Assembly: GCA_028223895.1 (NCBI GenBank)
Contig: JAOIVE010000001.1
Coordinates: 1,270-65,269, forward strand
Direction: 5' to 3'
Origin: Rickettsiales bacterium
Lineage (GTDB): Bacteria; Pseudomonadota; Alphaproteobacteria; Rickettsiales; UBA6187
DNA: 64,000 nt
The notes beneath the pieces are model-generated. The model was given only the letters and a program-made list of their open reading frames with translations. It made no database searches and was not told the DNA's origin. The translations under genes and the position numbers were made by a program. Shown here one piece after another: positions 1 through 64,000 of this stretch. Within the stretch, counting starts at the first letter, position 1. Every line of letters begins with the position of its first letter.

Positions 1-126
1 CTCACGGGTTGCCTGCTTTTTGAGCTGCAACAGGGTTTCCATATCCATCTGCCGCATGGTCTCGATTGTCAGATGACAAATTTCATCAAAAGTTGAGATT
101 GGTTTATTGTTGTTGTGATCAGTCAT
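1..126 (-). CDS. Phage early-region hypothetical protein, N-terminal part (runs off the window)
   Basis: ATG at 126 with GGAGGT RBS; reads MTDHNNNKPISTFDEICHLTIETMRQMDMETLLQLKKQATRE, open to the window edge. Confidence 0.6.
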   Translation of the reverse strand, partial: MTDHNNNKPISTFDEICHLTIETMRQMDMETLLQLKKQATRE

Positions 127-190
127 GTTTACCTCCGTTGTTCGAACTGTTCGAACGCAAGGCTGCATGATTTTCTGATACTTAACGTGG

Positions 191-324
191 ACCTTGGTGA
201 GGGCTAAAGGGTGACCTTGGGTGGGGCAGCTCTGCCCCCTCTGGCGACAAATTTTACTCGATTGAAACAAAAAAAGCCCTGTCAAGGGCCTTGGGTGGGG
301 CGGAGGTGGTACCTAGGGTGGGGC
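191..324. repeat. Four G-rich direct repeats (consensus RCCTWGGGTGGGGC; copy 1 degenerate), candidate operator sites
   Basis: Copies at 191-204, 214-227, 288-301 and 311-324; 23-bp spacing within each pair. Confidence 0.7.
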
Positions 325-343
325 TGGAGAAGTCCCCCTAAGC

Positions 344-1117
344 CTACATGGCTTGCTGAGAGCGGATCTTATCGACATTGCTATCTGGGATGATAGCGGT
401 TTTTTCCAGTGCTTCCATTGGTACATTGAGCCGGTAATATCCGCGCTCGTTAGAGATAATCATGGTGCGCCAGTGCCGTTTGTTCTTGAAGATATCACGC
501 AGGCGCAGAGCGTTGGAGCCAGAGTCATTGATAAGCGTTTTGCCATGCACCCATGGTTTATGGCTTTGCGAGGCATCATGCAGCTGTTCAATCACCCGCG
601 CTTGCACATCGCCGAGGTGAAATTCCTGTCCTTCCATTTTTACAAAGCGATAATCTTCGGAAGCAATAAATGCAGGCACAATTTTTTCAGGGTGCAGATC
701 CTGTACATTGGTTTTAGTGATTTCGTAGATTTTCTCGAATTTATCCCGATCCTGCTTGAGAACAATAAGGTCTCCCATTCTGACAAAAATTGCGGGTTGA
801 GGCGGCTCATAGGCTAACCTTAAAATATGGCCATCACCGCAAACGGAATGAAAAATACGAAGTTTTGCGCGTCCTGTGCTGCATATGCGGCGGCAATCAT
901 CTGGCCTTACGCCAACAAATTCTTCCTGATGCTCGTGGGTTTCATAGATGAATTTTCTTTCTTTGTTGATCACACCACGCTCGACATATCGCAGTGGAAG
1001 CCAGACACAGACCCTCAGCAATCCATTTTCCATGGCGTAGAATAAGTCTTCCTGCGATACGCCCCATCGCTTCTGCAGGCTTTTGAGCCTGTAATAATTC
1101 TTTGCTGGAAATGCCAT
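344..1117 (-). CDS. Putative phage/ICE DNA-binding protein (AlpA-like N-terminus, winged-helix-like C-terminus)
   Basis: 257 aa; YYRLKSLQKRWG start and ISNERGYYRLN wing-like end; GGGAG RBS. Confidence 0.6.
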   Translation of the reverse strand: MAFPAKNYYRLKSLQKRWGVSQEDLFYAMENGLLRVCVWLPLRYVERGVINKERKFIYETHEHQEEFVGVRPDDCRRICSTGRAKLRIFHSVCGDGHILRLAYEPPQPAIFVRMGDLIVLKQDRDKFEKIYEITKTNVQDLHPEKIVPAFIASEDYRFVKMEGQEFHLGDVQARVIEQLHDASQSHKPWVHGKTLINDSGSNALRLRDIFKNKRHWRTMIISNERGYYRLNVPMEALEKTAIIPDSNVDKIRSQQAM

Positions 1118-1376
1118 GATATTCTCCCTATGTTATTTTAAAGCAATGCTTTTTCTCCCTTTACAAATAAAAAACAGATAAAATATCTGAGCAAACCATA
1201 ATACAACTGACGGTAATTAAATCAATAGCATTAAGCACGCATTGGTTGATTTGCCTTGCATTATACAAATTTATCAAACTCACTTTTCCGATTTCAGAAG
1301 AAAGTCGTTCTTCTAGTTGATGTTATTGAATATCAATGGCTTCATGTCCTTCCGTTAATCCAAAATGAAAGGAGGA

Positions 1377-1751
1377 ATGATGCAAAACAATGACGAAAAC
1401 CGCAATGTCGGTGAAAATATCCGGCTCTATCGGATCAGGGCTGGCCTTACGGTCAAAGACCTGAGTAACCGCATCGGGCGATTGCATGGTTTGGAGATAA
1501 AAACAGGCTCCATCCGAAACTATGAAAATGGTACGGAGAAAATCCCAGCTGTGGCATTAAACAGCATCGCGGCAATTACCCAAACCGATATCAAGGAATT
1601 TTACGAACCAGCAAACCAAGCCGTGTTGCTTAACACCAGCCAGAAACTCCACCTGCTCGAAGCCTTCAGCATGATACGTTGCCGCGCATCACGCGACACG
1701 CTTTTGCATCTAGCAAGGAAACTCAGCAAAGCCGGAGGTAGCCATGACTAA
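1377..1751 (+). CDS. XRE-family HTH transcriptional regulator
   Basis: VGENIRLYRIRAGLTVKDL...IRNYENG; AGGAGG RBS; divergent from 344-1117. Confidence 0.85.
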   Translation: MMQNNDENRNVGENIRLYRIRAGLTVKDLSNRIGRLHGLEIKTGSIRNYENGTEKIPAVALNSIAAITQTDIKEFYEPANQAVLLNTSQKLHLLEAFSMIRCRASRDTLLHLARKLSKAGGSHD

Positions 1752-2022
1752 ATCAACGTTACAAGAATTGCTAAAAAAATGGGTAGATGCCGAAGAACAT
1801 TTTGAGCTTGGTCACATTTCCGAAGGCGTTTTCTTACGCACCCAAGCCAGAGCCATCGACACCGCCAGCCGCCTCAAGCCCTTAACAGCCAAAGAAGCTG
1901 CCGCACAGTTGTTGTTCGCTGTTCTCATATGGAAAGAAGAAGTCATAACTCCCACCACCCCATCGCACATCGCCATGGATAAAATGCTGGGCCATGTGGT
2001 GGATTTTTTGCAGGAGCGGTAA
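1744..2022 (+). CDS. Hypothetical protein
   Basis: 92 aa; overlaps the XRE stop; GGAGGT RBS. Confidence 0.65.
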   Translation: MTKSTLQELLKKWVDAEEHFELGHISEGVFLRTQARAIDTASRLKPLTAKEAAAQLLFAVLIWKEEVITPTTPSHIAMDKMLGHVVDFLQER

Positions 2023-2086
2023 TTAAGAATAGTTTATATGTATAATTAAACCATCTTAAGTACCGCTAAGTAAGAATAGAATATTG

Positions 2087-2530
2087 TTAGGCGGCTTCTT
2101 TTTTCCTGTCGGCTGGTTTTCTAGCCGCATCGGAAAATGATTCTGACGCTTTTTTATTTATAATTTCATAAGCTTGAGTATTACATTGAACAGCATCTTC
2201 AATCATTTTACCTGTGTTTTTTACGGCGGAATCCACAGATGATTTTATAAAATCAGCATGTTTTACGGCTTTTTCTTCCATTTTATCCTTCGATAAAACT
2301 ACGTCGTTAACAAACCTTGATAGCTCTTCGGAGCTTTTTTGAAAAATTTCAGCCTGATGAGAAAATAAATTTTGCCATCCCTCTGTTATAACTCTTGTAA
2401 TGTCGTAGAATGCTTTGTTGCCTGAACGACTCGCAGCAACAAATTTATCCACACTGCAAGCTTCAGCAAAAGGATTATTCTCATTCATTGAACCCCATAT
2501 GGATGAAAACGGATTTTGGTTATTAGACAT
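2087..2530 (-). CDS. Phasin-family (PHA granule) protein
   Basis: Helical 147 aa with the phasin pattern (EGWQNLFSHQAEIF...AYEIINK); ends -EAA. Confidence 0.75.
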   Translation of the reverse strand: MSNNQNPFSSIWGSMNENNPFAEACSVDKFVAASRSGNKAFYDITRVITEGWQNLFSHQAEIFQKSSEELSRFVNDVVLSKDKMEEKAVKHADFIKSSVDSAVKNTGKMIEDAVQCNTQAYEIINKKASESFSDAARKPADRKKEAA

Positions 2531-2589
2531 AATGATTTCCTTATTTTTAAAAAGTTTGTTAATTGTTAATAGTTACGTAAAAATGAAGA

Positions 2590-2973
2590 TTATTTTTTCA
2601 TCTTATCCATCTTCATATCTTTCATTTTTTCTATGCTCATTTTTATCTGTTTCATCTGTTCCTGAGCCTTTGTGATACTTTGTTCCGCTGCCTGCATTTG
2701 TTTTTTCATTTCAGCATTTGTAGTATCATTTATCATATTTTTTATATCGTCATGCATGTTTTCCATAGATTCCATCATCTCTCCAACTTCTTCTTTCATC
2801 TGGTTCATATGATCGGACATAGGGCAGCTTTTATTGATCCATTTATGGCATTTATGATGATGGTACGTAGAATCTTTATGCCACCCCATTTTATCATGCT
2901 CATAATGCCCACATGAAGACAGTGGTAGGCATATTGCGGATGCCAAAAGCACTGTTTTTAAAAAAGTTTTCAT
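2590..2973 (-). CDS. His/Met-rich putative lipoprotein
   Basis: Signal peptide with LSSC lipobox, then HYEHDKMGWHKDSTYHHHKCH and a Met-rich coiled coil. Confidence 0.7.
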   Translation of the reverse strand: MKTFLKTVLLASAICLPLSSCGHYEHDKMGWHKDSTYHHHKCHKWINKSCPMSDHMNQMKEEVGEMMESMENMHDDIKNMINDTTNAEMKKQMQAAEQSITKAQEQMKQIKMSIEKMKDMKMDKMKK

Positions 2974-3063
2974 TTTTTTCTCCCCTTTTATATAAATATA
3001 TCCGCGTAGCACTGAAAAATGCGCTGAATGAAGGGAGTGTAGTTATAAGCGCCATTGTCTGAT

Positions 3064-3077
3064 TTGACGGGTGTCAA
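3064..3077. promoter_or_regulatory. FNR/FixK-type box TTGACGGGTGTCAA
   Basis: Palindrome extends over 3061-3080; upstream of the lipoprotein-phasin genes. Confidence 0.85.
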
Positions 3078-3148
3078 ATCGTGGAGTTTTTTGTTATGCA
3101 CCTTTCTTAATTATTCCATTTGTTTACGGAATAATGCTTGTGTAATCT

Positions 3149-3417
3149 TTACTCACTCTTCCATCCGCCACCTAACGCTTTATAAAGCGCCGTCAAATCT
3201 GTTGAAACGGTGGCGAGGCTTTTTGCCTGCGAAAGTTGAGATGCATAAAGCGAACGCTTCGCATCTAACACATCAAGAAACGCTACCAAGCCATTCCTAT
3301 AGCGACAAAAATTCCAGGCTGCTGCGTCATAATCAGCGCCGCAAAGGTAATGCCTATTATAATACCGATATATTTGGCGGTATCTCCGACAAGCATTTTA
3401 ATAGCAATGTAGTACAT
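3149..3417 (-). pseudogene. Deletion scar: N-terminus of a DevC-like ABC permease joined to the C-terminus of a NodT/OprM-type outer-membrane efflux protein
   Basis: MYYIAIKMLVGDTAKYIGIIIGITFAALIMTQQPGIF, then RYRNGLVAFLDV/DAKRSLY...LYKALGGGWKSE*. Confidence 0.75.
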
Positions 3418-3487
3418 AGCACGTTCCTCTGGCTTATCGTAAATAAGTAAAAGCTGTTGATAGGAGCATGTTTCGTTTTAGTGTGCT

Positions 3488-3501
3488 TTGATGCGTATCA
3501 A
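3488..3501. promoter_or_regulatory. FNR/FixK-type box TTGATGCGTATCAA
   Basis: Perfect TTGAT-N4-ATCAA, intergenic. Confidence 0.85.
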
Positions 3502-3550
3502 GTGCCAAAAGACCTTTTAGTCATTATATTTAGCGAACGCACAACCGTGC

Positions 3551-3564
3551 TTGATAGGAATCAA
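3551..3564. promoter_or_regulatory. FNR/FixK-type box TTGATAGGAATCAA
   Basis: Perfect TTGAT-N4-ATCAA upstream of 3718. Confidence 0.85.
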
Positions 3565-3717
3565 ATCCAGGTATTCGAATTTCTGTATTATTGGAAATTC
3601 TGAAGATAAATTCATATATCTAGAAATGCCTTTAAATTGAGAGCGCGTTTAATAAACTTTTTAACCAATTTTTATGCACATATTTAGTGCTTAAAAATTA
3701 ACTTTAGGAGACTTAAA

Positions 3718-4035
3718 ATGACAGAATGTAAAACTGATAACTCTTGCCATACTGATAACATACACCATGGCAATAAAGGCTCATGTAGCGAGTATAATCA
3801 TAAATCTGACTGCTGTACGATGGCCGAGGATATTCTTGGCTTGGCAAAATGCGCCAAGCATGAATTGCTTAAAGAAAAAATGAAAATTATCCTTGAAAAG
3901 AAAATGGGCAAAAAGCTTGATAAAGTAGCTGAAGTTACCGTTGATGCTATGCTGGCCTACATGACAAACATAGCAGCAGAAAAAGAGGCTTGCAGGGATT
4001 ATGAGACTAAACTACATGCGGCTTTTAAAGAATAG
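3718..4035 (+). CDS. Hypothetical protein with Cys/His-rich N-terminus
   Basis: AGGAG RBS; MTECKTDNSCHTDNIHHGNKGSCSEYNHKSDCC. Confidence 0.75.
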   Translation: MTECKTDNSCHTDNIHHGNKGSCSEYNHKSDCCTMAEDILGLAKCAKHELLKEKMKIILEKKMGKKLDKVAEVTVDAMLAYMTNIAAEKEACRDYETKLHAAFKE

Positions 4036-4046
4036 TAGCTGTTATT

Positions 4047-4095
4047 AAAGGACTGTTATAAAGTAATGTTTTTATGTTATATATGGCAGTCCTTT
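4047..4095. terminator. Hairpin between convergent genes
   Basis: AAAGGACTG...CAGTCCTTT inverted repeat. Confidence 0.5.
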
Positions 4096-4692
4096 TCATT
4101 TCAGTGAAAACTCCGGATCATCTTCATCACGGATAAATTCAGCCTCGATATGCATTCGAACATTTTCTCCTACAAGAGGAACGCTATTATTCATCCCAAA
4201 ATGTGAGCGGTTAATTGTAGTATCGGCGCTGAACCCTGCAATATGGTTTTTAGTTATTGGATGCTCGCCTGATTTATTGAAAGTAGTATGTAATGTGACA
4301 AACTGTTCTTTACCAAGCATATTCATCCAGCCCGAAACCTCAGCTTTTTTACCTCTATTCAATTTTATTTGCGTACTGTGAAAAGTGATTTCCGGATATA
4401 CCTCCGAATTAAACCAATCCTTTTTTTGCAGCTCTTTATCCAGCTTTTCACTATCTGTACGAATGCCAGAAGGTCTTATTGTTACATGTATTTCGCTTTT
4501 TTCAGGATATTCCTCATCAAAATTAAGATGACCGTCATAATCAATAAATCTGCCTATTTTATCCGAAAAACCAAGATGGTTGATGAAGAATAATATTGTA
4601 GTGTGCTCCTTGTCGAAATGGTATTCATCCGCAAATGAAGGTGCTGTACAGAGTGAAAGCAGGATATAGAGCACAGCAACCAGTTTCTTCAT
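4096..4692 (-). CDS. YceI-family lipid/polyisoprenoid-binding protein
   Basis: Signal peptide; [37 protein letters not shown]. Confidence 0.9.
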
Positions 4693-5546
4693 AATTTTCT
4701 TCCTTTAAATTTAACTTCTTTATCCATTTGTTTTAGTTTTTCAATGCGCTTTTCCGTGTTGGGGTGGGTAGAAAACAAATTGTCCAAGCCTCTTTTGTGG
4801 AGTGGGTTTATAATAAACATATGCGCAGTTGCAGGGTTCCTTTCTGCTGCTATGTTGGTGGTAAGTTCTGCCTTCTTTGAAATTTTTGCAAGTGCTAAAG
4901 CAAGCCCCATCGGGTCGTTAGATATTTTTGCCCCACCATGGTCGGCATCATATTCACGAGTGCGGGATATTGCCATCTGCACCAACATTGCGGCAATGGG
5001 GGCAAGGATCGCCATTAATATAATAGCAATCGGCCCCATATTGCGATCACGACTGCCGCCGAAGAAAAATGCAAAATTAGCCAGCATTCCTATTGCTCCG
5101 GCAATGGTTGCGGTTATAGTCATGGTAAGTGTATCACGGTTTTTGATATGCATTAGTTCATGCGCCAATACGCCAGCAATTTCTCGCTCATCAAGCATGC
5201 GTAGCAAGCCTGTTGTTAGCGCTACCGCGCCATGCTCAGGGTTGCGCCCGGTTGCAAAGGCGTTGGGCTGGTTATTATCGATGATATAAGCTTTCGGTGT
5301 TGGTATTTCAGCATCTTTCGCAAGCTTCTTTATAATAGAAAGCAATTCAGGTGAATCCTTATCTGACACAGGCTTGGCACGATACATGGCAAGAACAATT
5401 TTATCTGAATTCCAATATGCAAACATATTCATAGCAAGGGCAATCCCCAGCGCTGTAAACATGCCGCCTTCACCGCCTATCGCCAGACCCACTACACCAA
5501 ATAGTGCAGTAAGTCCTGCTATTAATAAGAATGTACGGGTATTCAT
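4689..5546 (-). CDS. htpX: Zinc metalloprotease HtpX
   Basis: [19 protein letters not shown] (HExxH), [14 protein letters not shown]. Confidence 0.95.
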
Positions 5547-5568
5547 AATTAATTTCTAATATAAGAGT

Positions 5569-6225
5569 TTACTTCTCCAGCTCTTTGCCAACTTTAGTAA
5601 CAAGCCCACCAAAATTTTCCAGCCCTTTTCCCACTTGTTTTTCTGTCCAGCCCGAACCTTCTTTCAATGATTTACCAATTGAGCGCGCCTCATTAACAAC
5701 AGCAACACCATCGGCCTCTAATCCAACTTCTGCCCATGCTGCTGCGTGACGTAAATTATTTGCCGCAGCACTTATTGCTTCCCCTGCTTTATAAGCCTCC
5801 TTTTTAGCCCATGATTCTTTTGCTACAATATACTGATGGTGTGACATATTATATAATGCGTGGGTAAAAACCTTGTTAATTCGGTGAATGTCAACATGCT
5901 CACTTCTTTCCATATCATGAGCTAAATTAAGTAAGTTTTTATAGGATGATAATAAAGCTGTCTTACCCTCACCAGCGGCTGATTCAGACTCAAGCAGTAC
6001 ATACTTTGCCCCTTTGCGCACATCATCAGCGGCAATTTTGCGGTAATCTTCAAGATAAGATTCTCTGGCATGATAGAAGTGATTAGCTGGTTCACCTGAG
6101 TAAGCAATCACTATATCTTCCACTATGACCTCATTGTCACCATAAATATAAGCATACGCCTGTTGTGCCGCAATTCCGCTGCTTATTGTTAATATTATCG
6201 CGGTAGTTGTAAGTAATTTTTTCAT
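5569..6225 (-). CDS. Secreted helical protein (possibly YfdX-like); paralog of 13272-13937
   Basis: Signal peptide; EPANHFYHAR...AADDVRKGA aligns with EPNDYFYQAR...AADEIRRGA. Confidence 0.65.
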   Translation of the reverse strand: MKKLLTTTAIILTISSGIAAQQAYAYIYGDNEVIVEDIVIAYSGEPANHFYHARESYLEDYRKIAADDVRKGAKYVLLESESAAGEGKTALLSSYKNLLNLAHDMERSEHVDIHRINKVFTHALYNMSHHQYIVAKESWAKKEAYKAGEAISAAANNLRHAAAWAEVGLEADGVAVVNEARSIGKSLKEGSGWTEKQVGKGLENFGGLVTKVGKELEK

Positions 6226-6249
6226 GGTTATAGCCCTTATTCTTATAGA

Positions 6250-6792
6250 TTAACTATTATGAATGCAGATATTTTTAGCATCTGTGGTTTTTAGAATTTC
6301 CTGTGCTTTTTCAACATCCTCACCAGTACCGTGTGCTATTAACAAAAATTTTTCTGCTTTTAGAGCAGTTTCATATTGCACGATTGAATCCTTCGGAATG
6401 CCTATACTGTATAAAGCTGCACCCAAGGCGCTCAATCCACCGACAGTCACTGCGCCTTGCAATGCGCCTACTAATGTTGCAACTAACGGCCCCGCAAGAA
6501 CCAAGTGACCAACACCAGGTACGACAAGAAATGCTGAACCAAATAAAAGACCCCATATACTTCCCCAGAATGCGCCTGATTTTCCCCAATATTTAACACG
6601 ATCACCCATGTTATAATATCCGACAACATGCTCTTCGGTTTTGTAGTCTTTACCTACAATGGAAAGCTTTTCCATTTTATATCCTGCTTTTTGCAATGAT
6701 TTTATGGCTGATTCCGCTTGTATATGGGTATCGAAAATAGCAATACAGGCATTTTCTGCATGTGCCGTTTTGTGTTTTTTTAATGCTTGCAT
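6250..6792 (-). CDS. General-stress/YflT-like Gly-zipper membrane protein
   Basis: IAIFDTHIQAESAIKSLQKAG...LSIVGKD, Gly-rich TM segment, IGIPKDSIVQYE. Confidence 0.8.
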   Translation of the reverse strand: MQALKKHKTAHAENACIAIFDTHIQAESAIKSLQKAGYKMEKLSIVGKDYKTEEHVVGYYNMGDRVKYWGKSGAFWGSIWGLLFGSAFLVVPGVGHLVLAGPLVATLVGALQGAVTVGGLSALGAALYSIGIPKDSIVQYETALKAEKFLLIAHGTGEDVEKAQEILKTTDAKNICIHNS

Positions 6793-6870
6793 GATAATTC
6801 TCCTAAATTCTTAATCAGGCATAAATATACCTTTCCTACTTTATTAAACACGATACGCAGGTAGATTGGG

Positions 6871-6884
6871 TTGATGGATGTCAA
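6871..6884. promoter_or_regulatory. FNR/FixK-type box TTGATGGATGTCAA
   Basis: Between divergent genes 6792(-) and 6936(+). Confidence 0.85.
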
Positions 6885-6935
6885 TCAATTAAATTTAAAT
6901 GACATTTATGATGCGTAGCCAAGCAGGAGTAAAAT

Positions 6936-7058
6936 ATGGATGACAATGCGGATGAAGAAGACACAATGCCAGACATAGAATGCTACGTATTAAATTATAA
7001 GCCAAGGGAAGCTTCATATGAGGTAAACTGCACAATCATATTGCCAGAAATTTGTTAG
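6936..7058 (+). CDS. Unannotated 40-aa acidic micropeptide (MPDIE family)
   Basis: AGGAG RBS; MDDNADEEDTMPDIECYVLNYKPREASYEVNCTIILPEIC; paralog at 54168. Confidence 0.7.
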   Translation: MDDNADEEDTMPDIECYVLNYKPREASYEVNCTIILPEIC

Positions 7059-7071
7059 GGAGTGCATTATA

Positions 7072-9624
7072 ATGGGAGTTCTTTTGCGCCGCATAGCCCC
7101 CTTTCTAGGGTTGGCGTTCTTTCTGATAGCGGTTGCAATTGTACACCACGTACTAAAGCAATATAGTTATACCGATATTGTCGCTGTAATAAAATCCACT
7201 CCTTGGTATTTAATTGCTCTGGGATTATTGTTTACATCCTTTAATTATTTCACCTTAACCGGATATGATTTTCTGGCGTTAAAATATGTAGGAAAATCTT
7301 TACCGAAGTTCAGAGTAATGCTGGCTTCACTTATAGGTTTTGCAGTGAGTAACAATGTAGGCCACGCACTTGTCTCAGGGCCATCGGTGCGCTACCGTTT
7401 CTACAGTGCATGGGGCCTTTCTGGTCTTGATATGATTAAGCTTACTGTCTTTTTAAGCGTGATGTATTTATTAGGGGCGATGACACTGGCAGTTGCTGTA
7501 TTTTTCCTTTTTCCACAAACAGAACTGGTTAATTCACCGATACATATTGTTATTCATGCGGTAATTTATTCAGCTCTGGCGGCATTGATATTATATTGGT
7601 TGGCAATTATCAGCATACGAAGACCAGTGATTATTTACAATGTATCGTTTTCTTTGCCATCAGTACGTATGGCGCTCGCACAAACCGTAATTTCTGGCGC
7701 AGACTTGATACTAGCGTCTCTTACTCTTTATGTTTTTTTATATCATCAGGCAAATATTCCGTTTACCACATTCTTAGTAGTTTATTTGGTAGCTCAAGTT
7801 GTTGGCCTTTATAGTCAGGTTCCGGGTGGCCTTGGTGTGTTTGAGGGGATATTTATTTATCTAATAGGCGACATACTACCGCCTCATAATATCCTTGCCT
7901 CACTTATTTTATACCGCATTGTTTATTATTTTATACCTCTTATGTTTGCTGGGCTAGGCATATTAAGTTATGAGCTTTATGAGAAGCGCAAAGAAATTGG
8001 AGAAAATGCAGATAGCATAAGCAAAATTATTAATCAGAATATACCGCAAATTTTTTCATTATTATTACTGCTTGCAGGCGGAATATTATTATTTTCCGGA
8101 GCCACTCCCACAGACAAGGATGCACTACATTGGCTTCAGAATGTAATGCCGTTGCCTGTGATAGAATTTTCGCATCTGTTTGGCAGTATGGTCGGTGTAT
8201 TACTATTGTTTATTGCCCGTGCTGTTCGGATGCGCCTTAATTCTGCCTATTTTGCTTCAATAGCACTTCTTGCATTTGGAATTATATTTTCACTTCTAAA
8301 AGGCTTTGACTGGCAGGAAGCTATTATTTTAAGTATAATGCTGATGTTAATGCTCCCTACACGCCGTTTTTTCTACCGTGAATCAACATTATTAAACGCA
8401 CCATTTACAAGATCATGGTTTATTTTTATTGCTATAATTATCTTTAGTTCCGTGTGGCTTGGCCTGTTCTCTTATAAGCATGTTGAATACAACCATGATC
8501 TATGGTGGCAGTTTACTTATAACGATGATGCTTCACGTTTTTTGCGCTCACTTTTTGTTATGGCATTGGCAGTGTCGGGATTTGCAATTATGCGCTTGTT
8601 AAGAGCTCCTCAAACAATGATACAACATCCGTCTCAGGATAACATGGATAAGCTGCTTAAACTCGCTTTAAACTCGGATAAGACGCAAGCGCATTTAGCA
8701 CTCCTTGGCGACAAACAAATATTATGGGGAGAGAATTATAGCGCTTTTCTTATGTATGGCATAAGCACGAAATACTGGGTAGTCATGGGAGATCCAGTCG
8801 GAAGCATAGAGCAGCAGGAAATGCTGGTTTGGCGCTTAGCGGAAATGGCTGATCGCAAAGGCGTAAAACTAGCCTTTTATCAGGTTTCACGGGATAAACT
8901 GCCTCTATATATTGATATGGGTATGATACTAGTTAAGCTTGGGGAAACCGCATTAGTATCCCTAGAAAGCTTTGGTCTTGAGGGGGAGAAGCGCAGTGGC
9001 CTGCGCCACACTAATAATAAAATGACAAAACTCGGCCTAACATTTGAGGTTCTTGACTTCGAACAGGTTAGAGAACACATGAATGAGCTAAAGGAAATTT
9101 CCGATAACTGGCTCTTGAACAAAAAAACACATGAAAAGCAATTCTCGCTCGGCTTTTTCTCTGAGGAGTACGTTAGCAAAGCGGCTGTTGCAGTGGCTAA
9201 GCAGGAAGGAAAGATTATTGCCTTTGCTAATTTATGGGTAACTAATTCAAAGCAAGAGATTTCCATCGATTTGATGCGTTATATTGATATTGCACCACGT
9301 GATGTTATGGAGTGGCTTTTTATACAGATTATGCTTTGGGGGAAAACACAAGGATATAAGAATTTTGATCTTGGTATGGCTCCACTGGCCGGGTTGGAAA
9401 CACATGCTCTGGCTCCATTATGGCATAAAATAGGCCATATTATTTTTGAATATGGCGGTGACTTATACAATTTTGAAGGCTTGCGTGCTTATAAGGATAA
9501 ATTCGACCCTGTGTGGGAACCTCGGTACTTGGCTATAGCAAATGGTTTTTCTATTCCATCGGTGTTGATTGCTATTACACGTTTAATAGCAGGTGGGAGC
9601 CTCAAAGGAGTATTTAGAAAATGA
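7072..9624 (+). CDS. mprF: Bifunctional lysyl-phosphatidylglycerol flippase/synthase
   Basis: Many TM helices, VPGGLGVFE, GDPVG, LGMAPLAG, YNFEGLRAYKDKFDPVWEPRY. Confidence 0.95.
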   Translation: MGVLLRRIAPFLGLAFFLIAVAIVHHVLKQYSYTDIVAVIKSTPWYLIALGLLFTSFNYFTLTGYDFLALKYVGKSLPKFRVMLASLIGFAVSNNVGHALVSGPSVRYRFYSAWGLSGLDMIKLTVFLSVMYLLGAMTLAVAVFFLFPQTELVNSPIHIVIHAVIYSALAALILYWLAIISIRRPVIIYNVSFSLPSVRMALAQTVISGADLILASLTLYVFLYHQANIPFTTFLVVYLVAQVVGLYSQVPGGLGVFEGIFIYLIGDILPPHNILASLILYRIVYYFIPLMFAGLGILSYELYEKRKEIGENADSISKIINQNIPQIFSLLLLLAGGILLFSGATPTDKDALHWLQNVMPLPVIEFSHLFGSMVGVLLLFIARAVRMRLNSAYFASIALLAFGIIFSLLKGFDWQEAIILSIMLMLMLPTRRFFYRESTLLNAPFTRSWFIFIAIIIFSSVWLGLFSYKHVEYNHDLWWQFTYNDDASRFLRSLFVMALAVSGFAIMRLLRAPQTMIQHPSQDNMDKLLKLALNSDKTQAHLALLGDKQILWGENYSAFLMYGISTKYWVVMGDPVGSIEQQEMLVWRLAEMADRKGVKLAFYQVSRDKLPLYIDMGMILVKLGETALVSLESFGLEGEKRSGLRHTNNKMTKLGLTFEVLDFEQVREHMNELKEISDNWLLNKKTHEKQFSLGFFSEEYVSKAAVAVAKQEGKIIAFANLWVTNSKQEISIDLMRYIDIAPRDVMEWLFIQIMLWGKTQGYKNFDLGMAPLAGLETHALAPLWHKIGHIIFEYGGDLYNFEGLRAYKDKFDPVWEPRYLAIANGFSIPSVLIAITRLIAGGSLKGVFRK

Positions 9625-11033
9625 GAATAGTTTTTATGACCGTATTATTGCTGTTTTTTATAACCGGAGTACAGGCAGCCGATATGAAAGAAGAAACCGT
9701 TAATTTTGGTTCATTCGGCGATGTGCATCTTTATTGCACCAGTGATAAACCTGACAATATGGTGCTTTTTATTTCAGGTGATGGTGGCTGGAACCTTGGT
9801 GTCATAGACATGGCAAAAGAACTCGCCTCAACCGGTGCTTTGGTTGCCGGAATTGATATAATTCATTATTTGAAAGAATTGGGACATGTTAACGGGCAAT
9901 GCTCTTATCCTGCGGCGCATTTTGAATCCTTAAGCCAGTTTTTGCAGCAGAAATATGGCTTTGAATTGTATAAATTACCTGTTCTGGTTGGGTATTCATC
10001 CGGTGCGACATTAGTTTATACAACACTGGCGCAATCACCTGATAACACATTCCAAGGCGGCATCAGTCTCGGTTTTTGTCCCGAACTATCTTTGGCCAAA
10101 CCATTGTGCAAAGGCAACGGTAGCTTAACCTTTACGATGGATAAAAAGAAAACCAATACGTATATCTTTGATGCCGTAAAACAATTGCCTGCGCCTTGGG
10201 TGGCACTACAAGGCGAAATTGATCAGGTCTGCTTTCCAGAAGCTACAAAGGCCTATGTTGAGAAAGTTGGCAACGGCAGTATAATTATGTTGCAAAAGGT
10301 GGGGCATGGTTATTCCGTGCCGAAAAACTGGATGCCGCAATTTAAAAAAGCATATGCTGATATAACCGCAAAGCCAGAAGCAATTCATGCTGATAAGCAT
10401 CCTATTGCAGAATCACTTTCCGACCTGCCTTTAGTTGAACTTCATATTACTGCTTCTGGAGATAAACTTGCAATCATCGTTACAGGCGACGGTGGCTGGG
10501 CGGGCATTGATAAATCCATAGGTGAAGAATTGAATAAAGAGGGCATAGCTGTTATTGGGTTTAATTCACTGCAATATTACTGGACACGCAAAGACCCTGA
10601 GCAATCTGCAAAGGATATGGGACGTATAATTGAGTATTATAGTAAAGCGTGGAATCGTAGTGACATCATTCTTATCGGCTATTCAAGAGGGGCAGATGTT
10701 TTACCTTTTATAGTAAACAGGCTAGATCTTGATGCTCGCACGCTGGTGAAAGAGGTAGTTTTATTAGGACAGGAAACAACTGTAGATTTTCAATTTCATG
10801 TGACCGACTGGCTAACAAGTGGGGAGCATGAAGAAGCCCGACAAGTAATGCCGGAAATGCAGAAACTAGGCAATCAGAATGTTTTATGCATTTATGGTTC
10901 TGAAGAAAAAGGTAACAGCCTTTGTACTCAACTAGATAAGAATAAATTTCGTGTCGTAGAAATGAAAGGCGGCCATCATTTTGGCGGTGATTATGAAAAA
11001 CTGTCTAAAATAATATTGGAGCATGTGAAGTGA
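9621..11033 (+). CDS. acvB: AcvB/VirJ-family lysyl-PG hydrolase
   Basis: Two alpha/beta-hydrolase halves (SGDGGW, GYSSGA; TGDGGW, GYSRGAD, GGHHF); follows mprF. Confidence 0.9.
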   Translation: MRIVFMTVLLLFFITGVQAADMKEETVNFGSFGDVHLYCTSDKPDNMVLFISGDGGWNLGVIDMAKELASTGALVAGIDIIHYLKELGHVNGQCSYPAAHFESLSQFLQQKYGFELYKLPVLVGYSSGATLVYTTLAQSPDNTFQGGISLGFCPELSLAKPLCKGNGSLTFTMDKKKTNTYIFDAVKQLPAPWVALQGEIDQVCFPEATKAYVEKVGNGSIIMLQKVGHGYSVPKNWMPQFKKAYADITAKPEAIHADKHPIAESLSDLPLVELHITASGDKLAIIVTGDGGWAGIDKSIGEELNKEGIAVIGFNSLQYYWTRKDPEQSAKDMGRIIEYYSKAWNRSDIILIGYSRGADVLPFIVNRLDLDARTLVKEVVLLGQETTVDFQFHVTDWLTSGEHEEARQVMPEMQKLGNQNVLCIYGSEEKGNSLCTQLDKNKFRVVEMKGGHHFGGDYEKLSKIILEHVK

Positions 11034-11527
11034 TCTTAAACAAACAACACAGCTTGCAACATGTAGCCGCTTTAACAATTGCGGCTCTGGCTCTCTATAT
11101 ACCTGCTAATCTCTATCCTATCATAACAATGCAATATATGGGGCTGTATAAGGAAACCACCATTTATGAAGGTGTACAGTCGCTTTTTGATGAGGGCATG
11201 TGGTTTACCGGTACCATAGTCTTCCTTGCCAGTATTGTTATACCGTTGATTAAAATATTCGGATTGCTATTTTTGGTAATAATGGCTTCCATTAAAAAGA
11301 AATACGCGCTTGTATTTAACTTTCACCGGCTTATTGATAATATAGGCCGCTGGTCAATGCTGGACGTGTTTTTACTTTCTATTATGGTCGCTCTGGTGAA
11401 ATTCGGCAGTTTTGCAACCGTAACTTCAGGCGTAGGCAGTGTTGCATTTGCCGCCGTTGTTCTGTTTACCATGCTTGCATCCATGATGTTTGACCGCAAC
11501 GTGCTGCGGGAGGGACAAAATGAGTAA
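11030..11527 (+). CDS. pqiA: Paraquat-inducible protein A family
   Basis: LYIPANLYPI, FLASIVIP, IGRWSMLDVF. Confidence 0.9.
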   Translation: MILNKQHSLQHVAALTIAALALYIPANLYPIITMQYMGLYKETTIYEGVQSLFDEGMWFTGTIVFLASIVIPLIKIFGLLFLVIMASIKKKYALVFNFHRLIDNIGRWSMLDVFLLSIMVALVKFGSFATVTSGVGSVAFAAVVLFTMLASMMFDRNVLREGQNE

Positions 11528-12362
11528 TAAGCCATATATATCACCTTTATGGATTGTCACACTGCTATCGCTTATTGCCGGTGGTTATTTAAGCTGGCAA
11601 TGGTATATCAAGCAGGGGTCAGAAATTACCATCAGTTTTACAGATGCCTCCGGGCTGGTTCCCGATCAGTCGGGTGTCTATTATAATGGAGCAAAAATTG
11701 GGAAAATAACAGATATTTCACTGACGAAAGAGAATGAAATATTGGTAACTGCCCGTATGCAGCAAATGGCAGAGCCGTTACTAAAAGATGGTGCTAAGTT
11801 TTGGATTTCCCGTCCTGAGCTTGATTTGCAAGGCATCAGAAATCTTTCCGCTATTGCATCGGGTGCAAAAGTTGAGATAAAAGCCGGAAGCGGCAGCCCA
11901 AAACAACATTTTATCGGTAGAAATAACGCGCCGTTGGAAAGTAATTTGGCATCAGGATTGCGTATTGTTTTGGAAGCTGAAAAACTAGGATCAGTCTCAA
12001 TTGGTTCTCCTGTTACTTTCCGTGATATGAAAACTGGGGAAGTTACGAATATAAATTTATCCGAGAATGCAGATTCATTACTTATTACAGCGAGGATTTA
12101 CCATAAATATGCAAATCTGATACAGGATAATACGGCTTTCTGGAATGCGGGAGGTTTGCACACGGATATACATGCGCTAGGCACATCCTATATCAATATT
12201 CCTTCGCTTGCTTCGTTATTTACCGGCAAAATATCTTTTGCCAATGAATCTAAAAGCAATCCAGCAAAAGACGGGCAGATTTTTACCTTGCTGGCAACAG
12301 AGCCTGGGAACCATAAGAACTGGAAGCCAGAATTGCCATGGCAGCAGGAAAATAGCAAATAA
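11520..12362 (+). CDS. PqiB/MlaD (MCE) family protein
   Basis: N-terminal TM helix and two MCE-like domains (KFWISRP; GSPVTFR; TAFWNAGG). Confidence 0.85.
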   Translation: MSNKPYISPLWIVTLLSLIAGGYLSWQWYIKQGSEITISFTDASGLVPDQSGVYYNGAKIGKITDISLTKENEILVTARMQQMAEPLLKDGAKFWISRPELDLQGIRNLSAIASGAKVEIKAGSGSPKQHFIGRNNAPLESNLASGLRIVLEAEKLGSVSIGSPVTFRDMKTGEVTNINLSENADSLLITARIYHKYANLIQDNTAFWNAGGLHTDIHALGTSYINIPSLASLFTGKISFANESKSNPAKDGQIFTLLATEPGNHKNWKPELPWQQENSK

Positions 12363-12370
12363 TAGAATTT

Positions 12371-12892
12371 TTACCTAAAACCCATCCACAACATAACTCC
12401 TGCCATTGCAGCCATGCCTAAATTTTCAATGATACTGACGGTACTAAGTGGAACATTAAGCGTAGTGCCGAGGCAAGCACATTTTAAGTGCTTATCGCCT
12501 GTTATAATTGATTTCATCACCCCCAAACCGCCGATAAGCATTATAATCAATGTAAGGGTATTCGTTACCACGGGCACAAATGCAGTTAGGTAAAAAAGCC
12601 CAAGCCCAAGTTCTATAAAAGGATAGGCAAGTGCATATTTATGGGAGCGTTTAGCGATCAGGTCATACATGGAAAATCCATCGGCAAAACCATGCAGGTC
12701 AATCAACTTGAACATGGCAAAATTCACCAGAAACAGCCCCATGAATGTCTCCATGAAACGGTGCATACGACTGTCCACCAGCGCCAGCGCAGCGGCAGAA
12801 AATGCTATCGTAGCGATAATGACCAATAGTGGCTTATAGCGATGTCGGAATTTTATGGCTTTATCAGTTTCATTTTTGGATTGGCTTTCCAT
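12371..12892 (-). CDS. MauE/DoxX-family membrane protein
   Basis: FKLIDLHGFADGFSMYDLIA, YPFIELGLG, CACLGT. Confidence 0.85.
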   Translation of the reverse strand: MESQSKNETDKAIKFRHRYKPLLVIIATIAFSAAALALVDSRMHRFMETFMGLFLVNFAMFKLIDLHGFADGFSMYDLIAKRSHKYALAYPFIELGLGLFYLTAFVPVVTNTLTLIIMLIGGLGVMKSIITGDKHLKCACLGTTLNVPLSTVSIIENLGMAAMAGVMLWMGFR

Positions 12893-12895
12893 ATT

Positions 12896-13249
12896 TTAGT
12901 GTGCCTTGCAACCTAGTCTACGCCGTTCTACAACGCTATAGGGTTTTGTGCATTCTGGGCTTGTTAGTGGTTTAGCGTTCTCATCTCCTGTGACACCATT
13001 GATTTTACTGATATCGCAGCCCAATCTACGTCGCTCTACCGTGCTATATGATTCTTCACATTCAGGGTCGTAATTATCATCTGAGTTTGACGCTCCAAAA
13101 TGGCTGGGACGGTTATTTTGCATTTCCCTTCGCGCATCATCGGGACTAAGTGGATAATCCCTGGCAAAACCGTTATTTGCAAGAGAGAGAACTACCACAC
13201 TAGAAAGCAGTACTGTTTTTTTAAAATTTAGAATCATTTTATTCTCCAT
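12896..13249 (-). CDS. Small secreted protein with two Cys-bounded repeats
   Basis: Signal peptide; PECEESYSTVERRRLGC and PECTKPYSVVERRRLGC. Confidence 0.7.
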   Translation of the reverse strand: MENKMILNFKKTVLLSSVVVLSLANNGFARDYPLSPDDARREMQNNRPSHFGASNSDDNYDPECEESYSTVERRRLGCDISKINGVTGDENAKPLTSPECTKPYSVVERRRLGCKAH

Positions 13250-13271
13250 TATAAGAGCTTAGTAATAAACA

Positions 13272-13937
13272 TCATTCAACTGAATTGATCTGCTCCTGCA
13301 ATGTTACAAGTCTCTTTTTAAATTTTCTTATCAATCCATCCAAAATATCAAACGATGATTTCACATCTGCTTTTTCGCCCTTTGTCATCTTGCGTGCATT
13401 GTCACGTATTACATTTAAATTGTTATAATCATCTTTACCTATTTTTTCTTGAACCCAGCTATAGGCGTGGCGGATATTATTTGCCGAAGCCAAGAGTGCT
13501 TCTCCTGCAAATATTTTTTTGTTCTCTTTCCAGTAATATCTGGCAAACATATTTTGCTCGTGAGCAAGGCGAATTAACGCCTCAGCAAATGTATAATCCA
13601 TATCGGCTATGGTATAATACTCACCATTTTCTATGCTTGTTGCCATATCATTAAGGTTATCATACGACTCAAGAATATCTTTTCGTGAGTTACCAGTTAC
13701 TTTTTCTGCTTCATTAGCAAGAAAACGTGCCCCTCTTCTTATTTCATCTGCAGCAGCCTTGTTATAGCTATATAAATAATCCAGCCGCGCCTGATAGAAA
13801 TAATCATTCGGCTCTGCATAGTAGGAAACGAAGTACTCCTTAATGATAACGTCCTCCACAGGTTCTGCCTTAGCCAAGTTGCCTTGCAGAGTCATTCCAA
13901 GTATTATAGTGCCAGAAGCTAATAAAAGTTTTTTCAT
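13272..13937 (-). CDS. Secreted helical protein; paralog of 5569-6225
   Basis: Signal peptide; end-to-end similarity to 5569-6225. Confidence 0.7.
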   Translation of the reverse strand: MKKLLLASGTIILGMTLQGNLAKAEPVEDVIIKEYFVSYYAEPNDYFYQARLDYLYSYNKAAADEIRRGARFLANEAEKVTGNSRKDILESYDNLNDMATSIENGEYYTIADMDYTFAEALIRLAHEQNMFARYYWKENKKIFAGEALLASANNIRHAYSWVQEKIGKDDYNNLNVIRDNARKMTKGEKADVKSSFDILDGLIRKFKKRLVTLQEQINSVE

Positions 13938-13954
13938 TTTCTTTGCCCTTTTTA

Positions 13955-14851
13955 TTATTTTTTAAACCAACCTTTTACTTTATTTCCCCATTCAGAAAGC
14001 TCTTCATCCGCTTTTTGCAAAAGAGTTGGGTCTTTTTTCTTTAACTCCTCTTCCAGCATGCTAATTTTTTTATCCATATCATTGACATTTTCAGCGCCTT
14101 CTTTTCTTTTTTCCAAATCTTTCTTATAGGTTTTCAGGCCTTTGCGAGCATGGTTCAGGGCAAAACGTGCACTATCATAATATTTATGGTTAAGTAGATT
14201 TTGTGCTAAAGAAAGATTGTCCTGAATTGAAAATAATGGATCTTCTATTATTTCTTCATCGGTAAGTGCGCCTTTATAAACATCGGCTAATGAAATCATG
14301 GCTTCGTCATAACGTTCATTTTCTGCATCATCCAAAGCCTCAGAAAGCGCGTTCTTCACTTCTCTTATATCTATAGCTATTTTTGCATGCACCAGTTCAG
14401 CATCTGTTTCTTCAATATCAACTTCACCAGAACGCTTTAAAATATCCTCAAAATCATGCACGGCAAAAACGCCGTTCAATACTGGAATATAATAGTTCTT
14501 ACTCTTGCCTTTATATTCATACGATAATTTCCCGTATTTTACTTTTGTGTCAGAAGTGATGGAAGGTGAATCAACTTCCAATTGGTTAGCAATTTTTTGT
14601 GCCGCCTTAATATGCTCTACCGCTGAATCCATAAGTTCTAAGTCAGATGCTACATAAGCCATATTCACATGTGCCAACATCGTATTCGCCTGTTTTAATG
14701 TTTCACGGTATTTCTGCACAACCGGGTGAACCGCTGATGTTTTATAGGTGGGATCAGATTGTGTGGCTTTATCTTTTGCCGCAAAAGCAGGTTGCATTAC
14801 CAGTGATCCGGCAAGGATGGTTGTTAAGGTAAGCAATTTTAAAGTTTTCAC
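13955..14851 (-). CDS. Secreted YfdX-like protein
   Basis: GTG start, signal peptide; PLFSIQDNLSLAQNLL...ARFALNHA helical pattern. Confidence 0.6.
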   Translation of the reverse strand: MKTLKLLTLTTILAGSLVMQPAFAAKDKATQSDPTYKTSAVHPVVQKYRETLKQANTMLAHVNMAYVASDLELMDSAVEHIKAAQKIANQLEVDSPSITSDTKVKYGKLSYEYKGKSKNYYIPVLNGVFAVHDFEDILKRSGEVDIEETDAELVHAKIAIDIREVKNALSEALDDAENERYDEAMISLADVYKGALTDEEIIEDPLFSIQDNLSLAQNLLNHKYYDSARFALNHARKGLKTYKKDLEKRKEGAENVNDMDKKISMLEEELKKKDPTLLQKADEELSEWGNKVKGWFKK

Positions 14852-14915
14852 AGGCTTTCTCCCTATATTGATGTAAGTACAGACTACACTTTAAACAACA
14901 AAATCAATAGATGGA

Positions 14916-14929
14916 TTGATATGTATCAA
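14916..14929. promoter_or_regulatory. FNR/FixK-type box TTGATATGTATCAA
   Basis: Perfect match between divergent genes. Confidence 0.85.
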
Positions 14930-15016
14930 ATGCTTATGTGATATCTCCATCTAGTCTAAAGTCTTGCATACTTCTTCTTAGTATTAATCAACTTAATCTT
15001 AACTATGGAGAATTTT

Positions 15017-15547
15017 ATGAAAACATTGAACGCTCTTGTAGCTACTACGATTCTAACAGGTATAGTTTCCATGCAATCGGTTATGGCAGCAGATCCTAAC
15101 ACAAACACGCCAGTGCAAGTGCCTGTACAGGTACTTCAAAATGTTATTCCAAAACCTGAGACTCCACATCATAATATGATGATGAGTGATGCTAAAAGAA
15201 TGGTAAATGGCATTAAAACATACTCATTTGAGAAAAAAGATGCAGCAGTAAAGACCATCAAAGAAGCTCTGGCGGATATTGACTCCCGTATTACCAAGGT
15301 CGAAAACGAGATCGATGAAAAAAAGGTAAAATGGGATAAGAAAATGGCAAGTGAAAAAGTCTCTGGACTTGCTTCATTGAAAAAAGAAAGGGACGGGATA
15401 GATAGTAAGTATGAGATTCTAAAAAAATCTACAAAAAATGAATGGGATGCGGCCAAGAACGATTTAGTTTCAGGATATAATAAGCTTGAAGATAGTTTGG
15501 AAAAATTAAAAATGAGAAAAACTACAAATAAGAAAAAGGGTAAATAG
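15017..15547 (+). CDS. Secreted coiled-coil protein
   Basis: GGAG RBS, signal peptide, Lys/Glu-rich helices. Confidence 0.7.
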   Translation: MKTLNALVATTILTGIVSMQSVMAADPNTNTPVQVPVQVLQNVIPKPETPHHNMMMSDAKRMVNGIKTYSFEKKDAAVKTIKEALADIDSRITKVENEIDEKKVKWDKKMASEKVSGLASLKKERDGIDSKYEILKKSTKNEWDAAKNDLVSGYNKLEDSLEKLKMRKTTNKKKGK

Positions 15548-15550
15548 TTA

Positions 15551-18076
15551 ATGCCAGCTTTGGATTTGCCGTTTTGGAATACTCCGCTTTCCAAACTATT
15601 GCTTGAGTTTGGAGCAAGTAAGGAAAGCGGCCTTTCCGTTGAGGATGCCACAAAACGCCTTAAGAAGTATGGTAGAAATATTACCAACGATATAAGCCGA
15701 AAATCTCTTGCACTCCAATTTTTGCTACGCTTCCGTAATCCACTCATTATTTTATTGTTAGTGGCAAGCGCTCTTTCTGCGTTGACAGGAGATGTTGCCA
15801 GTTTTGTCATTATAATGTCCATGGTGGCGCTTAGTATCACTATTGATTTTGTTCAGGAGGTGCGGGCTGGAAAAACTGTAGATGCATTACGTTTTTCTGT
15901 CACATTGAAAGCTAATGTTCTACGCGATGGACAAGAAGTATCGCTGCTTATCGGCGATATTGTACCTGGTGATATTATACTGCTATCGCCAGGTATGCTG
16001 ATTCCTGCTGATGGGCGTTTAATTTCCGCCAAAGACCTTTATGTTAACCAGTCCATTCTAACGGGAGAATCGTTTCCTGCTGAAAAAACGGTCAAAGATC
16101 CTCCATCACCGTTACAAAATATAAATGAGGCGGTAAACGCAGTTTTTATGGGAACCTCTGTTATCAGTGGTACGGGAGTCATGCTTATAGTCGACACCGG
16201 AAAAAACACGCAAGTAGGAGCCATGTCAAAAAGTTTAGCACAAACTTCACCACCTACTGAATTTGAACGAGGTGTTGAGCGTTTTGGCATGCTTATTATG
16301 CGCATTACGGTAGTCATGGTCCTTTTTGTGCTTCTTATTAACCTTGCTTTTCACAGGCCATTATTAGAATCCTTTCTGTTTGCACTAGCACTAGCAGTGG
16401 GATTAACTCCTGAACTACTGCCCATGATTATGACAATAACTTTCTCACGCGGTGCTATGCGAATGGCTGAGCAGAAGGTTATTATTAAGCACCTTCCTTC
16501 CATGCATAATCTGGGTGCGATGAATATATTATGCACCGATAAAACCGGCACCTTAACCGAAGCTAATATTCATCTTGTAAGCGCAATGGATACTAAGTGG
16601 TTGGAAAGTTCTCGTGTTTTTGAACTAGCCTATATAAACAGCACATTTGAATCCGGAATTAAATCTCCACTCGATAACGCCATATTAGAACATGCAAAAC
16701 CGGATATCAGCGCATGGAAAAAGATTGATGAAGTGCCGTTTGATTTCGAAAGGAGGCGTGTATCAGTGCTGGCCGAGCGTGAAGGACAAAAATTTCTTAT
16801 TGTAAAGGGTGCGCCAGAGGATATTCTTAAATGCTCAACTCATTATGAGGCAGATAATCATAAAATTATGTCGCTTGATAAGAATGCGCTTGAACAATTT
16901 CAGAATAAATTTGAAGAATTTGGTGAGCAGGGGCAGAGGGTTTTGGGGCTGGCCATTCGTACGGAGGATGCAAGCTGCACCAGTGTTATAGTGACAGATG
17001 AGACTGAATTAACCTTCATCGGGTTTCTTACTTTTCTTGACCCTCCCAAATTTGAAGCCGCAGATGCCATGCGAAAGCTCAAAGCAGACGGCATTCACGT
17101 TAAAATTATCACAGGAGACAATGAGCGCGTAACTGCGCATCTTTGTACGATGCTTGGTCTTGATACGGGAGAAATTCTTACCGGAGATATAATGTCACTA
17201 CTAAGTGACGATGCTTTATTGGCAAGGGTAGATAGGACTATGGCCTTTTGCCGCGTGACGCCACAACAAAAAAGCCGCATCATTAGTACGCTCAGGCATC
17301 GCGGACATATTGTAGGATTTTTAGGGGACGGTATCAATGATGCTGTAGCTATGCATAATTCTGATGTGGGCATTTCGGTTGATAGTGCTACCGATGTTGC
17401 CAAGGAAGCAGCCGACATAATTTTACTGGAGCGTGATTTGTCTGTGATTCATAAAGGTGTAATCGAAGGTAGGCGTGCTGTTAGCAATACAGAAAAATAT
17501 ATTCTCATGGGATCAAGCTCTAATTTTGGTAATATGTTGAGCATGTCGGCGGGTGCGTTCTTGCTCCCATTTCTACCTATGTTGCCGGTGCAGATTCTGC
17601 TCAATAACCTACTTTACGATATTTCACAAACAGCACTGCCATTCGACCGTGTAGACAAGGAAACGCTTTCAAAACCTACACATTGGGACATGAAACGCAT
17701 TAAACGTTTCATGTGGATATTCGGCCCAGCGAATTCAGTATTTGACCTGCTGACTTTTTATGTTCTGCTTAAGTTGTTCCATGCCAGCGAAACGTTATTT
17801 CACTCGGGGTGGTTTGTAGAGTCGCTGGTGACACAAGTGCTGATTATTTTTGCTATTCGTACACGTATGCCGATGTGGCGTTCTATAGCGAATCCTATAG
17901 TTGTTTTTATGGCTCTAAGCATTGCAGGCATTGCGGTGCTGTTACCTTATACCACTGTCGGTACATGGTTTGGTCTCTCGCCGCTACCGCCAATATTCTT
18001 TGGCTTCCTGATAGTTGTATTGCTTGCTTATTTTGCATTGGTAGAATTGATTAAAAAAATATTTTTCAAGCAGTGA
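15551..18076 (+). CDS. mgtA: Mg2+-translocating P-type ATPase
   Basis: LTGES, VGLTPELLP, CTDKTGTLT, PFDFERRR, GDGIND, SSNFGNM. Confidence 0.92.
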   Translation: MPALDLPFWNTPLSKLLLEFGASKESGLSVEDATKRLKKYGRNITNDISRKSLALQFLLRFRNPLIILLLVASALSALTGDVASFVIIMSMVALSITIDFVQEVRAGKTVDALRFSVTLKANVLRDGQEVSLLIGDIVPGDIILLSPGMLIPADGRLISAKDLYVNQSILTGESFPAEKTVKDPPSPLQNINEAVNAVFMGTSVISGTGVMLIVDTGKNTQVGAMSKSLAQTSPPTEFERGVERFGMLIMRITVVMVLFVLLINLAFHRPLLESFLFALALAVGLTPELLPMIMTITFSRGAMRMAEQKVIIKHLPSMHNLGAMNILCTDKTGTLTEANIHLVSAMDTKWLESSRVFELAYINSTFESGIKSPLDNAILEHAKPDISAWKKIDEVPFDFERRRVSVLAEREGQKFLIVKGAPEDILKCSTHYEADNHKIMSLDKNALEQFQNKFEEFGEQGQRVLGLAIRTEDASCTSVIVTDETELTFIGFLTFLDPPKFEAADAMRKLKADGIHVKIITGDNERVTAHLCTMLGLDTGEILTGDIMSLLSDDALLARVDRTMAFCRVTPQQKSRIISTLRHRGHIVGFLGDGINDAVAMHNSDVGISVDSATDVAKEAADIILLERDLSVIHKGVIEGRRAVSNTEKYILMGSSSNFGNMLSMSAGAFLLPFLPMLPVQILLNNLLYDISQTALPFDRVDKETLSKPTHWDMKRIKRFMWIFGPANSVFDLLTFYVLLKLFHASETLFHSGWFVESLVTQVLIIFAIRTRMPMWRSIANPIVVFMALSIAGIAVLLPYTTVGTWFGLSPLPPIFFGFLIVVLLAYFALVELIKKIFFKQ

Positions 18077-18079
18077 GAA

Positions 18080-18397
18080 TTAATCATTACGGTGATTTTT
18101 ATTTCGATCTTCTTTTTCCTTCCTGACTTTGCTTTCATCATCCATAATTTTGGCAGATGCTGCACCACTACGGTAATGTGAAGAAACATTTTCTATAAAT
18201 TCTTCCGTACTTCCACCGATGCCTTTACCAGATAATATTTCAAGCAATTCCGCTAGAGTCATGTCAGTATTGATTGCCTCTGATATAATCCCCCTTAATC
18301 GGCTATGCAACTCTTCCGGATCAGCAGAATTTTCTAGCGCCTGAGCATAGTTTTTTATCATTGTATTGAACCGATCGTATTTCTGTTTTTTTGACAT
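18080..18397 (-). CDS. Hypothetical protein (module gene A, copy 1)
   Basis: ADPEELHSRL motif shared with 53447-53758. Confidence 0.8.
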   Translation of the reverse strand: MSKKQKYDRFNTMIKNYAQALENSADPEELHSRLRGIISEAINTDMTLAELLEILSGKGIGGSTEEFIENVSSHYRSGAASAKIMDDESKVRKEKEDRNKNHRND

Positions 18398-18457
18398 TTC
18401 AATCCCCATGTGACTGAATTACTTATGACATTATAATAAAAATTAAAAAGTAGTCGT

Positions 18458-18471
18458 TTGATCGCAGTCAA
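18458..18471. promoter_or_regulatory. FNR/FixK-type box TTGATCGCAGTCAA
   Basis: Position-equivalent to the box at 53817. Confidence 0.85.
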
Positions 18472-18556
18472 ACTATCGGCAAATCATTTTCTTTATTATG
18501 TCAGTTATTGGAAGCATTGTTGCTTTTATCAAAAAGCTAATTAAAAGGATAGAATC

Positions 18557-18730
18557 ATGACATTTTTTGAAAAAAAATCATCTGCCAGCTCAAAACATGA
18601 GCAAGAAAAAGATAAAAAAGCACAGCCTAGTAAAAAAAAGAACAAGGGTGAGTCGTGTGAAACTGGTTCTAAAAAGGGGAATAAAGATAGCTGTGGAACG
18701 TCTCCTAAAAAAGGAGACACTTGCAACTAA
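18557..18730 (+). CDS. Unannotated 57-aa Lys-rich peptide ending SCGTSPKKGDTCN (copy 1)
   Basis: AAGGA RBS; last 13 aa identical to 53916-54107; followed by a hairpin. Confidence 0.8.
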   Translation: MTFFEKKSSASSKHEQEKDKKAQPSKKKNKGESCETGSKKGNKDSCGTSPKKGDTCN

Positions 18731-18742
18731 TCAGTTGGAATT

Positions 18743-18775
18743 AAGCGGCACCCGATTTTGCATTAGGTGCCGCTT
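18743..18775. terminator. Hairpin terminator between convergent small genes
   Basis: AAGCGGCACC...GGTGCCGCTT. Confidence 0.7.
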
Positions 18776-18778
18776 CCT

Positions 18779-19045
18779 TTATTTGACATCATTATTCTCT
18801 TTGCATTCGCAAGGATCAGATTGGCATTTTTTGCAAACACCCTTGCTGCATCCGCAGTATTTTCTTGCCGGTATAATAGCTGCTACAATTGCAATTATTC
18901 CATACCAGTACCAATCAAGATTGAGCAATGGTGGCCATAGCTTGGCAACCATCAAAACAAATGCTGCTGTACTCAGTTTTATGAGAGAAATATCATAACA
19001 TTGATATCTGTTTACTATCTTATTTTTGCATTTTTCTGGATTCAT
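18779..19045 (-). CDS. Small 2-TM protein with metallothionein-like Cys-rich tail
   Basis: Two hydrophobic helices, then CGCSKGVCKKCQSDPCEC. Confidence 0.7.
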   Translation of the reverse strand: MNPEKCKNKIVNRYQCYDISLIKLSTAAFVLMVAKLWPPLLNLDWYWYGIIAIVAAIIPARKYCGCSKGVCKKCQSDPCECKENNDVK

Positions 19046-19054
19046 AATATCATC

Positions 19055-19228
19055 CTAATCTGTGGCTAAGTTACAGCAATGTTGTTCTTTCTGTGATAGC
19101 TCTAGCATTTTGTACTCAGCAATTTTTTCTGTTTTAAGAGTAGGTGTTTTAGTATTTATCTTGATTGCTGGCACAATAACAGCATCAGTTGACTTATATT
19201 CCTTTGAGAACACTGTGTTGTTATACAT
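19055..19228 (-). CDS. 57-aa peptide ending CCNLATD (copy 1), divergent from the Crp/Fnr gene
   Basis: GGAG RBS; same C-terminal heptapeptide as 54370-54528. Confidence 0.75.
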   Translation of the reverse strand: MYNNTVFSKEYKSTDAVIVPAIKINTKTPTLKTEKIAEYKMLELSQKEQHCCNLATD

Positions 19229-19274
19229 ATCCATCTCCACCAAAGGTTGAACATAATCACAATTTACATATACA

Positions 19275-19316
19275 TGTATCGTGTACCGTGTATCGTGTAT
19301 CGTGTATCGTGTATCA
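19275..19316. repeat. Heptanucleotide tandem repeat (TGTATCG)x6, two units imperfect
   Basis: TGTATCG TGTACCG TGTATCG TGTATCG TGTATCG TGTATCA. Confidence 0.9.
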
Positions 19317-19343
19317 GATTATACGTGGTTATGTAATCACGCG

Positions 19344-19357
19344 TTGACAGGTATCAA
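19344..19357. promoter_or_regulatory. FNR/FixK-type box TTGACAGGTATCAA next to the regulator RBS
   Basis: 13 bp before ATG 19371; equivalent to the box at 54601. Confidence 0.85.
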
Positions 19358-19370
19358 GCAGGAGACCGAT

Positions 19371-20156
19371 ATGTCAAATATTATTGAAAAGCCTAATGTA
19401 AAAGAGCTATCAGGTAATAGTGAAAGTTACAGAAATTTTCTAAAAAGCATTCCATTATTTAGCGATTTTCCTGAAGACGCAATTAGTCAGGTTTTGGGTA
19501 ATGCTCGTATAAAGAAATATAATAAGAACGAGATATTATTCATGACCGGCGATAAGGCTGAAAATTTCCGCATTATTATCACCGGGTGGGCAAAATTATA
19601 TCGCCAGACGCGTGATGGGCATGAAGCTATTGTTACCGTTCTTACAAATGGCGAAATGTTTGGGAATACAGCCATTATAAAAAACGGTACTCATGCCTAT
19701 ACGGCAGAAACAGTTGCGGATTCTATCATGTTTCTTATCCCTGCTTCATTTATGTTGCATATGTCTGAGAGCTATCAGCATTTTGATCATTTTCTGGCAA
19801 AATTTCTTGAAGGAGGTTTGGGGCAGTCAACTCAACTTAGTATGAATATAGAACATCTTTCTCAGATGACTTCTGCACAACGGGTTGGGTGTTTTCTTTT
19901 AAGGCTTTGTTTGGGGCAGAAAGAAGGAAGTATTTCGTTGCAACTTCCTTACGAAAAAGGCCTTGTTGCAGGGCGGCTTGGTATGACAGCGGAGACATTT
20001 TCACGCTCTTTAAGCCATTTAATAACCTATGGAGTTGAAACCGACCATTCTATTGTAACGATTCACAATATTATGCAGCTTCGCAGGTATATCTGTGAGC
20101 ATTGTTCCGCAACAACACGAGAATGCCACTTAGGTGAAGATATGGATGAATATTAA
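19371..20156 (+). CDS. Crp/Fnr-family regulator (FixK/Dnr-like) with C-terminal CxxC-x6-C, copy 1
   Basis: cNMP-binding fold (GEMFG), HTH LGMTAETFSRSL, tail CEHCSATTREC; GGAG RBS before MSN. Confidence 0.92.
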   Translation: MSNIIEKPNVKELSGNSESYRNFLKSIPLFSDFPEDAISQVLGNARIKKYNKNEILFMTGDKAENFRIIITGWAKLYRQTRDGHEAIVTVLTNGEMFGNTAIIKNGTHAYTAETVADSIMFLIPASFMLHMSESYQHFDHFLAKFLEGGLGQSTQLSMNIEHLSQMTSAQRVGCFLLRLCLGQKEGSISLQLPYEKGLVAGRLGMTAETFSRSLSHLITYGVETDHSIVTIHNIMQLRRYICEHCSATTRECHLGEDMDEY

Positions 20157-20533
20157 AAACCGAACCTGCTTTTTAACCAATCCATATCAAGTTTTTCCGG
20201 GTGTTCTATATATTTATCCGGATGTTCCAACACATTTTTCACGTAGCTTAAATTAACCCTCCAGGCTTTTTTTACATCTTCAGGAGTGCCGTTATGCACG
20301 AGCTTTTTATCTTTAAATTTAAGTGAGAATGCTCCTTTTGGCTCATCATCGTAAATAGTAAGGTCAATAGGCTTGTCGCCGACAACAGCGTTGGTTGCCG
20401 ATAAAATTTGTTTGTATGGAAATTCGTCCTTATGTTTATCAATAGCCTTATTGCAGATTTCCAGATATTGATTGAATAATTCGTCTATATCACCATTATC
20501 ATCGGCTTTTTCGATTTTAATGCGCTTTTCCAT
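20153..20533 (-). CDS. Hypothetical 126-aa protein (module gene, copy 1)
   Basis: Same length as, and highly similar to, 55423-55803. Confidence 0.85.
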   Translation of the reverse strand: MEKRIKIEKADDNGDIDELFNQYLEICNKAIDKHKDEFPYKQILSATNAVVGDKPIDLTIYDDEPKGAFSLKFKDKKLVHNGTPEDVKKAWRVNLSYVKNVLEHPDKYIEHPEKLDMDWLKSRFGF

Positions 20534-20544
20534 TTTTATTTTCC

Positions 20545-20997
20545 TTAAATATGTATAATTTTTTCAAGATATTCCTGAATTTCTTTTGGATGAAATTCCA
20601 CTAAATCCTTATCAATCTCCAGAGCAATAACATCTTTAACTGTTTTACTTAATTCCTTACGCAAAAAGCCCAGTATTTTGGGTGGAGCGGTGATTATCAG
20701 ACGGTGGTATTCTTCTTTATCAAGTTTATCTTTTAAATATTCGGCCACCTCACGCATGAATTGCTTGCGCTCCAGGGTACGATCACTGGTGTGAGGTTCG
20801 ATAATATGCCTTGCACCGCCTGCGCTATCATAGGTTCGCCCCAACTCGCCTCGTCCGGTTGGTTCATCCGTGCGGATGGGTTTTGCGCTAAGGGTATGGT
20901 GTAAATCACCCAAATGATGTTCTGTCATCATCGTATAAAAATTTGAATGTTTACCATCCATTACAGCTATCCATGTAATACGCTTTTTCTTATTCAC
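20545..20997 (-). CDS. Host-attachment / baeRF12 (eRF1-like) family protein, copy 1
   Basis: TWIAVMDGKHS, GRTYDSAGGARH, LIITAPPKILGFLR, EIDKDL. Confidence 0.85.
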   Translation of the reverse strand: MNKKKRITWIAVMDGKHSNFYTMMTEHHLGDLHHTLSAKPIRTDEPTGRGELGRTYDSAGGARHIIEPHTSDRTLERKQFMREVAEYLKDKLDKEEYHRLIITAPPKILGFLRKELSKTVKDVIALEIDKDLVEFHPKEIQEYLEKIIHI

Positions 20998-21081
20998 AAA
21001 AGTTTCCTTTTTTAATAAAAATCCCAAAAGGCAAGTGGCAACTCAGCATTATGAATTGCCACAATTTAAATAATACCTTTG

Positions 21082-21585
21082 TTAGGCCGCTTCTTTGATA
21101 TCAATCTTGCGAGTTGGTTTTACTGCTTCTTCTTTCTTTGGGATTTCCACCCACAGCACTCCTTTCTTGAAGGTAGCCTTAGTCTTATCGGCATTAGCTG
21201 AATCAGGAAGCGCAATGCTACGTTGGCATGATTCATAGGAAAATTCACGGCAGATATAATCCTCATCTTTATCTTCTTTTGATTCTTTCTTTTCTGCTTT
21301 AATCGTCAGATAATTATCGTTAACCGTAATGTCTACTTCTTCCTGCTTAAACCCTGGTAATTGAGCTTCAATTTTTAGGCTCTTATCATTTTCAATGATA
21401 TTAATCGGAATAGAAAGAGCGCTATTTTTTTCCCATAAAGACGATGCAGGCAACTGACTCTGAAAGTCATTAAAGAAATCTTCAAACATTTGATTCATCT
21501 CGTTTCTTAATGAAGTAGCAGGCCATTCTCTTCTTGTTTTTTTGATATTACCTGGTCGGTTCCGTAATGTAAGGTTAAGTGTCAT
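21082..21585 (-). CDS. Hsp20/alpha-crystallin small heat-shock protein
   Basis: AQLPG, LTIKAEK, RSIALP, ATFKKGVLWVEIPK; ends -EAA. Confidence 0.95.
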   Translation of the reverse strand: MTLNLTLRNRPGNIKKTRREWPATSLRNEMNQMFEDFFNDFQSQLPASSLWEKNSALSIPINIIENDKSLKIEAQLPGFKQEEVDITVNDNYLTIKAEKKESKEDKDEDYICREFSYESCQRSIALPDSANADKTKATFKKGVLWVEIPKKEEAVKPTRKIDIKEAA

Positions 21586-21701
21586 AATAGTTCTCCTGTA
21601 AATGTTTATGGATTTATTTTGGCTTACCTAGCCTTATGTCGCGTTTGTGGTTTAGATTTATCACCTGCATTATAGAAAACCACGAAGTTGGCGTTACATA
21701 C

Positions 21702-21749
21702 TTGATAGACATCAATCGCCTCAAAAGATTATTGTTTGACGAGTATCAA
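21702..21749. promoter_or_regulatory. Two FNR/FixK-type boxes (21702-21715 TTGATAGACATCAA; 21736-21749 TTGACGAGTATCAA)
   Basis: Between divergent hsp20 and CBS genes; mirrored by the pair at 58441/58493. Confidence 0.85.
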
Positions 21750-21845
21750 GTATAGTTTGATTGGTATGTGGTTAATTACAGCTTCCTACATGCCATTATG
21801 GTGCGAAATTAGAAAGTCACAAAAACACATTAAGGGAGTTCCGCC

Positions 21846-22280
21846 ATGTCGAATACCAAAGTAAAAGATGTAATGACCGAGAATCCATCGTTAATTAAAC
21901 CAGAAACCTCCCTTAAAGATGCCGCTAAAAAAATGCAGGAAGTTGGCTGTGGCGTTCTACCGGTAGGCAGTAAAAGTAAGCTTTTGGGTATTATTACCGA
22001 TCGTGATATTGTTATACGCGCTATAGCCGAGGGAGCTGATATCAAAACCGAGCTAGTAGAGGAATATATGTCTGATCGGGTTTATACCTGCAATGAAAAC
22101 AACACGTTAAATGAAGCTGCTGAGATTATGGGTAAGCACAAAATAAGCCGCCTTGTGGTCGAGAATGAAGACGGCAGAATCGTAGGAATTCTTTCACTTG
22201 GCTGCATGTTGCGTAACAATGCCAGTGCCAAAGAAATTGTGGCAGTAGTTGAACAAGCCAGAGGATGTAAAGCTGCGTAG
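21846..22280 (+). CDS. CBS-pair protein (Hrp1-like), copy 1
   Basis: VKDVMT, GVLPV, GIITDRDIVIR, GILSLG; ends -KAA. Confidence 0.92.
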   Translation: MSNTKVKDVMTENPSLIKPETSLKDAAKKMQEVGCGVLPVGSKSKLLGIITDRDIVIRAIAEGADIKTELVEEYMSDRVYTCNENNTLNEAAEIMGKHKISRLVVENEDGRIVGILSLGCMLRNNASAKEIVAVVEQARGCKAA

Positions 22281-22309
22281 TATTATTATGTATTATAAAC
22301 GTTGTCAGT

Positions 22310-22870
22310 TTACTTACTTTTTTGCACGACGAGTTTAGCCACACGGACACCGAGCAACCTTGCCGTCTCCAAATCGCCTTCAGAAGGAGATTTGGAATCA
22401 GGGTCGGATTGGGCCATAGCCCCAATATAACTTCCAATACGGTTTGTGTGATCTTTAGCACCTATAGAGCTACTCGCATCAGGCAGTTGGCCAAGGCTTA
22501 TCCATATCATGCTGTGCTGCGCGGCAAAAATTACTAGTTGCATCAGACTATTTAACTTGTCACCACTTAAGCTCTGTGAATTACTGAACCCGGCGGCATA
22601 TTTATCTTTCCATTTTTGTTCATACCAGCGCGGTGAAGTAGCTTCCATAAACTCCTTAAATTTTGCACTTAGCGACCCCATATAGGTTGGCGATCCAAAA
22701 ATAATAGCATCTGCCTTATCTAAATTTGCCCAGTGTTTTTCAATGTCTGATACTTTCACCAATAAAGAGTTCACCCCCTCAACAGAAGTAGCACCGCCAT
22801 GTACAGACTTTGCCTGATGCTCCGTATGACCAAAGCCACTGTGATATAGCGTAACGATATTTTTATGCAT
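22310..22870 (-). CDS. WrbA/flavodoxin-family NAD(P)H oxidoreductase
   Basis: YHSGFGHT, IIFGSPTYMGS, SGDKL. Confidence 0.9.
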   Translation of the reverse strand: MHKNIVTLYHSGFGHTEHQAKSVHGGATSVEGVNSLLVKVSDIEKHWANLDKADAIIFGSPTYMGSLSAKFKEFMEATSPRWYEQKWKDKYAAGFSNSQSLSGDKLNSLMQLVIFAAQHSMIWISLGQLPDASSSIGAKDHTNRIGSYIGAMAQSDPDSKSPSEGDLETARLLGVRVAKLVVQKSK

Positions 22871-23039
22871 AATATTTCCTTATTAACAAACCCTTTGCTG
22901 GGATTTTATTTGAATTAAATATTTTCTGCAGTTCCGTTTTTAATGTTTCACGTTCTTTTTTCAATTCTTCACGCTCAGACTTTGTTATAGTTAGATCTAA
23001 AAACATCTCTTGGTCATTTTGTCTCGCAGAATTTTTCAT
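22863..23039 (-). CDS. Possible 58-aa small protein
   Basis: MKNSARQNDQEMFLDLTITKSEREELKKERETLK...; overlaps the flavodoxin start and lies downstream of the box at 23117. Confidence 0.35.
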   Translation of the reverse strand: MKNSARQNDQEMFLDLTITKSEREELKKERETLKTELQKIFNSNKIPAKGLLIRKYYA

Positions 23040-23116
23040 TGTTTATCCCAATACGTTGTTTTTAGAGTTGATCCTGTAGTGATGAGCGAGTTAAGCATAA
23101 GTCAAACAAGGTGGAC

Positions 23117-23130
23117 TTGACGGGTGTCAA
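23117..23130. promoter_or_regulatory. FNR/FixK-type box TTGACGGGTGTCAA
   Basis: Identical to the box at 3064; upstream of dps. Confidence 0.85.
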
Positions 23131-23190
23131 TGCGCATATTTTTAATCATGCATAGGATAAAATTCCAATTAATTTACAAGGAATAAAACC

Positions 23191-23655
23191 ATGAGCAAAA
23201 CTGTGGAAAATTTAAGCCATGTACTGGCTGACACCTATACACTTTATTTAAAAACCCAGAATTACCACTGGAATGTAACGGGGCCACAGTTTGACACATT
23301 GCATCAATTATTTGGAAGGCAACATGCTACATTGGCAACGGCTATTGATGAAATAGCAGAACGTATCCGTGCGCTTGGGGAACTTGCTCCTGCTACTTAT
23401 AAAGAGTTTGAGCAGCTTAAATCTATGAAGGAAGGTACCTCTAGTTACTCCGCAGAAGAGATGTTAGATTGCCTATATAAAGGCCATAAGAAAGTTATTG
23501 AAATACTTAAAAATGCATTAAAAACAGCGGAAAATGAAGGTGACGTATTTACTGTTGAGTTACTAACAACACGTATTGGAGCATACCAGAAAGATGCTTG
23601 GATGCTGGCAGCCACTCTTTCTAAAAAACCTGCGTCGCAAACAAAGGCGGCTTAG
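23191..23655 (+). CDS. dps: Dps-family ferritin-like protein, copy 1
   Basis: LYLKTQNYHWNVTG, DEIAERIRALG, WML; ends -KAA. Confidence 0.95.
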   Translation: MSKTVENLSHVLADTYTLYLKTQNYHWNVTGPQFDTLHQLFGRQHATLATAIDEIAERIRALGELAPATYKEFEQLKSMKEGTSSYSAEEMLDCLYKGHKKVIEILKNALKTAENEGDVFTVELLTTRIGAYQKDAWMLAATLSKKPASQTKAA

Positions 23656-23756
23656 TGATGTTTATAGCTTTTTGTTTCGTTAACACTCCAAAATAATCCT
23701 TCTTTGATAGCTTTAACAGAGAGAAATTTACTAATCACATAGATAATGAATTTGTT

Positions 23757-24203
23757 TTATATGTATGATTTATAACGCACTGTTTCCGCTTCCCTACGTT
23801 TTTTTAATCCCTTCAGCTTCTTGCCACCAGCCCAGACCCATTTCATAAATTCGGCTAGTGCAGCTTCATGCTCTTCACGGTTTACTTTCCACCGGAGGGT
23901 GGAGCGTTGGAGTGCGCCGCTGCCTAAGTTGAATGTGAATGATACTAACGCATCAAATTGACCATCAGTAAGCGGCACTTTTATTAACCTGCATACGGCT
24001 CTTTCTGCCAGCAGCACATCCTTAATCAGCAGTGCCCCACCAGCAGCTTCGCTAATTCCATTTTTAAACATTTCAGCTTCGCCTGGTAGCAACAGGTGAC
24101 CATAGCCGATTGTTGGAAGGCCAGCTGCATCCAGATAGATTTCCGGCTCGAATCCTTCGAAGCGTTTGATAAGATTCAATCCTTTTTGTGTGATATGTCT
24201 CAT
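23757..24203 (-). CDS. Phage lysozyme (GH24)
   Basis: LIKRFEG...YLDAAGLPTIGYGH, FDALVSFTFNLG, GLKKRREAE. Confidence 0.95.
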   Translation of the reverse strand: MRHITQKGLNLIKRFEGFEPEIYLDAAGLPTIGYGHLLLPGEAEMFKNGISEAAGGALLIKDVLLAERAVCRLIKVPLTDGQFDALVSFTFNLGSGALQRSTLRWKVNREEHEAALAEFMKWVWAGGKKLKGLKKRREAETVRYKSYI

Positions 24204-24283
24204 GAAAATACTCGTTTTAGTTGTTATTGAAGAATAAATTGCTATGTTTTATGCACAGCCGTAAAAAATTATGAGAATTAGCC

Positions 24284-25696
24284 ATGTCATTATTTCAGAC
24301 CCAAAGACCTGATTTTTTAATATCAGGAGAACGTGCCAGACTTATTCCTGTCATCGCAGACACCAGCAAAGAAGGGCGCATCACAAGTTGTACTCTTGCA
24401 GCGTTTATGTCCGTAAATGAGTTTGCAAAAGGGCTTCTGGATTCAATTGGTATAAGGCTTGGAAAAACTTCAAAAGTTGAATGCTTCACTGAAATCGTAT
24501 TTCAGAACAAAGACAAAACGGCTTCTAAAATCCGTCCGGACGGGCTCATTGTTGTGACCACCGGTAAGAAGCAATGGACTGCACTTGTCGAAGCAAAAAT
24601 CGGAAAAGCGGAGCTGACCGCTGAACAGGTTGAGTCTTATTTGGATTTAGCAAAAGAGCACAAAATTGATGCGGTTATTACATTGTCGAATCAATTCTCC
24701 GCCACTCCAACCCACCATCCAATTACTGTAAGCAAAAACAAGCTACGTAGTGTCGGCCTTTACCATTGGTCATGGACTTTTCTTATTACAGAAGCTGTAA
24801 TGTGGGTAAAATACCACGGAGTAACCGACCCCGATCAGGCATACATATTAGAAGAACTGGTGCGCTACTTGCAGCATGATGGCTCTGGGGTTTTATCTTT
24901 TGATAGCATGAACGGCACATGGAAGGATGTTTGTGCCGCAGTACAGAATCGTATAAGCCTCAAGAAAACATCCCCTGAAGTTTTAGATAGCGTAGCAAGC
25001 TGGCATCAGCTCAGCAGAAATCTTTCCCTTCACTTAGGGCTGGCTGTAGGTGCAAATGTTGGTATTTTTCTAAAAAAGGCGCACAAAGATGATTCCAAAA
25101 AACGTCTTGATGACGACGCAGCTTTATTAGTTTCAGAGCAACTTCTGATAACAGAATTTGATGTACCTGCCGCTGCAGGAAGAATAAAGTTTGCAGCGGA
25201 TGTTGAGAAACGTTGTGTTGTTGTCTCAATGCGCCTTAGAGCTCCAGAGGAAAGAGCTACTACTAAAGGCAGGATAAACTGGCTCACCAGCCAGCTTAAG
25301 AAAGCTACTAACCCTGATTTATCTGTACGTGCTATATGGCCAAGCCGAGCAGCGGATACAATGGCTTTACTCTCCGAGATTAATGAAAAAGGCGCAGATG
25401 CCTTACTTTGTGAGAACAACTCACTTAAACCGGTATCGTTCGAAGTTGTTCTAACGCGTGACATTGGTGCAAAATTTAAAGGCTCCAGAACATTTATTCA
25501 GGAATCAGGTCCATTGCTTATGGAGTTTTATGAGCAGGCAGGGCAACATTTAAAAGAATGGGTTGCTTCAGCTCCAAAAATAAAAACAAAAAAAATAGAT
25601 AATACACTTGAAGATGAAATTGATGAAACTATAGAGAAGGAAACAGTAATTCCTTCGGTTAAGGCTGAGAAAACCAATATCAATTCAGCTGCATAA
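24284..25696 (+). CDS. PD-(D/E)XK nuclease-like moron
   Basis: RPDGLIVV...LVEAKIG; antisense insert between holin and lysozyme. Confidence 0.7.
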   Translation: MSLFQTQRPDFLISGERARLIPVIADTSKEGRITSCTLAAFMSVNEFAKGLLDSIGIRLGKTSKVECFTEIVFQNKDKTASKIRPDGLIVVTTGKKQWTALVEAKIGKAELTAEQVESYLDLAKEHKIDAVITLSNQFSATPTHHPITVSKNKLRSVGLYHWSWTFLITEAVMWVKYHGVTDPDQAYILEELVRYLQHDGSGVLSFDSMNGTWKDVCAAVQNRISLKKTSPEVLDSVASWHQLSRNLSLHLGLAVGANVGIFLKKAHKDDSKKRLDDDAALLVSEQLLITEFDVPAAAGRIKFAADVEKRCVVVSMRLRAPEERATTKGRINWLTSQLKKATNPDLSVRAIWPSRAADTMALLSEINEKGADALLCENNSLKPVSFEVVLTRDIGAKFKGSRTFIQESGPLLMEFYEQAGQHLKEWVASAPKIKTKKIDNTLEDEIDETIEKETVIPSVKAEKTNINSAA

Positions 25697-25707
25697 AGCC
25701 AAATAAT

Positions 25708-25740
25708 ATCGGGTGTCTCGTTTTTGTCGAGACACCCGAT
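25708..25740. terminator. Perfect 13-bp hairpin between convergent genes
   Basis: ATCGGGTGTCTCG-TTTTTGT-CGAGACACCCGAT. Confidence 0.8.
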
Positions 25741-25757
25741 TGGGATGTTGAAGCCGC

Positions 25758-26054
25758 CTAATTCTTCTCCAGCGTAGCAATCACATTCAGTTTCTTGCTG
25801 CCATATTCAAATGTTCCCCACCATTGCTCTTGCCCTGAAATTTTGCGGCGTTCAATCATTAGTGTGAAGCGGTTCACACCGACTATCTTTGCCGAGGCAA
25901 AATCTTCTAATTCAAACCATGATTTGCGTGCAGGTGTGGTTGCCATCTTCTTGACTGTGTTGGCATAAATATCCAGCAGATTTTCGATTTCATTATCGGT
26001 GCATCTGTCGTTCTGGATGTCTTCAATCATGGCTTTATAAAATAATTTGCTCAT
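25758..26054 (-). CDS. Hypothetical phage protein
   Basis: AAAGGGGG RBS before MSKLFYKAMIED. Confidence 0.7.
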   Translation of the reverse strand: MSKLFYKAMIEDIQNDRCTDNEIENLLDIYANTVKKMATTPARKSWFELEDFASAKIVGVNRFTLMIERRKISGQEQWWGTFEYGSKKLNVIATLEKN

Positions 26055-26143
26055 TGTTTCCCCCTTTGTTTTGGTTGGTTTTGGTGTGTACAGTAACGCT
26101 TCTTCTGCGAAGGTAATCAACTGAATAAGAAGAGAAAATCGAA

Positions 26144-26569
26144 CTATTTCCCCTGTCGTAACTTACTCATAGCCCGCTGCCCGAAATAGAAGCTGATAAT
26201 GCCTGCAAAGATGGCTTGATCTTCAGGTGTCCATAGCATCCATGGCAATCCGGAGAAAAACTGCATTAGCTTCACCAACGCATATAAAACAAAAAAGCTA
26301 TATGCGATGACGGGGCGCACGGTGCCATTTAACGTATCTACCCAGCGAATACCTGTGTTGTAGGTTTTGTAGAGCGCACGGGATTCCGCAATATCTGCCT
26401 CGACATGGATTTCTTCCAGCCGATTGCTATGCCCCTGCGCTTGCTGCTGCATCTGCAATTGCAAAATGGTGAGTTCGTGTTTTCTATCCTGATGATCTCT
26501 GATTAGTTTTAGAAAATCAGGAAATGCCGCGCTGATAAACCCCAGCAGTGATCCAAGTAATGTAACCAT
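26144..26569 (-). CDS. Putative holin (3TM type)
   Basis: MVTLLGSLLGF, TVRPVIAY, IISFYFGQR. Confidence 0.75.
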   Translation of the reverse strand: MVTLLGSLLGFISAAFPDFLKLIRDHQDRKHELTILQLQMQQQAQGHSNRLEEIHVEADIAESRALYKTYNTGIRWVDTLNGTVRPVIAYSFFVLYALVKLMQFFSGLPWMLWTPEDQAIFAGIISFYFGQRAMSKLRQGK

Positions 26570-26570
26570 T

Positions 26571-26819
26571 TTAACCTCCGTTTATGATTGATTTTACGCC
26601 CTGCCATAATGCCACCAGCACACCAGTTGCGGCGGCGGTAACGCATGAGCGTTTTGTCCATTTGAGAATTTCATCTGAGCCGGTTCGGGATTTTCGCAAA
26701 TACACCATGTCGGCCTGCATGGCGGTTGGATCAGTGGTATCCACGCCATATTTAGTCAAAGCATCCTCGATGCCATCGCGCACAGCGCAGCGGATGGCTT
26801 TTTTTAGTTCTTCGTCCAT
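26571..26819 (-). CDS. Small phage membrane protein
   Basis: GGAGG RBS; C-terminal TM helix; adjacent to the holin. Confidence 0.7.
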   Translation of the reverse strand: MDEELKKAIRCAVRDGIEDALTKYGVDTTDPTAMQADMVYLRKSRTGSDEILKWTKRSCVTAAATGVLVALWQGVKSIINGG

Positions 26820-26821
26820 GA

Positions 26822-27568
26822 TTAAAGCCTCCATTTTGCAAACAAATATGACCAAATCTTTATAATTTCAGACTCAGGAAGGATGGTTTGGTAAATAAGC
26901 AATTCACCCCATGTGGCAAAGCCTCCACCTGCACCAATTCTGCCGCCGTTTGAAGTGGCGGAAATTTTTGTAGAGCCAATGTTGCTGCTATAATTGGTAC
27001 TGTTTACGGTAGTTAGAAACTTCTCGTTATCTGTTGATAATTTTAGAATATTAGGGGCGTTATCTAAAATAGGTTTGCTTTGACTATAATATCCAAATTG
27101 CAATGCTATATCGTTCGGGTTTGGCTTTACACCATGCACCATTGGTTTTCGCCCAGTGGGGTTAAATTGGCTTCCATCTATGTATAAATATTCAGGGTAA
27201 TATCCAATAGTGGCGGCATTATTAGGATGGAAAACGATAAAGGCTGTAATTGGCGGAGCGATGCCAAGATTAGGTAGGTTTAATGATGCCGTTTCAAAGC
27301 TTAGAGATTTTACACCATTTATTGACCCGAGATTAACACTACCAACACTTGCATCAGCACGAATGGCATTTCGCTGCTTACCACTTTTATCCTTCCAAGT
27401 CGTAAGCTGTCCTTCGCTATTAAAAACATGAGTTTTTGTGTCATGAGCATCCAGCCAAAGTTCTACCTTATGTGCAAATGGTGGTACAAAATCAGTAGAT
27501 AGTATATTGCGAAAACAATTCGCCATAGGGTCAGCGAAGGTATTCTGATAATGAAAAGCATTGGGCAT
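26822..27568 (-). CDS. Lectin/LamG-like putative receptor-binding protein
   Basis: LWLDAHD...WKDKSG...GELLIY...YLFAKW; AT-richer than its neighbours. Confidence 0.6.
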   Translation of the reverse strand: MPNAFHYQNTFADPMANCFRNILSTDFVPPFAHKVELWLDAHDTKTHVFNSEGQLTTWKDKSGKQRNAIRADASVGSVNLGSINGVKSLSFETASLNLPNLGIAPPITAFIVFHPNNAATIGYYPEYLYIDGSQFNPTGRKPMVHGVKPNPNDIALQFGYYSQSKPILDNAPNILKLSTDNEKFLTTVNSTNYSSNIGSTKISATSNGGRIGAGGGFATWGELLIYQTILPESEIIKIWSYLFAKWRL

Positions 27569-27573
27569 AACAA

Positions 27574-28278
27574 TTACCAATTCCAAGGGCCACGGGGTTG
27601 TAAATATTGCATGGTTGCGCGGATCACGCCGCCGGTGAAATCACTACCGTTTGCGGTCAGGCGAACAGCAGTATCTGAATAAAAAGCGGTAGGGCCGATA
27701 ATGCCGATATTGGTGGAGTCTTGCCCTACACCAATTGACCCACCGAATTTGCTGGTTTCTCCACTGATTCCGACATCGAAGGACGATGCACCAGTCACGG
27801 CTGTTAGCACACGCACATTCACCGTCAGCAAAATCGAGCGATTTGGTATGGTGATGGTGGTATCTTTGGATGCACCAGAATCCACTGTCACATCTTCCTG
27901 CTGGTGACCAACACGCAGATATTCACCCGTGTCTTTCATAATCAGGCCGAATGGCACCCAAGTAGTACCGTCATAAGTTACGCGGGTATCTAAACTTTCG
28001 ACTACCGCATCCATCCATTTAAATGGCGTGTAAAAAATCCAGCCACCTGTGAGATACTGCGCTATTTTATTTTCCTGTCCGGTAAAGTCGTCAGTTCCGC
28101 CAGCTCCGACTATATACAAGTCACCTTCTGTCGGGCTGCCAGGTGGAGCGGTAATGATATCAATTATGATTGGTGTAACGAACGCATCGAGGCGGTTTAG
28201 CCCCTCATTATGCGTTACTTCTTTTTGGGCTTGAGACGTAATAATATACGGCAAGCCCAACCTTCCGGTCTGGGACAT
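27574..28278 (-). CDS. DUF2793 tail-fibre-associated protein
   Basis: LPYIITSQAQKEVTHNEGLNRLD. Confidence 0.85.
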   Translation of the reverse strand: MSQTGRLGLPYIITSQAQKEVTHNEGLNRLDAFVTPIIIDIITAPPGSPTEGDLYIVGAGGTDDFTGQENKIAQYLTGGWIFYTPFKWMDAVVESLDTRVTYDGTTWVPFGLIMKDTGEYLRVGHQQEDVTVDSGASKDTTITIPNRSILLTVNVRVLTAVTGASSFDVGISGETSKFGGSIGVGQDSTNIGIIGPTAFYSDTAVRLTANGSDFTGGVIRATMQYLQPRGPWNW

Positions 28279-28300
28279 GATTTTCTCCAATTAGGTTTGA

Positions 28301-31300
28301 TTAAAATGTAGCTGCCGTCGCGTATCCACGCCCCACCACAGCCGAAAGCTGGTAGATTTTTACATCCACGCTGCTTTGTACTGATCCAAAATCAGTGGTT
28401 TGATCGGCGGCAGAATAGCTGGCAGTTGCGCTAGTTACTTCAATGGTTCGCACTACGGTGCTGCCATCGAAAATATCCACCTCATAGCTTTCCGATTCCT
28501 CGCCCAGCGGAATACCCACACCATCGCGCCATTCACCATCAACACGGCTGCGACGTATCCAGCTAATAGTTAGGTTGCCGGAACCATCACGCACACCTTT
28601 CACATGTACGGGGGCGAAGGGTTTTAAGTTCCGCCCTGTGTAGGTGAAAGCTGCTTCATCGGTATTACCGAGTGAATTACCAACGCTCACTGCCTTGTAG
28701 AATAGCTCGCGCCCGATCAGGTTATTGGCAATGGCTGTGGTGTAAAGCGCAGGAGTGATCAGCACGAAGCGGTCACCCGCCGCGTGGCTACCAATTGCCC
28801 ATTCCGTTCCCTGACGACCGCGTAGAAACTGTGTGAGTTTATACGTGCTTTCACCAATCAGCTCAGCATTTTGGAACTGTACCAACTCATCGCCGATAAG
28901 CGCGGCATTTGCACCATTGAACACCGCTAATTCATTCACCGAAGCCAGCGAGCCGGAGGTTAGAATTACTTCCACCTCGTTCACCGTATCCCATGTTTCA
29001 AATGGGCCAGCAGGCAGGTTGGTAATAATGCTTCCAAATGTTGCCGCACCATCCATGCCAGCTAAAACAGAGAAGCTATTGCCACCGGATTCGCCACCAT
29101 CATCAGAGCGGTAAATTGCCGCGCCATTCCAGTTTGCGCCATCTGCTGCCACACCAATCCTAAGAAAACACTGATTTGAGCTTGTATCGGTCGGTAGTGG
29201 CGGAGCGTCCACAAACTGCACAAGCGTATCCGGTACCAGCACTGGCGGTGTCAGCTTCTTTTGCGTTTCACCAGGCGGGGTGTAAAAGTCGTAAGAGCTG
29301 ATATCCTCGGCTGCTGCGCTAATTTTCATCAGCCCGTTAGCTTCCATATCGGTTTTTACCACCCGCATTTCATGGGCTACGCCGTAAACAGTCACGGTGA
29401 TAACGTCGGTCGGTTCAATCCGCACATATTTCGGCGGTAGCGTTAGCTGAAAGCTATTGCGCTCCTTCCATGCGCTATACAGCGTGATATCGGCGATCTG
29501 CTTGGCCTGCGTTGCACCCATCACAATGGGCAGATTCATGGTGACCTGTTCCACCGCTCGCACCACCTGCCGCTGCGAGGTTTGCGTGACCGGATCATAG
29601 TTAAACGGACGATCGATATAGGTCACATTCACCCGTTGCGGCAACTCCATCTCCTGAGCGCGGACGATTTCCAAAACGTCCTGTACATCCTTTTTCCTGG
29701 ACGGAATCAGGTCATCTTCCGGCACGGCTTTGACAGATTCATTGCCACGCGGTACGCATTTTAAGATGCCGTCGCTTTCCACAATATCGAAGAAAAACGA
29801 TGTGGTGAGAAACTCCAGCGCATTCCGCACTGTGATGGGAGCATCGAGAATAAACCCTTCCACCGTATCGGTCAGACGCGACACATCGTAATCACTGGCC
29901 GAAAGACCAGCCGCTTGCAATAACTCCGCCACAATCGCGCCAAGCGTGGAATTGCCCAGCTTGCCTTGCACCCAATGACCGGTCGCCCACAGGATAGAAT
30001 CCTGCCATACACCTTCTAAATCAGGCCAGAAAGAAAATGGTCGTGCATCCCATGTCCAGATGAAACGGCGTGCAACAAGACCGCTATTGCCAGCTTCCTG
30101 CTCACGCGATTCCAAATAATCCAGTGTAGCATTAAGTGCCTCGCGCTGTGCCTGAAAATCAATTCGCCCCTTTGACCCACGCGGAAAGAAGCTCTCCGAG
30201 CTGGTCGGATCATAAAACACATTGGGTTGGTTGGTGCAGCCATCCACGCTTGGAAAACCAAATTCGGTAAACCAGACAGGCTTCATTTTAGCCGTCCATG
30301 CAGTGGTGTTTGTATCTGGATTAGTATGCGTGTTTTTCCACCAATATTCCAGATTCTTCCATGCATAGGTTGGGTCACCGCCATAGCTGGTTTGCCCTGT
30401 ACGTGCGACTGAATCGGCGAAGTAATAATCCCAGCCTTCGCCTTTTTCCCAATATTCAGCAATCAACTCTTCGGTAATCTGAATCTGCGGTAGATCCGGC
30501 GTTAGCGGGAAATAGCTATCAATCCCCACAAAGTCGATATTGCTGGAAGCCCAGAGCGGATCAAGATTAAACCAGCCTCCCACGCTGTGATATTCGCTCC
30601 AGTCCGCCGCATAGGTAATCTGCGTGCTACCGCCCATAATGCCTTTAACGGTTGCTGCTAGACTTACCAGTTCATTCACCGCCGGATAGCTACCAGACGT
30701 ATCGGTAAAGCCGGTCATACCAATCAACTCAGAACCGATAACAAAAGCATCCGCTTTGTTCTTCACCAGATTGGCATAATGGGTGATGAACGCATTATAG
30801 CCGTTGGTTTTAGTGAACCAGCTTGCAGCATCAGTCGCATTGGCAGGTTCAATCCGTCCGCGCCATGGCTTTGGTATGGGCGTGATGGTATCGACAAACA
30901 CCATTGGATAGAGCATTACATTTAAGCCTCGGCTTTTTAGCTCATCGACGATCTGCACCACCGTATGATCGGAAGGCGTGCCGCCATAAGTTGGTGTTTC
31001 AGGGTCAAATTTCAGCACCACTTCGGCAGAGGCGCGGTTAATGCCAGCCACATTCCAATCAGCAGGCAACACCTGCGTTGTGCCTTGAAATTCCACTTTC
31101 GGGATAATTTCGCATGCACCGGCATCAAGGCTGGTGGCAAACCACGTTACCACTACCGCCACCCATTCCAGATTTGGCAGGGTTTTTTGCATCTGATCAA
31201 TGGCAACCAGCACATCGGCTTCGCCTTCGTAATTATGCATGTTGATATAAGATTTATCGGCTGAAGGAGTAAATCCACCACCGATAAATGAGCCGTCTTG

Positions 31301-32050
31301 CTTGGTTTGTATGTCTGTGCCATAGACCATTTCGCCTGCACCTGGAATCATGATCATATCGGTGATTTTGTCTTCTACGCTTGGGGTAAACTTTACCGAA
31401 CGCCTTACCTCAAAGGTAAAATTGGGAATACGATTGCCATATTCAGCCAGCGGGAAATCCTCAATCACCACATAAGCCATGCCGCGATAAGCTGGAATCG
31501 TGCCAGCCGCCAGATATTTTGCCATGATGTCGTCCACCATCTGGTCTTCTGAACCAAGATGGACATTATATTTACCCTGCGCGCTCGACAGCACATCTTC
31601 GGTCAGCACTTTGCTATCCGCCCATACACGGATCACTTCATCAATTGCTCCTTCACAAATGGCAATTGCCAGCGTCACGAAATATTCGTAGGTCACGGTT
31701 GTCTGGCTGGTCGTGGTTTTGCCACCACCACCGCCTTTACCGCCACCTGATGATGTTTGTGTGCTGGTTTTCTCGGTTTTTACCTCCTTGATATCGGTTG
31801 ACCAGATGACGTTTCCGGCAATACGCATGGTACCGAATATGCGTGGCACTACATTGCCGTAAGTCGAAGTCTGCGCCCGAAGGTCGGCTAGCCGTGGGCC
31901 TTCCTGAGTTGGTAGTTGCACTCGGTGATTTTTCGGAAAGAACGCACCGGCTGCCATACCACCAAGGTTTGCTCCAAGAATCGCACCGCTAGGACCGCCC
32001 AGCACAAAGCCCACCGCGCCTCCGACTACGGGTAAAACAATATCAGCCAT
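28301..32050 (-). CDS. GTA-type baseplate/host-specificity protein with TIM-barrel domain
   Basis: EGPRLADL, PAYRGMAY, YGGTPSD, TYAADWSEY, WTWDARPF, LRGRQGTE. Confidence 0.92.
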   Translation of the reverse strand: MADIVLPVVGGAVGFVLGGPSGAILGANLGGMAAGAFFPKNHRVQLPTQEGPRLADLRAQTSTYGNVVPRIFGTMRIAGNVIWSTDIKEVKTEKTSTQTSSGGGKGGGGGKTTTSQTTVTYEYFVTLAIAICEGAIDEVIRVWADSKVLTEDVLSSAQGKYNVHLGSEDQMVDDIMAKYLAAGTIPAYRGMAYVVIEDFPLAEYGNRIPNFTFEVRRSVKFTPSVEDKITDMIMIPGAGEMVYGTDIQTKQDGSFIGGGFTPSADKSYINMHNYEGEADVLVAIDQMQKTLPNLEWVAVVVTWFATSLDAGACEIIPKVEFQGTTQVLPADWNVAGINRASAEVVLKFDPETPTYGGTPSDHTVVQIVDELKSRGLNVMLYPMVFVDTITPIPKPWRGRIEPANATDAASWFTKTNGYNAFITHYANLVKNKADAFVIGSELIGMTGFTDTSGSYPAVNELVSLAATVKGIMGGSTQITYAADWSEYHSVGGWFNLDPLWASSNIDFVGIDSYFPLTPDLPQIQITEELIAEYWEKGEGWDYYFADSVARTGQTSYGGDPTYAWKNLEYWWKNTHTNPDTNTTAWTAKMKPVWFTEFGFPSVDGCTNQPNVFYDPTSSESFFPRGSKGRIDFQAQREALNATLDYLESREQEAGNSGLVARRFIWTWDARPFSFWPDLEGVWQDSILWATGHWVQGKLGNSTLGAIVAELLQAAGLSASDYDVSRLTDTVEGFILDAPITVRNALEFLTTSFFFDIVESDGILKCVPRGNESVKAVPEDDLIPSRKKDVQDVLEIVRAQEMELPQRVNVTYIDRPFNYDPVTQTSQRQVVRAVEQVTMNLPIVMGATQAKQIADITLYSAWKERNSFQLTLPPKYVRIEPTDVITVTVYGVAHEMRVVKTDMEANGLMKISAAAEDISSYDFYTPPGETQKKLTPPVLVPDTLVQFVDAPPLPTDTSSNQCFLRIGVAADGANWNGAAIYRSDDGGESGGNSFSVLAGMDGAATFGSIITNLPAGPFETWDTVNEVEVILTSGSLASVNELAVFNGANAALIGDELVQFQNAELIGESTYKLTQFLRGRQGTEWAIGSHAAGDRFVLITPALYTTAIANNLIGRELFYKAVSVGNSLGNTDEAAFTYTGRNLKPFAPVHVKGVRDGSGNLTISWIRRSRVDGEWRDGVGIPLGEESESYEVDIFDGSTVVRTIEVTSATASYSAADQTTDFGSVQSSVDVKIYQLSAVVGRGYATAATF

Positions 32051-32055
32051 AATTG

Positions 32056-32541
32056 TTACTTAATTGATTTGAGTTGTTTCTTTTTAAAGCGGTAAGCATG
32101 GGTCAGCATTTTCACCCATGCCATGGAAAATGGCTGCTCGACCACCATGCCTGCGCTTGAATTACAGTGAATCAGTCCTGGACCACCACCCGGATACTGC
32201 GTGAGCAAGCCAACATGCTGCGGGTCTTTGAAGGTTTTAAATAGCAGGATATCGCCCACCGCCATTTTCTCTATCGGCACTTCGCGCAAATGCTGTTGGA
32301 TGGATTTCACCAGCCGCCCTTGCTCAGGATACATGGAATAATTGGTTTCATCCGCCGCAACGAGCGAATTGCCTTCACCGTCCTGAATACCCAGCTCATC
32401 AATGAGGCCCATAATAAGACCAATGCAATCCACACCACCTGGACCGCGAGTTGATTTTTTTAATCTACCCTGATGGTGATAATGAGTGCCAAGCCACGTT
32501 CTCGCCTGCGCTACAATCTGTTCTGATGTGATATTAGCCAT
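32056..32541 (-). CDS. NlpC/P60 phage cell-wall peptidase
   Basis: ARTWLGTHYHHQG...GVDCIGL...HVG...IH. Confidence 0.9.
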   Translation of the reverse strand: MANITSEQIVAQARTWLGTHYHHQGRLKKSTRGPGGVDCIGLIMGLIDELGIQDGEGNSLVAADETNYSMYPEQGRLVKSIQQHLREVPIEKMAVGDILLFKTFKDPQHVGLLTQYPGGGPGLIHCNSSAGMVVEQPFSMAWVKMLTHAYRFKKKQLKSIK

Positions 32542-33397
32542 TTCTACCTGTCTTATTTAAGGTTCCTGCGGTGGTTAGAAGTTTATCGACACCAGGAACA
32601 TCCGGTTCACCGCGAAAATTAATGATGTTACTGAATTTGCTCTGGCAGGGTTCGCGGGTTTTATCGCAGCCTGCTATGATATCGAACGTGTCACCCACCT
32701 GAATTGATTTACCCATGGGCAGTGCCAGCACTACTTGCGTGGATGCAAATTCCTTCACTTCCATGCGCCGACCATCGTTATTGCCCGATGACCACTGAAC
32801 CTCACCACCTGTGAACCAGCCAGCCGCCTGAGAAAGCGTGCTTGCCTTGAAGGTCTGGTTGTTGATGACTTCTGTGACCGTGGTAGCAACCGTAAAACCA
32901 GCCAACGCCACTTTGCATTTGCTATCGCCTAATATGGCACGGCAGGATGGGGAGAAAACCTGACCGATTGTTTGCGACAGATGCTGCGTCAGCCCACGCA
33001 CCTCCGCCTGAAACATTTGCTGGTTAATGGTGACCTCGCCAAGGCTACCTCGCTTGACCACCATTTTGCCCTGAGTCAGGTCTTCATAATTAACGATGAA
33101 GATCTCAATCTCGGCAAAATCATATAACCCAGCCAGCAATTCTTCCTCGGTAATCTTTGATGGGAAGGTCTGCCCTTCCACATCGAGATTATCCACGCTC
33201 ATATTGGATTTGCTCTCCACCGTGGTGGGCGTGAATCCTGCAATGGAATCATAATCCAGACTATCAAAGGTGATCGGCTCGTCATGGTCGGTAAAACCAA
33301 GCTCCATGCCATCGGTACGGATGATTTTCCAGCAGGTGGCAAGAGTGGTTAACCCACTGGCAAAGTGCGCTTCTAATTGTGGGGATATAACCTTCAT
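32534..33397 (-). CDS. DUF2163 baseplate hub protein
   Basis: LGFTDHD, CRAILGD, GCDK...C..KFSN..NFRGEP. Confidence 0.92.
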   Translation of the reverse strand: MKVISPQLEAHFASGLTTLATCWKIIRTDGMELGFTDHDEPITFDSLDYDSIAGFTPTTVESKSNMSVDNLDVEGQTFPSKITEEELLAGLYDFAEIEIFIVNYEDLTQGKMVVKRGSLGEVTINQQMFQAEVRGLTQHLSQTIGQVFSPSCRAILGDSKCKVALAGFTVATTVTEVINNQTFKASTLSQAAGWFTGGEVQWSSGNNDGRRMEVKEFASTQVVLALPMGKSIQVGDTFDIIAGCDKTREPCQSKFSNIINFRGEPDVPGVDKLLTTAGTLNKTGRNG

Positions 33398-33993
33398 ACG
33401 CGCACCTCAATCAATGGAATGCTGCTCCAATTCCCAGCGTCAAAGCTATCCATAGAAATTGACATCTCATCGGTATCAAAGCGCACTGGTACATCAAACT
33501 CAAAATCAGCAGAAATAATGTCGCCATCTGCAGGGGCGGTATCAAATGTGACAATGCCTGTGGTCGTATCCACGCTCACGCCGCTACTTTGCAGCACCGC
33601 ACCCACATAAATATCAACCGTACCTGCCACCGGTTTGGTAATATCACGGGAAACGGCAACAGAACCGCTGGAGTAGAGCTTCACCAACTGAAATTCTGTG
33701 GTGCTGTCATCACCCACGCCGATCTGGACGTTTTCAGCCTTATAATCACTCCAATCCTTGAATCGAAAGCCCACCGCCTTTCCACGCCGCGCTCGAAAAA
33801 AGGCAATCAGTGCCGCCCACTGGCTTTCGGTTTTAATGCCAGATGCCACATTATACTTAGCGCGGGATTGGCTCCACTTGCTGTTGCGTTGCTCGTAGCC
33901 CGACACGGTGGCTACCACATCGGTCATAAACATAGGGCCACCGGTTGCACCATAGCTGATATCGGTGGGGAACTGGATTTCTTCAAAACTCAT
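33394..33993 (-). CDS. DUF2460 distal tail protein
   Basis: SGYEQRN..W, FFRARRG..GFRFKDW, FEFDVPVRFD. Confidence 0.92.
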   Translation of the reverse strand: MSFEEIQFPTDISYGATGGPMFMTDVVATVSGYEQRNSKWSQSRAKYNVASGIKTESQWAALIAFFRARRGKAVGFRFKDWSDYKAENVQIGVGDDSTTEFQLVKLYSSGSVAVSRDITKPVAGTVDIYVGAVLQSSGVSVDTTTGIVTFDTAPADGDIISADFEFDVPVRFDTDEMSISMDSFDAGNWSSIPLIEVRV

Positions 33994-33996
33994 GGT

Positions 33997-34080
33997 TACA
34001 CCTTATATTCTGTAATATTGCTATTTACTTACAGCTTTTATTCTGTTATATTAACTCCTATAAACAGAATATAGGCTGTA
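33997..34080. promoter_or_regulatory. Three 18-bp repeats (TACASCYTWTATTCTGTW), candidate operators
   Basis: 33997-34014 and 34030-34047 direct, 34063-34080 inverted; directly upstream of mobile mystery protein A. Confidence 0.65.
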
Positions 34081-34082
34081 AA

Positions 34083-34532
34083 ATGAGTGATAAACTGAAA
34101 CACCTGCAAATACAGACGTTAGACCGCCATATCGCGGAAATACGCGTGTGTGACCGTCCAAGTGACGGCTGGATCGCGGCTATCCGTAAATCTTTAGGCA
34201 TGAGCGTGCGCCAGCTGGCAGAACGTATCGGCATCACCCAGCAATCCACCGCAAGGCTGGAAACCAACGAGACTGACGATTCCATCACCCTGAAATCACT
34301 TCGCAAAGCTGCCGAGGCACTCGATTGCCGCGTGGTTTATGCATTAATTCCCAATGAAGGCAGCTTGGAAGTCACCATCAGGAAACAGGCGATAAAAAAA
34401 GCCAGCGAGCTTGTCAAAGACGTTGACCACACCATGCAACTTGAGGCGCAGGGCGTAGGTAATGTCGATGCCAAAATCAAAGAGCTGGCTGAAGATTTAG
34501 CAAAAAATCCTAACTCAAAATTATGGGACTAG
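34083..34532 (+). CDS. Mobile mystery protein A (XRE HTH)
   Basis: PSDGWIAAIRKSLGMS..QLA, ITLKSLRKAAEALDC, HTMQLEAQ. Confidence 0.9.
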   Translation: MSDKLKHLQIQTLDRHIAEIRVCDRPSDGWIAAIRKSLGMSVRQLAERIGITQQSTARLETNETDDSITLKSLRKAAEALDCRVVYALIPNEGSLEVTIRKQAIKKASELVKDVDHTMQLEAQGVGNVDAKIKELAEDLAKNPNSKLWD

Positions 34533-34533
34533 G

Positions 34534-35127
34534 GTGGTGCAATATCACTACATAGAGGGTCAAACCCCGCTGGATGAAGACGAAAAGCGCGATCTGATTC
34601 CCAGCATTGTAAGCCGTGAAGATCTTGATGCTTTCGAGCAGGAAAACATCCTTGAGGCTCGCAAATGGGTCATGCAAAAATCCGTTCTCTCCAAGCAGGA
34701 CATCTTCACTGAAAAATTTATCCTGAACCTGCACAAACGCATGTACGGCCATGTGTGGAAATGGGCTGGCACATACCGCAAAACCAACAAAAATATCGGT
34801 GTGGAAGCTTACCTGATTCCTACCGAACTTCACCAATTGCTAGGCGATGCCAAATACTGGCTGGAGCATAAAACATACTCCATCACTGATCTGGCCATCA
34901 TATTCCACCACCGCTTAGTGAAGATTCACCTGTTCCCCAACGGTAACGGCAGGCACGCCCGTTTATGTGCCGATGTTATCGCCCTCAAATATGGTGGCGA
35001 AAAACTATCGTGGGGCGGCAATTCCGATCTCACCAAACCCGATGAAATCCGCAAACGCTACATCGCCGCGCTGCGCGAGGCGGATGCTGGTGATTACGAG
35101 CCGTTGTTAGCGTTTGCTAAGTCATAG
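34534..35127 (+). CDS. Mobile mystery protein B (Fic domain)
   Basis: GQTPLD, VWKWAGTYR, IHLFPNGNGRHAR. Confidence 0.92.
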   Translation: MVQYHYIEGQTPLDEDEKRDLIPSIVSREDLDAFEQENILEARKWVMQKSVLSKQDIFTEKFILNLHKRMYGHVWKWAGTYRKTNKNIGVEAYLIPTELHQLLGDAKYWLEHKTYSITDLAIIFHHRLVKIHLFPNGNGRHARLCADVIALKYGGEKLSWGGNSDLTKPDEIRKRYIAALREADAGDYEPLLAFAKS

Positions 35128-35129
35128 AT

Positions 35130-35738
35130 TTACAAAATATTTAGCAGTCTTTGAGTTATTTCGGACATTGCCATAAATAATACGGTGCAGAATACGATAC
35201 CTACCACAACACCTATAATCGCTAGAGCACCATCTTTTTCTAGCATTCCAAGTCCTATCAGAAAAATAGCCAATGCAGGAACAAAGTTAGTGAATGGAAA
35301 CGGTATTAATATCACTAAACAAAACACAACAATAACCCAACCCATCAACTTTAATGCGGTAGATGAACTTAAAATAACAAGGCGTGGTTTGATATAGGGT
35401 TCTATTTTTTCCAGATAAGGGCTTACAACACCTAAAGCCTTAAGGAGTGTTGCCTTTTTTATTTCTTTTTTAGCAATGAATTTAGGCAGCTTTGGTTTGT
35501 CTATGCCAAGTGCCATCTGAAATGAAAAAATAATCATCAGTAATCCGGTAAGAGCGGAAATGCCAAGCACTCCCGACACTGGTATAGCGTTAGGCAATGT
35601 AAGCAGAACGAGTAAAATACCGTATGTACGTGTACCAAGTTGCTCGATAAGAGCACTAAACGACACCTTATCTCCTTCCAGCGCATTAATTGCATCATCC
35701 AACACTTTAGATAATCTGCGTGGAGGATTATTTTGCAC
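35130..35738 (-). CDS. ExoD-family membrane protein
   Basis: LLTLPNAIP, IPFPFTNFVPA, LEKDG. Confidence 0.85.
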   Translation of the reverse strand: MQNNPPRRLSKVLDDAINALEGDKVSFSALIEQLGTRTYGILLVLLTLPNAIPVSGVLGISALTGLLMIIFSFQMALGIDKPKLPKFIAKKEIKKATLLKALGVVSPYLEKIEPYIKPRLVILSSSTALKLMGWVIVVFCLVILIPFPFTNFVPALAIFLIGLGMLEKDGALAIIGVVVGIVFCTVLFMAMSEITQRLLNIL

Positions 35739-36438
35739 GTCTTTTCCTAACTATCATATTCATAACCTCCACACCTAGTGAAAAGGCCATGCCAAAGTAT
35801 ATATAGCCCTTAGGCACATGGAAACCCAACCCTTCCGCAACTAAGAATACCCCAATCATCATAACAAACGATAGAGCCAACATTTTTAAGGTTGGGTGAG
35901 TGGCAATAAAATCCGCAATATAACCTGATGACGCTAACATAACACCCATTGCAATTGTCATTGCTGCAATAATTACATAAATATGCTCGGTAATACCAAC
36001 GGCAGTTATGACAGAATCAAATGAGAAAATCATATCAAGTATGACTATCTGGATGATGGTACCAATAAATCCTCCACGAAATTTTTCGTACGCCGTTTTT
36101 CTATCGCCGGTCATTTCATCATGGATACTGTTTGTTGCTTTATGTAACAAAAACAACCCGCCGCCGAGCATCATAAAATCTTTTCCGGAAAATTCAAAAT
36201 CAAACAATTGAATCCATGGTTCTTTCAAAGAAATAATCCATACAATACCAAACAGCATAGCTATTCTGAATAAAAGTGCGAGGATAAGACCAATTACTCT
36301 TGCTCTTTCTTGCTGCTGCTTCGGCAAATGACCGACTACCAGAGCAATAAATACAACGTTATCAATCCCCAGCACAATTTCCAGTGCTGTTAGAGAAAGA
36401 AAGCTTGCCCAAAGGTGGTAATCAGTTAGTAATTCCAT
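35728..36438 (-). CDS. TerC-family membrane protein
   Basis: LEIVLGIDNVVFI, DMIFSFDSVITAVG, PKGYIYF. Confidence 0.92.
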   Translation of the reverse strand: MELLTDYHLWASFLSLTALEIVLGIDNVVFIALVVGHLPKQQQERARVIGLILALLFRIAMLFGIVWIISLKEPWIQLFDFEFSGKDFMMLGGGLFLLHKATNSIHDEMTGDRKTAYEKFRGGFIGTIIQIVILDMIFSFDSVITAVGITEHIYVIIAAMTIAMGVMLASSGYIADFIATHPTLKMLALSFVMMIGVFLVAEGLGFHVPKGYIYFGMAFSLGVEVMNMIVRKRRAK

Positions 36439-36590
36439 AGTTTTTCCAAGTGAGTATTTGACTTATGAACTTACTCTAACCATAGAAAAAGTCTACTCTT
36501 CCTTATGAATTTACAGGAATAATTCTATTGTAGTTGTTTGAGGCTGTGCCATAATAATCGCTATCTGTAGTTACTAAAATAAAACAACTG

Positions 36591-37355
36591 GTGCTTGTGT
36601 CTGATTTCTTTCTTTTTATATGCGTTGGTTTTGCGGCGCAACTTGTGGATGGCTCTATCGGTATGGCTTATGGCTTGATTGGCACATCAACACTTTTCTC
36701 AATGGGCATTCCGCCAGCCACGGCCAGCGCAAGCGTTCATGCCGCAGAAGTGTTCACCACCGCCGCCTCAGGAATATCACACTGGCGATTTAAGAATATT
36801 GATTTTAAATTGGTAAAACGCCTTGCTCCGGCTGGTATGCTTGGCGGGTTTATTGGGGCTTATATACTTGCCACCCACGCTAATATTTTACTTAATTTTC
36901 TTATAGCCTGCTATCTTCTTGTAATGGGAGCTATTGTCTTGCTTCGTGGTATGCGTAAATTCTCGGAGTCGAGGAAGCCTCCTCAACACATCCCATTATT
37001 AGGGTTCTTTGGTGGAATGTTTGACGCTATTGGCGGCGGCGGGTGGGGGCCTATGGTAAACAGTAATCTAATGGGGCAAGGCACTAATCCACGCATAGCT
37101 ATTGGCACTACAAGTCTTTCAGAGTTTTTTGTTACTGCTACTATTTCCTGTACATTCTTGCTTACCATTGGGCTGGAGCTATGGCCTATCATCACCGGCC
37201 TTATTATTGGCGGGGTTATCGCAGCTACCATTGCCGCTTATGCTGCCAAACGCTTACCAGTAAGGGTGCTTATGATTATTGTTGGAATTGTTATTATAAT
37301 ACTGAGCGCACGAACCATGCTAACAACTGGGCTCAATATATTTCAGTCATTATAA
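36591..37355 (+). CDS. TauE/SafE sulfite-exporter family protein
   Basis: AQLVDGSIGMAYG, ASASVH, DAIGGGGWGP. Confidence 0.88.
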   Translation: MLVSDFFLFICVGFAAQLVDGSIGMAYGLIGTSTLFSMGIPPATASASVHAAEVFTTAASGISHWRFKNIDFKLVKRLAPAGMLGGFIGAYILATHANILLNFLIACYLLVMGAIVLLRGMRKFSESRKPPQHIPLLGFFGGMFDAIGGGGWGPMVNSNLMGQGTNPRIAIGTTSLSEFFVTATISCTFLLTIGLELWPIITGLIIGGVIAATIAAYAAKRLPVRVLMIIVGIVIIILSARTMLTTGLNIFQSL

Positions 37356-39092
37356 ATTCCTCTTTGCTCGATCAATTGAACGCGCCATATCTGCCGCAAT
37401 CTGACTCTGACTTTGATTAAAGCTACGCACATCTGGTGTTTGGATGTTCATATTAACGGTAACGGGTGCTGCGCCCGTGCCATTTGGCATGATGTTAAGC
37501 GGAGAGCTACCAGCAAATGCCAGTTCAGGCCCACGTTCACCCACCACGCCGAATTGACCAGGTTTCAGTTTTCCACCATCGGCAAAGAATCCGCCGAACA
37601 TGCTTGCTGCGGTTGAAATAAGGCCACCGATTCCTGATCCATCACCGCCGCCACCAAATGCACCACCGAGTGAACTCATTAAACCACCAATCAAGCCGCC
37701 TTGACCACCAATACCTAGATCTTTCATGGCGGTTTTGAGTAGCGTTTGGTTGATATCGGATAGGATGCCTTTTGCTAAATCTTTAAAGCCGGTAAACTTC
37801 CCACCGACTATATCCAGTGAATCCACCAGCTTGCTCTCAATAGAATCGCCAAGGCTTTCAAAATCTTTTTCGATTTGCGATGTCGTTTCTTTGGAATCCT
37901 TCTCCAGCTTTTTATTGGCATTGCCTGCAGGAGAAGTGGTATCTGTTTTTCCTTCAGGTTTCTTGAATAAATCACCAAGCGACTGTGCTTTTTTCGCATT
38001 GGCTTTGACAATCTTATCTGCCGCTGCACCGATTTCAGCATCTATGGCCGCATTAAACTCACGCGCTTCTGCCAGTGCCTTATCGAAGGCATTGCCCATC
38101 GCATCAAGCAAGCCGGTTTCCAGCGCAGCGCGGGTATTCTCAAATGATACACCGCCCAGCGGATTTTCAATAAATGCAGCAAGGTCTTTGCCTAACGCTT
38201 CAAAACGAGCGGAAATGGCATCGCCGAACGCATTAAATGCATCGCCGACACCTTCAAACACCGCAATAAATAGCCGCCCGAATTTTATCACCTCAGCAAT
38301 GATGGCTTTAAATCCCAGCTTAAACGGCTCAATAGAGTTGGTTATTTTCTCTGCCAACCATTTTATAGAATTTGCAATGCCTGTTAATATGTCTGTTAGT
38401 CCGGCATCACCAATGGCTTTGACCAATTTGGAAAACGCATCCCCCATATTGGACAGAGCTACATTTAAGGTCTTGGATTGCTCCTGCATCGCTCCGGCAA
38501 ACTGCACATTGCCGATGCTTTGCAAGTAGGCTTCAATTTCAGCTGCGTTTTTGCCAACGGTGGTGCTGATGCCCTGAAAAGTAAAAGTCACCTGATCGCC
38601 CTGGCTTTTGGATTTAATACCAAACTCCTTCAAGCGTTCAAACTCACCTGTGGCAGCATCTGCAACCGCTTCAATCATCTGATTCAGGCTTTTTCCCATC
38701 GCCGTGGCGGTATTGCCGTAGGATGTTAATGCCTCAGCAGATGGCGTTAGCCCCAATGCTTTCAATTTGATAAAAGCATCAGTGACTTCCTCCAACTGAA
38801 AAGGCGTGGTCGCAGCAAAATCCTGAATAAAGCCAAATGCAACGGCAGCTTTTTCAGCAGAGCCGGTGATGGTACGCAAACTGGCTTCCAGCTTCTCAAA
38901 CTTGGTAATCGTATCCACCACCTGCCTGCCAACAAAGGCAGTGGCCATCAGGCCACCAATACGCTGCAATCCACGTCCCATTTTGCTAAAACGCCGATCC
39001 ATATTATCAACGCCCTGATTAATCTGGGCGAAGGCTTTCTGCGTTTTATTAACGGCGCGAACGGTAAATTTTGCTTCAGCGAATCTTGCCAT
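37350..39092 (-). CDS. Tape measure protein
   Basis: FAATTPFQL, EAVADAATGEFERLKEFG, FADGG..VGERGPE. Confidence 0.92.
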   Translation of the reverse strand: MARFAEAKFTVRAVNKTQKAFAQINQGVDNMDRRFSKMGRGLQRIGGLMATAFVGRQVVDTITKFEKLEASLRTITGSAEKAAVAFGFIQDFAATTPFQLEEVTDAFIKLKALGLTPSAEALTSYGNTATAMGKSLNQMIEAVADAATGEFERLKEFGIKSKSQGDQVTFTFQGISTTVGKNAAEIEAYLQSIGNVQFAGAMQEQSKTLNVALSNMGDAFSKLVKAIGDAGLTDILTGIANSIKWLAEKITNSIEPFKLGFKAIIAEVIKFGRLFIAVFEGVGDAFNAFGDAISARFEALGKDLAAFIENPLGGVSFENTRAALETGLLDAMGNAFDKALAEAREFNAAIDAEIGAAADKIVKANAKKAQSLGDLFKKPEGKTDTTSPAGNANKKLEKDSKETTSQIEKDFESLGDSIESKLVDSLDIVGGKFTGFKDLAKGILSDINQTLLKTAMKDLGIGGQGGLIGGLMSSLGGAFGGGGDGSGIGGLISTAASMFGGFFADGGKLKPGQFGVVGERGPELAFAGSSPLNIMPNGTGAAPVTVNMNIQTPDVRSFNQSQSQIAADMARSIDRAKRNL

Positions 39093-39231
39093 TTTGTTTG
39101 CTCGTAATTATATGGTTTGCTGCACGCATAGAAAACCCACCACACCTATTTTCTAGGTGTGCTGTTTTCATTATTTGGATGTGTAGGTGTTATATTCTGC
39201 GGCTTTCGGGACAAAGATGACGTTCATTTAA

Positions 39232-40059
39232 CTAAGGAAGGTCACCAGCATATTGCACATTTTGCATATTCTTCATTTCATCAAGTGCCCATGCGGCTAA
39301 TCCCATGTCTTTGCTTCCAAGAGTTTGAGTTAGTGGCCAGCTTATTTGAGCTAACTGTTCTGGAAAAATACGAGTTAGTTTGGGAAGGTTCAAAAAATCG
39401 GCTGCTTTAATCTCATTTTCTCTAATTGCTATAACATAAACAAAAAGAGGCCCACATATAAAAGCAATAGATTGCATATTACGCTTCAAGTTACCAAGAG
39501 GCGGGTTAGGACCAGACTTTGTTCTAGCTATTGTTTGAGATGTTCTTAACCAAGCCGTATCTGAATCTTCATTGTGCTTACCAATATAAATTGCAAAATA
39601 TTCTGGTATTGTCCGTTGGGTCATAAATAAATAACGATCATTTTGCGGTGTTACATTTGTGTCTTGTTCCGCATGTTCTCCAACTATTGACTTTAAAGTA
39701 ACCCAAAGGGCAAGAATATTCTGTTTTTGAGCGCAAATATGAAACTCTTCGTTTTTTAAAATTTTTTCCAATATAGGCTTGGCTTCACTTTCTATCTTAC
39801 TCATCCAGCCGTTGTTGCAATCCTCACAGACCACCCTTAGCTTTTTAGTTGTAAGGTGGCCTTGTCGTTTTAATTTTTTAGCCCCTGTCTGTTCTTTCCA
39901 TTTAAAAGTGTTTACCTCGCTAGTGTTATTAGCATCGCCAATAATTGGTAAAAACGTATGCATCCACTCCGGCCAGATATGCTCTTTACTTTTTTTCCGA
40001 GTTCTATTGCAAAAAATACAAGTTCTGTTCATTTTTTTCATAAAAGTACTGCATTTCAT
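39232..40059 (-). CDS. HNH-like (CxxC...EH...CxxCNN) moron
   Basis: CIFCNRTRKKSKEHIWPEW...VCEDCNNGWMS; AT-rich. Confidence 0.65.
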   Translation of the reverse strand: MKCSTFMKKMNRTCIFCNRTRKKSKEHIWPEWMHTFLPIIGDANNTSEVNTFKWKEQTGAKKLKRQGHLTTKKLRVVCEDCNNGWMSKIESEAKPILEKILKNEEFHICAQKQNILALWVTLKSIVGEHAEQDTNVTPQNDRYLFMTQRTIPEYFAIYIGKHNEDSDTAWLRTSQTIARTKSGPNPPLGNLKRNMQSIAFICGPLFVYVIAIRENEIKAADFLNLPKLTRIFPEQLAQISWPLTQTLGSKDMGLAAWALDEMKNMQNVQYAGDLP

Positions 40060-40146
40060 TTGAGGGGTTTAAACGTCCGCTTTGAGTCTCAATCTGCCAT
40101 TTTTAATATTAAAATAGCACGGTTTAATTAAATAACATGCCTTTTT

Positions 40147-40643
40147 TTAACCGTATTTCCTGCTTGTATCAGCCTGTAGTTCAAAGAAAGCGACCCATTC
40201 CGTAAATTGACGCGTGTCCATGGCTTCAATTTCTGCCAAGGGGCGGCAGAGGCGTACAGCTAATGCTAGCTGGTTGCGTCTGGTTGGGTCGCGCCTAAGT
40301 TTCCCTTTTGGGTTTCCACATCACCGAAGAAATGATCTTCGATTTTCTCTGCAATACGCGATACCACACGGTAATCAGCTTCCTGCATTAGCTTGTCGCG
40401 GTCGGTCACGGTAAAGAGGCGTTTGCCTTCTTTATCCTTGGCTTTTACCACGATGATATTGGCGGCTTGCTCGATGTTGCTGGCCTTTTTGCTGGCAATC
40501 TTCTGCATCAGGTTTACCTCTGCCATGGTCATTGGGAATACATGGATTTCCAGCGGTCCAGCTTCATCGCCCCATTCAGAAACGGCAATAATTAGCCGCT
40601 CTTGTGCGGCGTAGTGTTTTGTTGCGCGGTTAATAGCACTCAT
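40147..40643 (-). CDS. Tail assembly chaperone G (40266-40643) and -1 frameshifted GT form
   Basis: Slippery G-GGA-AAC at 40299-40305; the -1 frame is open for 52 codons (LAVRLCRPLAEIEAMDTRQFTEWVAFF). Confidence 0.85.
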
Positions 40644-40654
40644 GATTTTCTCCT

Positions 40655-41047
40655 TTATGCTACGGTTGATTCAGTAAGCGCACCTGTGCCGGTAAAGCTG
40701 AAGGAAGCCTCAACAATTCCGTCAAAGGATGCGTTGTAAGAAATTGAAGTGATGATGGCATCGCCACTCCAGTAGGTAGCACCAGAATCATCGCCTTCAG
40801 GGTAAAGATTAAGCGTGACCGTGCCACCAACGGATAATGCGCCCTGACCATTGGTGTCGGTTTCATCCCAGAATCCTTCAAAACTGCCAGACCAACCTTT
40901 GATGGTGGCTTGGTTTTTTCGCCATGATGTACCGATGATGGATGCATCCACCGTGTCACTGGTAATTTCCAGCGACCATGATTTAATTTCTGCAACCTGA
41001 TCCGATCCAATAAAGACCTTACCTTCGCTGCCTGCATGAGTAGCCAT
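40655..41047 (-). CDS. Major tail tube protein
   Basis: VAEIKSWSL...KGWSGS...FTGTGAL; position in the operon. Confidence 0.85.
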   Translation of the reverse strand: MATHAGSEGKVFIGSDQVAEIKSWSLEITSDTVDASIIGTSWRKNQATIKGWSGSFEGFWDETDTNGQGALSVGGTVTLNLYPEGDDSGATYWSGDAIITSISYNASFDGIVEASFSFTGTGALTESTVA

Positions 41048-41070
41048 AGTTTTCTCCTTGAGTTGGTTTG

Positions 41071-41514
41071 TTAAATAAGGGTTTGTGGTGCGGTTTCTTT
41101 AACGGCATAAAGCACTGAAAACGTCATCATCATGACCGCAATCGGCTTTTCTCCATCATCGGAGAATTGCATTTGCGTGGTATCAAGCGCGGTATCTTTT
41201 ACCAAGCCGCCAAGCGTCTGGTCGGCTGCAATCAGTTGTTCAATTTCCAATGCCAATGTATCGATGATTTCATCTGCATTGCTGTTTGCCTTCACATAGG
41301 CTTCGACCGTAAGCAATAATTCACGGTGCTGCGTGCGTGGGCGGGACATGGATTGTTCACCCACCGTTTCTTGCTTGGTATAAACCAGCAACGCAGGAAG
41401 TTTGGGATCATCCAGAGGATAGGCGCGTGCTTCAAATACGTTATTGCCAGCGGAGGTATTGCCTTTGAGCAAAGTCGTTATTGCATTTCTGATTTGGGTG
41501 CGTGCGTGGCTCAT
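41071..41514 (-). CDS. Tail terminator/completion protein
   Basis: MSHARTQIR...LPALLVY...DQTLGG; position in the operon. Confidence 0.75.
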   Translation of the reverse strand: MSHARTQIRNAITTLLKGNTSAGNNVFEARAYPLDDPKLPALLVYTKQETVGEQSMSRPRTQHRELLLTVEAYVKANSNADEIIDTLALEIEQLIAADQTLGGLVKDTALDTTQMQFSDDGEKPIAVMMMTFSVLYAVKETAPQTLI

Positions 41515-41822
41515 AGTTTCTCCAGAATAAGTTCGGTAATGCCCTCACTATCGGGGCGGATAACGGCGACTTCATAATCCTGCCCATCGATCTGAAACTG
41601 ATCGGCGGTTTGGATTTCCAGAATGTCGGCAGTGCGAACGGAAAGCACGGGACGACTTGCCACCACGTCCACGCTCTCACCGCCAACAATTTCCGTAAAT
41701 TCCTGCAACATGCCGGATAGAACGCGAGGGCTTCCACCACCCTGAGTGTAAGTCACCACGCGTCCATCTAGCGTTTGCAGGAGCGACAGATCATGCAGCC
41801 GCATATCATCGAGGAAGCTCAT
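41511..41822 (-). CDS. Head-tail joining protein (gpFII-like)
   Basis: IDGQDYEV..IRPDSEGITELIL; position in the operon. Confidence 0.75.
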   Translation of the reverse strand: MSFLDDMRLHDLSLLQTLDGRVVTYTQGGGSPRVLSGMLQEFTEIVGGESVDVVASRPVLSVRTADILEIQTADQFQIDGQDYEVAVIRPDSEGITELILEKL

Positions 41823-42155
41823 TTACAGCCCCACATTGAGCAATATTTTTACATTTGCATCACCCGACGCCGCAGCTTCTGCCGCCACACCAACGATAGT
41901 ATTGCCCGATGCGGTGGTGGTAAGGTTGCTGTTAGCAGTGCTCCAATAGAGCTTTGCACCCTGCGTTACCGCGCCACTGGCTTTGGGAACGCTAAACACG
42001 CCGCTAATATGCACCGCACCAGTTTTGCCATCGGCAATGGCGGTCTTTGCCACTGCACCGATTGCACCCACCAGCACAAAATCGCCGGAAGAAACATCTG
42101 CACCTGATGGTGTGTAGTCGAGAGCTTTGCCCTCTTGAACATAGTTAGTAGCCAT
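41823..42155 (-). CDS. DUF2190 capsid cement/decoration protein
   Basis: MATNYVQEG...SGVFSVPK...GAKLYW. Confidence 0.85.
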   Translation of the reverse strand: MATNYVQEGKALDYTPSGADVSSGDFVLVGAIGAVAKTAIADGKTGAVHISGVFSVPKASGAVTQGAKLYWSTANSNLTTTASGNTIVGVAAEAAASGDANVKILLNVGL

Positions 42156-42180
42156 AAGATTTCTCCTTTAGTTTAGGCAT

Positions 42181-42210
42181 TAAAAAAGCGGCTCAGAGAA
42201 TCTGGCCGCC
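42181..42210 (-). terminator. Rho-independent terminator after the capsid gene
   Basis: Minus strand GCGGCCAG-ATTCT-CTGAGCCGC-TTTTTT. Confidence 0.7.
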
Positions 42211-42240
42211 TGTAAGGTTGGGGTTGGTTGAGATTAGAAA

Positions 42241-44160
42241 TTAAGCACCTGGGTTTTTATACATGGTACGATATTCAAGAGGCGATGCCGCCGCATCAAT
42301 GCGTACCTTGTATTCACGCCCATCAATCGTCCAGCCATCCATGTCATCTAGGAATGGCAGTGCCACACCGTCCAGATAGCCAACCTCGATAGTATCGAAG
42401 GAATTGGCATCTGCCAGTAGGTACCATGCCGTGGCTGAGGCCGCATCCAAACGGGCATCGGCAAGCACCTCAAGCGCACCATTAACGGTGGCCAGATTGC
42501 GTACTCGGCTGTTTGCCTGATCGGGATTGGTTTCAGACGACATCAGCACGGCTGCTGTATCCACTATATCTACTGGTGTTAGCATAAAGCTCGGACGGAT
42601 ATTCAAGGTTGCATCACCATCCTTTTGTTTACGCATAGCAGCTCTAGCTTTACTAACACTTGCAGCAGAAATAGCAGTTCCAGATGCCGCCAGATTCTTA
42701 TGATCAGCATGGAATACAGCTTTTCCGTCCGACATATTTGGATTGTCTGTCAAAATTGAAAAGACCAGGTCACCCACAGTACGCGCTGCAGCACGTCCTA
42801 GTGTACGTGGAATGCGTGTGAATGCTTCCAGATCATCATTGATAATGGCGTGACGGGTGATACTAAACAGTTCTCCATAAGTAGCTAACTGGATTTGCTC
42901 TCCACGCTCCCCGATTGTGGTATGTTTATATTCGCCACCTTCTTCAACCTTGCGCAATGATGCCACCGTACCAATGCCTGTTCGAGTATGAATCTTGAAA
43001 TCAGACAGATTTCCGGCGCGGGTGAATCGAGGGAATATCTCTGGCGCTTCTTCATAACCACGCAACATGGCCTTACGGGCATTGTTTTCCAAAATCTTTG
43101 GAAAATCACTGCTGGAATGGGTGAAGGCTCGTCCAATCATCGTGCTACGATCCATACCCTCGGTACGCACATTATGCAGCTCTAAGCATTTACGTGCGAT
43201 ATCCACCAGCTGATAACCGCATAGCTCACTGGCTTTGCTGCGATCATCCAGCAGACCCGCACGAACAGAAATAGCATCTTCCGCAGCACGAGAAAATTTC
43301 TCCGCAGCAGATTCGCCCATTTCAATGCGCTGACCACTTGCTGCTGGTTGCTCATTTTTACCGATAGCATCGAGCAGCAATTTACGCGCCTCGTTGATAT
43401 CAATTTCAGGATCATCAAGGCAGGCATCGCGTACTTCCGTATGGTCATCGTGATTGGTAAAGAGCGTGCGAATCTCAGTACGGCGTGCTTTTTCAAGCTC
43501 CAGCGCACGGGTAGCACCTTCATCCGCTGCCGTTTTACGCAAGGAATCGATATCTACCTCCTCATTACGCTCCGGCATTTCATTTAATTTTTTAGGCATA
43601 ATAGTCTCCTCTTGGTTAGGTTGGGGTTGGGTTTCTTCACTCCGACCAACTCCAACGGTAGAGTCGGCGGGAATATCGACCAGTGAAATCTCCATCGGTG
43701 TCCAACTGGTCACGCGATAGAGATCTGGTGTATCTTTGTTCTCCTGTTCGAGTTTGCGCTCGTTAATACGATAAGCGACAGAAACATTACGAAGGATTCC
43801 GTCGCGCACATCCTGCCAGATGCCTTCCACCTCAGCGCGTTTAGAAAGGCGCACTTCTGCATGGCCACGGCCTTTTTCAATCCATGCACGCTCAACAACG
43901 CCGATACGATTATCGCGCTCGGAACGATCATGGTTATAAAGAAGTGGCGCAGAGCTATTGAGGCGTTCAAGGTCTGCTTCATCCTTGTCATGCCCCAGCA
44001 CCTCAATCCATGGTTCGCTGAAAAAGCTCTGGCGGGTGACAGGTTCTTCCGACGAAAAAGAAAGCCGCACAAGGCGGCTATTTTCATCAACAATCGATTC
44101 TCGCGTGAGGTCAATCGTCCTTGTCAGTAGTTCCTGATTCTTTGTCGTTTTCTTTGGCAT
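42241..44160 (-). CDS. Fused prohead protease-major capsid protein
   Basis: AAGGAG RBS before MPKKTT; LLYNH, RNVSVAY, EISLVDIPAD; capsid part HSSSDFP, SDFK, IINDDL, KNPGA. Confidence 0.92.
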   Translation of the reverse strand: MPKKTTKNQELLTRTIDLTRESIVDENSRLVRLSFSSEEPVTRQSFFSEPWIEVLGHDKDEADLERLNSSAPLLYNHDRSERDNRIGVVERAWIEKGRGHAEVRLSKRAEVEGIWQDVRDGILRNVSVAYRINERKLEQENKDTPDLYRVTSWTPMEISLVDIPADSTVGVGRSEETQPQPNQEETIMPKKLNEMPERNEEVDIDSLRKTAADEGATRALELEKARRTEIRTLFTNHDDHTEVRDACLDDPEIDINEARKLLLDAIGKNEQPAASGQRIEMGESAAEKFSRAAEDAISVRAGLLDDRSKASELCGYQLVDIARKCLELHNVRTEGMDRSTMIGRAFTHSSSDFPKILENNARKAMLRGYEEAPEIFPRFTRAGNLSDFKIHTRTGIGTVASLRKVEEGGEYKHTTIGERGEQIQLATYGELFSITRHAIINDDLEAFTRIPRTLGRAAARTVGDLVFSILTDNPNMSDGKAVFHADHKNLAASGTAISAASVSKARAAMRKQKDGDATLNIRPSFMLTPVDIVDTAAVLMSSETNPDQANSRVRNLATVNGALEVLADARLDAASATAWYLLADANSFDTIEVGYLDGVALPFLDDMDGWTIDGREYKVRIDAAASPLEYRTMYKNPGA

Positions 44161-45661
44161 CGGGTTCTCCTTCGTTTTGATTAAAAAGTGATAATTGCTT
44201 GCCGCCATTACTGGTGCTAAAGCTGATGCCAGCTTCTTTTTCCTGTTCGCGTTCCTGCTTGATTTGCTCAAACGTATCCTGCGGATTGCCACCGCGTTCA
44301 CGGATAACCTGAGCACGCGATTTAAAACCAGCGGCAACAGCCTTTTCCTCGGCAGTGACTTCTTTTTGTGGATCAATCCACGGCATCACTGGCCCTTGGA
44401 AGCCAGCTTTTTTGAGTGTGCGCGGGTTAATCTCGTTCTGCGGCACTTGCAATTGACCAGATAACACCGCCATATCTACAAACCGCTCCCAGATAGGGCG
44501 GACGCAGCGTTCAATGAAATATTCCCTAAGCACCGCATAATGTACCGATTGCTCCACCAGTTCCTGACGCTGGGCGGAGTATGTGCCGTTATAATCCTTG
44601 GCAATGGAGGAGTAGCCAGTGGAAGTACCAGCTGCCACCGCACGCAATTGTGAATTACGGAACTGCTCCAGCATGGTGTTGGGGCGGTTGCTATCAATCA
44701 TGCCGACTTCTTCACCTGGCAGAAGATTGTCAAAAATCATACCAGGCTGCATTTTCATCAGACGGTTTCCGGCACTATCGACCTGTACACCGGATGCGGG
44801 GCCATCGAGTGATTTACGCACATAAGCGCAAATACTCGCTGCCACCTTTGCCGCCAGCCGTTCGGAAAGCTCATAATCCTTGATATCCTCCATGCGTGTA
44901 AGCACGCTGGCAAAGATGGATACTCCGCGTGTCTGGCTGATACGCTTGGCTATTTTTAAATGGATGATCTTCTCGGCGGCAAAGCGCTTGGTATCCTGCC
45001 GTGTTACCAGCGTGTGGGCATTGCCGGGATGCTCCTTATAAAGGTAATAGGCTCGCGCTCTGCGCCATGCATTCTTTTCCACGCCGTGGAGAATGCGTTT
45101 TTTCTGGTCACTCAGGTCAAACGGCAGGAAATCTGCTTCAATCATCTCCAGCGAATATGGAACCAGCGTATGGTGGTCAATGGTGCTACTGGTGCCTTCA
45201 ATATGTTTGATAAGCACTTCACCATCGCGGAACCAGTGCCGCGCCAGCAGGCGAAGCATGTGATTCCAGTGGCATTCCCAAGTCACTTCAGGGAAGCGAA
45301 TCCATTCCTCCCACAGCTCAATCAGCTGGTCGTTGACAGGTTTGGCAAGCTCGCCTGATTTTAATTTTACCTGCGGCTCAACATTAACCCCACGCCCCAC
45401 CACATTATTAACGAGGCAGTCCAATACGCCACCAGCCAGATCATGGTTTTCATCCAAGTGACGCGCTTGCAGGCGCAAGGATTCCCCAGCGCGTTCAACA
45501 ATAGCATCGCCAGAACCAGAATCCGTTTTGGTTTTCCGCAGGCGTGAAGGCTGCGCGGCTTCATAAGCACGCTGTGCTTTAAGCACTTTACGCGCCGTAT
45601 CGCGACGAAGAGCTGATTCAGGCGAAATAAGCTCGATTGTTTTATCAATAAAATTAGACAT
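44111..45661 (-). CDS. Portal protein, lambda family
   Basis: AYEAA, RLQARHLDEN, DGEV, YSAQR, PWIDPQKE. Confidence 0.95.
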   Translation of the reverse strand: MSNFIDKTIELISPESALRRDTARKVLKAQRAYEAAQPSRLRKTKTDSGSGDAIVERAGESLRLQARHLDENHDLAGGVLDCLVNNVVGRGVNVEPQVKLKSGELAKPVNDQLIELWEEWIRFPEVTWECHWNHMLRLLARHWFRDGEVLIKHIEGTSSTIDHHTLVPYSLEMIEADFLPFDLSDQKKRILHGVEKNAWRRARAYYLYKEHPGNAHTLVTRQDTKRFAAEKIIHLKIAKRISQTRGVSIFASVLTRMEDIKDYELSERLAAKVAASICAYVRKSLDGPASGVQVDSAGNRLMKMQPGMIFDNLLPGEEVGMIDSNRPNTMLEQFRNSQLRAVAAGTSTGYSSIAKDYNGTYSAQRQELVEQSVHYAVLREYFIERCVRPIWERFVDMAVLSGQLQVPQNEINPRTLKKAGFQGPVMPWIDPQKEVTAEEKAVAAGFKSRAQVIRERGGNPQDTFEQIKQEREQEKEAGISFSTSNGGKQLSLFNQNEGEPDAKENDKESGTTDKDD

Positions 45662-45881
45662 CTGAAAAATCCGCTAATGCTGCTTGTTGGTTTTGTTGGA
45701 TGGTTTGCTCAAAAGCAGAAACGCGCCGTTCCCAATATTGAATCTGCTCGCGTATTTCCTTCGAGTTAGCCAGTGTCAGGCTGCGTCCATTCATGGTATA
45801 GCTTTGCCCTTTGGCTACCGCTAAATCCGCTGCAATCCACGCATCAAGTGCGGTTTGCGCTTGTGTTAATGTGAGTGCCAT
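45654..45881 (-). CDS. Head completion protein (gpW-like)
   Basis: GQSYTMNGRSLTLAN; between terminase and portal. Confidence 0.8.
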   Translation of the reverse strand: MALTLTQAQTALDAWIAADLAVAKGQSYTMNGRSLTLANSKEIREQIQYWERRVSAFEQTIQQNQQAALADFSDV

Positions 45882-45890
45882 ATTGTTCTC

Positions 45891-47747
45891 CTAGTTAAAA
45901 TTCCAATCTTCATAGCCAAGCCATTCGCTGGTTTGGCTGGACTCTGGCTGTTGTTCTTCTTTTTGTTTAAGTCGTTCGCGTTCTTGCTCTTTTGCTAATG
46001 CATCCAGATTTGGATTCAGGATGTGCAGTGCTGCCAAGCCATAGACGCGGCAATCTAACGCCTCGTTACGCCTGCCTTTTGGCATCACCCATATGCGTGT
46101 GGGATGGCCGTTGATGAACTTGGTCTGAATGCGTTCTGCTGTCAGTTGCTTAAAATATTTCTCCGGATAATCCGCAGGGAAATGACAATAGCCTGCGCCG
46201 GGCTGATGAATCTTCAGCCGCGAATAAATCATCTGCTTGGCAGTATCCGTACCAATTGAAAATAATTTCACGCGCAATTTATTGTTACGGCTGAACTTGC
46301 TAACCAGCGGCTTGCCAATTTGCGATGCACCTTTGATGGCATAAACGCGTTGATGCTCACGGTTTTTACAATATTCATAAACCTTTTGCGTATGGTGACC
46401 GCCCGTATCAACGCATGCACAGGAGATTGCTAGCGTGCGCCCATCGGTCGTCGTCACCATCTGTTGCAGCACTTTGTCTAAATCTTCCCAGACTTTTAGC
46501 TGAGCTGGATCGCCATGCAGCACATGATATTGCAGCGACCAGCTTTCCTGACCCAAACCCCAGCCGATTAACTCAATTTCTAATCGGTCGTCCTGCACGT
46601 CCACACCAGCGGTAATCACCACCACGCCTTCTGGCGATATGCGCCCCCAGTTTTCTTTGCGTCCGAGCAAACCCGATGGATCAATCCCTTCGGTGGCTTC
46701 TTTCCATGTTTCGCCAAGGCTGGTATTCACCCAAACTTTGAGAGTTTCCGGCAGGCGTTTGGCTTTAAAAAAATTTACCACCATCTCTGACCATTTAACC
46801 CATGGGCTATACAGCTCAGAGATATGAAAGCCTGCAATGCCGTTAAATGCGGCTTCGGCTTTCCATTCGCCTCGTGCCAGCATCCATATTTTATCGCTCT
46901 CTTGTAGCTTGGCCTTGCAATGCTCACATTCATAATGCGTGGTTTTAGGCTGGCGTTTCTCAAACTTCACCTGCGCCCAACTGAGCACTTGAAATGCCCC
47001 ACATTCGGGGCATGGTACATAATATTTCTGCTGATCGCTTTGCTCATAACGTGCTGCAATCTTACTCTCTCCCTCATTGGTGGGAGTAGACGCTGAAACC
47101 AACAGGCGGTTCCAGAATGTCGTGGTACGCTTATAAGCCAGCGAGCCTGGGTCACCTTCCGTACCAGCCGAATGCGGATAACGGTCTTCTTCATCCAGCA
47201 GCACAATCCGTATCGGGCGACTGGCAAGCGAGGCGGGGCTATTTGCTCCCGCCATCGTAATATGCCCACCTACGAATTTCTTGTGCAGCAGCGTGTTGTT
47301 GCTATTGCGGCTGCGCGGATCACCTAATAATTCCGCCAGCTCATCCGTATCACGAATCATCGGCGCAAGGCGGTCTTTACTCCATGTTTCCGCCATATCC
47401 AAAGTTGGCTGAATCAGCAGCAGGGGCGATGGGTCCTGATGCATAAAATAACCGATGATATTATTGATAATCTCGGTTTTGCCGATCTGCGAGCTGGTCA
47501 TGTACACCACCTCCGATACGCCCGGCTTATTCACCGCATCCATCATCCCCCTTTGATACGGTGCGCGATCGGTTACCCACTTTCCCGGTTCCGAGCTTGC
47601 TTCCGGACTCAGGCGGCGATACTGATCCGCCCACTGGCTCACCGTCAGTTCCGGCGGCGGAGTCCAGGCCTTCATCACCGTCTTCATCATCTGCGGATAT
47701 GTCTTCTTCTTCCGATTCATAGGTAGCCAGCTCCGATAACGCCTCAA
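45891..47747 (-). CDS. Terminase large subunit (lambda gpA family); start uncertain
   Basis: SSQIGKTE, LDEEDRY, STPT, CPEC/CEHC, GVDVQ, VDTGG, RNEALDC. Confidence 0.95.
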   Translation of the reverse strand: MRRYRSWLPMNRKKKTYPQMMKTVMKAWTPPPELTVSQWADQYRRLSPEASSEPGKWVTDRAPYQRGMMDAVNKPGVSEVVYMTSSQIGKTEIINNIIGYFMHQDPSPLLLIQPTLDMAETWSKDRLAPMIRDTDELAELLGDPRSRNSNNTLLHKKFVGGHITMAGANSPASLASRPIRIVLLDEEDRYPHSAGTEGDPGSLAYKRTTTFWNRLLVSASTPTNEGESKIAARYEQSDQQKYYVPCPECGAFQVLSWAQVKFEKRQPKTTHYECEHCKAKLQESDKIWMLARGEWKAEAAFNGIAGFHISELYSPWVKWSEMVVNFFKAKRLPETLKVWVNTSLGETWKEATEGIDPSGLLGRKENWGRISPEGVVVITAGVDVQDDRLEIELIGWGLGQESWSLQYHVLHGDPAQLKVWEDLDKVLQQMVTTTDGRTLAISCACVDTGGHHTQKVYEYCKNREHQRVYAIKGASQIGKPLVSKFSRNNKLRVKLFSIGTDTAKQMIYSRLKIHQPGAGYCHFPADYPEKYFKQLTAERIQTKFINGHPTRIWVMPKGRRNEALDCRVYGLAALHILNPNLDALAKEQERERLKQKEEQQPESSQTSEWLGYEDWNFN

Positions 47748-48168
47748 AAATGGTGCGCTTTAAAAACTTCTCAATTTCATGCGTGTCTTTTAAGTTAGAG
47801 ATCTGATAGGCGGTCTTGGTCGGGATGCTCAGCATCTTGGCGCGGCACGCCGTAACCATCTGGCTCCAGTCTGCTTCCACCCGTTCTACCGTCACCAGTT
47901 CGCCCGTTCGTTCTGCCAACTCAATCTCAGCCATATCGGCTTGCGCTTTGAGCAGCCGTGCTCGTTCCAGATGCGTATCCTGTGGCGCGACACCCTGACC
48001 GAAAGCACGTTGTTGCAGATAATTGATGTAGGATCGAACGCAGCCGATTAACTCATACTGGTTCTTTTCCGGCTTCGGGATAACACCTTCTCGCGCCAGT
48101 TGCTGTACCCGCCGTTCGGATAGTCCGAAGAGTTTTGCAATAGTGCTGACAGGATAAGCCGTTGGCAT
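47527..48168 (-). CDS. Terminase small subunit (Nu1-like)
   Basis: IAKLFGLSERRVQQL HTH; ERARLLKAQADMAE...GELV. Confidence 0.9.
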   Translation of the reverse strand: MPTAYPVSTIAKLFGLSERRVQQLAREGVIPKPEKNQYELIGCVRSYINYLQQRAFGQGVAPQDTHLERARLLKAQADMAEIELAERTGELVTVERVEADWSQMVTACRAKMLSIPTKTAYQISNLKDTHEIEKFLKRTIFEALSELATYESEEEDISADDEDGDEGLDSAAGTDGEPVGGSVSPPESGSKLGTGKVGNRSRTVSKGDDGCGE

Positions 48169-48287
48169 GGTAATACGCTCATTTTATTCATAATTTTCCA
48201 TCTAATTGACTTGATTAAGAGCGTGATTGAAGCATTCATGGATATGTCCTCAAAGGGCAAAACATTAATCAAAAAAGGAACTTAACA

Positions 48288-48476
48288 ATGAATCAAGAAG
48301 CTAGATTTAACGCATTTATCAAACAGCTAACTCTATTATCCAAAGAGCATGGCATTGCCATACAAGCCATAGGAGGCGTGCATATTTTTGATAAACCCGA
48401 AGATGCCAAAAACATCGCTTATAGCCAAGATCACACAAGCGGCGACCTTGAATACACACTTAATGAGCAGGAGTAA
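48288..48476 (+). CDS. Hypothetical small phage protein
   Basis: AAGGA RBS; FIKQLTLLSKEHGIAI. Confidence 0.7.
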   Translation: MNQEARFNAFIKQLTLLSKEHGIAIQAIGGVHIFDKPEDAKNIAYSQDHTSGDLEYTLNEQE

Positions 48477-48481
48477 TTACC

Positions 48482-48801
48482 ATGAAAAATACCAACAAAA
48501 CTAATAAAACAAAATCACCCTCTAATGCTGCACAAGCAACATCCAGCAACAGCGTGCAACACGATGCAACACCAAGCAACGCACCTAAAAGCCGGAAACC
48601 AAACAATCGATTATCATTGGCTTGCTCACCCGCGAGGAGGGAGCAACACTACCAGAACTCATTGCCGCCACCGAATGGAAACCCCATTCGGTACGCGGCC
48701 ATCTTTCCAACCTGCGGAAAAAGCGAGGCATGCCGATTGAGACATTTACCAACACTGATGGCAATCGCGGTTATCGTCTGGTTGAAGCTCAAGCCTCCTG
48801 A
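48482..48801 (+). pseudogene. DUF3489-family protein, frameshifted in the A4 run at 48587-48590
   Basis: The second frame reads TKQSIIIGLLTREEGATLPELIAATEWKPHSVRGHLSNLRKKRG...YRL. Confidence 0.75.
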
Positions 48802-50021
48802 CGCTTCGCCGCCACCTGCGCGAACGATTTCTTTTCACCGGCCAGCGTTGCGTTGTTGCCGGTGAACTCTTCCCACCGTTTCACAATCACATCACAGTAA
48901 ATCGGATCAAGTTCAATCAGCCGTGCTTGCCGTTTCAATTTCTCGCAAGCGATTAAGGTTGAACCTGAACCACCAAAGGAATCCAGCACAATATCACGAG
49001 TCTTGCTGGAATTCTCAATCGCACGGCACACCAGCTCAACAGGTTTCATGGTGGGGTGCAGGTCGTTAACATTGGGTTTGTTATAATTCCAGATATCACT
49101 CTGGCTGCGATCACCACACCAGTAATGCTTGCTGCCTTCAGGCCAGCCATAGAGGATAGGCTCATACTGCCGTTGATAATCGGCACGCCCCATGGTAAAA
49201 GTATTCTTCGCCCAGATGATAAACGTTGACCAGTGCCCACCGGCTTCAAGGTAAGCCTTTTGCAGCGTGTGTAATTCGGAGGAGGACATGCAAATATACA
49301 TCGCACCCTTGCATACCTTTACCATGTTGGTGCAGGCGTCCAGCAGGAACTGATAAAACCCAGCACCGAGATTATCATTCTTGATCTTCCGTTTGTTACC
49401 ACGCACGCTATCTTTCATGCTCTGACCATAATCGACATTGTAAGGCGGATCGGTGAAAACCATGTCGGCCAGTTCGTCACCCATCAGCTTTTCTAGGGTT
49501 TTGGCTTTTGTGCTATCGCCGCAAATCAAACGATGATCGCCCAACAGCCAGATATCACCTTCCTTGGAAACGGCCACTTCGGGAGCTTCCGGTATGGCAT
49601 CTTCGTCGGTGAGACCGTCCATCCCCACATCGCCCAGCAGTTTTTCAAGCTCAACAGTATCAAAGCCTGTAAGATCGAGATCAAATCCCAGATCACCTAA
49701 TTCGCCCAGTTCAATCGCCAAGAGTTCTTCGTCCCATTCCGCATCTTCATGGGTGCGGTTGTCAGCCAGCCTGTACGCCTTTATCTGCGCTGGAGTTAGG
49801 CCGTCGGCAATATGCACGGGAACTTTCTTTAACCCCAGCGACTGCGCCGCCTGTAGGCGCGTGTGGCCTGCAATAATGACCATTTCCTCATCCACTACGA
49901 TGGGCTGGCGGAATCCATACTCCTTGATGGAAGCTGCCACCTTGGCGATTGCGTTTTCATTGTGGCGTGGATTCCGCGCATAGGGAATCACCCGACCGAT
50001 TTCGATCAGTTCTACTTTCAT
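48789..50021 (-). CDS. ParB-N domain + DNA amino-methyltransferase
   Basis: PYARNPR, GFRQPI, AGHTR; FTDPPY, HPTMKP, LDSFGGSGST. Confidence 0.93.
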   Translation of the reverse strand: MKVELIEIGRVIPYARNPRHNENAIAKVAASIKEYGFRQPIVVDEEMVIIAGHTRLQAAQSLGLKKVPVHIADGLTPAQIKAYRLADNRTHEDAEWDEELLAIELGELGDLGFDLDLTGFDTVELEKLLGDVGMDGLTDEDAIPEAPEVAVSKEGDIWLLGDHRLICGDSTKAKTLEKLMGDELADMVFTDPPYNVDYGQSMKDSVRGNKRKIKNDNLGAGFYQFLLDACTNMVKVCKGAMYICMSSSELHTLQKAYLEAGGHWSTFIIWAKNTFTMGRADYQRQYEPILYGWPEGSKHYWCGDRSQSDIWNYNKPNVNDLHPTMKPVELVCRAIENSSKTRDIVLDSFGGSGSTLIACEKLKRQARLIELDPIYCDVIVKRWEEFTGNNATLAGEKKSFAQVAAKRQEA

Positions 50022-50064
50022 GTTGGTTCCTGTATGTTGATTAATTCTGTGCATCCGCCATTGC

Positions 50065-50230
50065 AAACGAAATGGCTCAAATACCCCATTTCGTTTGGAA
50101 ACGACCTAAGTATTTGTTTTATAGAGATTCATGCGCCGCCCAAACGAAACGAAATGCAAAGTTTTGTTTTATGCCTAGCCAAAAGCCGCGCCCTCGGCGT
50201 ACCCGTAGGGGCAACCCCACGGGAGTACCT
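50065..50230 (-). other. Putative cos packaging site (cosQ/cosN/cosB-like)
   Basis: Minus strand AGGTACT...TACG-GGTACGCCGAGGG-CGCGG, then three CATTTCGTTT repeats and an IHF-like site. Confidence 0.6.
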
Positions 50231-50260
50231 TTTTGAATCGGGCTGATTAGGTGCGGTGTG

Positions 50261-50845
50261 TTAGCGGCTTTTGAGTCGCTTGAGATAGAAGGCAAGGTTG
50301 CGCGCAAACTCAATGGGGAAGCGTTCCCGTATCGTTGTTTGCATCACCTGATCGTTCTCACGCTGCCGGAACAACTGCATGATGCCAGGACCATACAACA
50401 TCTTAAGCGGCTTACGCTTAGGGCCTTTGCGAATGTAAACCGTGGTCTTGCTTGACCCGCTGCGGCGCGGAGCGATGAAAGCTTTGCTGTAGGTGCGTGT
50501 CTTGCCATAGACCTTTGCTTTGACCAACCCACGCTTGCCACCCTTTTGCTGAGTGGGTTTCTTGCTGCCCACCACAAACTCAATGAGCTGTAACGCACGG
50601 TCACGCGCCACCAACGTTGCCCACAAACGTTTGAAGGTTGCTTTCTGTGTTTCAATGCGCCGCTTTACACCAGCCTGCCTGCTGTTCATTTGTGGTGCTA
50701 TGTGTCTGGCACTTGCCACTTTGGCACTCTCTGCCACACGATTAAGCGTCCGCACAGTTGCCTGCGGTGCCACCTGTTTTTCAAGCGTGCTTAAACTCCG
50801 CCTCAATTTCTTGAGATCGTGCTGTACTGTGATGTCAAATGCCAT
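50261..50845 (-). CDS. Minor tail protein Z-like
   Basis: Basic 194 aa; RTLNRVA, AFIA, LYGPGI. Confidence 0.75.
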   Translation of the reverse strand: MAFDITVQHDLKKLRRSLSTLEKQVAPQATVRTLNRVAESAKVASARHIAPQMNSRQAGVKRRIETQKATFKRLWATLVARDRALQLIEFVVGSKKPTQQKGGKRGLVKAKVYGKTRTYSKAFIAPRRSGSSKTTVYIRKGPKRKPLKMLYGPGIMQLFRQRENDQVMQTTIRERFPIEFARNLAFYLKRLKSR

Positions 50846-51073
50846 GGTAAAAATCCTAAAATGCTAGGCTGCAAGCCGTTGTTCACGCGCTCTGAATATG
50901 ATTGACCAGTCCTGCAAAAGGTCTATTAATTGGTTCGAATTATTTCGGACGATGTCCACCACGCTTCGCCCTTCGGGCTATGCGTGGCGCAGCCACGTGT
51001 AGAACGTTAGGCCGAAGCAGTGCCCGGCGTAGTTAGAGCAAATCGGAAACGTAGACGGGCTGGAGCAAATACA

Positions 51074-51316
51074 ATGTGGTATGTTTACATAATCAGAAGC
51101 ATTAATCACCCAGAGCAAGAATACACTGGCGCTAGCCAAGACCTCAAACAACGCATCAAAGAGCATAACTCCGGCAAATCAACCCACACAGCTAAGTTTG
51201 CACCTTGGGAATTAGTGTGGTATTGTGCCTTTCCAGATAAATACAAAGCCCTTGAATTTGAGAAATATTTGAAGTCGCATTCTGGTAGGGCCTTTGCAAA
51301 AAAGAGACTCTGCTAG
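51074..51316 (+). CDS. Small GIY-YIG nuclease-family protein
   Basis: MWYVYII...YTG..DLKQRIKEHNSG...FEKYLKSHSGRAF. Confidence 0.9.
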   Translation: MWYVYIIRSINHPEQEYTGASQDLKQRIKEHNSGKSTHTAKFAPWELVWYCAFPDKYKALEFEKYLKSHSGRAFAKKRLC

Positions 51317-51389
51317 CCGTTTAATGAGTTGATATTTGCCTTGTAAATCCTATAGTTGAGGAGTTCGACTCGGGTTTGGTATAAATAAA

Positions 51390-52196
51390 ATGGTTTTTTT
51401 GCAGCATAGCATTATAAGGCACACTACTATTGAAAAAATGCTGAAATATGCTGTTCAGTTGAATGCTCTCTTTATCCCTGCAAACTCGGTACAAAGTTCA
51501 CTATCACGTTATACTCATCCTCCTGTTATCCATAATCACAATGAAGAAATTTATACATGTAGCTTAAGAGGATCATCTATAGGCATATATTACCGAAAGC
51601 GATACCTACTTTTATGTACACGTCACCAGCTAAACGGATGCGATTATAAGGACGTAGGATTAATCGATAAAGATGGAGATAGCCTACATACCTCTGCTGG
51701 AAGTTGGCATTACCCCCCTAGTGTAAATGAAACTGATTTGAATGATTTAATTGTATTTGATTTCACTGCGCCATGTAACTATAGTCCATATATGAAGGAG
51801 TGGTTTTTCTCTCTTGAATGTTTTCCACCCAATTCACCGTCAAATGGGATAATTGCTTTTATTATTTCTGGATATCCTTCTCAAGAACAAAAGTATAACT
51901 TAGGAGAAGAAGAAAAACATTTAGGATTCCGAAGAGAATCAATTACCTGTTTATTAGGATCCTACGATGATCAAGTAAAAGGAGATCCTTCTATCTTATG
52001 TCTATCGTATGATCATAATTCTGATTTTAATCCAGATGGTATGAGTGGTGGCGCTGCCTTTGTTATACAGTTAGTAAATGGCAAACCACGTGCATATCTA
52101 GCCGGTATGGTAGTTCGAGCTGGAAATGGTAAATTCTATATACTGAGAATAGGTTTTATACAGAAGTTTATTGATCAATATTTAGATCGTCTTTAG
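51390..52196 (+). CDS. Trypsin-like serine protease moron
   Basis: LLCTRHQ (His), NDLIVF (Asp), DGMSGG (Ser); AT-rich. Confidence 0.6.
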   Translation: MVFLQHSIIRHTTIEKMLKYAVQLNALFIPANSVQSSLSRYTHPPVIHNHNEEIYTCSLRGSSIGIYYRKRYLLLCTRHQLNGCDYKDVGLIDKDGDSLHTSAGSWHYPPSVNETDLNDLIVFDFTAPCNYSPYMKEWFFSLECFPPNSPSNGIIAFIISGYPSQEQKYNLGEEEKHLGFRRESITCLLGSYDDQVKGDPSILCLSYDHNSDFNPDGMSGGAAFVIQLVNGKPRAYLAGMVVRAGNGKFYILRIGFIQKFIDQYLDRL

Positions 52197-52213
52197 TTGT
52201 TCCTCGTGTAAAA

Positions 52214-52414
52214 CTAAACTCCTTTCTCCAACACCACCCGCGCCATCAACTCAATCGTATTCACCAACTCTACCTTCTGCTCTTCCGTGAGATCAAAATT
52301 ATCAATATGAGGTCGATACGGCGCGAGAGGGTCATTTTCGCCCACCTCTGCCGATGATATTAATGAAGGTACGATTTTTTGTTCATCCTGTTTAGTCTTT
52401 TTTTGTTCGAACAC
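52214..52414 (-). CDS. Hypothetical small protein
   Basis: GTG start after GGAGG; YRPHIDNFDLTEEQKVEL. Confidence 0.45.
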   Translation of the reverse strand: MFEQKKTKQDEQKIVPSLISSAEVGENDPLAPYRPHIDNFDLTEEQKVELVNTIELMARVVLEKGV

Positions 52415-52415
52415 T

Positions 52416-52646
52416 TTAACGCCCTCCCAGATTCGAATTCAGGCGTGTAACGATTTTAAGCAGCGCATACGTCCACATCTGCCATGCTTTGGTACGACCA
52501 CAGCCAAGCCGCCAGCAAATTGGCTTCCATGGAATTCGGGCGGCACGGAGCCAGACCAGCCTGCGTTCTTCCTCATCATCGAGCCAGAAAATCCAATGCA
52601 GCGTTTTTTCCATCCGGCTGATTGCGTCTGGCGTAGGTGGCCCCAT
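52416..52646 (-). pseudogene. C-terminal half of a phage DUF6362-like regulator
   Basis: PPTPDAISRMEKTLHW..WL..EERRLVWLRA..IPWKPIC; the N-terminus is replaced by phaC sequence. Confidence 0.75.
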
Positions 52647-53393
52647 GCCGCAGCGATAGCCAATAACTTACCACCCAAACAATATCCTACAGCATGTATC
52701 TTTTTGTCAGGCACGACATCCTGCGCCGCATCAATTGCTTCGAATAACCCGCGCTTGAGATAATCATTTAAACCAACATTCCGATATTCGGCGGTGGGGT
52801 TTTTCCACGAAATCATAAATACCGTATGCCCCTTGATCCACGAGATATTTCACTAGAGAATTATGGTCAGATAAATCAAGAATGTAATATTTCATAATCC
52901 ATGCCGGAACGATAAATACCGGCTCGGCATAAACATTATTAGTAATGGGTTTGTATTGAATCACCTCCAGCAACTCATTGCGGAAGATGATTTTTCCTTT
53001 TGTAATGGCAAGATTTTTTCCGACCTCGAATTGTTCTAAACCCACTGGCTTTTCATCATTTACCAAGCAAGACATATCCTCCAACAGGTTCATCCAACCG
53101 GTGACGAGGTTTATGCCCTTTTGCTCTTGCGTTGCCTTCGTCAGTAATGGATTGGTGGGCACGAAATTGGAAGGGGCGATGGCATCGATCATCTGGCGAA
53201 TGGTAAAGGATACGAGGTCAAGACTATGCGGATTCACCCCGCGCACATGGCTCGTCGTCTGCTTCCACCAATCCCGATAAAGTAGAAATGATTGCTGGTA
53301 GACATTATAGGGAAATTGGCACAAGCCCTCTGCCTTGAACCGACGATCTGTTGGGTCGGGATTCACCGGGCATGCTGGATTATCTTGTATCAT
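52647..53393 (-). pseudogene. phaC: Truncated, frameshifted PHA synthase
   Basis: DRRF, PSNFVPTNP, VPAWIMKYYILDL, +1 frameshift in C4 at 52829-52832, MISWKNP, GYCLGG, then an abrupt end. Confidence 0.9.
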
Positions 53394-53446
53394 GGTGTTT
53401 GTTGATTTCTATAACTTTTGGCATGTGGTTTATTCCGTTTCATTAA

Positions 53447-53758
53447 CTATTCTTTTCTTTTTCGTGCGATTTCCTCACTGGCTATTTTCTTATCATCCAG
53501 GGCTTTTGCAGAGTCTACACTTCTTTGGTAGTGCAAAGAAACATTATCTATGAATTCCTTTGTAGTCCCGCCTTGACAATCAGATGATAGCTTTTCAAGT
53601 AGCTCCTCAAGTAGCTCCTCAAGAGCCATATCTATGCTGACCGCCTCAATAAGCAAACCTTTTAGGCGGCTGTGCAACTCTTCGGGGTCAGCAAAATTTT
53701 CTACTGCTTGGGTATACCCCTTGATTATCGTATCAAACCGGCTGTTTTTTTTTGACAT
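53447..53758 (-). CDS. Hypothetical protein (module gene A, copy 2)
   Basis: Paralog of 18080-18397. Confidence 0.8.
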   Translation of the reverse strand: MSKKNSRFDTIIKGYTQAVENFADPEELHSRLKGLLIEAVSIDMALEELLEELLEKLSSDCQGGTTKEFIDNVSLHYQRSVDSAKALDDKKIASEEIARKRKE

Positions 53759-53816
53759 TTGAACCCCCTGCGACTGGATTATCTATAATTTTTAACAAAA
53801 AATAAAATATGCTATC

Positions 53817-53830
53817 TTGATACCTGTCAA
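53817..53830. promoter_or_regulatory. FNR/FixK-type box TTGATACCTGTCAA
   Basis: Equivalent to the box at 18458. Confidence 0.85.
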
Positions 53831-53915
53831 ATCATGAGAAAATAATGTTCTTTATATTTCAGTGCACAGGAGATATTGGGTTTCCGGTAATAACCGATTT
53901 TTAAGGATAACGATC

Positions 53916-54107
53916 ATGATATTATTTAAAAAAGAATCATCTTTCGGACATAAACAAGGACAAGGAAGCAAAAAACAGGAGCAACCCTCTAAAAGTGCCC
54001 AGTCGCACAAAAACAAGGACGCTTCCTGTGATACTAAACCTAATAAGGGCCACAAAAGCGGATCATCTTGTGGAACTTCTCCTAAAAAAGGTGACACCTG
54101 CAATTAA
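53916..54107 (+). CDS. 63-aa Lys-rich peptide ending SCGTSPKKGDTCN (copy 2)
   Basis: AAGGA RBS; paralog of 18557-18730; hairpin at about 54117-54152. Confidence 0.8.
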   Translation: MILFKKESSFGHKQGQGSKKQEQPSKSAQSHKNKDASCDTKPNKGHKSGSSCGTSPKKGDTCN

Positions 54108-54167
54108 AATGGTAAGCGCATACCTTCCTGTGTATAACAGGGAGGTGTGTGTTTAGGTCGATGAATT

Positions 54168-54323
54168 ATGGAAAGTGATCATATAATGGACGATGAGGTC
54201 GAAAATGGTAATCAGCTCCTGGTAAATATGCCTGATATTGAGAATTATATTATTGAGTATACGCCTAGAAAAAGCTCCACCATGGTTAATTTCTTCCACG
54301 CAGGCTTAACAAATGTTGAGTAG
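54168..54323 (+). CDS. Unannotated 51-aa micropeptide (MPDIE family, copy 2)
   Basis: MESDHIMDDEVENGNQLLVNMPDIENYIIEYTPRKSSTMVNF...; similar to 6936-7058. Confidence 0.65.
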   Translation: MESDHIMDDEVENGNQLLVNMPDIENYIIEYTPRKSSTMVNFFHAGLTNVE

Positions 54324-54369
54324 TATAAATTTTTGAATTTCCCTTACAACGGTTAGTGGCAAATCCTCA

Positions 54370-54528
54370 TTAATCCGTTGCCAAATTGCAGCAATATTCC
54401 TCTTTCTTGTTGAGTTTTTTTGAATTATCAATGTGTTTTTCAACTATCTTTAAGCTAGATTCCTTTGGAAGATTTTGCTGTATTTCCTTTATATCAGATT
54501 TCTCGATTATCCTATTGACAACACGCAT
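54370..54528 (-). CDS. Unannotated 52-aa peptide ending CCNLATD (copy 2)
   Basis: AAAGGTGAG RBS; MRVVNRIIEKSDIKE...KKEEYCCNLATD; divergent from Crp/Fnr copy 2. Confidence 0.75.
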   Translation of the reverse strand: MRVVNRIIEKSDIKEIQQNLPKESSLKIVEKHIDNSKKLNKKEEYCCNLATD

Positions 54529-54600
54529 TATTTTTTCTCACCTTTAAGTTGTAAAGAAGTTGCTTTGATATATGCTTATAATCAAAAACCCGGTAAAACC

Positions 54601-54614
54601 TTGATGGGTATCAA
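54601..54614. promoter_or_regulatory. FNR/FixK-type box TTGATGGGTATCAA just upstream of the regulator
   Basis: 14 bp before ATG 54629. Confidence 0.85.
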
Positions 54615-54628
54615 GTGAGACAAATAAG

Positions 54629-55426
54629 ATGGAAAAACTACTTGAAAAATCGGCATCACAAGGGGTGTTACACAAATTTATGCAAAGTAAAGAAGCTTAT
54701 AGAAGTTTTCTAAAACGAATGCCTTTATTTTGTGAGTTTTCTGAAACGTGCTTAAGTGAAGTTCTGGCCAATAGCCGCATTAAACACCATAAAAAAGGCG
54801 ACATCCTTTTCATGACTGGTGATAATGCTCAAAACTTTCGTATTATTGTCAATGGCTGGATAAAACTTTACCGAGAAACACGTGATGGGCATGAAGCAGT
54901 TGTTTCTGTTCTTACAAATAACGAGGTTTTTGGTAAAACCGCTATTTTGAGTAAAGGAACCTACGCCTATACGGCTGAAGCAATAACAGATACGGAGATG
55001 TTGATGATTCCTGCTGCGTTTATGTTAAAAATGGCCGAACATAAAGATGATTATGATCATTTTCTGGCAAAATTCCTTGAAGAGGAGCTAAATGACAGCA
55101 ATCAGCTTGGTTTGCATGCGGAGCACCTGGGGCAAATGACCTCAGCCGAAAGAGTCGGCTGCTTTCTTCTACGCTTATGTAGTATACAGAAAGAAGGAAG
55201 CATTACGTTTCAACTTCCATATGAAAAAGCTCTGGTTGCCGGGAAGCTGGGTATGACAGCAGAAACTTTTTCACGGTCGTTAAACCAATTGATCACTCGT
55301 GGGGTAGAAACAAAAAACTCCGTTGTCACCATTCATAATATAGAGCAACTGCGTACCCATATTTGTGAACACTGCTCCGCTACAACTCTTGAATGTCCAC
55401 TTGGTGCAGAAACAGAGACCATTTAA
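54629..55426 (+). CDS. Crp/Fnr-family regulator with C-terminal CxxC-x6-C, copy 2
   Basis: LGMTAETFSRSL HTH; CEHCSATTLEC. Confidence 0.92.
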   Translation: MEKLLEKSASQGVLHKFMQSKEAYRSFLKRMPLFCEFSETCLSEVLANSRIKHHKKGDILFMTGDNAQNFRIIVNGWIKLYRETRDGHEAVVSVLTNNEVFGKTAILSKGTYAYTAEAITDTEMLMIPAAFMLKMAEHKDDYDHFLAKFLEEELNDSNQLGLHAEHLGQMTSAERVGCFLLRLCSIQKEGSITFQLPYEKALVAGKLGMTAETFSRSLNQLITRGVETKNSVVTIHNIEQLRTHICEHCSATTLECPLGAETETI

Positions 55427-55803
55427 AATCCAAGCCTGCTTTTTAACCATTCAAGATCAAGTTTTTCAGGGTGTGCAATATATTCTTCGGGGTGTTTCAC
55501 TACTTGTTCAATATAACCCAGATTCACCCTCCATGCTTTTTTAACATCCGCCGGTTTGCCGTCCTGCACCAATTTGTTATTCTTGAATTTTAATGAAAAA
55601 GCACCTTTTGGTTTTTCATCATAAATGGCAAGATCAATTGGGCGATTTCCCATCATCGTTTCAGTGACGGATAAAATTTCTTTATAGGGAAATTCATCCT
55701 TATGCCGCTCAATAGCCTTGTTACAAATAGCCAGATAGAGTTCAAAAAGATTTTCTATGTCTTTTTGATCGTTCCCATTTTCTATTTTAATGCGTTTTTC
55801 CAT
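55423..55803 (-). CDS. Hypothetical 126-aa protein, copy 2
   Basis: Paralog of 20153-20533. Confidence 0.85.
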   Translation of the reverse strand: MEKRIKIENGNDQKDIENLFELYLAICNKAIERHKDEFPYKEILSVTETMMGNRPIDLAIYDEKPKGAFSLKFKNNKLVQDGKPADVKKAWRVNLGYIEQVVKHPEEYIAHPEKLDLEWLKSRLGF

Positions 55804-55814
55804 TATATTTCTCC

Positions 55815-56264
55815 TTACACATGCACAATTTTATTCAAATGCTCTTGAATCTGCTCAGGTGTAAGCTCCATCAAGTCCTTATCCAATTCCAGGGCGATTA
55901 TATCCTTAACTTCCTTACTCAGCGCTTTACGCAAAAATCCCAGCACTTTTGGCGGTGCGGCCACTACAAGTCGATTATATTCTTTTTCTTCAAGCGCCTT
56001 ATCCAGATGATCGGCTACTTCATGCATGAATGCCTTGCGTGACAAAGTCCGGTCACTTGTATGCGGTTCAATAATGTGTCTGGCTCCTCCGACGCTATCA
56101 TATGTTCTTCCCAATTCACGCCGCCCTGTAGGTTCATCGGTACGGATCAGTTTTGCCGTAAGAGTATGGTTTAGTTCTCCCAAGTGATGATCTTCATTCC
56201 TTGTATAAAAACGGGCATGTTTGCTATCAATTACAGCTATCCATGTTATTATTTTGCGTGTCAT
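55815..56264 (-). CDS. Host-attachment / baeRF12 family protein, copy 2
   Basis: GRTYDSVGGARH, LVVAAPPKVLGFLR, ELDKDL. Confidence 0.85.
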   Translation of the reverse strand: MTRKIITWIAVIDSKHARFYTRNEDHHLGELNHTLTAKLIRTDEPTGRRELGRTYDSVGGARHIIEPHTSDRTLSRKAFMHEVADHLDKALEEKEYNRLVVAAPPKVLGFLRKALSKEVKDIIALELDKDLMELTPEQIQEHLNKIVHV

Positions 56265-56278
56265 ATGTTTTCCAATAA

Positions 56279-56584
56279 CTATATCGGCGCAGCGTCGGTA
56301 AAACTATTACGCTGGTGTTTAATGCAGCGTCCGATAGTGAGTGTTCCGTTCTGGACAGTAAGCATTACGGCATCACTTCCATTGTGTGGGAATTCAAATG
56401 ACATACGCACAGCTCCACCACGTTGTAATAGTTTACTATGTTGCTCTAATATGGTAGCGCTGAGTTCATGGCAGAGCGTTTTAAAATGCTCTGCCTCTTC
56501 ATCCGATAATGCGTCTGCTTTTAAAGCAGGAGAAACCTCAGATAATTTCTCCCACTTTAATGCCGTGGATTGTTGGTATGCCAT
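56279..56584 (-). CDS. Hypothetical protein
   Basis: GGAGGT RBS; lies within the operon. Confidence 0.7.
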   Translation of the reverse strand: MAYQQSTALKWEKLSEVSPALKADALSDEEAEHFKTLCHELSATILEQHSKLLQRGGAVRMSFEFPHNGSDAVMLTVQNGTLTIGRCIKHQRNSFTDAAPI

Positions 56585-56593
56585 GATTACCTC

Positions 56594-56926
56594 CTATGCT
56601 GCCTTGCTATGATCGCCAGTAAACCAATCTTCAACACCGCCTTCATAGGCATACACATTGGCAAAACCGGCCTTTTCCAGTTTTTTAGCTGCCTTGATAG
56701 AGGCATCACATTTAGACCCGGCGCAATACACCACTACTTTACGTTTTTTTGAGCCAACAGTTTTTTCCACAGTTTCCTCAAAATTACCTTGATCATGAGG
56801 AATATTAATAGAAGTCTCTATATGCTTTTTATTAAAATATTCCTGTGAAAGTACATTAATAAGCACAAAATCCTCATGCTTCTTATCATGCATTTGCTTG
56901 ATTTCTTTTTTAGTGATCGTTTTCAT
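56594..56926 (-). CDS. Rhodanese-like protein
   Basis: HIETSINIP, VVVYCAGSKC, YEGGVEDW; ends -KAA. Confidence 0.9.
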   Translation of the reverse strand: MKTITKKEIKQMHDKKHEDFVLINVLSQEYFNKKHIETSINIPHDQGNFEETVEKTVGSKKRKVVVYCAGSKCDASIKAAKKLEKAGFANVYAYEGGVEDWFTGDHSKAA

Positions 56927-56937
56927 TTTTATTCTCC

Positions 56938-57672
56938 TTATGCTATTTTTATTTTTTTATCTTTGGAATCGGATTCACGGTTAGGTTCTTTAGCAGATGA
57001 AACTTCCCTTCCTGCGGTTTTTGACCATTCAATTGCCTCCTGTTTTTTCTTCTCGCTTTTTGAAGATTGGGCACCGCTTTGGGCTTCAATCTTTAATTTG
57101 CGGGATTTGCTTTTTGCTTCCTGCTTTTTCGGTATTTCCACCGTAAGTACGTTCTGCTCAAATCTGGCACTGGCTTTTTCCACATCCGCTTCTTCAGGCA
57201 ATGCAATGGTACGGCTAAAAGCACCAAAATGACATTCACGGCGAAGATAGCTATCACCTTCATCTTTTTCTTCCGAGCAGCGTGTGCCGCTTATGGTAAT
57301 AGCATTGTCGGAAATGGAAACCTCCAGATCTTTAGCACTTAAACCGGGAACATCTGCCCTGACTTTAAATTTATTACCATTTTCTATGATATTGACATAA
57401 GGCTCGGTCGTTGTGCCTGTCACCCAGGGTGTAGACATTTGGCGGTTATTGAACAATTCGCTAAATATCCGGTGCGTGTTTCGTTGAAACGCAGAGAATA
57501 TATCTTCTTCGGCATCCCAAACTGAAGGAGCCATAAAAGATGGTCTGGAAAAGTTTGAAAACGCCTCTCTTGCGGAACGGTTCAGTTCCCGCTGGAGAGA
57601 AAACATCGGTTGCCACCATAAGGCATCCTTCGGATTTGCTGCACTTTTTAGTATGTTAAGTTGCTGAGTCAT
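56938..57672 (-). CDS. Hsp20 family protein with long extensions
   Basis: ADVPG, ITISG, FSRTIALP, NVLTVEIPK. Confidence 0.9.
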   Translation of the reverse strand: MTQQLNILKSAANPKDALWWQPMFSLQRELNRSAREAFSNFSRPSFMAPSVWDAEEDIFSAFQRNTHRIFSELFNNRQMSTPWVTGTTTEPYVNIIENGNKFKVRADVPGLSAKDLEVSISDNAITISGTRCSEEKDEGDSYLRRECHFGAFSRTIALPEEADVEKASARFEQNVLTVEIPKKQEAKSKSRKLKIEAQSGAQSSKSEKKKQEAIEWSKTAGREVSSAKEPNRESDSKDKKIKIA

Positions 57673-57711
57673 TTTGGTTTCCTTTAATTTAGGTTTTAGT
57701 TGTAACTTCAT

Positions 57712-58215
57712 TTAAGCAGCCTCTTTTATTTCCACTTTACGCGAAGATTTTACCGCTTCTTCTTTTTTAGGTATTTCCACCCAGAGCACGCCTTTCTTGA
57801 AACTAGCCTTTGCTTTATCGGCATTAGCCGTTTCAGGCAAAGAAATGGTACGTTGGTATGAACCATAGAAGCGCTCACGGCGGACGTAATTATCCTCTTT
57901 GTCTTCTTTGGATGCTTTCTTTTCCGCTTTTATGGTTAAATAATTATCATTAATGGTAACATCCACATCCTCCTGTTTTAATCCCGGCAGTTCAGCCTCG
58001 ATTTTAAAACTCTTATCGTTTTCAATAACGTCAACGGGAAGTGTGAGTAAATTATTGCCAGCCCATAAAGAAGAAGTTGGCAATTCATTCTGAAAGCCAT
58101 TGAAAAAATCATCAAAAACCTGATTTATTTCTTGATTCAGAGAGGTAAAAGGACTCCTTTCTTTTCTTACGTTGATATTTCCAAATCTGTTCCAGGGTGT
58201 AATATTAAATGCCAT
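57712..58215 (-). CDS. Hsp20 family protein (paralog of 21082-21585)
   Basis: AELPG, RERFYGSYQRTISLP, GVLWVEIPK; ends -EAA. Confidence 0.95.
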   Translation of the reverse strand: MAFNITPWNRFGNINVRKERSPFTSLNQEINQVFDDFFNGFQNELPTSSLWAGNNLLTLPVDVIENDKSFKIEAELPGLKQEDVDVTINDNYLTIKAEKKASKEDKEDNYVRRERFYGSYQRTISLPETANADKAKASFKKGVLWVEIPKKEEAVKSSRKVEIKEAA

Positions 58216-58440
58216 GGTAATTCTCCTATAATAATTTAGTTATATGTCCAAAACCTATGGGGAACATACAGGTTAAGGGTTGCCCCCTTTTTTGTATCTC
58301 CCCACAGGAGTAGACGGAAATTTTCATTTCCGTCTACTTTTTCCTGGTTGCTTTCATTTAAACATTCCTGTTTTTGATACTGTTTTTTCTGAAAGGCTAA
58401 CCAAGTAAGCATAAAAAAACACTTTCCTGTCGATCTTTAC

Positions 58441-58506
58441 TTGATAGGCATCAACCGGTTTTAAGAATTTATTTTTTAGAAAAATTATGCGCTTGATAGC
58501 TGTCAA
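58441..58506. promoter_or_regulatory. Two FNR/FixK-type boxes (58441-58454 TTGATAGGCATCAA; 58493-58506 TTGATAGCTGTCAA)
   Basis: Between divergent hsp20 and peptide/CBS genes. Confidence 0.85.
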
Positions 58507-58650
58507 GTATTTACCTGGCGGAATCTGGTTCTCTAGCCCTACCATGATGCGTTCATATGCGGATTACCAAAAGTAATTACTATAAAAAAACCGGCATCAC
58601 TGATGTTCATGGTGTTTTTTATTCAACACTAAATTGTAAGGAGAATCGTC

Positions 58651-58800
58651 ATGGTTCAGGTTCAGAAAAGACAGCCGAAAGGCAAACAAAAGCAGCCCCA
58701 ACCTAAAGGGAAACAACAACCTTCTTCACCGCAAAAACTGTTGGAGCTTAAGCCCAATAAGCAAAGTTCCAAGCCGGAGAAGCATGGAAGCTGCAGTTAA
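58651..58800 (+). CDS. Unannotated 49-aa Lys/Gln/Pro-rich peptide ending HGSCS
   Basis: AAGGAG RBS; MVQVQKRQPKGKQKQPQPKGKQQPSSPQKLLELKPNKQSSKPEKHGSCS. Confidence 0.7.
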   Translation: MVQVQKRQPKGKQKQPQPKGKQQPSSPQKLLELKPNKQSSKPEKHGSCS

Positions 58801-58877
58801 ATAAATGTTGGGATCTCCGGTAAATATACCGGTTGTCCTACTTAAAACAAATAATTTTTATCAATAGGAGAATTATC

Positions 58878-59312
58878 ATGAATGCACGAGTTAAAGAATT
58901 AATGACAGCCAATCCAACACTTATCAGTCCGGATGCAACATTGCAGGAAGCTGCCGAGAAAATGGAGAAAATTGACTGTGGCGTATTACCGGTAGGGAAG
59001 GAAAGCAATCTGGAAGGTATTATCACCGACCGCGATATTGTCACCCGCGCCATTTCAAAAGGCAAAAACCCTGCTAAAGAAAAGGTTAAGGATTATATGT
59101 CCAAGAAGGTTCATGCCTGCAAGGAAAGTGATGCCCTTAGAGATGTTGCCGACCAGATGCAGAAACATAAAGTAAGCCGTCTTATTGTAAAAAATGATAG
59201 CGGCAAAGTAACCGGTATCTTATCTTTGGGTTGTATCTTGCGTAAAGAAGCTGATGCCGAAGAAATTGTGGATGTGATTGAACGTACACGCGGTAAGGCT
59301 TGCGCTGCATAA
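58878..59312 (+). CDS. CBS-pair protein (Hrp1-like), copy 2
   Basis: AGGAG RBS; GIITDRDIVTR; ends -CAA. Confidence 0.92.
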   Translation: MNARVKELMTANPTLISPDATLQEAAEKMEKIDCGVLPVGKESNLEGIITDRDIVTRAISKGKNPAKEKVKDYMSKKVHACKESDALRDVADQMQKHKVSRLIVKNDSGKVTGILSLGCILRKEADAEEIVDVIERTRGKACAA

Positions 59313-59315
59313 GGA

Positions 59316-59768
59316 ATGAATATGGAACAAGCTGTATTGCTCATGGCAGGCATCAGTATGCTTGTCTTTGGTTTATCTTATTTTTTCCGCGCGAAAGAGT
59401 GGGATGCCTGGTTATTACATACAGAGAAACGGGGAAACCGGGCATCCCTTGTGTTTGGAAGCGTGAATCTGCTGCTTGGCAGTTTTATTGTAGCTTTCCA
59501 CCCTGTTTGGGAAGGTATCCCGCTTATTCTGACTATTATGGGGATTCTTGCCGTTTGTAAGGGGTTTTCCTATTTATTGTTCCCACAGTGGCTGCCCACA
59601 AAATTAAAATACGTTAATACCAGTGAAAAGCCTTTATTACAGGCGTCCGGAATCGTGTTTATTATCATTTCCTTATTATTTCTGGGTAGCTGGTGCATTC
59701 AGCATGATATAAAACTGGGAGATATATGGCATAATAAAATGCCGATGCACCGAAACCAACAGGAGTAA
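59316..59768 (+). CDS. Hypothetical 4-TM membrane protein
   Basis: Hydrophobic segments; HPVWEG. Confidence 0.75.
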   Translation: MNMEQAVLLMAGISMLVFGLSYFFRAKEWDAWLLHTEKRGNRASLVFGSVNLLLGSFIVAFHPVWEGIPLILTIMGILAVCKGFSYLLFPQWLPTKLKYVNTSEKPLLQASGIVFIIISLLFLGSWCIQHDIKLGDIWHNKMPMHRNQQE

Positions 59769-59772
59769 CTAG

Positions 59773-60513
59773 ATGTGTTTTTCCCCGGAAGTTAGTTTTG
59801 TCGCTGGTGTCGTTATTGCTTCCATAGGAATCGCAACATTACGTAAGGTTGCGTATCGTGAGGAAATTCTCTTTGCTGCAATTCCACTGCTTTTTGCCAG
59901 CCAGCAATTTATAGAAGGATCACTGTGGCTGGTGCTGCAAAAAGGCGGTATGCCCATGCCACAATATTGGTTAACCCAGATTTTTAGCGCCTATGCAGGA
60001 ATTATATGGCCTATACTGGTTCCGCTTTCAATATTTATGATTGAGGGTAATGAAGACAGGAAAAAAGTCCTGGGACTATTGTTCATTATGGGTTTTGGTA
60101 TCGCTATTTATATGGCCTATGGAATGATGGTCGGTGAAATCAGCTCACAAGTAGTCGGCCATTGTATCCAGTATAATTACCCATTATCACAAGGTCATTA
60201 TGTCAAATGGATATACCTGGCCATTGTAGGGCTGCCATTTTTCTTATCACGGCATCCGATACTCCATAAAATAGGCATCATTAACATCATTATGTTTTTT
60301 ATAGCTTATTATGCGTATACCGAGACATATGTTTCGGTATGGTGCTTTTTCGCAGCGGTAATCAGCGGCCTTATCTATTTTTACTTCCGGGCTATACTTA
60401 AAGGTAAGTCTTCGACCGCTTCATACGCAGCCAGAAAACATGTTTTTGTTAAATCACACCCACAAGTAAAAATAACTATTATGAGGAGGCTATTATGTTA
60501 TCAATTACAATAA
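59773..60513 (+). CDS. DUF6629-like membrane protein
   Basis: MCFS..VSF, IPLLFASQQFIEG, SVWCFFAA. Confidence 0.75.
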   Translation: MCFSPEVSFVAGVVIASIGIATLRKVAYREEILFAAIPLLFASQQFIEGSLWLVLQKGGMPMPQYWLTQIFSAYAGIIWPILVPLSIFMIEGNEDRKKVLGLLFIMGFGIAIYMAYGMMVGEISSQVVGHCIQYNYPLSQGHYVKWIYLAIVGLPFFLSRHPILHKIGIINIIMFFIAYYAYTETYVSVWCFFAAVISGLIYFYFRAILKGKSSTASYAARKHVFVKSHPQVKITIMRRLLCYQLQ

Positions 60514-60860
60514 CTACATCAGATAATCTGATTGAAGTAACGGTATCAAATAAACTACAGACAAGGGATTTTAAAGAACTTGCCGATCATGTTGACGCTT
60601 TGATCAAAAAGTATGGCAATATCCGAATATTAATTAATGCTATGGCATTTGATGGTTGGGAAAGCGTTAAAGCCGCTGAAGAACATTTTTGTTTTGTCAA
60701 AAAACACCATAAAGATGTTGAGCGTATAGCGGTCATTGCAAGTCACAGCTGGCAGCACTGGCTGGTTGCTATGGCCAGAGTGTTTGTGCATCCGAAGATT
60801 GAGGTATTTGACGTTGATCAGATTACTAAGGCGAAAGAATGGATAAAAAACGATGAGTGA
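60495..60860 (+). CDS. SpoIIAA-like (STAS/SEC14) protein
   Basis: FDGWE, ERIAVI, AKEWI. Confidence 0.85.
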   Translation: MLSITITTSDNLIEVTVSNKLQTRDFKELADHVDALIKKYGNIRILINAMAFDGWESVKAAEEHFCFVKKHHKDVERIAVIASHSWQHWLVAMARVFVHPKIEVFDVDQITKAKEWIKNDE

Positions 60861-60870
60861 TAATAACCAA

Positions 60871-60884
60871 TTGATAGCGGTCAA
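60871..60884. promoter_or_regulatory. FNR/FixK-type box TTGATAGCGGTCAA
   Basis: Extended palindrome CCAA-box-TTGG upstream of the lipoprotein. Confidence 0.85.
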
Positions 60885-60951
60885 TTGGACTTACGTTGTT
60901 TTGCTATATGTATGATTACTCTACATACAATAACTTTTATGAGGAAAATAT

Positions 60952-61197
60952 ATGAAAAATTATTACATACTTACCGCCATTATGTTGATCGGTCTTTCCG
61001 CGTGTACTACGGCGTCAAAAGATGGAGCGTCGTTATCTTCTAAAGACCGCGCTTTATTAATGGAAACCCGTGATCTGGCACAGGACGCTAAAAGGCAGTC
61101 ATCTAAGGCATTGGATGAAGCAAAAAATGCGCGTGAGACAGCTAATAGGGCAGCTATGAAAGCAGACCGTATTTTCCGTGAGTCGCAGGTAAAGTAA
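60952..61197 (+). CDS. Lpp/OprI-like alanine-zipper lipoprotein
   Basis: LSAC lipobox, Ala heptads, ADRIFRESQVK with terminal Lys. Confidence 0.8.
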   Translation: MKNYYILTAIMLIGLSACTTASKDGASLSSKDRALLMETRDLAQDAKRQSSKALDEAKNARETANRAAMKADRIFRESQVK

Positions 61198-62097
61198 TCA
61201 TGGCCGTGTAAAAATAGGAACAACTATACCATCATGCTTGCGGATAGCATCTTCAACATGAGGCCAGCGTATTCCGGCTTTTGTTCCGGCTTTTTTGGCA
61301 ATCATATCATAAACCTCCGGCATAGCATAAGGAGTAGTTTCTGAATGGTTCATAATAGTATCACTTTGTTCCTGCGTTGGTCTTACTTCAAGAAAAAGAA
61401 TATTATTTTTCCAGCCTAGATTGTAATGGCTGTCAATAATGGTTACTTTTATTCCAACACTGACATTATTGAACAAGACTTCAATATCTTCCGGGTACAT
61501 GCGTATACAGCCATGGCTGGAACGTGACCCGATACCATATGGTTTGTTAGTACCATGTATTGCTAATTCAGGGATACCAAGGTTAAGGGCATATTTGCCA
61601 AGTGGGTTGTCCGGCCCCGGTGGTACGAATTTCGGTAACTCCGGATCTTTTTTGCGGATAGAAGAAGGGGGAATCCAGGTAGGGTCTTTACGTTTTAATG
61701 CTATCTTTGTTATTCCAACAGGAGTGCGCCATCCTTCCTTGCCAATACCTATTGGAAAACTCATTACAGTCTTATCATCAGGAAAATAAAATAATCTGAG
61801 TCCGGAGAGGTTAATTACAATACCGCTACGCTCTGTATCCGGAAGTACATGCATAAGAGGTAGGAAAAGCAATGTATCCTGCCCCGGAAGCCACGGATCA
61901 ATGCCCGGATTTGCCGCCATTACTTCAACGATGCCAAGGTCAAATTTTCTGGCGATGGAATAGAGAGTTTCATCCTTTCCAATAGTATAATGACGTACTT
62001 CACCTATGACATCTTCTGTGCGGTCATATGTTGCACTTACTGCCAATGTAGGCGAAGCAATAAAAAGGACGAGAAAAAGCCGGGCATAATGTTTCAT
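61198..62097 (-). CDS. L,D-transpeptidase (LysM + YkuD, ErfK-like)
   Basis: ANPGIDPWLP, PPGPDNPLG, IHGT...SHGCIRM. Confidence 0.93.
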   Translation of the reverse strand: MKHYARLFLVLFIASPTLAVSATYDRTEDVIGEVRHYTIGKDETLYSIARKFDLGIVEVMAANPGIDPWLPGQDTLLFLPLMHVLPDTERSGIVINLSGLRLFYFPDDKTVMSFPIGIGKEGWRTPVGITKIALKRKDPTWIPPSSIRKKDPELPKFVPPGPDNPLGKYALNLGIPELAIHGTNKPYGIGSRSSHGCIRMYPEDIEVLFNNVSVGIKVTIIDSHYNLGWKNNILFLEVRPTQEQSDTIMNHSETTPYAMPEVYDMIAKKAGTKAGIRWPHVEDAIRKHDGIVVPIFTRP

Positions 62098-62104
62098 ATT
62101 TTAC

Positions 62105-62668
62105 TTATATAGCTATATCATGAATATGTACATCATGGGCGGAATGTTTTTTTAGAATTTTAAGTGCCCATTTTTCACGTATAACACCATCCGTTTGCAC
62201 CCATAGCAATAGGCCTCCGTGTTCAATTTGTTCCTTGATATAATCGGCATGGTGCTGCCCCAGCATCCAGGCATATAGCCCGCCAAATGAAGCCCCAACA
62301 GCTCCTGCGGCTATAGCAGCGGTAATAGCTGCCAATAATGTGCCACCTGATGCAACTACCATTGCCGTTGCAGTAGTGGCCACAACATAAAGCGGGAAAC
62401 CAGTCAAAGCGCCTTCGCCTTCACCGATGGATTCTAGTGGCACGAAAATAGTACGCGGGGCTTTAGGATCGTCTTCCTCTTTTTCTACGTGCTTGTAAAT
62501 ATGACCAAATTTTTTCTTTATCGTTTTAGCATCGGCTAATACGCTAAAATGTCTGCGTTCAAACCCATAGGTTTGTAAGTCATCAAGTGCGGCTTGCAAG
62601 CTATCTGCATCATTGAATACGGCAACTGCCTCACGGACGGTTTCTAGTTTTTTCTTTGACTGTTTCAT
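62105..62668 (-). CDS. General-stress Gly/Ala-zipper membrane protein
   Basis: REAVAVF...LQAALDDL..GF; GGLLLWV. Confidence 0.75.
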   Translation of the reverse strand: MKQSKKKLETVREAVAVFNDADSLQAALDDLQTYGFERRHFSVLADAKTIKKKFGHIYKHVEKEEDDPKAPRTIFVPLESIGEGEGALTGFPLYVVATTATAMVVASGGTLLAAITAAIAAGAVGASFGGLYAWMLGQHHADYIKEQIEHGGLLLWVQTDGVIREKWALKILKKHSAHDVHIHDIAI

Positions 62669-63135
62669 GCTGCATGACTCACTTTTGCGTGAGCCTTATT
62701 CAATGTAGCACCTAACATCCAATGATTTTTCTCGTGAGCCGCAATGCGCTGTGTGAGTAAATCCACCGTTACCACATCTTTTACCTTATCGGCTTCTTCC
62801 AAGGCATGGTGCATGGTTTTTATGATTTTTTCTTGATCGGCATATAAGTCCTTTATCATTTCTGCTGCATCCGCCGCCTGCATTGCTTCTTCAATATGGG
62901 TTAATTTTGCAAATGCCGAAAAACTTCCCGGAGCATGCTTCCCAAGTGCACGGATACGTTCTGCAAGAGAGTCCACAGGCTCGATCAGTTCACGATATTG
63001 CCCTTCCAGCATGATGTGTAACTGATGGAAATCCGTTCCCATAATATTCCAATGGTAATTCTGGGTTTTAAGGTATAAGGCGTACGTATCAGCTAGTGCT
63101 GATTCCAATGCCTGAACAAGATTTTTAGCGGACAT
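62665..63135 (-). CDS. dps: Dps-family protein, copy 2
   Basis: LYLKTQNYHWN, DSLAERIRALG, HEKNHWML; ends -HAA. Confidence 0.95.
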   Translation of the reverse strand: MSAKNLVQALESALADTYALYLKTQNYHWNIMGTDFHQLHIMLEGQYRELIEPVDSLAERIRALGKHAPGSFSAFAKLTHIEEAMQAADAAEMIKDLYADQEKIIKTMHHALEEADKVKDVVTVDLLTQRIAAHEKNHWMLGATLNKAHAKVSHAA

Positions 63136-63194
63136 AATTAAAACTCCTTTTTATGGTTGAACCAGCAATAAACACCAGCCGTCTTCAAATATAC

Positions 63195-63208
63195 TTGATA
63201 GCTGTCAA
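63195..63208. promoter_or_regulatory. FNR/FixK-type box TTGATAGCTGTCAA
   Basis: Identical to the box at 58493; between divergent genes. Confidence 0.85.
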
Positions 63209-63306
63209 GTACCTTTGAAGATAGTACAAATAGAGTAATGTTTTTTACGTTAACGGTATCTACAATCGCCATGCGGAGAATTTTGCAGAATAGGGAAATA
63301 AGGGTT

Positions 63307-63663
63307 ATGGATAGTAAAAATAATTATACGAAAGCACTAAAGAAGCTAAAAACAATCCAGAAACGTTATAGTCATTTTCTAAACGATAACAATGACCTGC
63401 TTACCATGTTTCGTGCACTGGAGGACAACCTGATCAATGCATTGAATGGCCATGCAGAAGCGTTGGATAAAATCTCAAGGCATGAACATAATATTGAGGA
63501 ATTGCTCTCCAATATTGATGAAATCGCTCAGGATGCACAGCGCATGGAGGATGAAAGCCCTGTGTCTGCCGATGATATCTGCATGGAATATTACCAATTA
63601 AAGCAGGAAATAATGGATTTTGTACAGCAATATTTGATAAATTCCTCATCCAAGGTGGAGTAG
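63307..63663 (+). CDS. Hypothetical helical protein
   Basis: MDSKNNYTKALKK...; downstream of the box at 63195. Confidence 0.65.
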   Translation: MDSKNNYTKALKKLKTIQKRYSHFLNDNNDLLTMFRALEDNLINALNGHAEALDKISRHEHNIEELLSNIDEIAQDAQRMEDESPVSADDICMEYYQLKQEIMDFVQQYLINSSSKVE

Positions 63664-63670
63664 TGCCGTT

Positions 63671-63877
63671 ATGAAGTTCAAAATAATTACAGGTATAACA
63701 CTTTTATTGCTGGTGGTAATATTCACATTACAAAATGCGATGGTGGTAGATGTGCGCTTCTTTCTTTGGACGCTTTCCATTTCCAGGGCATTGCTGATTT
63801 TTATCGTTCTATCTATTGGCATTCTGATGGGATGGCTTATCAGAGTGCTGTTTGATGCGCATATGAATGATGAGTAG
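63671..63877 (+). CDS. LapA-family small membrane protein
   Basis: VIFTLQN..VVDVRFFLW..S.ALLI. Confidence 0.8.
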   Translation: MKFKIITGITLLLLVVIFTLQNAMVVDVRFFLWTLSISRALLIFIVLSIGILMGWLIRVLFDAHMNDE

Positions 63878-63880
63878 CCT

Positions 63881-64000
63881 GTGGAGTTTGCCTTTGATAT
63901 CCAGATAATAGCCAGCTTCTTGTCACTGACCGCGCTGGAGATTGTGCTTGGCATTGACAATGTGGTTTTTATTGCGCTTATCATCAATCACCTTCCTGCA
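63881..64000 (+). CDS. TerC-family protein, N-terminal part (runs off the window)
   Basis: ASFLSLTALEIVLGIDNVVFIAL is identical to the N-terminal segment of 35728-36438. Confidence 0.85.
   Translation, partial: MEFAFDIQIIASFLSLTALEIVLGIDNVVFIALIINHLPA

What the first reader, a model, noticed from the sequence alone, without database searches (positions are those of the whole stretch)
2087..64000. Self-contained FNR/FixK-box regulon spread over two islands flanking a prophage
Seen: 16 intergenic TTGAY-N4-RTCAA palindromes (3064, 3488, 3551, 6871, 14916, 18458, 19344, 21702, 21736, 23117, 53817, 54601, 58441, 58493, 60871, 63195). Nearly every divergent promoter region in the islands has one, and I noticed none in the phage intergenic DNA (manual scan). 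A rough composition estimate predicts fewer than one per 64 kb by chance. Known: this is the FNR/FixK consensus, read by Crp/Fnr proteins with an E-x-x-S-R recognition helix, and both island regulators have ETFSR. Inference: each island brings its own regulator and forms a portable anoxia/stress-survival programme of roughly 50 genes.
Basis: partly seen in the sequence, partly recalled or inferred. Interest (0 to 1): 0.85.

Follow-up and report, generated by a model that had tools for sequence, protein, structure and literature searches.

The report
Clustered FNR-box stress-survival regulon
About 45 stress-protection genes in an uncultured bacterium sit behind 16 perfect copies of the classic low-oxygen (FNR/FixK) control site and next to two regulators of their own, a known kind of survival programme with an unusual, undescribed type of regulator.

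Summary
All 16 TTGAY-N4-RTCAA boxes are at the stated places (shuffles give a mean of 0.43). They make up half of the 33 boxes in the 1.45-Mb, 68%-complete assembly. That is about 40 times the density elsewhere. None lies in the phage DNA. A TANNNT -10 hexamer sits exactly 22 nt after the box in 11 of 32 orientations, against about 1 at other offsets. This puts the box centre at -41.5, the geometry of activator-dependent class II promoters.

Each island carries a Crp/Fnr regulator with an ETFSR recognition helix and a box 13-14 nt before its own ATG. Both islands share a paralogous core: regulator, 126-aa unknown protein, baeRF12/Host_attach, Hsp20, CBS, Dps.

The closest known systems are the Burkholderia lxa low-oxygen locus and the alphaproteobacterial FixK regulon.

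- The regulators have neither the FNR N-terminal cysteines nor FixK/FtrB model scores. They carry four conserved cysteines: C174 and a C-terminal CxxCx6C.
- A conserved unknown 126-aa partner gene accompanies this regulator clade.
- The regulon extends to contig C27, and a third ETFSR regulator exists on C39.
- No mobility genes bound the islands.
- Oxygen as the signal is inferred, not shown.

The parts
3064..3077 (.). FNR-type box; leftward promoter for 2590-3012 and phasin 2087-2530
   Evidence: Exact match. TACACT lies 22 nt after the box on the - strand, and the box is 51 nt from the ATG at 3012.
3488..3564 (.). Twin boxes (3488-3501, 3551-3564). Rightward target is the Cys/His-rich 105-aa gene 3718-4035. 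The leftward TATAAT faces only short ORF fragments.
   Evidence: -10 hexamers at offsets 21-23 (+) and TATAAT at 22 (-). Short ORFs at 3149-3417.
6871..6884 (.). Box of a bidirectional promoter. Rightward: MprF-AcvB/VirJ-PqiA-MlaD (7072-12362). Leftward: YflT, 218-aa protein, HtpX M48, YceI (6792-4096).
   Evidence: TATGAT (+) and TTTAAT (-) at offset 22. Pfam.
14916..14929 (.). Box of a bidirectional promoter. Rightward: 180-aa secreted coiled-coil protein and P-type cation ATPase (15005-18076). Leftward: YfdX, 221-aa, 117-aa and MauE-like proteins (14851-12371).
   Evidence: TAGTCT (+) and TAAAGT (-) at offset 22. Pfam.
18458..18471 (.). Box of a bidirectional promoter. Leftward: 109-aa hydrophilic protein 18080-18409 (paralog at 53447-53758). 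Rightward: uncertain ORF 18567-18998.
   Evidence: TATAAT (-) and TATTAT (+) at offset 22. Paralogy 54%.
19275..19315 (.). TGTATCG x5.9 tandem repeat just upstream of regulator 1's box
   Evidence: sequence.
19344..19357 (.). Box that ends 13 nt before the ATG of regulator 1, an autoregulatory (probably repressing) position
19371..20156 (+). Regulator 1: Crp/Fnr family, 261 aa, ETFSR helix, C174 plus C-terminal C242-x2-C245-x6-C252, no N-terminal Cys cluster
   Evidence: Pfam cNMP_binding and HTH_Crp_2. Sequence. Cys conservation in 29 homologs. PDB and NCBIfam scores.
20153..21585 (-). Operon: Hsp20 (21082-21585), baeRF12/Host_attach (20545-21027), 126-aa partner of unknown family (20153-20533)
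   Evidence: Pfam. No family for the 126-aa protein. Paralogs in island 2 at 65-69%.
21702..21749 (.). Twin boxes (21702-21715, 21736-21749) between the Hsp20 operon (-) and the CBS gene 21846-22280 (+)
   Evidence: TATAAT at offset 27 on the - strand of 21702. Pfam.
22310..22870 (-). Flavodoxin-like FMN reductase; nearest box (23117) is 246 nt upstream, so control is uncertain
   Evidence: Pfam; distances.
23117..23130 (.). Box for Dps/ferritin-like gene 23191-23655 (+)
   Evidence: TAGGAT at offset 22. Pfam Ferritin.
23757..52400 (-). Phage-derived DNA, GC 0.47, with no exact box. It holds lysozyme, a J-like tail protein, DUF2793, BR0599/Gp84_N, DUF2460, tape measure, head-protease, portal, TerL, TerS-like, ParB-methyltransferase and GIY-YIG. 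A 3.4-kb cargo at 34083-37355 holds HTH+Fic, ExoD, TerC and TauE.
   Evidence: No integrase family in the 24 ORFs scanned, no tRNA, no bracketing repeat.
52631..53381 (-). phaC remnant. It covers residues 132-380 of the intact 632-aa PhaC on C27, has a frameshift near 52830, and is truncated at the phage junction.
   Evidence: tblastn; Pfam PhaC_N.
53817..53830 (.). Box of a bidirectional promoter. Leftward: 103-aa hydrophilic protein 53447-53758. Rightward: small basic K/Q-rich ORF within 53862-54107.
   Evidence: TATATT at offset 22 (+). ORFs.
54601..54614 (.). Box that ends 14 nt before the ATG of regulator 2
54629..55426 (+). Regulator 2: Crp/Fnr, 265 aa, 63-66% identical to regulator 1, with the same ETFSR and the same four cysteines
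55423..58215 (-). Operon: Hsp20, long Hsp20, rhodanese, 101-aa protein, baeRF12/Host_attach, 126-aa partner
   Evidence: Pfam; paralogy.
58441..58506 (.). Twin boxes (58441-58454, 58493-58506) between the Hsp20 operon (-) and the CBS / membrane protein / DUF6629 / SpoIIAA-like operon 58833-60860 (+). A 49-aa very basic ORF (58651-58800) lies in between.
60871..60884 (.). Box for the 81-aa lipoprotein-like gene 60952-61197 (+)
63195..63208 (.). Box of a bidirectional promoter. Leftward: Dps 62665-63135, 187-aa protein, YkuD/LysM L,D-transpeptidase 61198-62097. Rightward: 141-aa gene 63238-63663.
   Evidence: TAGAGT (+) and TTTATT (-) at offset 22. Pfam.
1..2086 (.). Phage-like early-gene DNA (GC 0.46-0.50) to the left of island 1: a 257-aa protein matching a 'Bacteriophage sp.' record, and a Cro/CI-type HTH. 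A RepO-like N-terminus lies just before the window.

Best explanation
The window holds a dense regulon of activator-dependent (class II) promoters. Each promoter carries a perfect TTGAT-N4-ATCAA box centred near -41.5.

The boxes are read by Crp/Fnr-family dimers encoded in the same DNA (19371-20156 and 54629-55426). The ETFSR recognition helix of these proteins is the FNR/FixK type. When active, they switch on about 19-20 transcription units (about 45 genes) in three groups:
- Protein, nucleoid and iron protection: three Hsp20, two Dps, HtpX, two baeRF12/Host_attach, two CBS-pair proteins, and small hydrophilic and basic proteins.
- Envelope remodelling: MprF-AcvB, PqiAB, YceI, L,D-transpeptidase, P-type ATPase.
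- Storage-polymer functions: phasin here; PhaB, PhaC, AckA and Pta on contig C27.

Each regulator also binds a box 13-14 nt before its own start codon, a position that should limit its own transcription.

Shown by sequence: the boxes, their excess and confinement, the -10 spacing, the regulators and their helix, the paralogous modules, and the gene families.

Inferred:
- The island regulators, rather than only the third paralog on C39, bind these boxes.
- They activate transcription.
- The signal is low oxygen or redox. I propose it is sensed through four conserved cysteines (C174 plus the C-terminal C-x2-C-x6-C) that could hold an Fe-S cluster, by analogy with the C-terminal cluster of Bacillus Fnr.
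For: Box excess:
- 16 exact boxes against 0.43 expected.
- 16 of the genome's 33 boxes lie in 4.4% of its bases.
- 21 of the 24 intergenic or start-proximal boxes lie on C1 or C27.
- One-mismatch sites are not enriched in the islands (3), so these sites are selected perfect sites and not a compositional effect.

Promoter geometry:
- TANNNT sits at offset 22 in 11 of 32 orientations, against a mean of 1.05 at other offsets; binomial 3e-9.
- The same peak appears in 97 independent boxes of related loci: 13, 19, 8 and 11 of 194 at offsets 21-24, against about 3.5.
- Full sigma-70 promoters are at chance level, 17 against 19.3, as expected for activator-dependent promoters.

Regulators:
- cNMP_binding plus HTH_Crp_2 domains, and ETFSR, in both.
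- In 29 homologs C174 is invariant, and C242, C245 and C252 are at least 90% conserved.
- In metagenome loci, 24 of 25 regulators with the C-terminal CxxC[ST] motif also have the GCF cysteine.

Published parallels (passages read only):
- The B. cenocepacia lxa locus has 50 low-oxygen-induced genes and 17 intergenic TGA-N6-TCA motifs. It includes an alpha-crystallin, PHA synthase, acetoacetyl-CoA reductase, acetate kinase and Pta (PMC3721108).
- Bradyrhizobium genes and proteins listed as microoxia-induced include host attachment proteins, CBS proteins, Hsp20, phaC2 and phasin (PMC6515984).
- The predicted alphaproteobacterial FixK core regulon includes Hsp20 and a CBS protein (PMC2908626).
- Bacillus Fnr binds a [4Fe-4S] cluster through three C-terminal cysteines (PMC3520743).
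Against: - There is no expression or binding data: no sequencing run was listed, and the organism is uncultured.
- The regulators have no FNR N-terminal Cys cluster. They score far below the curated cut-offs of FNR (41.7 against 228), FixK (47.3 against 300) and FtrB (94.7 against 211). Their sensing chemistry is therefore unknown.
- C174 is also conserved in relatives that lack the C-terminal cysteines (7 of 31 GCF regulators), so it need not be a cluster ligand.
- The C-terminal spacing C-x2-C-x6-C differs from the Bacillus C-x2-C-x4-C.
- Classical FNR/FixK targets have no box with one mismatch or fewer upstream: cytochrome bd, COX1-type oxidases, Usp.
- None of the 48 island ORFs scanned is a Usp.
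- A third intact ETFSR paralog on C39 could read the same boxes.
- Several gene-ward promoters have weak or displaced -10 hexamers: 21736+, 58493+, 58441-, 60871+.
- The assembly is 68% complete.
Confidence: 0.7

Rival explanations
1. The architecture is the same, but the signal is not oxygen. The regulators would respond to NO, reactive oxygen or thiol oxidation, a metabolite bound in the cNMP-like barrel, or simply to their own abundance under an upstream stationary-phase or host cue. The programme would then be a general dormancy or transmission-stage regulon and not an anoxia regulon.
For: - The nearest solved relatives are an uncharacterised 'cyclic nucleotide-binding protein' (3FX3/3H3Z, 7.5e-33) and the NO-responsive DNR (1.9e-13). 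FixK2 (9e-8) and FNR (1e-6) rank lower.
- No oxidase, hemN or Usp gene carries a box.
- The content is dominated by chaperones, Dps, envelope and hydrophilic proteins.
Against: - Every characterised regulon with this box and this gene content that I read about responds to low oxygen.
- Four conserved cysteines fit an O2-labile cluster.
Confidence: 0.3
2. The boxes are mainly served by another Crp/Fnr protein of the cell: the C39 paralog, or one in the missing 32% of the genome. The two island regulators would be redundant, modulatory or competing (repressing) paralogs, so the islands would not be self-contained.
For: - C39:25-789 encodes an intact 254-aa paralog with the same ETFSR helix and a different C-terminal Cys pattern.
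- PMC2908626 (passages) states that FNR, FixK and DNR proteins read virtually identical sites and can share targets.
- The regulator boxes sit at repressing positions on their own genes.
Against: - Regulator and targets are co-located, and co-duplicated as a module at 46-69% identity.
- The regulator/126-aa-gene pair with a box upstream recurs in 17 distant loci.
- 21 of 24 non-coding boxes lie on the contigs that carry these regulators.
Confidence: 0.15
3. Contig C1 is chimeric or mis-binned. The islands and phage DNA (GC 0.39-0.51) would belong to a different organism from the 0.365-GC genome, so 'half of the genome's boxes' would compare two organisms.
For: - The islands' GC is 0.393 and 0.407 and the phage region's is 0.469, against a genome mean of 0.367 (sd 0.019).
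- The other box-rich contigs, C27 and C41, also have high GC.
- This is a metagenome-assembled genome.
Against: - The last 20 kb of C1 has native GC (0.364) on the same contig.
- The closest regulator and partner orthologs (64-66%) are in G009, a genome of the same family with GC about 0.38.
- Contamination is estimated at 0.02.
- The excess within the window itself against shuffles does not depend on binning.
Confidence: 0.08
4. The boxes are chance matches or copies of a repeated element.
For: Two pairs of boxes have identical 14-mers (3064 = 23117; 58493 = 63195).
Against: - 0 of 100 shuffles reach 16.
- The flanks of the identical boxes share no similarity.
- 16 of 16 lie outside credible coding sequence.
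- The -10 hexamer is phased at offset 22.
Confidence: 0.01

Closest known systems
Burkholderia cenocepacia lxa (low-oxygen-activated) locus (Sass et al. 2013, PMC3721108; passages read)
   Same: - A contiguous cluster of about 50 genes with 17 intergenic Anr/Fnr-like inverted repeats (TGA-N6-TCA) and a regulator gene of its own.
- It lies between genomic islands.
- Its content includes an alpha-crystallin/Hsp20, PHA synthase, acetoacetyl-CoA reductase, acetate kinase and phosphate acetyl/butyryl transferase. Here the last four lie on C27 behind boxes.
   Different: - lxa is rich in universal stress proteins. Here 0 of 48 island ORFs scanned is a Usp, and the genome's two Usp genes have no box.
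- Here the core module is present twice, with two regulators.
- The regulator subfamily may differ; I could not compare it with BCAM0287.
- Induction by low oxygen is measured for lxa and only inferred here.
FixK/FixK2 regulon of Alphaproteobacteria (PMC2908626 and PMC6515984; passages read)
   Same: - Same box.
- Same class of targets: Hsp20, CBS-domain proteins, host-attachment (baeRF12) proteins, phaC, phasin, MCE/Mla-type proteins.
- A Host_attach gene next to a CBS gene (bll4645/blr4646), as at 20545-22280 here.
- Negative autoregulation of the regulator is described for FixK2 in the abstract of PMC9104804, seen only in a search listing.
   Different: - FixK proteins are described as not sensing O2 themselves and as being driven by FixLJ. 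No FixLJ-type pair lies in the window, and these regulators carry four conserved cysteines.
- They score below the NCBIfam FixK and FtrB cut-offs.
- No cbb3 oxidase genes (fixNOQP) belong to this regulon.
Bacillus subtilis / B. cereus Fnr (PMC3520743; passages read)
   Same: A Crp/Fnr protein without N-terminal cysteines, whose [4Fe-4S] cluster is held by three cysteines in a C-terminal extension.
   Different: - The spacing is C-x2-C-x4-C with Asp141 as the fourth ligand in Bacillus. Here it is C-x2-C-x6-C plus a conserved fourth cysteine (C174).
- No Bacillus Fnr model appeared among the NCBIfam hits.
- Fe-S binding is untested here.
E. coli / Aliivibrio FNR and Pseudomonas Anr
   Same: Same box consensus, the E-x-x-S-R helix, and class II promoters with the site at -41.5 (the -41.5 rule is recalled textbook knowledge).
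   Different: - The defining N-terminal Cys cluster is absent.
- Sequence match to solved FNR is only 1e-6.
- 41.7 bits against the 228-bit cut-off.

Membership tests
Crp/Fnr superfamily | N-terminal cNMP-binding-like barrel plus C-terminal Crp-type HTH | tested here: met
   PF00027 and PF13545 are above cut-off in both regulators.
FNR/FixK/DNR DNA-specificity group | E-x-x-S-R recognition helix that reads TTGAT-N4-ATCAA | tested here: met
   ETFSR is present in both regulators. Binding itself was not tested.
FNR proper (O2-sensing [4Fe-4S]) | Four conserved cysteines including the N-terminal cluster (as stated in PMC2908626) | tested here: not met
   Regulator 1 has no cysteine before C174. 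The two N-terminal cysteines of regulator 2 are not conserved.
FNR proper | Score at or above the NCBIfam PRK11161 cut-off | tested here: not met
   41.7 bits against 228.
FixK / FtrB | Score at or above the NCBIfam cut-offs (FixK Caulobacter 300; FtrB 211 and 300) | tested here: not met
   47.3, 94.7 and 60.8 bits. These are narrow equivalog models.
FixK | Expression driven by FixLJ; the protein itself is not an O2 sensor | not tested
   No two-component genes were found among the window ORFs scanned. The genome was not searched for FixLJ.
Bacillus-type Fnr | Three C-terminal cysteines (C-x2-C-x4-C) ligating a [4Fe-4S] cluster | tested here: inconclusive
   A C-terminal C-x2-C-x6-C is conserved in at least 90% of 29 homologs. 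The spacing differs. Cluster binding cannot be tested with these tools.
Class II FNR-dependent promoter | Site centred about 41.5 nt upstream of the start, i.e. -10 hexamer beginning 22-23 nt after the box | tested here: met
   TANNNT at offset 22 in 11 of 32 orientations against a mean of 1.05. Transcription starts were not measured.
lxa-type low-oxygen locus | Gene cluster with the motif in most intergenic promoter regions | tested here: met
   9 of 9 divergent intergenic regions carry a box.
lxa-type low-oxygen locus | Multiple universal stress proteins among the members | tested here: not met
   0 of 48 island ORFs scanned has PF00582. The genome's two Usp genes are on C12 and C67 without a box.
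lxa-type low-oxygen locus | Induction by low oxygen; needed for anoxic survival | not testable with these tools
   No run was listed.
Mobile genomic island | Integrase or transposase, tRNA or direct-repeat borders | tested here: not met
   No tRNA in the window. No bracketing repeat. No recombinase family in any of the 76 window ORFs scanned.
Mobile genomic island | Deviating composition and patchy distribution among relatives | tested here: inconclusive
   GC is 1.4-2.1 sd above the mean. The 126-aa partner is found in 2 of 41 related genomes and a regulator at 46% identity or more in 3 of 41. Regulator 2 groups with proteins from other sources and not with regulator 1. Loss in other lineages explains this as well as gain does.
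Prophage | Complete head, tail, packaging and lysis gene set | tested here: met
Prophage | Integrase and att sites | tested here: not met
   None in the 24 phage-region ORFs scanned. No repeat brackets the region. It may be defective or GTA-like.

The most novel reading that the evidence does not exclude
The two regulators belong to an undescribed clade of Crp/Fnr sensors in Gram-negative bacteria. This clade would hold a redox- or O2-labile cluster through C174 plus a C-terminal C-x2-C-x5/6-C. It would work together with a conserved 126-aa protein of no known family or fold, whose gene lies convergent to the regulator gene and is itself box-controlled.

In this genome the whole survival programme would travel as cargo of temperate-phage or GTA-like DNA. 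Island 1 is bracketed by phage early-type and late-type DNA of the same GC. TerC/ExoD cargo sits inside the tail-gene cluster.
Probability: 0.12. Interest if true: 0.75.

Novelty: new variant of a known kind. Interest (0 to 1): 0.45.

Why it matters
The regulon architecture is a clean natural example of a known idea: a compact survival programme wired by one perfect site. Here the sites are unusually pure, with 16 perfect sites and almost no degenerate ones. They are almost confined to accessory DNA and leave out the respiratory genes that normally define FNR/FixK regulons. That makes it a simple system for asking what the Hsp20 / baeRF12 / CBS / Dps core does.

The regulator clade is the more useful lead. 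It has four conserved cysteines, three of them C-terminal, and occurs in loci with GC from 0.38 to 0.61. It is linked to an unknown 126-aa protein in 17 of 31 loci. Together these give a testable candidate for a second, C-terminal route to O2 or redox sensing among Crp/Fnr proteins outside Bacillus.

Tried and rejected
I could therefore not name the organism.
- Hints of an alphaproteobacterial affinity are leads only: FtrB as best NCBIfam hit, RcGTA-type tail genes, a TerL nearest to Roseobacter phages, and the AcvB, ExoD and Host_attach families.
- A search of the genome for DotI/IcmL found nothing. The control genomes found nothing either, so the result is uninformative.
- The first protein-atlas search failed. 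The repeat gave only generic Crp/Fnr clusters, mostly Pseudomonadota.
- Rfam gave no family at gathering score in the window.
- The look-up of sequencing runs: none was listed, and no RNA holder was listed.
- Complex prediction of regulator plus the 126-aa partner gave no verdict (score 0.01 against a mark of 0.32). This is no evidence either way.
- Foldseek of the partner model (pLDDT 80) against the PDB found nothing below E 0.4. The top rows were SCP2-like with TM about 0.3, which I do not accept as an assignment.
- Pfam on all 16 partner sequences gave nothing significant.
- Literature searches for a proteobacterial Crp/Fnr with C-terminal cysteines found only the Bacillus work and an unrelated RirA passage. 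So 'undescribed' rests on these two searches of the held library only.
Table S5 of PMC3721108 (lxa motif sites) and Table S1 of PMC2908626 (subfamily members) might show whether this regulator clade was already catalogued.
- I rejected the idea that the two modules are a recent in-genome duplication. Identities are 46-69%, and regulator 2 groups with P0004, P0007 and P0013 at 94/97 support, excluding regulator 1 (all 29 rows kept, midpoint root only).
- I rejected a recent duplication or misassembly of the phage cargo. The TerC and ExoD copies are 69.5% and 40% identical.
- The boxes on C14 and C21 lie beside ATP-grasp/methyltransferase, MATCAP and ABC-ATPase genes. I leave them as possible chance sites.
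- By eye, from the lists: the four C27 boxes read T at position 6, and none of the 16 window boxes does on the + strand. I could not quantify this (see below).

Full report
**The observation**

Dinucleotide-preserving shuffles give a mean of 0.43 and a maximum of 3, and 0 of 100 reach 16. No exact box lies between 23131 and 53816, the phage DNA.

On the mechanical ORF map 14 of 16 boxes are intergenic. The other two sit in doubtful 5' extensions. Box 3064 lies in a TTG-started ORF with no family. Box 19344 lies in a GTG extension of the regulator, whose real start is ATG 19371 behind GGAG. All 9 divergent intergenic regions of the two islands carry at least one box.

The window is bases 1270-65269 of contig C1 of a 1,448,576-base assembly. 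The assembly has 93 contigs and is 68% complete.

- The whole assembly holds 33 exact boxes: 16 in the window, one 1.2 kb beyond it (C1:66523), four on the 13-kb contig C27, and 12 on nine other contigs.
- The two islands (about 33 kb) therefore have about 0.48 boxes per kb. The genome outside C1 has 0.012 per kb.
- Of the 17 boxes outside the window, 10 lie inside ORFs of 90 aa or more and 7 are intergenic. One of the 10, C27:4242, is only 21 nt into the listed ORF.
- So 21 of the 24 non-coding or start-proximal boxes are on C1 or C27.
- One-mismatch sites are not enriched in the islands: 3 there, 3 in the phage region, and 314 in the other 1.35 Mb. The island sites are selected perfect sites, not a by-product of composition.
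- Forty related genomes carry 2-34 exact boxes each.

**Promoter geometry**

I counted TANNNT hexamers at each offset downstream of each box, in both orientations. Eleven of 32 start exactly 22 nt after the box, against a mean of 1.05 at other offsets. The binomial probability is 3e-9.

With the hexamer at -12 to -7, the box centre is at -41.5. This is the class II arrangement of FNR-dependent promoters; that rule is recalled knowledge.

Four boxes (6871, 14916, 18458, 63195) have a hexamer at that distance on both sides and lie between divergent operons. The same peak appears in 97 independent boxes from related loci: 13, 19, 8 and 11 of 194 orientations at offsets 21-24, against about 3.5 elsewhere. 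Complete sigma-70 promoters are at chance level in 17900-23800, 17 against 19.3. That fits promoters that depend on an activator.

**The regulators**

Genes 19371-20156 and 54629-55426 encode Crp/Fnr proteins with cNMP_binding and HTH_Crp_2 domains. They are 63-66% identical, and both carry ETFSR in the recognition helix.

Each has a box ending 13-14 nt before its ATG. There is no room there for a promoter downstream of the box, so the position should repress and not activate.

What they are not:
- Regulator 1 has no cysteine before C174. The two N-terminal cysteines of regulator 2 are not conserved.
- NCBIfam scores are 41.7 bits against 228 for Fnr, 47.3 against 300 for FixK, and 94.7 against 211 for FtrB, the best hit.
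- The nearest solved structures are an uncharacterised Crp-family protein (3FX3/3H3Z, 7.5e-33) and then DNR, NtcA, FixK2 and FNR.

What they have is four conserved cysteines. In an alignment of 29 homologs C174 is invariant, and C242, C245 and C252 (C-x2-C-x6-C) are at least 90% conserved.

A wider clade in metagenome loci has C-x2-C-S-x2-F/Y-P-C. In that set 24 of 25 regulators with the C-terminal motif also have the 'GCF' cysteine. Bacillus Fnr holds its [4Fe-4S] cluster with three C-terminal cysteines and an aspartate (PMC3520743, passages). That precedent is the basis of my proposal that these proteins sense O2 or redox through a C-terminal cluster. It is inference only. C174 is also kept in 7 relatives that lack the C-terminal cysteines.

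**Gene content**

Of 48 island ORFs scanned with Pfam, 30 matched a family.

Island 1:
- phasin, YceI, HtpX-type M48 protease, YflT
- MprF with AcvB/VirJ, PqiA and an MlaD/PqiB protein
- MauE-like protein, YfdX, a P-type cation ATPase
- the regulator; Hsp20, baeRF12/Host_attach and a 126-aa protein
- a CBS pair, a flavodoxin-like FMN reductase, Dps

Island 2:
- a phaC remnant, the second regulator
- two Hsp20, rhodanese, baeRF12 and the 126-aa protein
- a CBS pair, DUF6629, a SpoIIAA-like protein
- a YkuD/LysM L,D-transpeptidase, Dps

Many of the unassigned proteins are small and strongly hydrophilic or basic.

A core module is present in both islands. It consists of a hydrophilic protein of about 105 aa, the regulator, the 126-aa protein, baeRF12, Hsp20, CBS and Dps, at 46-69% identity between the copies.

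From the ORF map I count about 19-20 box-headed transcription units and about 45 genes. This is my inference from strand and spacing.

**Beyond the window**

- Contig C27 (GC 0.42, four boxes) carries a broken fourth regulator, an acetoacetyl-CoA-reductase-type SDR, an intact PhaC, a SpoIIAA-like protein, OmpA, acetate kinase, a Pta-type enzyme and LpxR.
- C41 carries further CBS and MauE paralogs.
- C39 carries a third intact regulator with ETFSR and another C-terminal cysteine pattern.
- The genome's cytochrome bd, COX1-type oxidases and two Usp genes have no box with one mismatch or fewer upstream.

So the regulon is nearly confined to this accessory gene pool. It lacks the respiratory targets typical of FNR/FixK. 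It is not limited to the window, and the regulator set is not limited to the two islands.

**The 126-aa protein**

It has no Pfam or NCBIfam family.

Among 62 distinct regulator loci with enough downstream sequence, 17 have a homolog of it convergent within 120 nt of the regulator's stop. All 17 are among the 31 regulators with the GCF motif, and none is among the 31 without it. In 12 of the 17, an exact box lies 37-112 nt upstream of the partner gene. These loci range from GC 0.40 to 0.61.

Among 41 related genomes it is found only in G000 and G009. An AlphaFold model built from 16 sequences has pLDDT 80 and no significant PDB neighbour.

**The phage DNA**

Region 23757-52400 (GC 0.47) encodes:
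- lysozyme, a 1249-aa tail protein, DUF2793, BR0599/Gp84_N and DUF2460
- a tape measure, a head-protease fusion and portal
- TerL (55% identical to Roseobacter phages of 29-33 kb) and a Nu1-like protein
- a ParB-methyltransferase and a GIY-YIG protein

None of the 24 ORFs scanned is an integrase. The window has no tRNA, and no direct repeat brackets the region.

A 3.4-kb insert (34083-37355) holds HTH+Fic, ExoD, TerC and TauE. Older paralogs of TerC and ExoD (69.5% and 40%) lie just after island 2.

At the right junction phaC is a remnant. It covers residues 132-380 of the C27 protein, with a frameshift near 52830. To the left of island 1, the first 3.3 kb of C1 (GC 0.46-0.50) is also phage-like: a RepO-like N-terminus, a protein matching a 'Bacteriophage sp.' record, and a Cro/CI-type HTH.

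Island 1 is thus bracketed by phage-type DNA on both sides. I cannot tell whether it lies inside one rearranged prophage or between two remnants.

**Origin**

- The islands' GC (0.393 and 0.407) is 1.4-2.1 sd above the genome mean of 0.367.
- A close regulator (64%) occurs in 1 of 11 genomes of the same family, and a 46% one in 1 of 29 further genomes of the order.
- In G009 the regulator, the partner and a CBS gene are spread over 24 kb with four boxes.
- In a maximum-likelihood tree of 29 regulators, regulators 1 and 2 fall in one clade of five (99/94). Regulator 2 groups with three proteins from other sources (94/97) to the exclusion of regulator 1.

This fits an accessory, exchangeable module. 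It does not show mobility.

**Comparison with known systems**

The closest analogue is the B. cenocepacia lxa locus. It has 50 low-oxygen-induced genes and 17 intergenic TGA-N6-TCA motifs. It contains an alpha-crystallin, PHA synthase, acetoacetyl-CoA reductase, acetate kinase, Pta and candidate Crp/Fnr regulators (PMC3721108, passages).

The gene families also match the alphaproteobacterial FixK world:
- Bradyrhizobium genes and proteins listed as microoxia-induced include host attachment proteins next to CBS proteins, Hsp20, phaC2 and phasin (PMC6515984, table passages).
- The predicted FixK core regulon includes Hsp20 and a CBS protein (PMC2908626, passages).

What differs here:
- the regulator subfamily and its conserved partner;
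- the duplication of the core;
- the purity and confinement of the sites;
- the absence of Usp and oxidase targets;
- the embedding in phage DNA.

**Verdict**

I rate it a new variant of a known kind, of moderate interest. The regulator clade and its unknown partner are the most promising leads.

Noticed in passing
window 20153-20533 (-) and 55423-55803 (-); L032, L033, L039, L041 and others: A 126-aa protein of no known family is a conserved convergent neighbour of this Crp/Fnr clade: 17 of 31 loci with the GCF motif against 0 of 31 without. It usually has its own box upstream. One cysteine (in '(I/V)CN') is invariant, and some members carry a C-x2-C-x-C insert.
   Followed up: partly
window 34083-37355: A non-phage cargo block sits inside the tail-gene cluster between DUF2460 and the tape measure gene: a Cro/CI-type HTH plus a Fic/DOC protein (a possible toxin-antitoxin pair), ExoD, TerC and TauE. 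Diverged TerC/ExoD paralogs lie at C1:65150-66467.
   Followed up: partly
window 26822-33993: The tail module carries DUF2793, Phage_BR0599/Gp84_N and DUF2460. As far as I recall, these families are typical of RcGTA-like gene transfer agents of Alphaproteobacteria. With no integrase found, the region may be a defective or GTA-like element.
   Followed up: no
window 1-2086 and C1:1-1269 (L030): High-GC (0.46-0.50) phage-like early genes (RepO-like N-terminus, HTH, a protein matching a 'Bacteriophage sp.' record) lie left of island 1. Island 1 is therefore bracketed by phage-type DNA on both sides.
   Followed up: partly
window 19275-19315: A TGTATCG heptamer is repeated 5.9 times just upstream of regulator 1's box. 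It lies in the leader of a leftward TATAAT promoter (offset 20 from the box). It could be a slipped-strand switch or a binding array.
   Followed up: no
window 53862-54107 and 58651-58800: Small, very basic K/Q/P/S-rich ORFs (pI above 10, GRAVY -1.3 and -1.8) lie directly downstream of boxes. They are candidates for nucleoid-binding or hydrophilin-like proteins.
   Followed up: no
window 3149-3417 (-): A perfect box with TATAAT at offset 22 (3551, - strand) faces only two short ORFs. One ends in '...ALGGGW', which I recall as the usual C-terminus of outer-membrane efflux lipoproteins. This may be the remnant of a deleted efflux operon.
   Followed up: no
L027 (contig C27) 92, 4242, 10282, 12902: By eye, all four C27 boxes read TTGA(T/C)TG..AATCAA, with T at position 6. 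None of the 16 window boxes has T there on the + strand. This may be a sub-class of site for another paralog.
   Followed up: no
L029 (contig C39) 25-789: A third intact Crp/Fnr paralog has ETFSR and a different, longer C-terminal cysteine pattern (five cysteines in the last 35 residues). A near-identical tail is seen in metagenome locus L040.
   Followed up: partly
G016:C185, G020:C87, G039:C1: In three related genomes a Host_attach/baeRF12 gene lies within about 500 nt of a Crp/Fnr gene. The regulator-baeRF12 link therefore recurs with more distant regulators.
   Followed up: no
C1:70000-77500 (beyond the window): A very low-GC stretch (0.285-0.325) holds a 927-aa ORF without a Pfam family. 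It follows a split TonB-dependent receptor (Plug and barrel in separate ORFs).
   Followed up: no

Follow-up and report, generated by a model that had tools for sequence, protein, structure and literature searches.

Two microprotein genes facing Crp/Fnr regulators

The window, by which we mean the whole 64,000-nucleotide stretch of Rickettsiales DNA analysed here, holds two paralogous gene clusters, each with a very small open reading frame (ORF) on the minus strand. The features concerned are:

18779..19045, minus strand: 'TM88', a small membrane protein with two transmembrane segments (two-TM) and a Cys-rich tail; it shares an operon with CC1, which ends 9 nt before it
19055..19228, minus strand: microprotein gene CC1, 57 aa, ends KEQHCCNLATD, stop TAG (ORF and sequence)
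19371..20156, plus strand: Crp/Fnr-family regulator copy 1, crp1 (Pfam; alignment of 14 homologs)
54370..54528, minus strand: microprotein gene CC2, 52 aa, ends KEEYCCNLATD, stop TAA (ORF and sequence)
54629..55426, plus strand: Crp/Fnr-family regulator copy 2, crp2 (Pfam; 62% identical to copy 1)

The C-terminal ends read ...SQKEQHCCNLATD-TAG in CC1 and ...NKKEEYCCNLATD-TAA in CC2, which bears out an earlier note on this DNA that both frames finish on CCNLATD directly before the stop. The ribosome-binding sites and the divergent Crp/Fnr genes that it described are also present: a Shine-Dalgarno (SD) sequence, GGTGGAG, at 19235-19241 lies 6 nt ahead of the CC1 ATG at 19228, an SD-like site, AAGGTGAG, lies about 10 nt ahead of the CC2 ATG at 54528, and both facing genes match Pfam cNMP_binding and HTH_Crp_2. 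Over their whole length the two peptides are 30% identical, as compared with 48-67% for the flanking paralogous proteins; to call them unalignable, as had been done, is nevertheless slightly too strong, since a few N-terminal columns do align. Their last seven codons differ by five nucleotides, every one of them at a third position and synonymous. The exact CCNLATD motif occurs just twice in the 1.45-Mb assembly and the reversed control pattern not once. Microproteins are routinely missed by annotation, and a collection of 5.8 billion called proteins contains neither CC1 nor CC2.

A family defined by its carboxy-terminal tail

We defined the family as proteins of 48-64 aa carrying L..KE..CC..ATD directly before the stop; both window ORFs and 23 others fit, for a total of 25 distinct proteins, one of which has AC for CC. 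The strong selection on a vicinal-Cys C-terminus suspected from the two window copies thus generalises, at the protein level, to all 25 sequences. Of 401 genomes examined from this order, 10 contain members (12 loci), 13 further members are metagenome proteins, and at least 17 had been called by independent gene callers; the family match scores are 67 bits for CC1 and 48.7 bits for CC2. Judging from these comparisons, CC1 and CC2 are real members of a rare, undescribed family of proteins of about 50-60 residues.

The expectation that no described family carries this motif held in every collection searched. Neither peptide has a significant match in Pfam-A (chance-level rows, E 0.009-0.06, far below the cut-off), NCBIfam gives no match for CC1 and a best E of 0.095 for CC2, neither above a curated cut-off, Rfam yields 0 matches at gathering score across the whole window, and the motif strings were not found in the searchable literature.

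In the family alignment a variable N-terminus and a weakly conserved middle precede about 14 conserved residues before the stop; the poorly conserved N-terminal part spans some 40 residues and the tail is L-x2-K-E-x2-C-C-x2-A-T-D-COOH. This tail always ends at the stop, with three different stop codons in use among the 12 DNA loci. It is an unusually clean case: throughout the families of an uncultured bacterial order the stop position and seven tail residues stay the same, while some 40 other residues are free to drift. The AlphaFold2 prediction for CC1 is a disordered chain followed by one short helix (residues 46-55), with mean pLDDT values of 87 at residues 41-50 and 78 at residues 51-57. 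The conserved tail residues are spaced i, i+3/4 and are predicted to lie on one helix face, the vicinal cysteines included. The member with AC for CC (genome G375) has a single cysteine, so that a vicinal disulfide cannot be universal in the family.

Coding strand and reading frame

Three results from the 12 DNA loci show that the minus strand is the coding strand of both ORFs: the codon pattern, the start sites and the breaks in the antisense frame. All 8 invariant codons differ between loci at their third position, first and second positions vary just in Leu and the stop, and an ATG with a Shine-Dalgarno site is present at 12/12 loci. Synonymous changes alone cannot choose between the strands, since an antisense frame shares the wobble positions; derived from the two window loci, the changes are synonymous in both frames. 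That antisense frame is also open in the window, G146 and G147, where it reads a conserved SVAxLQQ, and it could be proposed that the conservation is due to it, or to a DNA or RNA element, instead of the minus-strand frame. We find this extremely unlikely and already largely refuted: the antisense frame has stops inside 8/12 loci, its start codons are non-homologous and lack an SD, the period-3 substitution pattern excludes a plain DNA or RNA site, Rfam gives no match, and a small hairpin at 19060-19076 is not preserved at the second locus. The wobble-sharing frame had gone unnoticed in the earlier note, and it made further tests necessary for the strand.

The neighbouring regulators and their shared boxes

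In the alignment of 14 homologs, regulator copy 1 has five invariant cysteines (C174, C180, C242, C245 and C252), comprising a C-terminal CxxCx6C triad that is invariant in 14/14, with a spacing of x5 in place of x6 in distant copies, and two more in the HTH region. Its best NCBIfam matches, FtrB and Fnr, are far below the cut-off. The window regulators resemble the Fnr of the Bacillus subtilis/cereus type, whose C-terminal Cys triad ligates an O2-labile 4Fe-4S cluster, in their Crp/Fnr fold with cNMP-binding and HTH_Crp_2 domains, in the C-terminal CxxC...C triad and in the TTGAT-N4-ATCAA-type box, and by the C-terminal Cys triad we regard them as Bacillus-Fnr-like. B. subtilis Fnr holds a 4Fe-4S cluster through a C-terminal CxxCx4C and an Asp (ligands C227, C230, C235 and D141; PMC3520743); unlike this x4 spacing, the window regulator has CxxCx6C, together with the two extra invariant Cys of the HTH region.

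Between each peptide gene and its regulator lie the following elements:

19318..19323, minus strand: TATAAT, a candidate -10 hexamer of CC1, at 28-33 nt from the centre of the box (sequence reading)
19344..19357, no strand: FNR-type palindrome TTGACAGGTATCAA, common to CC1 and crp1 (pattern scan)
54571..54582, minus strand: candidate -10 region ATTATAAGCATA, containing TATAAG, for CC2 (sequence reading)
54601..54614, no strand: FNR-type palindrome TTGATGGGTATCAA, common to CC2 and crp2 (pattern scan)

The first box, which abuts the crp1 SD (AGGAG), is centred 122 nt from the CC1 ATG and the second 79 nt from that of CC2. A pattern scan of the window for TTGAY-N4-RTCAA found 16 boxes where 0.43 were expected, and each of the seven head-to-head loci has one such box common to peptide and regulator. 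All six core loci have one box 79-122 nt ahead of the ATG, with a TAnnnT-type hexamer 28-35 nt from the box centre in 5/6; in G375 the box is situated between regulator and peptide. In class II FNR promoters the centre of the box sits about 41.5 bp ahead of the transcription start and 30-35 nt from the -10 hexamer, and the spacing of the candidate CC1 -10 appears compatible with such a promoter. A consensus promoter scan of 18400-19450 did not list the CC1 candidate, as would be expected of an activator-dependent promoter without a -35.

When other genomes were searched for the motif beside homologous regulators, it was found there in G146, G147, G019, G055 and G375. The head-to-head arrangement originally described stands for 7/12 family loci, all with a regulator carrying the CxxCx6C triad, but not for the remaining 5/12, where there is no Crp/Fnr gene within +/-1.5 kb and, allowing <=1 mismatch, no box in that range either; nor does it hold for a regulator ortholog in G001 (59% identical), which has no such peptide upstream. 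Fnr control is thus not a family-wide property.

This distribution bears on whether the peptide binds the adjacent Crp/Fnr protein, either as an anti-activator or as a donor of, or competitor for, thiol ligands at its C-terminal Fe-S site, the two together forming a two-component sensor. The seven head-to-head loci all involve this regulator subfamily, regulator and peptide were duplicated together in the window, and cluster 2 kept both of them but lost TM88, and the regulator's candidate ligands are only Cys-based, to which the peptide would offer two more. However, the adjacency is equally explained if the peptide is simply a target gene, five loci lack a nearby regulator, orthologous regulators occur without the peptide (in G001 and, as ~35%-identical copies, at 8 further loci), and the regulator already owns five invariant Cys; we consider such binding unlikely. 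A more elaborate version, which we hold to be quite unlikely, would make the microprotein the second component of an oxygen/redox sensor: docked by its helix on the Bacillus-like Fnr, this protein of 55 residues would use its cysteines to complete or repair the C-terminal Fe-S site or to compete for it, closing a feedback loop in which the regulator induces its own thiol-donating modulator from the shared box. We know of no Fnr accessory factor of the thiol-donating microprotein kind.

Gene context and the alternatives it bears on

In the window and the core subfamily the peptide gene is the first of a small operon and a two-TM protein is usually next. TM88, which belongs to a widespread unnamed family of ~66 aa (501 matches), has homologs after the peptide gene in G146, G055 and G147. 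Counted by locus, the next gene is TM88 at three, another ORF followed by TM88 at one and pta-ackA at one (G019, in place of TM88), and the gap from the peptide stop is 9-22 nt. In G055 the gap is 10 nt, the next SD following directly after the peptide's stop codon, and in both G146 and G055 the stop is directly against that SD (GAT TAA GGAG). Downstream of CC2 there is neither a remnant of TM88 nor any gene that is conserved at the other loci, and in G004 the peptide lies midway in an HSP20 operon. The context genes of the window and core loci are HSP20, USP, CBS, P-type ATPase, PHA genes, pta-ackA and Host_attach/baeRF12.

Such a layout, with a variable N-terminus, an invariant stretch of about 14 residues abutting the stop and a downstream SD that touches the stop codon in G146 and G055 (9 nt separate the genes in the window), recalls the stop-codon arrest peptides TnaC and SpeFL, which also stand at the head of their operons. 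The tail would then act in cis, in the ribosomal exit tunnel at the stop, tuning translation of the next gene. We consider this very unlikely. A leader of this kind calls for translation arrest at the conserved motif and for a conserved regulated gene directly downstream. Here the next gene differs between loci and the CC2 motif is intact with neither a TM88 remnant nor a conserved gene behind it; a switchable mRNA hairpin would not fit into the gap of 9-22 nt, the chain keeps to 48-64 aa (TnaC and SpeFL have 24-34 aa) with a weakly conserved middle, and three different stop codons are used.

The same division of the chain would suit a precursor of a ribosomally made, post-translationally modified peptide (RiPP), with the variable part as leader, its N-terminal alternating hydrophobic patterns being like those bound by recognition domains, and CCxxATD as the Cys/Thr/Asp-containing core. 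The neighbourhoods speak against it, and we rate it as very doubtful indeed. Among the annotated neighbours of the window, G146, G147, G019 and G055, which are a subset of the neighbours, there is no YcaO, lanthipeptide synthetase or SPASM radical-SAM protein, the sole radical-SAM neighbour having an RlmN N-terminal domain; homology comparison to the window cluster genes likewise revealed no peptide-modifying enzyme. Contexts vary between loci, and no maturase, protease, exporter or other transporter gene recurs beside the peptide.

A protein-modifier tag of the Pup/UBact kind, ligated to targets via the invariant C-terminal Asp, is hardly credible. Pup and UBact are likewise small (~50-65 aa) and disordered, their C-terminal helix is conserved and their last residue is acidic, as predicted or observed here, but the family ends in ATD with no GGQ/GGE, and Pup_ligase (PF03136) is found in 0/5 carrier genomes, although the Corynebacterium glutamicum control was matched.

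Proposed function

Our preferred reading, held with moderate confidence, is that the peptide is a microprotein under Fnr control which acts in trans through thiol chemistry (redox or metal) and belongs to a low-oxygen stress regulon. From the coding status, the family, its conservation pattern, the box and the gene arrangement, all of which the sequences show, we infer activation by the regulator, a low-oxygen signal, thiol chemistry and action in trans. The regulator would switch the peptide on from the single shared FNR-type box, placed as in class II activation, and the peptide would be induced together with the surrounding low-oxygen/stress regulon. It would then act in trans via its cysteine tail, as suggested both by the CC2 motif, intact without TM88 or another conserved gene after it, and by the differing contexts in G019 and G004. 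The tail may work as a thiol module that forms a reversible vicinal disulfide or else serves as ligand of a metal or Fe-S cluster, with the helix face docking onto a partner; for this thiol or metal chemistry the conservation of Cys, Glu and Asp is the basis.

In many cases the gene shares its box with an Fnr-type regulator in an apparent hypoxia/dormancy regulon. If the tail is a redox/metal module or modulates the regulator, it would represent a new small component of bacterial low-oxygen sensing, as well as a compact, testable motif; if it belongs merely to an accessory stress protein, the family would still be a well-defined new one deserving a family-database model.

Flexible C-terminal tails with vicinal cysteines are known from MerA (...CC..) and insect thioredoxin reductase (...SCCS), and ArsD has vicinal Cys pairs; in these proteins the pair serves as a mobile redox or metal-transfer arm. 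Like them, the peptide has a Cys-Cys pair, here a few residues from the free C-terminus. Those tails sit on large enzymes or chaperones, whereas here the tail is the sole conserved part of a free-standing protein of 50-60 aa, whose neighbourhood showed no genes for mercury or arsenic functions or for thioredoxin reductase.

Two microprotein genes in paralogous clusters

The earlier note had pointed to two small ORFs, both ending CCNLATD-stop and each divergent from a Crp/Fnr copy. Both ORFs are present in the ORF listing and the raw sequence, and their ends and divergent orientation were confirmed, CC1 closing with SQKEQHCCNLATD before TAG and CC2 with NKKEEYCCNLATD before TAA.

19055-19228, minus strand: CC1, the microprotein gene ("CC peptide") of cluster 1
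19371-20156, plus strand: Crp/Fnr-family regulator gene divergent from CC1
54370-54528, minus strand: CC2, the CC peptide gene of cluster 2
54629-55426, plus strand: Crp/Fnr-family regulator gene divergent from CC2

Both regulators match the Pfam families cNMP_binding and HTH_Crp_2, and each locus belongs to one of two paralogous clusters with a common gene order.

Gene order in the two paralogous clusters of the window
1. 103-109-aa protein, no known function
2. 57/63-aa peptide ending CGTSPKKGDTCN
3. 88-aa two-TM protein, cluster 1 only
4. CC peptide
5. Crp/Fnr regulator
6. 126-aa protein, no known function
7. Host_attach/baeRF12 protein
8. HSP20, directly next in cluster 1; cluster 2 has a 101-aa ORF, a rhodanese and a 257-aa HSP20-domain protein between positions 7 and 8

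At the protein level the flanking paralogs are 48-67% identical between clusters and the CC peptides 30%. The final seven codons of CC1 and CC2 specify the same amino acids, with 5 nucleotide differences that are all at third positions. The exact tail pattern occurs in these two places only in the 1.45-Mb, 68%-complete assembly, across which a reversed control pattern had no match.

Coding strand

A plus-strand frame with the same wobble positions, encoding a conserved *SVAKLQQ, is also open in the window, and the 5 third-position differences are synonymous there as well; the substitution pattern alone therefore cannot pick the strand. CC1 and CC2 are minus-strand coding genes, given that the minus-sense ORF has an ATG and an SD at all 12 loci for which DNA is available, that the plus-strand frames in the window begin with GTG and TTG codons that are not homologous and have no SD, and that the wobble-sharing antisense frame has internal stops in 8 of the 12 loci. 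In addition, the conserved block ends exactly at the stop at every locus, with three different stop codons in use, and across the 12 DNA loci all eight invariant codons (L, K, E, C, A, T, D, stop) vary at the third position, while only Leu and stop vary at the first and second. Rfam had no match anywhere in the window, and a small hairpin reported at 19060-19076, in the CC1 locus, is by sequence reading not conserved in locus 2. A non-coding or antisense origin of the conservation, such as the DNA or RNA element that the earlier note had set against codons, is on these grounds very improbable.

A rare and undescribed family

The CC peptides are a conserved, rare and undescribed microprotein family, and the case for it is stronger than was possible from the sequence alone. 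The family emerged only once relatives were reached via gene neighbourhood. A word-indexed protein search with the two window peptides only gave no match, and the strict tail pattern was found in none of the 11 other genomes of the same taxonomic family. In public contig collections, which may not include the window's own genome, the CCN(L/F)ATD-stop DNA pattern occurs at 22 loci in genome contigs and 38 in metagenome contigs, about half of them reading F, since YTN also encodes Phe. All 60 look like chance, many ending TGG or lying in very short frames, and tblastn found no Crp homolog beside them.

The entry to the family was the 126-aa neighbour protein, homologs of which occur in 21 of 301 genomes from the order. 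Two of the loci fetched, G146 (ending LLPKEEYCCNCATD) and G147 (ending LLPKEEYCCNSATD), had by tblastn the peptide tail adjoining a Crp ortholog. With the fourth codon left free, the pattern gave 6 matches in 5 of 401 genomes (control pattern, 0), all transcribed divergently from a 43-58%-identical Crp ortholog, and added G019 (CCNMATD) and G055 (CCNTATD). The search beside Crp/Fnr genes of other genomes that the earlier note had proposed thus failed for the exact motif and succeeded for the relaxed one, in these four genomes.

A profile search of 5.8 billion proteins added P0005 and P0006, and another of 1.84 billion cluster representatives gave 18 matches at E <= 0.001, of which 17 are 50-62 aa long with the motif at the end (adding P0127-P0129 and P0131-P0138); the other, P0130, of 1170 aa with 9 matched stretches, was left out as a presumed low-complexity match. 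A six-frame profile search matched 11 of the 401 genomes and added a second G019 copy, G054, G098, G375, G004 and G073, while the match in G360, which is without the motif, was discarded as spurious.

The total is 25 distinct sequences, 13 of them from metagenomes only, all ending L..KE..CC..ATD-stop with the exception of G375, which has AC in place of CC; gene context counts cover the 12 loci with DNA. All 25 are unnamed or 'hypothetical' and fall in singleton or two-member clusters, and the motif strings are absent from the searchable literature, which gave nothing else of relevance either, in agreement with the earlier note, which knew of no described family.

Gene context and proposed mode of action

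The peptide gene is head-to-head with a Crp/Fnr gene at 7 of the 12 loci, and at the remaining 5 no Crp/Fnr gene lies within +/-1.5 kb. The head-to-head pairing claimed in the earlier note therefore holds for both window copies and for part of the family only; G001 has a regulator 59% identical, yet no peptide upstream. In G004, one of the five, the peptide is mid-operon, between HSP20 and a 103-aa protein on one side and a 128-aa protein and a flavodoxin-like protein on the other. That the peptide is a direct partner of the regulator, as the divergent pairs might suggest, is unlikely; a complex prediction of the regulator dimer with the peptide scored 0.00, which is no evidence for or against binding.

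The gene downstream of the peptide differs among loci. A conserved two-TM protein is encoded 9-10 nt beyond the peptide gene in window cluster 1, G146 and G055, and in the latter two the peptide stop abuts the next SD (GAT TAA GGAG). In G147 a 91-aa Cys-rich ORF (L106, 9491-9766, plus strand), found in that genome only and with no family match above cut-off, intervenes, and in G019 a MaoC-phosphotransacetylase fusion and then acetate kinase lie downstream.

Copies of the two-TM protein
Window, 18779-19045, minus strand: TM88, 88 aa, downstream of CC1
L104, 7267-7521, minus strand
L106 (G147), 9800-10033, plus strand
L119, 1287-1493, minus strand

The highly conserved core of TM88, WYDISLIKLSTAAFVLMxAKLWPPLL, is common to hundreds of unnamed ~66-aa proteins of bacteria and archaea (501 matches), which lie in unrelated gene contexts; most are without a Cys-rich tail, and a few copies have one that is predicted to be cytoplasmic. 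An ESM Atlas search with TM88 gave sub-threshold look-alikes only. Of 150 other genomes elsewhere in the class, 3 have relatives, whose contexts are unrelated and lack the peptide, so that the peptide is not explained by TM88. At its end the G147 copy reads ACCNETSDKK, a faint echo of the peptide motif.

A cis-acting arrest peptide, with which the close spacing to the following gene could agree, is distinctly improbable, given that the motif is kept where different genes follow and in cluster 2, which downstream has no detectable TM88 remnant and no gene conserved with the other loci. These observations, and the retention of the motif at loci without a regulator, argue for action in trans. From them we infer that the CC peptide could function as a trans-acting, Fnr-box-controlled thiol module, a reading to which we give an even chance.

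AlphaFold2, with a 19-row alignment, gave a mean pLDDT of 69 and a helix at residues 46-55 as the sole predicted structure (block-mean pLDDT: residues 41-50, 87; residues 51-57, 78). The invariant L44, K47, E48, C51, C52, A55 and T56 share one helix face, since they are spaced i, i+3/4, and the frequent Pro immediately ahead of K would suit a helix N-cap. On this model the microprotein would be disordered apart from a short helix at its end, which presents two thiols and acidic groups and would serve in docking or ligand binding. That such a peptide is instead a RiPP precursor is a slim prospect, and a Pup-like tag is highly improbable, none of the 5 carrier genomes searched having a Pup ligase match.

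FNR-type boxes and the regulators

TTGAY-N4-RTCAA palindromes number 16 in the window against 0.43 expected and stand before small-peptide genes, HSP20, CBS-domain genes and others, many of them between divergent HSP20 and CBS genes.

Example box sites in the window
3064, 3488, 3551, 6871, 14916, 21702
21736, 23117, 58441, 58493, 60871, 63195

From its sequence, the window has the look of a regulon island for the Fnr-like regulators. Each of six core peptide loci (the two in the window, G146, G147, G019 and G055) has exactly one box, 79-122 nt upstream of the ATG, and five have a TAnnnT-type hexamer 28-35 nt from the box centre, a geometry found in class II FNR promoters. At locus 1 a perfect TATAAT (19318-19323) is a candidate -10; a promoter scan of 18400-19450 gave nothing above shuffle level. 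The same shared box adjoins the SD of the regulator gene itself, and the regulator may therefore be autoregulated. Recurrent neighbours of the peptide loci (among them HSP20, USP, CBS, P-type ATPase, PhaC, MaoC, pta-ackA) suggest a low-oxygen/dormancy-type regulon.

A C-terminal CxxCx6C and two more cysteines are invariant in 14 of 14 regulator homologs. In B. subtilis Fnr, C227, C230, C235 and D141 are described as holding a 4Fe-4S cluster (PMC3520743), and the window regulator, as known from its sequence, resembles it in having a C-terminal Cys triad.

In what is predicted to be the 5' UTR or promoter region of CC1, a heptanucleotide tandem repeat (TGTATCG x5.9, 94% matches, 19275-19315) separates the FNR-type box from the CC1 start; locus 2 has no such repeat.

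Other genes of the clusters

The 126-aa protein genes (20153-20533 and 55423-55803, both minus strand) are convergent with each regulator gene, with a 4-nt overlap, and of the 12 loci fetched, 10 have this gene beside a Crp/Fnr gene. Its AlphaFold2 model has a pLDDT of 80; Foldseek gave no match at E <= 0.001, and the many weak SCP2/UbiJ-like rows are a lead only.

A second conserved micropeptide pair (18557-18730 and 53916-54107, both plus strand; 57 and 63 aa) is Lys-rich, with three Cys, and 54% identical overall, the shared end block before the stop having 4 synonymous differences. Each has an AAGGA SD and an FNR-type box upstream (18458-18471 and 53817-53830), and at locus 1 there is also a GC-rich hairpin with a T-rich stretch after it. 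They had no Pfam or NCBIfam match and were not found by tblastn in 12 related loci.

Finally, a broken PhaC gene lies at 52439-53393 on the minus strand. One piece, of 209 aa, matches residues 99-286 of the intact PhaC of G146 (603 aa) with 91% identity over 188 aa; after it comes another of 125 aa in a different frame, the rest is missing, and small unrelated ORFs lie beyond. Since this identity is far above the 58% of the neighbouring regulators, it hints at a possible recent transfer.

Follow-up and report, generated by a model that had tools for sequence, protein, structure and literature searches.

Two Crp/Fnr paralogs of a small-genome alphaproteobacterium as candidate C-terminal iron-sulfur sensors with a predicted FNR-box regulon

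A January 2026 review divides the iron-sulfur FNR proteins into two kinds, with an N-terminal cluster in Gram-negative bacteria and a C-terminal cluster in Gram-positive bacteria (PMC12937710). In E. coli FNR the ligands are given as C20, C23, C29 and C122, all in the N-terminal half; the same source gives ExSR as the FNR-type motif and describes FixK as lacking an Fe-S motif (PMC3590769). Bacillus subtilis Fnr is reported to bind its [4Fe-4S] cluster through three C-terminal cysteines and Asp141 (PMC3520743). An earlier note on this DNA had described FixK and the C-terminal cysteines of Bacillus Fnr in a way that agrees with the two sources. In FixK2 a single redox-sensitive cysteine of the DNA-binding domain is reported to inactivate the protein (PMC12937710). 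The rhizobial FnrN system is described with twin, autoregulated fnrN genes and an FnrN-dependent Hsp20 gene preceded by two anaeroboxes (PMC11784457). HcpR2 of Desulfovibrio desulfuricans is a Crp/Fnr factor modelled with an NO-sensitive Fe-S cluster (PMC5701242).

The window, a stretch of 64,000 nucleotides, has two genes for Crp/Fnr proteins, A and B (Table 1). The two proteins share 162 of 244 aligned residues (66%, BLASTP E 2e-126) and are old duplicates of an FNR-like regulator gene. Each consists of an N-terminal cNMP-binding-like barrel (PF00027, cNMP_binding, 69 and 73 bits for A and B) and a C-terminal Crp-type HTH (PF13545, HTH_Crp_2, 37.5 and 41 bits), all above the Pfam cut-offs, and the AF2 model resembles Crp/Fnr structures. 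The window contains an RcGTA-like cluster and the nearest relatives of A and B are in Rickettsiales-labelled MAGs, in keeping with the alphaproteobacterial context proposed earlier. The genome has four paralogs of the regulator, whose pairing with the DNA boxes described below is presumptive.

Table 1. Features of the two regulator modules and of the predicted boxes; positions are those of the window.
Feature	Position	Strand	Remarks
Perfect box	14916..14929		Between YfdX gene (-) and 180-aa gene, then P-type ATPase (+)
Box, module A	18458..18471		55.5 nt upstream of 109-aa gene 18080-18409 (-)
Membrane-like 88-aa ORF	18779..19045	-	Downstream of small ORF
Divergent small ORF	19055..19243	-	Ends ...KEQHCCNLATD; candidate second target of box A
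FNR-type box TTGACAGGTATCAA	19344..19357		Followed by AGGAG and, 13 nt after the box, ATG of A
Paralog A, Crp/Fnr, 261 aa	19371..20156	+	cNMP-like barrel, HTH with ETFSR, C-terminal Cys tail
Helix-alphaD Cys174 codon of A (GCF)	19890..19892	+	Proposed fourth ligand
Tail motif of A	20094..20126	+	C242-x2-C245-S-A-x4-C252
126-aa protein	20153..20533	-	No known family; convergent with A, 4-nt overlap
Host_attach / baeRF family 12 protein, module A	20545..21027	-	
Hsp20, module A	21082..21585	-	Boxes centred 123.5 and 157.5 nt upstream
Two boxes, module A	21702..21749		Between Hsp20 and CBS gene; 21702-21715 perfect, 21736-21749 one mismatch
CBS-pair protein	21846..22280	+	Divergent from Hsp20, two boxes in common
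Box, module B	53817..53830		65.5 nt upstream of paralogous 103-aa gene 53447-53758 (-)
Divergent small ORF	54370..54528	-	Ends ...KEEYCCNLATD; candidate second target of box B
FNR-type box TTGATGGGTATCAA	54601..54614		14 nt before ATG of B
Paralog B, Crp/Fnr, 265 aa	54629..55426	+	Architecture as in paralog A
Helix-alphaD Cys178 codon of B (GCF)	55160..55162	+	Proposed fourth ligand
Tail motif of B	55364..55396	+	C246-x2-C249-S-A-x4-C256
126-aa paralog	55423..55803	-	Convergent with B, 4-nt overlap
Host_attach / baeRF family 12 protein, module B	55815..56264	-	
Two Hsp20 genes, module B	56938..58215	-	56938-57711 and 57712-58215
Two boxes, module B	58441..58506		Between Hsp20 and CBS gene at 58833; 58441-58454 perfect, 58493-58506 one mismatch
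Box	63195..63208		66.5 nt upstream of ferritin-like gene 62665-63135 (-)

By profile score, A and B belong to a large unnamed family that is closest to FtrB, rather than to Bacillus Fnr, and lies below the FtrB cut-off. With the FtrB models (NF006901, NF050815) the scores are 94.7 and 94.4 bits where 211 are required, and 60.8 and 58.6 bits where 300 are required; far under the curated NCBIfam cut-offs, A and B do not count as FtrB by this measure. None of 16 sampled relatives reaches these cut-offs either. The best profile and fold matches are Caulobacter FtrB and the unstudied Ruegeria pomeroyi protein SPOA0323 (PDB 3fx3, 3h3z), which share the ExxSR helix with A and B; the PDB search gives E 2.4e-66 for 3fx3, and the Foldseek value is E 1.7e-21 at 31-33% identity. 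These closest solved structures differ in having no Cys tail and in carrying Ala-Glu in place of the Gly-Cys of the family. FNR proper (E. coli type, FnrN, FnrL) is excluded by the missing N-terminal Cys trio and by the Fnr model (NF008365, 42 bits against a cut-off of 228). FixK or DNR identity is also ruled out, since a Cys cluster is present, the FixK model gives only 47 and 58 bits against a cut-off of 300, and the DNR structure 3dkw is just the third PDB match. A CxxC-x3-9-C tail occurs in 101 of the best 150 representatives of 50% clusters. Named hosts include Rickettsiales-labelled MAGs, Micavibrio, other Alphaproteobacteria, Pseudobdellovibrionaceae and a Coxiellaceae MAG, and the proteins are currently annotated merely as 'CRP-like cAMP-binding protein'.

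Both FNR-type features, the E--SR helix and an enrichment of TTGAT-N4-ATCAA boxes, are present, and this box is the target predicted from the sequence. Residues E212, S215 and R216 are invariant in the homolog alignments, including one of 122 sequences. The window has 16 boxes with at most one mismatch against 4.7 expected (sd 1.94), a number reached in none of 100 shuffles, and 6 of the 15 perfect boxes in the genome fall inside these 64 kb. All but one of the 16 lie outside the listed ORFs, 36-285 nt from their putative targets. Box and helix are shared with E. coli FNR and rhizobial FnrN, as these are described in PMC3590769 and PMC11784457; the recognition helix and DNA motif reported for HcpR2 are unlike those of A and B, and the resemblance to that factor is one of description, as a Crp/Fnr factor of a Gram-negative bacterium (PMC5701242).

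A box directly precedes each regulator gene, as had been claimed, and the distance to the ATG is 13, 14, 16 and 16 nt in A, B and two relatives, with a Shine-Dalgarno sequence in between. A box is found in 29 of 72 family loci, and 23 of the 31 boxes there are placed 80-140 nt upstream of the codon for the conserved F34; the other 43 loci have no box with at most one mismatch. The autorepression suggested from this arrangement stands in part. Autoregulation through the predicted box is supported by its conserved position directly before the Shine-Dalgarno sequence; the repressive sign is only presumed. Alternatively, the box before each regulator could serve to activate the divergent small ORF (...CCNLATD) together with the membrane-protein gene downstream of it, rather than to repress the regulator. 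Its head-to-head arrangement with the regulator is conserved in the two modules as well as in the relatives L098, L100, L101 (=L008) and L102 (=L009). From the box centre to the candidate start codons of the small ORF the distance is about 108-116 nt in A and about 79 nt in B, within the 36-285 nt seen at other targets. The membrane-like 88-aa ORF has matches of 53-70% local identity adjoining the regulator in four relative loci, with L101 and L008 apparently an identical stretch. However, the distance from box to regulator start is fixed (13-16 nt) whereas that to the small ORF varies, and the box has an equal position in many family loci, so the small ORF is rather unlikely to be what the box serves instead of the regulator. 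Autoregulation and control of the small ORF from one box can coexist.

The gene order around A and B is conserved between the two modules (Table 1). Twin gene copies, anaerobox autoregulation and an Hsp20 gene with two boxes are likenesses to the FnrN system as described in PMC11784457. The cytochrome bd genes have no box, and cbb3 subunits and narG were not found in the genome, which is 68% complete. The predicted regulon is without classical low-oxygen respiration genes, and this would count against an Fe-S sensor.

The cysteines of A are C174, C180, C242, C245 and C252, and those of B are C35, C41, C178, C184, C246, C249 and C256. The earlier note had claimed that both proteins lack the N-terminal cluster of FNR and carry GCFLLRLC and a tail ICEHCSATT(R/L)EC (C-x2-C-x6-C). 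Both motifs are confirmed in A and B. The E. coli-type N-terminal cluster is absent, since residues 1-34 of both proteins have no cysteine and C35 and C41 of B are cysteine in only 4 and 3 of 44 homologs and are missing in A. Across the 44 homologs no cysteine before residue 178 (B numbering) is conserved, in contrast to the FNR ligands. The earlier note would have been refuted by a Cys motif that homologs do not keep; the tail is strongly conserved. In the 44 homologs C178 is kept in 38, C246 in 38, C249 in 41 and C256 in 40. Among 122 tail-bearing sequences, whose mean column identity is 28%, C256 never varies, and C178, C246, C249 and S250 each reach at least 90% conservation. The pattern C-x2-C-[SP]-[AIV]-x4-C is kept in 32 of the first 33 matches listed (45-100% identical, plus one 176-aa fragment); the exception, P0017, terminates inside the motif.

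Cysteine counts fit a four-ligand site in these sequences. Of the 183 proteins with a tail, 179 have the alphaD Cys, compared with 14 of the 49 that lack a tail. When it is present, 168 of 171 proteins have at least 3 tail Cys, most commonly 3. Of the 60 proteins that lack it, 36 have 0-2 tail Cys and 22 have four or more, while a count of exactly 3 occurs in only 2. The likely fourth ligand is C178 of B, the first of the two cysteines in GCFLLRLC; the second, C184, does not track with the tail. Shared descent inflates the raw co-occurrence of alphaD Cys and tail; there were just 5 independent contrasts, with 2 in the same direction, 0 opposite and 3 unchanged (median p 0.5). In a FastTree tree, gain and loss of the tail need at least 15 changes, and many forks are poorly supported.

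The proposed site resembles that of B. subtilis and B. cereus Fnr, which are described as having the Crp/Fnr fold, no N-terminal cluster, and three close cysteines after the HTH with an earlier fourth ligand, so that the sensor lies within the DNA-binding half (PMC3520743, PMC12937710). The differences are in the spacing, the fourth ligand and the host. Compared by description, Bacillus Fnr has C-x2-C-x4-C, whereas A and B have C-x2-C-x6-C and many relatives x5. The Bacillus-type tail is thus ruled out for A and B, and an x4 gap occurs in none of the 183 tails at a search range of 3-9; x5 occurs in 95, x6 in 75 and x7-9 in 13. The fourth ligand is Asp141 in Bacillus Fnr and probably Cys in A and B. 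The host of Bacillus Fnr is a Firmicute with ResDE control, unlike the host of A and B. WhiB-like proteins hold a [4Fe-4S] cluster with one distant Cys and C-x2-C-x5-C. This is the commonest tail class here, but the fold and mechanism of WhiB are unrelated and the likeness is of spacing only.

The four cysteines could instead bind a structural zinc that stiffens the DNA-binding domain, with any signal read by the N-terminal barrel or a partner protein, or with thiol oxidation setting the zinc free, as in redox-zinc switches. A Cys4 count with this compensation pattern suits any tetrahedral metal site, and the tail is predicted to be ordered, since the AF2 model (mean pLDDT 92.2) has block means of about 95 for residues 241-250 and about 87 for 251-260 of B. 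The tail is found mostly in aerobes (Micavibrio, Rickettsiales-labelled MAGs), where a constitutively folded site is plausible. However, the motif is one CxxC with two lone Cys instead of two CxxC knuckles, the x5 relatives match the WhiB-like spacing, and the only C-terminal Cys sites described as characterised in the superfamily, those of Bacillus Fnr, hold [4Fe-4S]; zinc is unlikely. A metal-free, reversible disulfide/thiol switch, comparable to the oxidation of FixK2 Cys183 and suggested by the CxxC pair as a classical dithiol motif, is quite improbable: two Cys would suffice where four are conserved, the proteins with at least 4 tail Cys and no alphaD Cys would be left unexplained, and, on what we take to be the FixK2 numbering of DNA contacts, Cys183 lies near residue 199 of B by a hand count from ETFSR, at none of these Cys.

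A metal or Fe-S site of some kind is probable for the four conserved Cys. The preferred reading, for which the evidence is about evenly balanced, is that A and B are C-terminal Fe-S sensors with four Cys, analogous to Bacillus Fnr, that regulate themselves and control Hsp20, CBS, ferritin-like and release-factor-like genes through FNR boxes. The predicted order of the tail speaks for this reading as well. They would be dimeric Crp/Fnr transcription factors that read TTGAT-N4-ATCAA through the E--SR recognition helix, with the sensor placed in the DNA-binding half, away from the N-terminus. The alphaD Cys (C174 in A, C178 in B) and the three tail Cys would jointly hold a redox-labile cluster, most likely [4Fe-4S]. 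The tail follows the last helix; the cluster would pin it onto alphaD and keep the domain competent for DNA binding, and the protein would switch when the cluster is lost to O2, NO or another oxidant. In its active form it would induce a local set of genes for stress and dormancy (Hsp20, CBS-pair, ferritin-like, Host_attach/baeRF12, YflT, YfdX and small Cys-rich ORFs), and binding to the box directly before its own ribosome-binding site would limit its own synthesis.

A large proteobacterial family with a C-terminal four-Cys site would add a third kind of Fe-S FNR. It would also provide a candidate oxygen/redox sensor for Rickettsiales-like symbionts, for Micavibrio and for predators resembling Bdellovibrio. 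No proteobacterial class of this kind is described in the literature searched, and within it the suggestion of a possibly new subclass holds. A broader and more tentative proposal, somewhat doubtful as a whole, is that this is a third, independently evolved Fe-S gas/redox sensor design on the Crp/Fnr scaffold, with a four-Cys cluster bridging helix alphaD and the C-terminal tail in the DNA-binding domain. Its distribution would extend widely over Proteobacteria and Bdellovibrionota that lack classical FNR and are aerobic, predatory or small in genome, and it would here be the master switch of a hypoxia/dormancy programme (Hsp20, CBS, ferritin-like and release-factor-like genes, P-type ATPase). 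Small heat-shock proteins and release-factor-like proteins are linked to the sensor through the predicted regulon, which may offer a way into the control of dormancy in a symbiont-like bacterium that is uncultured. Some family proteins without the alphaD Cys but with at least 4 tail Cys carry a fused NIT domain; together with those that combine the alphaD Cys with three tail Cys, these natural variants form a clean set on how cluster position couples to DNA binding.

The window has two Crp/Fnr paralogs, regulators A and B, for which we give about an even chance to one reading: they would be self-regulated, act through FNR boxes on a stress/dormancy module, and sense with a four-Cys, probably Fe-S, site inside their DNA-binding domain. 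Both proteins combine a cNMP-binding-like barrel with a Crp-type HTH, and they are 66% identical (162/244 identities, E 2e-126). The five cysteines of A (positions 174, 180, 242, 245 and 252) correspond to 178, 184, 246, 249 and 256 in B, which also has C35 and C41; these two are Cys in 4/44 and 3/44 homologs, respectively. Since there is no Cys in residues 1-34 of either protein, both lack an N-terminal cluster of the E. coli type, as the earlier note had claimed for the pair. The motifs that it quoted, GCFLLRLC and ICEHCSATT(R/L)EC, are in both proteins.

The top NCBIfam models for A and B are two FtrB models, with 94.7/94.4 and 60.8/58.6 bits against cut-offs of 211 and 300. The Fnr, FixK, NtcA and CRP models score below these, and 0/16 sampled relatives, tailed or tail-less, reach the FtrB cut-off. 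Because the cut-offs are missed by A, B and all 16 relatives, the profile scores place A and B in an unnamed family that adjoins FtrB and is distinct from FtrB itself. The closest solved structure is an unstudied Ruegeria pomeroyi protein (3fx3/3h3z) with a profile E of 2.4e-66; Foldseek gives it an E of 1.7e-21 at 31-33% identity, with DNR next. RedB (PMC9603854) was considered as a member of the same family and set apart by its description only, as its text mentions no Cys. A 69%-identical copy (L010:4001-5150) is on a Cellvibrionaceae-labelled contig, is split into two frames and adjoins a Host_attach gene and transposase-like fragments. This copy is probably a pseudogene and the contig is possibly misbinned.

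The direct-sensor proposal of the earlier note presupposed that homologs keep the Cys motif, and they do. In 122 tail-bearing sequences with a mean column identity of 28%, C256 never varies, and conservation is at least 90% at C178, C246, C249 and S250 (numbering of B). The post-HTH tail CxxC-x3-9-C is found in 39/46 homologs from a 90%-cluster database. The stricter pattern C-x2-C-[SP]-[AIV]-x4-C is kept in 32 of the first 33 homologs listed, which are 45-100% identical to B and include one 176-aa fragment; the sequence of the single exception, P0017, stops inside the motif. Searching 1.84 billion representatives with a profile resulted in 1,658 matches at E <= 1e-30. The best 150 of these 1,658 comprise 101 with the tail, of which 88 are single-domain and 13 are 341-700 aa long, 38 in which the HTH motif is present without the tail, and 11 that are outside the HTH pattern used, 7 of them long multi-cNMP proteins. 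The second tail Cys is separated from the third by 5 residues (95 proteins), 6 (75) or 7-9 (13). In a FastTree tree computed with the tail columns left out, A and B are inside a 33-row clade (support 98) with a six-residue gap in 32/33 rows, and tail presence or absence on this tree needs at least 15 changes.

Hosts named in the genome records include Rickettsiales MAGs, many Micavibrio, other Alphaproteobacteria, Pseudobdellovibrionaceae, a Coxiellaceae MAG and Sneathiella chinensis. In the order of the window's genome, 24/151 genomes (22/105 genera) have a match at E <= 1e-40. The closest homologs of A and B are in Rickettsiales-labelled MAGs, and an RcGTA-like cluster (GTA_TIM, Rcc01698_C, DUF2460, Phage_BR0599, GTA holin) is located between the two regulator genes; therefore, the alphaproteobacterial context holds. 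The structural genes of this cluster are at about 26100-50100, and non-phage genes (HTH, Fic, ExoD, TerC, TauE; 34083-37355) separate the baseplate genes from the tape-measure gene.

The assembly has 1.45 Mb in 93 contigs with 37% G+C and is 68% complete. All HTH_Crp_2 proteins found in this genome (4/4) have Cys-rich tails, and no classical FNR is seen in the recovered 68%. Two of these paralogs are on contigs C39 (L003:25-789) and C27 (L004:142-816). One has the tail CEVEC-x5-C-x8-C-x4-C and adjoins FTR1 iron-permease and cupredoxin genes. The other, with a CDECSLSEDC tail and ETFSH, is broken by TGA and adjoins PHB genes and three perfect boxes. A full 632-aa PhaC is on contig C27; a 209-aa ORF in the window (52764-53393, minus strand) matches the N-terminal PhaC domain only and may be a gene fragment. 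A tie between small Cys-rich ORFs and the orphan MNIO pair of the genome was rejected, as there is no convincing box or precursor near that pair.

The tail tends to occur together with the first Cys of GCFLLRLC (C174 in A, C178 in B), a residue of helix alphaD, which spans 172-183 in the AF2 model of B. This alphaD Cys is present in 179/183 tail-bearing proteins versus 14/49 tail-less ones, in which the site is mostly A, D, E, S or T. The second Cys of the motif (C184 in B) has no link to the tail (87/183 tailed versus 26/49 tail-less). The raw Fisher p of 1e-25 for the alphaD Cys and the tail is inflated by shared descent, and there are only five independent contrasts (two in the same direction, none in the opposite one, three without change), with which significance is unreachable. 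The ligand count says more than this raw association. Proteins with the alphaD Cys have at least three tail Cys in 168/171 cases, three being the commonest number. Those without it have 0-2 tail Cys in 36/60 cases, at least four in 22/60 and exactly three in only 2/60; in the proteins with at least four, the alphaD residue is mostly Trp or Arg. Since alphaD-Cys presence and tail-Cys counts complement each other, nearly every tailed protein offers at least four thiols, matching the need of a tetrahedral metal or cluster site. The tail of B is predicted to be ordered because residues 241-250 and 251-260 have average pLDDT of 95 and 87 (mean of the model 92.2).

A longer tail, CxxC-x8-C, is found in 13 proteins of 341-700 aa without the alphaD Cys, and an N-terminal NIT domain is present in 4/4 of those scanned. 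In these four (P0094, P0141, P0152, P0176) the nitrate/nitrite-sensing NIT domain is fused to a regulator whose tail has five Cys and whose alphaD residue is Trp or Arg. The proteins at loci L077, L081 and L085 were placed with the NIT fusions from similar length (517 aa) and tail only.

The [4Fe-4S] cluster of B. subtilis Fnr is held by C227, C230, C235 and D141, and B. cereus Fnr has C219-x2-C222-x4-C227 (accessible text of PMC3520743). A January 2026 review divides Fe-S FNR proteins into a Gram-negative N-terminal and a Gram-positive C-terminal type (excerpts of PMC12937710). A and B probably work like Bacillus-type Fnr and are unlike it in Cys spacing, likely fourth ligand, host and nearest profile family. 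A C-terminal Cys tail in proteobacterial members was described nowhere in the accessible main texts of the open-access papers and bioRxiv preprints searched, including family-wide studies. The interpretation as a direct sensor is upheld in part: the tail is conserved across the family and the context is alphaproteobacterial, and the Fe-S nature of the site is only probable. A zinc site formed by the same four Cys is a live rival to the Fe-S site, as is a thiol switch formed by Cys of A and B.

Recognition helix residues E212, S215 and R216 are invariant, and ExSR is the motif for FNR-type DNA binding (accessible text of PMC3590769). The window contains 16 FNR-type boxes (TTGAT-N4-ATCAA) with at most one mismatch versus 4.7 expected, a number reached by 0/100 shuffles. 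Genome-wide there are 15 perfect boxes versus 0-7 in five shuffles; 6 of the 15 are in the window and 3 are on contig C27 adjoining another paralog. All but one of the window boxes (15/16) are outside listed ORFs and 36-285 nt upstream of candidate target genes. By eye, the 4-base spacers look G+C-rich (GCGT, AGGC, GGGT, AGCG) in this 37% G+C genome, which hints at an extra sequence preference.

Candidate targets with two boxes are an Hsp20 gene with a divergent CBS gene, and a further pair of Hsp20 genes with another CBS gene. Other genes preceded by a box are a ferritin-like gene, YflT (whose box has MprF on its opposite side), YfdX, a 180-aa gene with a P-type ATPase after it, two paralogs of about 105 aa, and small lysine-rich Cys-containing ORFs. 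The boxed set of alpha-crystallin-type Hsp20, CBS-pair, P-type cation ATPase and release-factor-like genes (15551-18076, 21082-22280, 55815-58215) resembles the mycobacterial DosR dormancy regulon in its composition. In Rhizobium leguminosarum, one Hsp20 gene with two anaeroboxes is increased about 50-fold at low oxygen via FnrN, and both fnrN copies are autoregulated (accessible text of PMC11784457). This FnrN-dependent Hsp20 may be taken as a precedent for the boxed Hsp20 genes of the window. Classical respiratory targets of A and B are not evident in the window's genome: cydA has no upstream box at up to two mismatches, and FixO and narG were not found in the 68%-complete genome.

The boxes claimed 13-14 bp before each start codon are confirmed, with 13 nt from box end to ATG in A and 14 nt in B. 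AGGAG comes straight after the box in A, with ATG next. The same order, with 16 nt from box to ATG, is found in the related loci L101 (=L008) and L102 (=L009). Locus L098 has its box at 42 nt from ATG, and no box at up to one mismatch is found before the regulator in L099 and L100. In the family, 29/72 loci have a box, and 23/31 boxes are 80-140 nt upstream of the conserved F34 codon. When the upstream DNA of A, B and L101 is compared, conservation is concentrated mainly in the box; an ATTATA-like hexamer about 20 nt upstream is also kept. A simple scan found no sigma-70 promoter on the plus strand before A or B, and a look-up of sequencing runs covering 18000-22300 gave none. By eye, a TATAAT precedes box B by 18 nt. 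Box A has a 7-bp tandem repeat (TGTATCG x 5.9, 94% matches; 19275-19315) located 29 nt upstream of it, which is absent from module B.

Where a box abuts the ribosome-binding site, the transcript must start at or before the box, a placement that speaks for repression. E. coli fnr is subject to a similar autorepression. Of the autorepression proposed in the earlier note, the placement of the box right before SD and ATG is observed in A and two relatives, and we infer from it that the self-proximal box represses its own regulator gene. Alternatively, this box could activate a divergent small ORF unit or serve both purposes; each self-proximal box is faced by a conserved, divergently oriented small ORF (...KEE-x-CCN-x-ATD).

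Regulators and small ORFs of modules A and B
Feature	Position	Strand	Remarks
Regulator A	19371-20156	+	261 aa ORF
Regulator B	54629-55426	+	265 aa ORF
Lysine-rich small ORF, module A	18557-18730	+	C-terminus SCGTSPKKGDTCN; adjoins box 18458
Lysine-rich small ORF, module B	53862-54107	+	paralog, C-terminus SCGTSPKKGDTCN; adjoins box 53817
Small CC ORF, module A	19055-19243	-	ends ...KEE-x-CCN-x-ATD; head-to-head with regulator
Small CC ORF, module B	54370-54528	-	ends ...KEE-x-CCN-x-ATD; head-to-head with regulator
88-aa membrane-like ORF	18779-19045		after small CC ORF in module A, L098, L100 and L101/L008

The gene neighbourhoods of the two regulators, modules A and B, are duplicates of each other with a common order: the gene of about 105 aa, the lysine-rich small ORF, the CCNLATD ORF, the regulator, a 126-aa protein, Host_attach/baeRF12 and Hsp20. 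The 126-aa protein is convergent with the regulator in both modules and belongs to no known family; an Atlas search with it resulted in hypothetical clusters only. The pair of small CC ORF and 88-aa ORF has no Pfam family match. In L102 (=L009) the small CC ORF is present and there is no match to the 88-aa ORF. The small CC ORF is also head-to-head with the regulator in L098, L100, L101 (=L008) and L102, and its ending is always kept. The invariant CC and C-terminal Asp suggest that the product may be a modified or metal-binding peptide.
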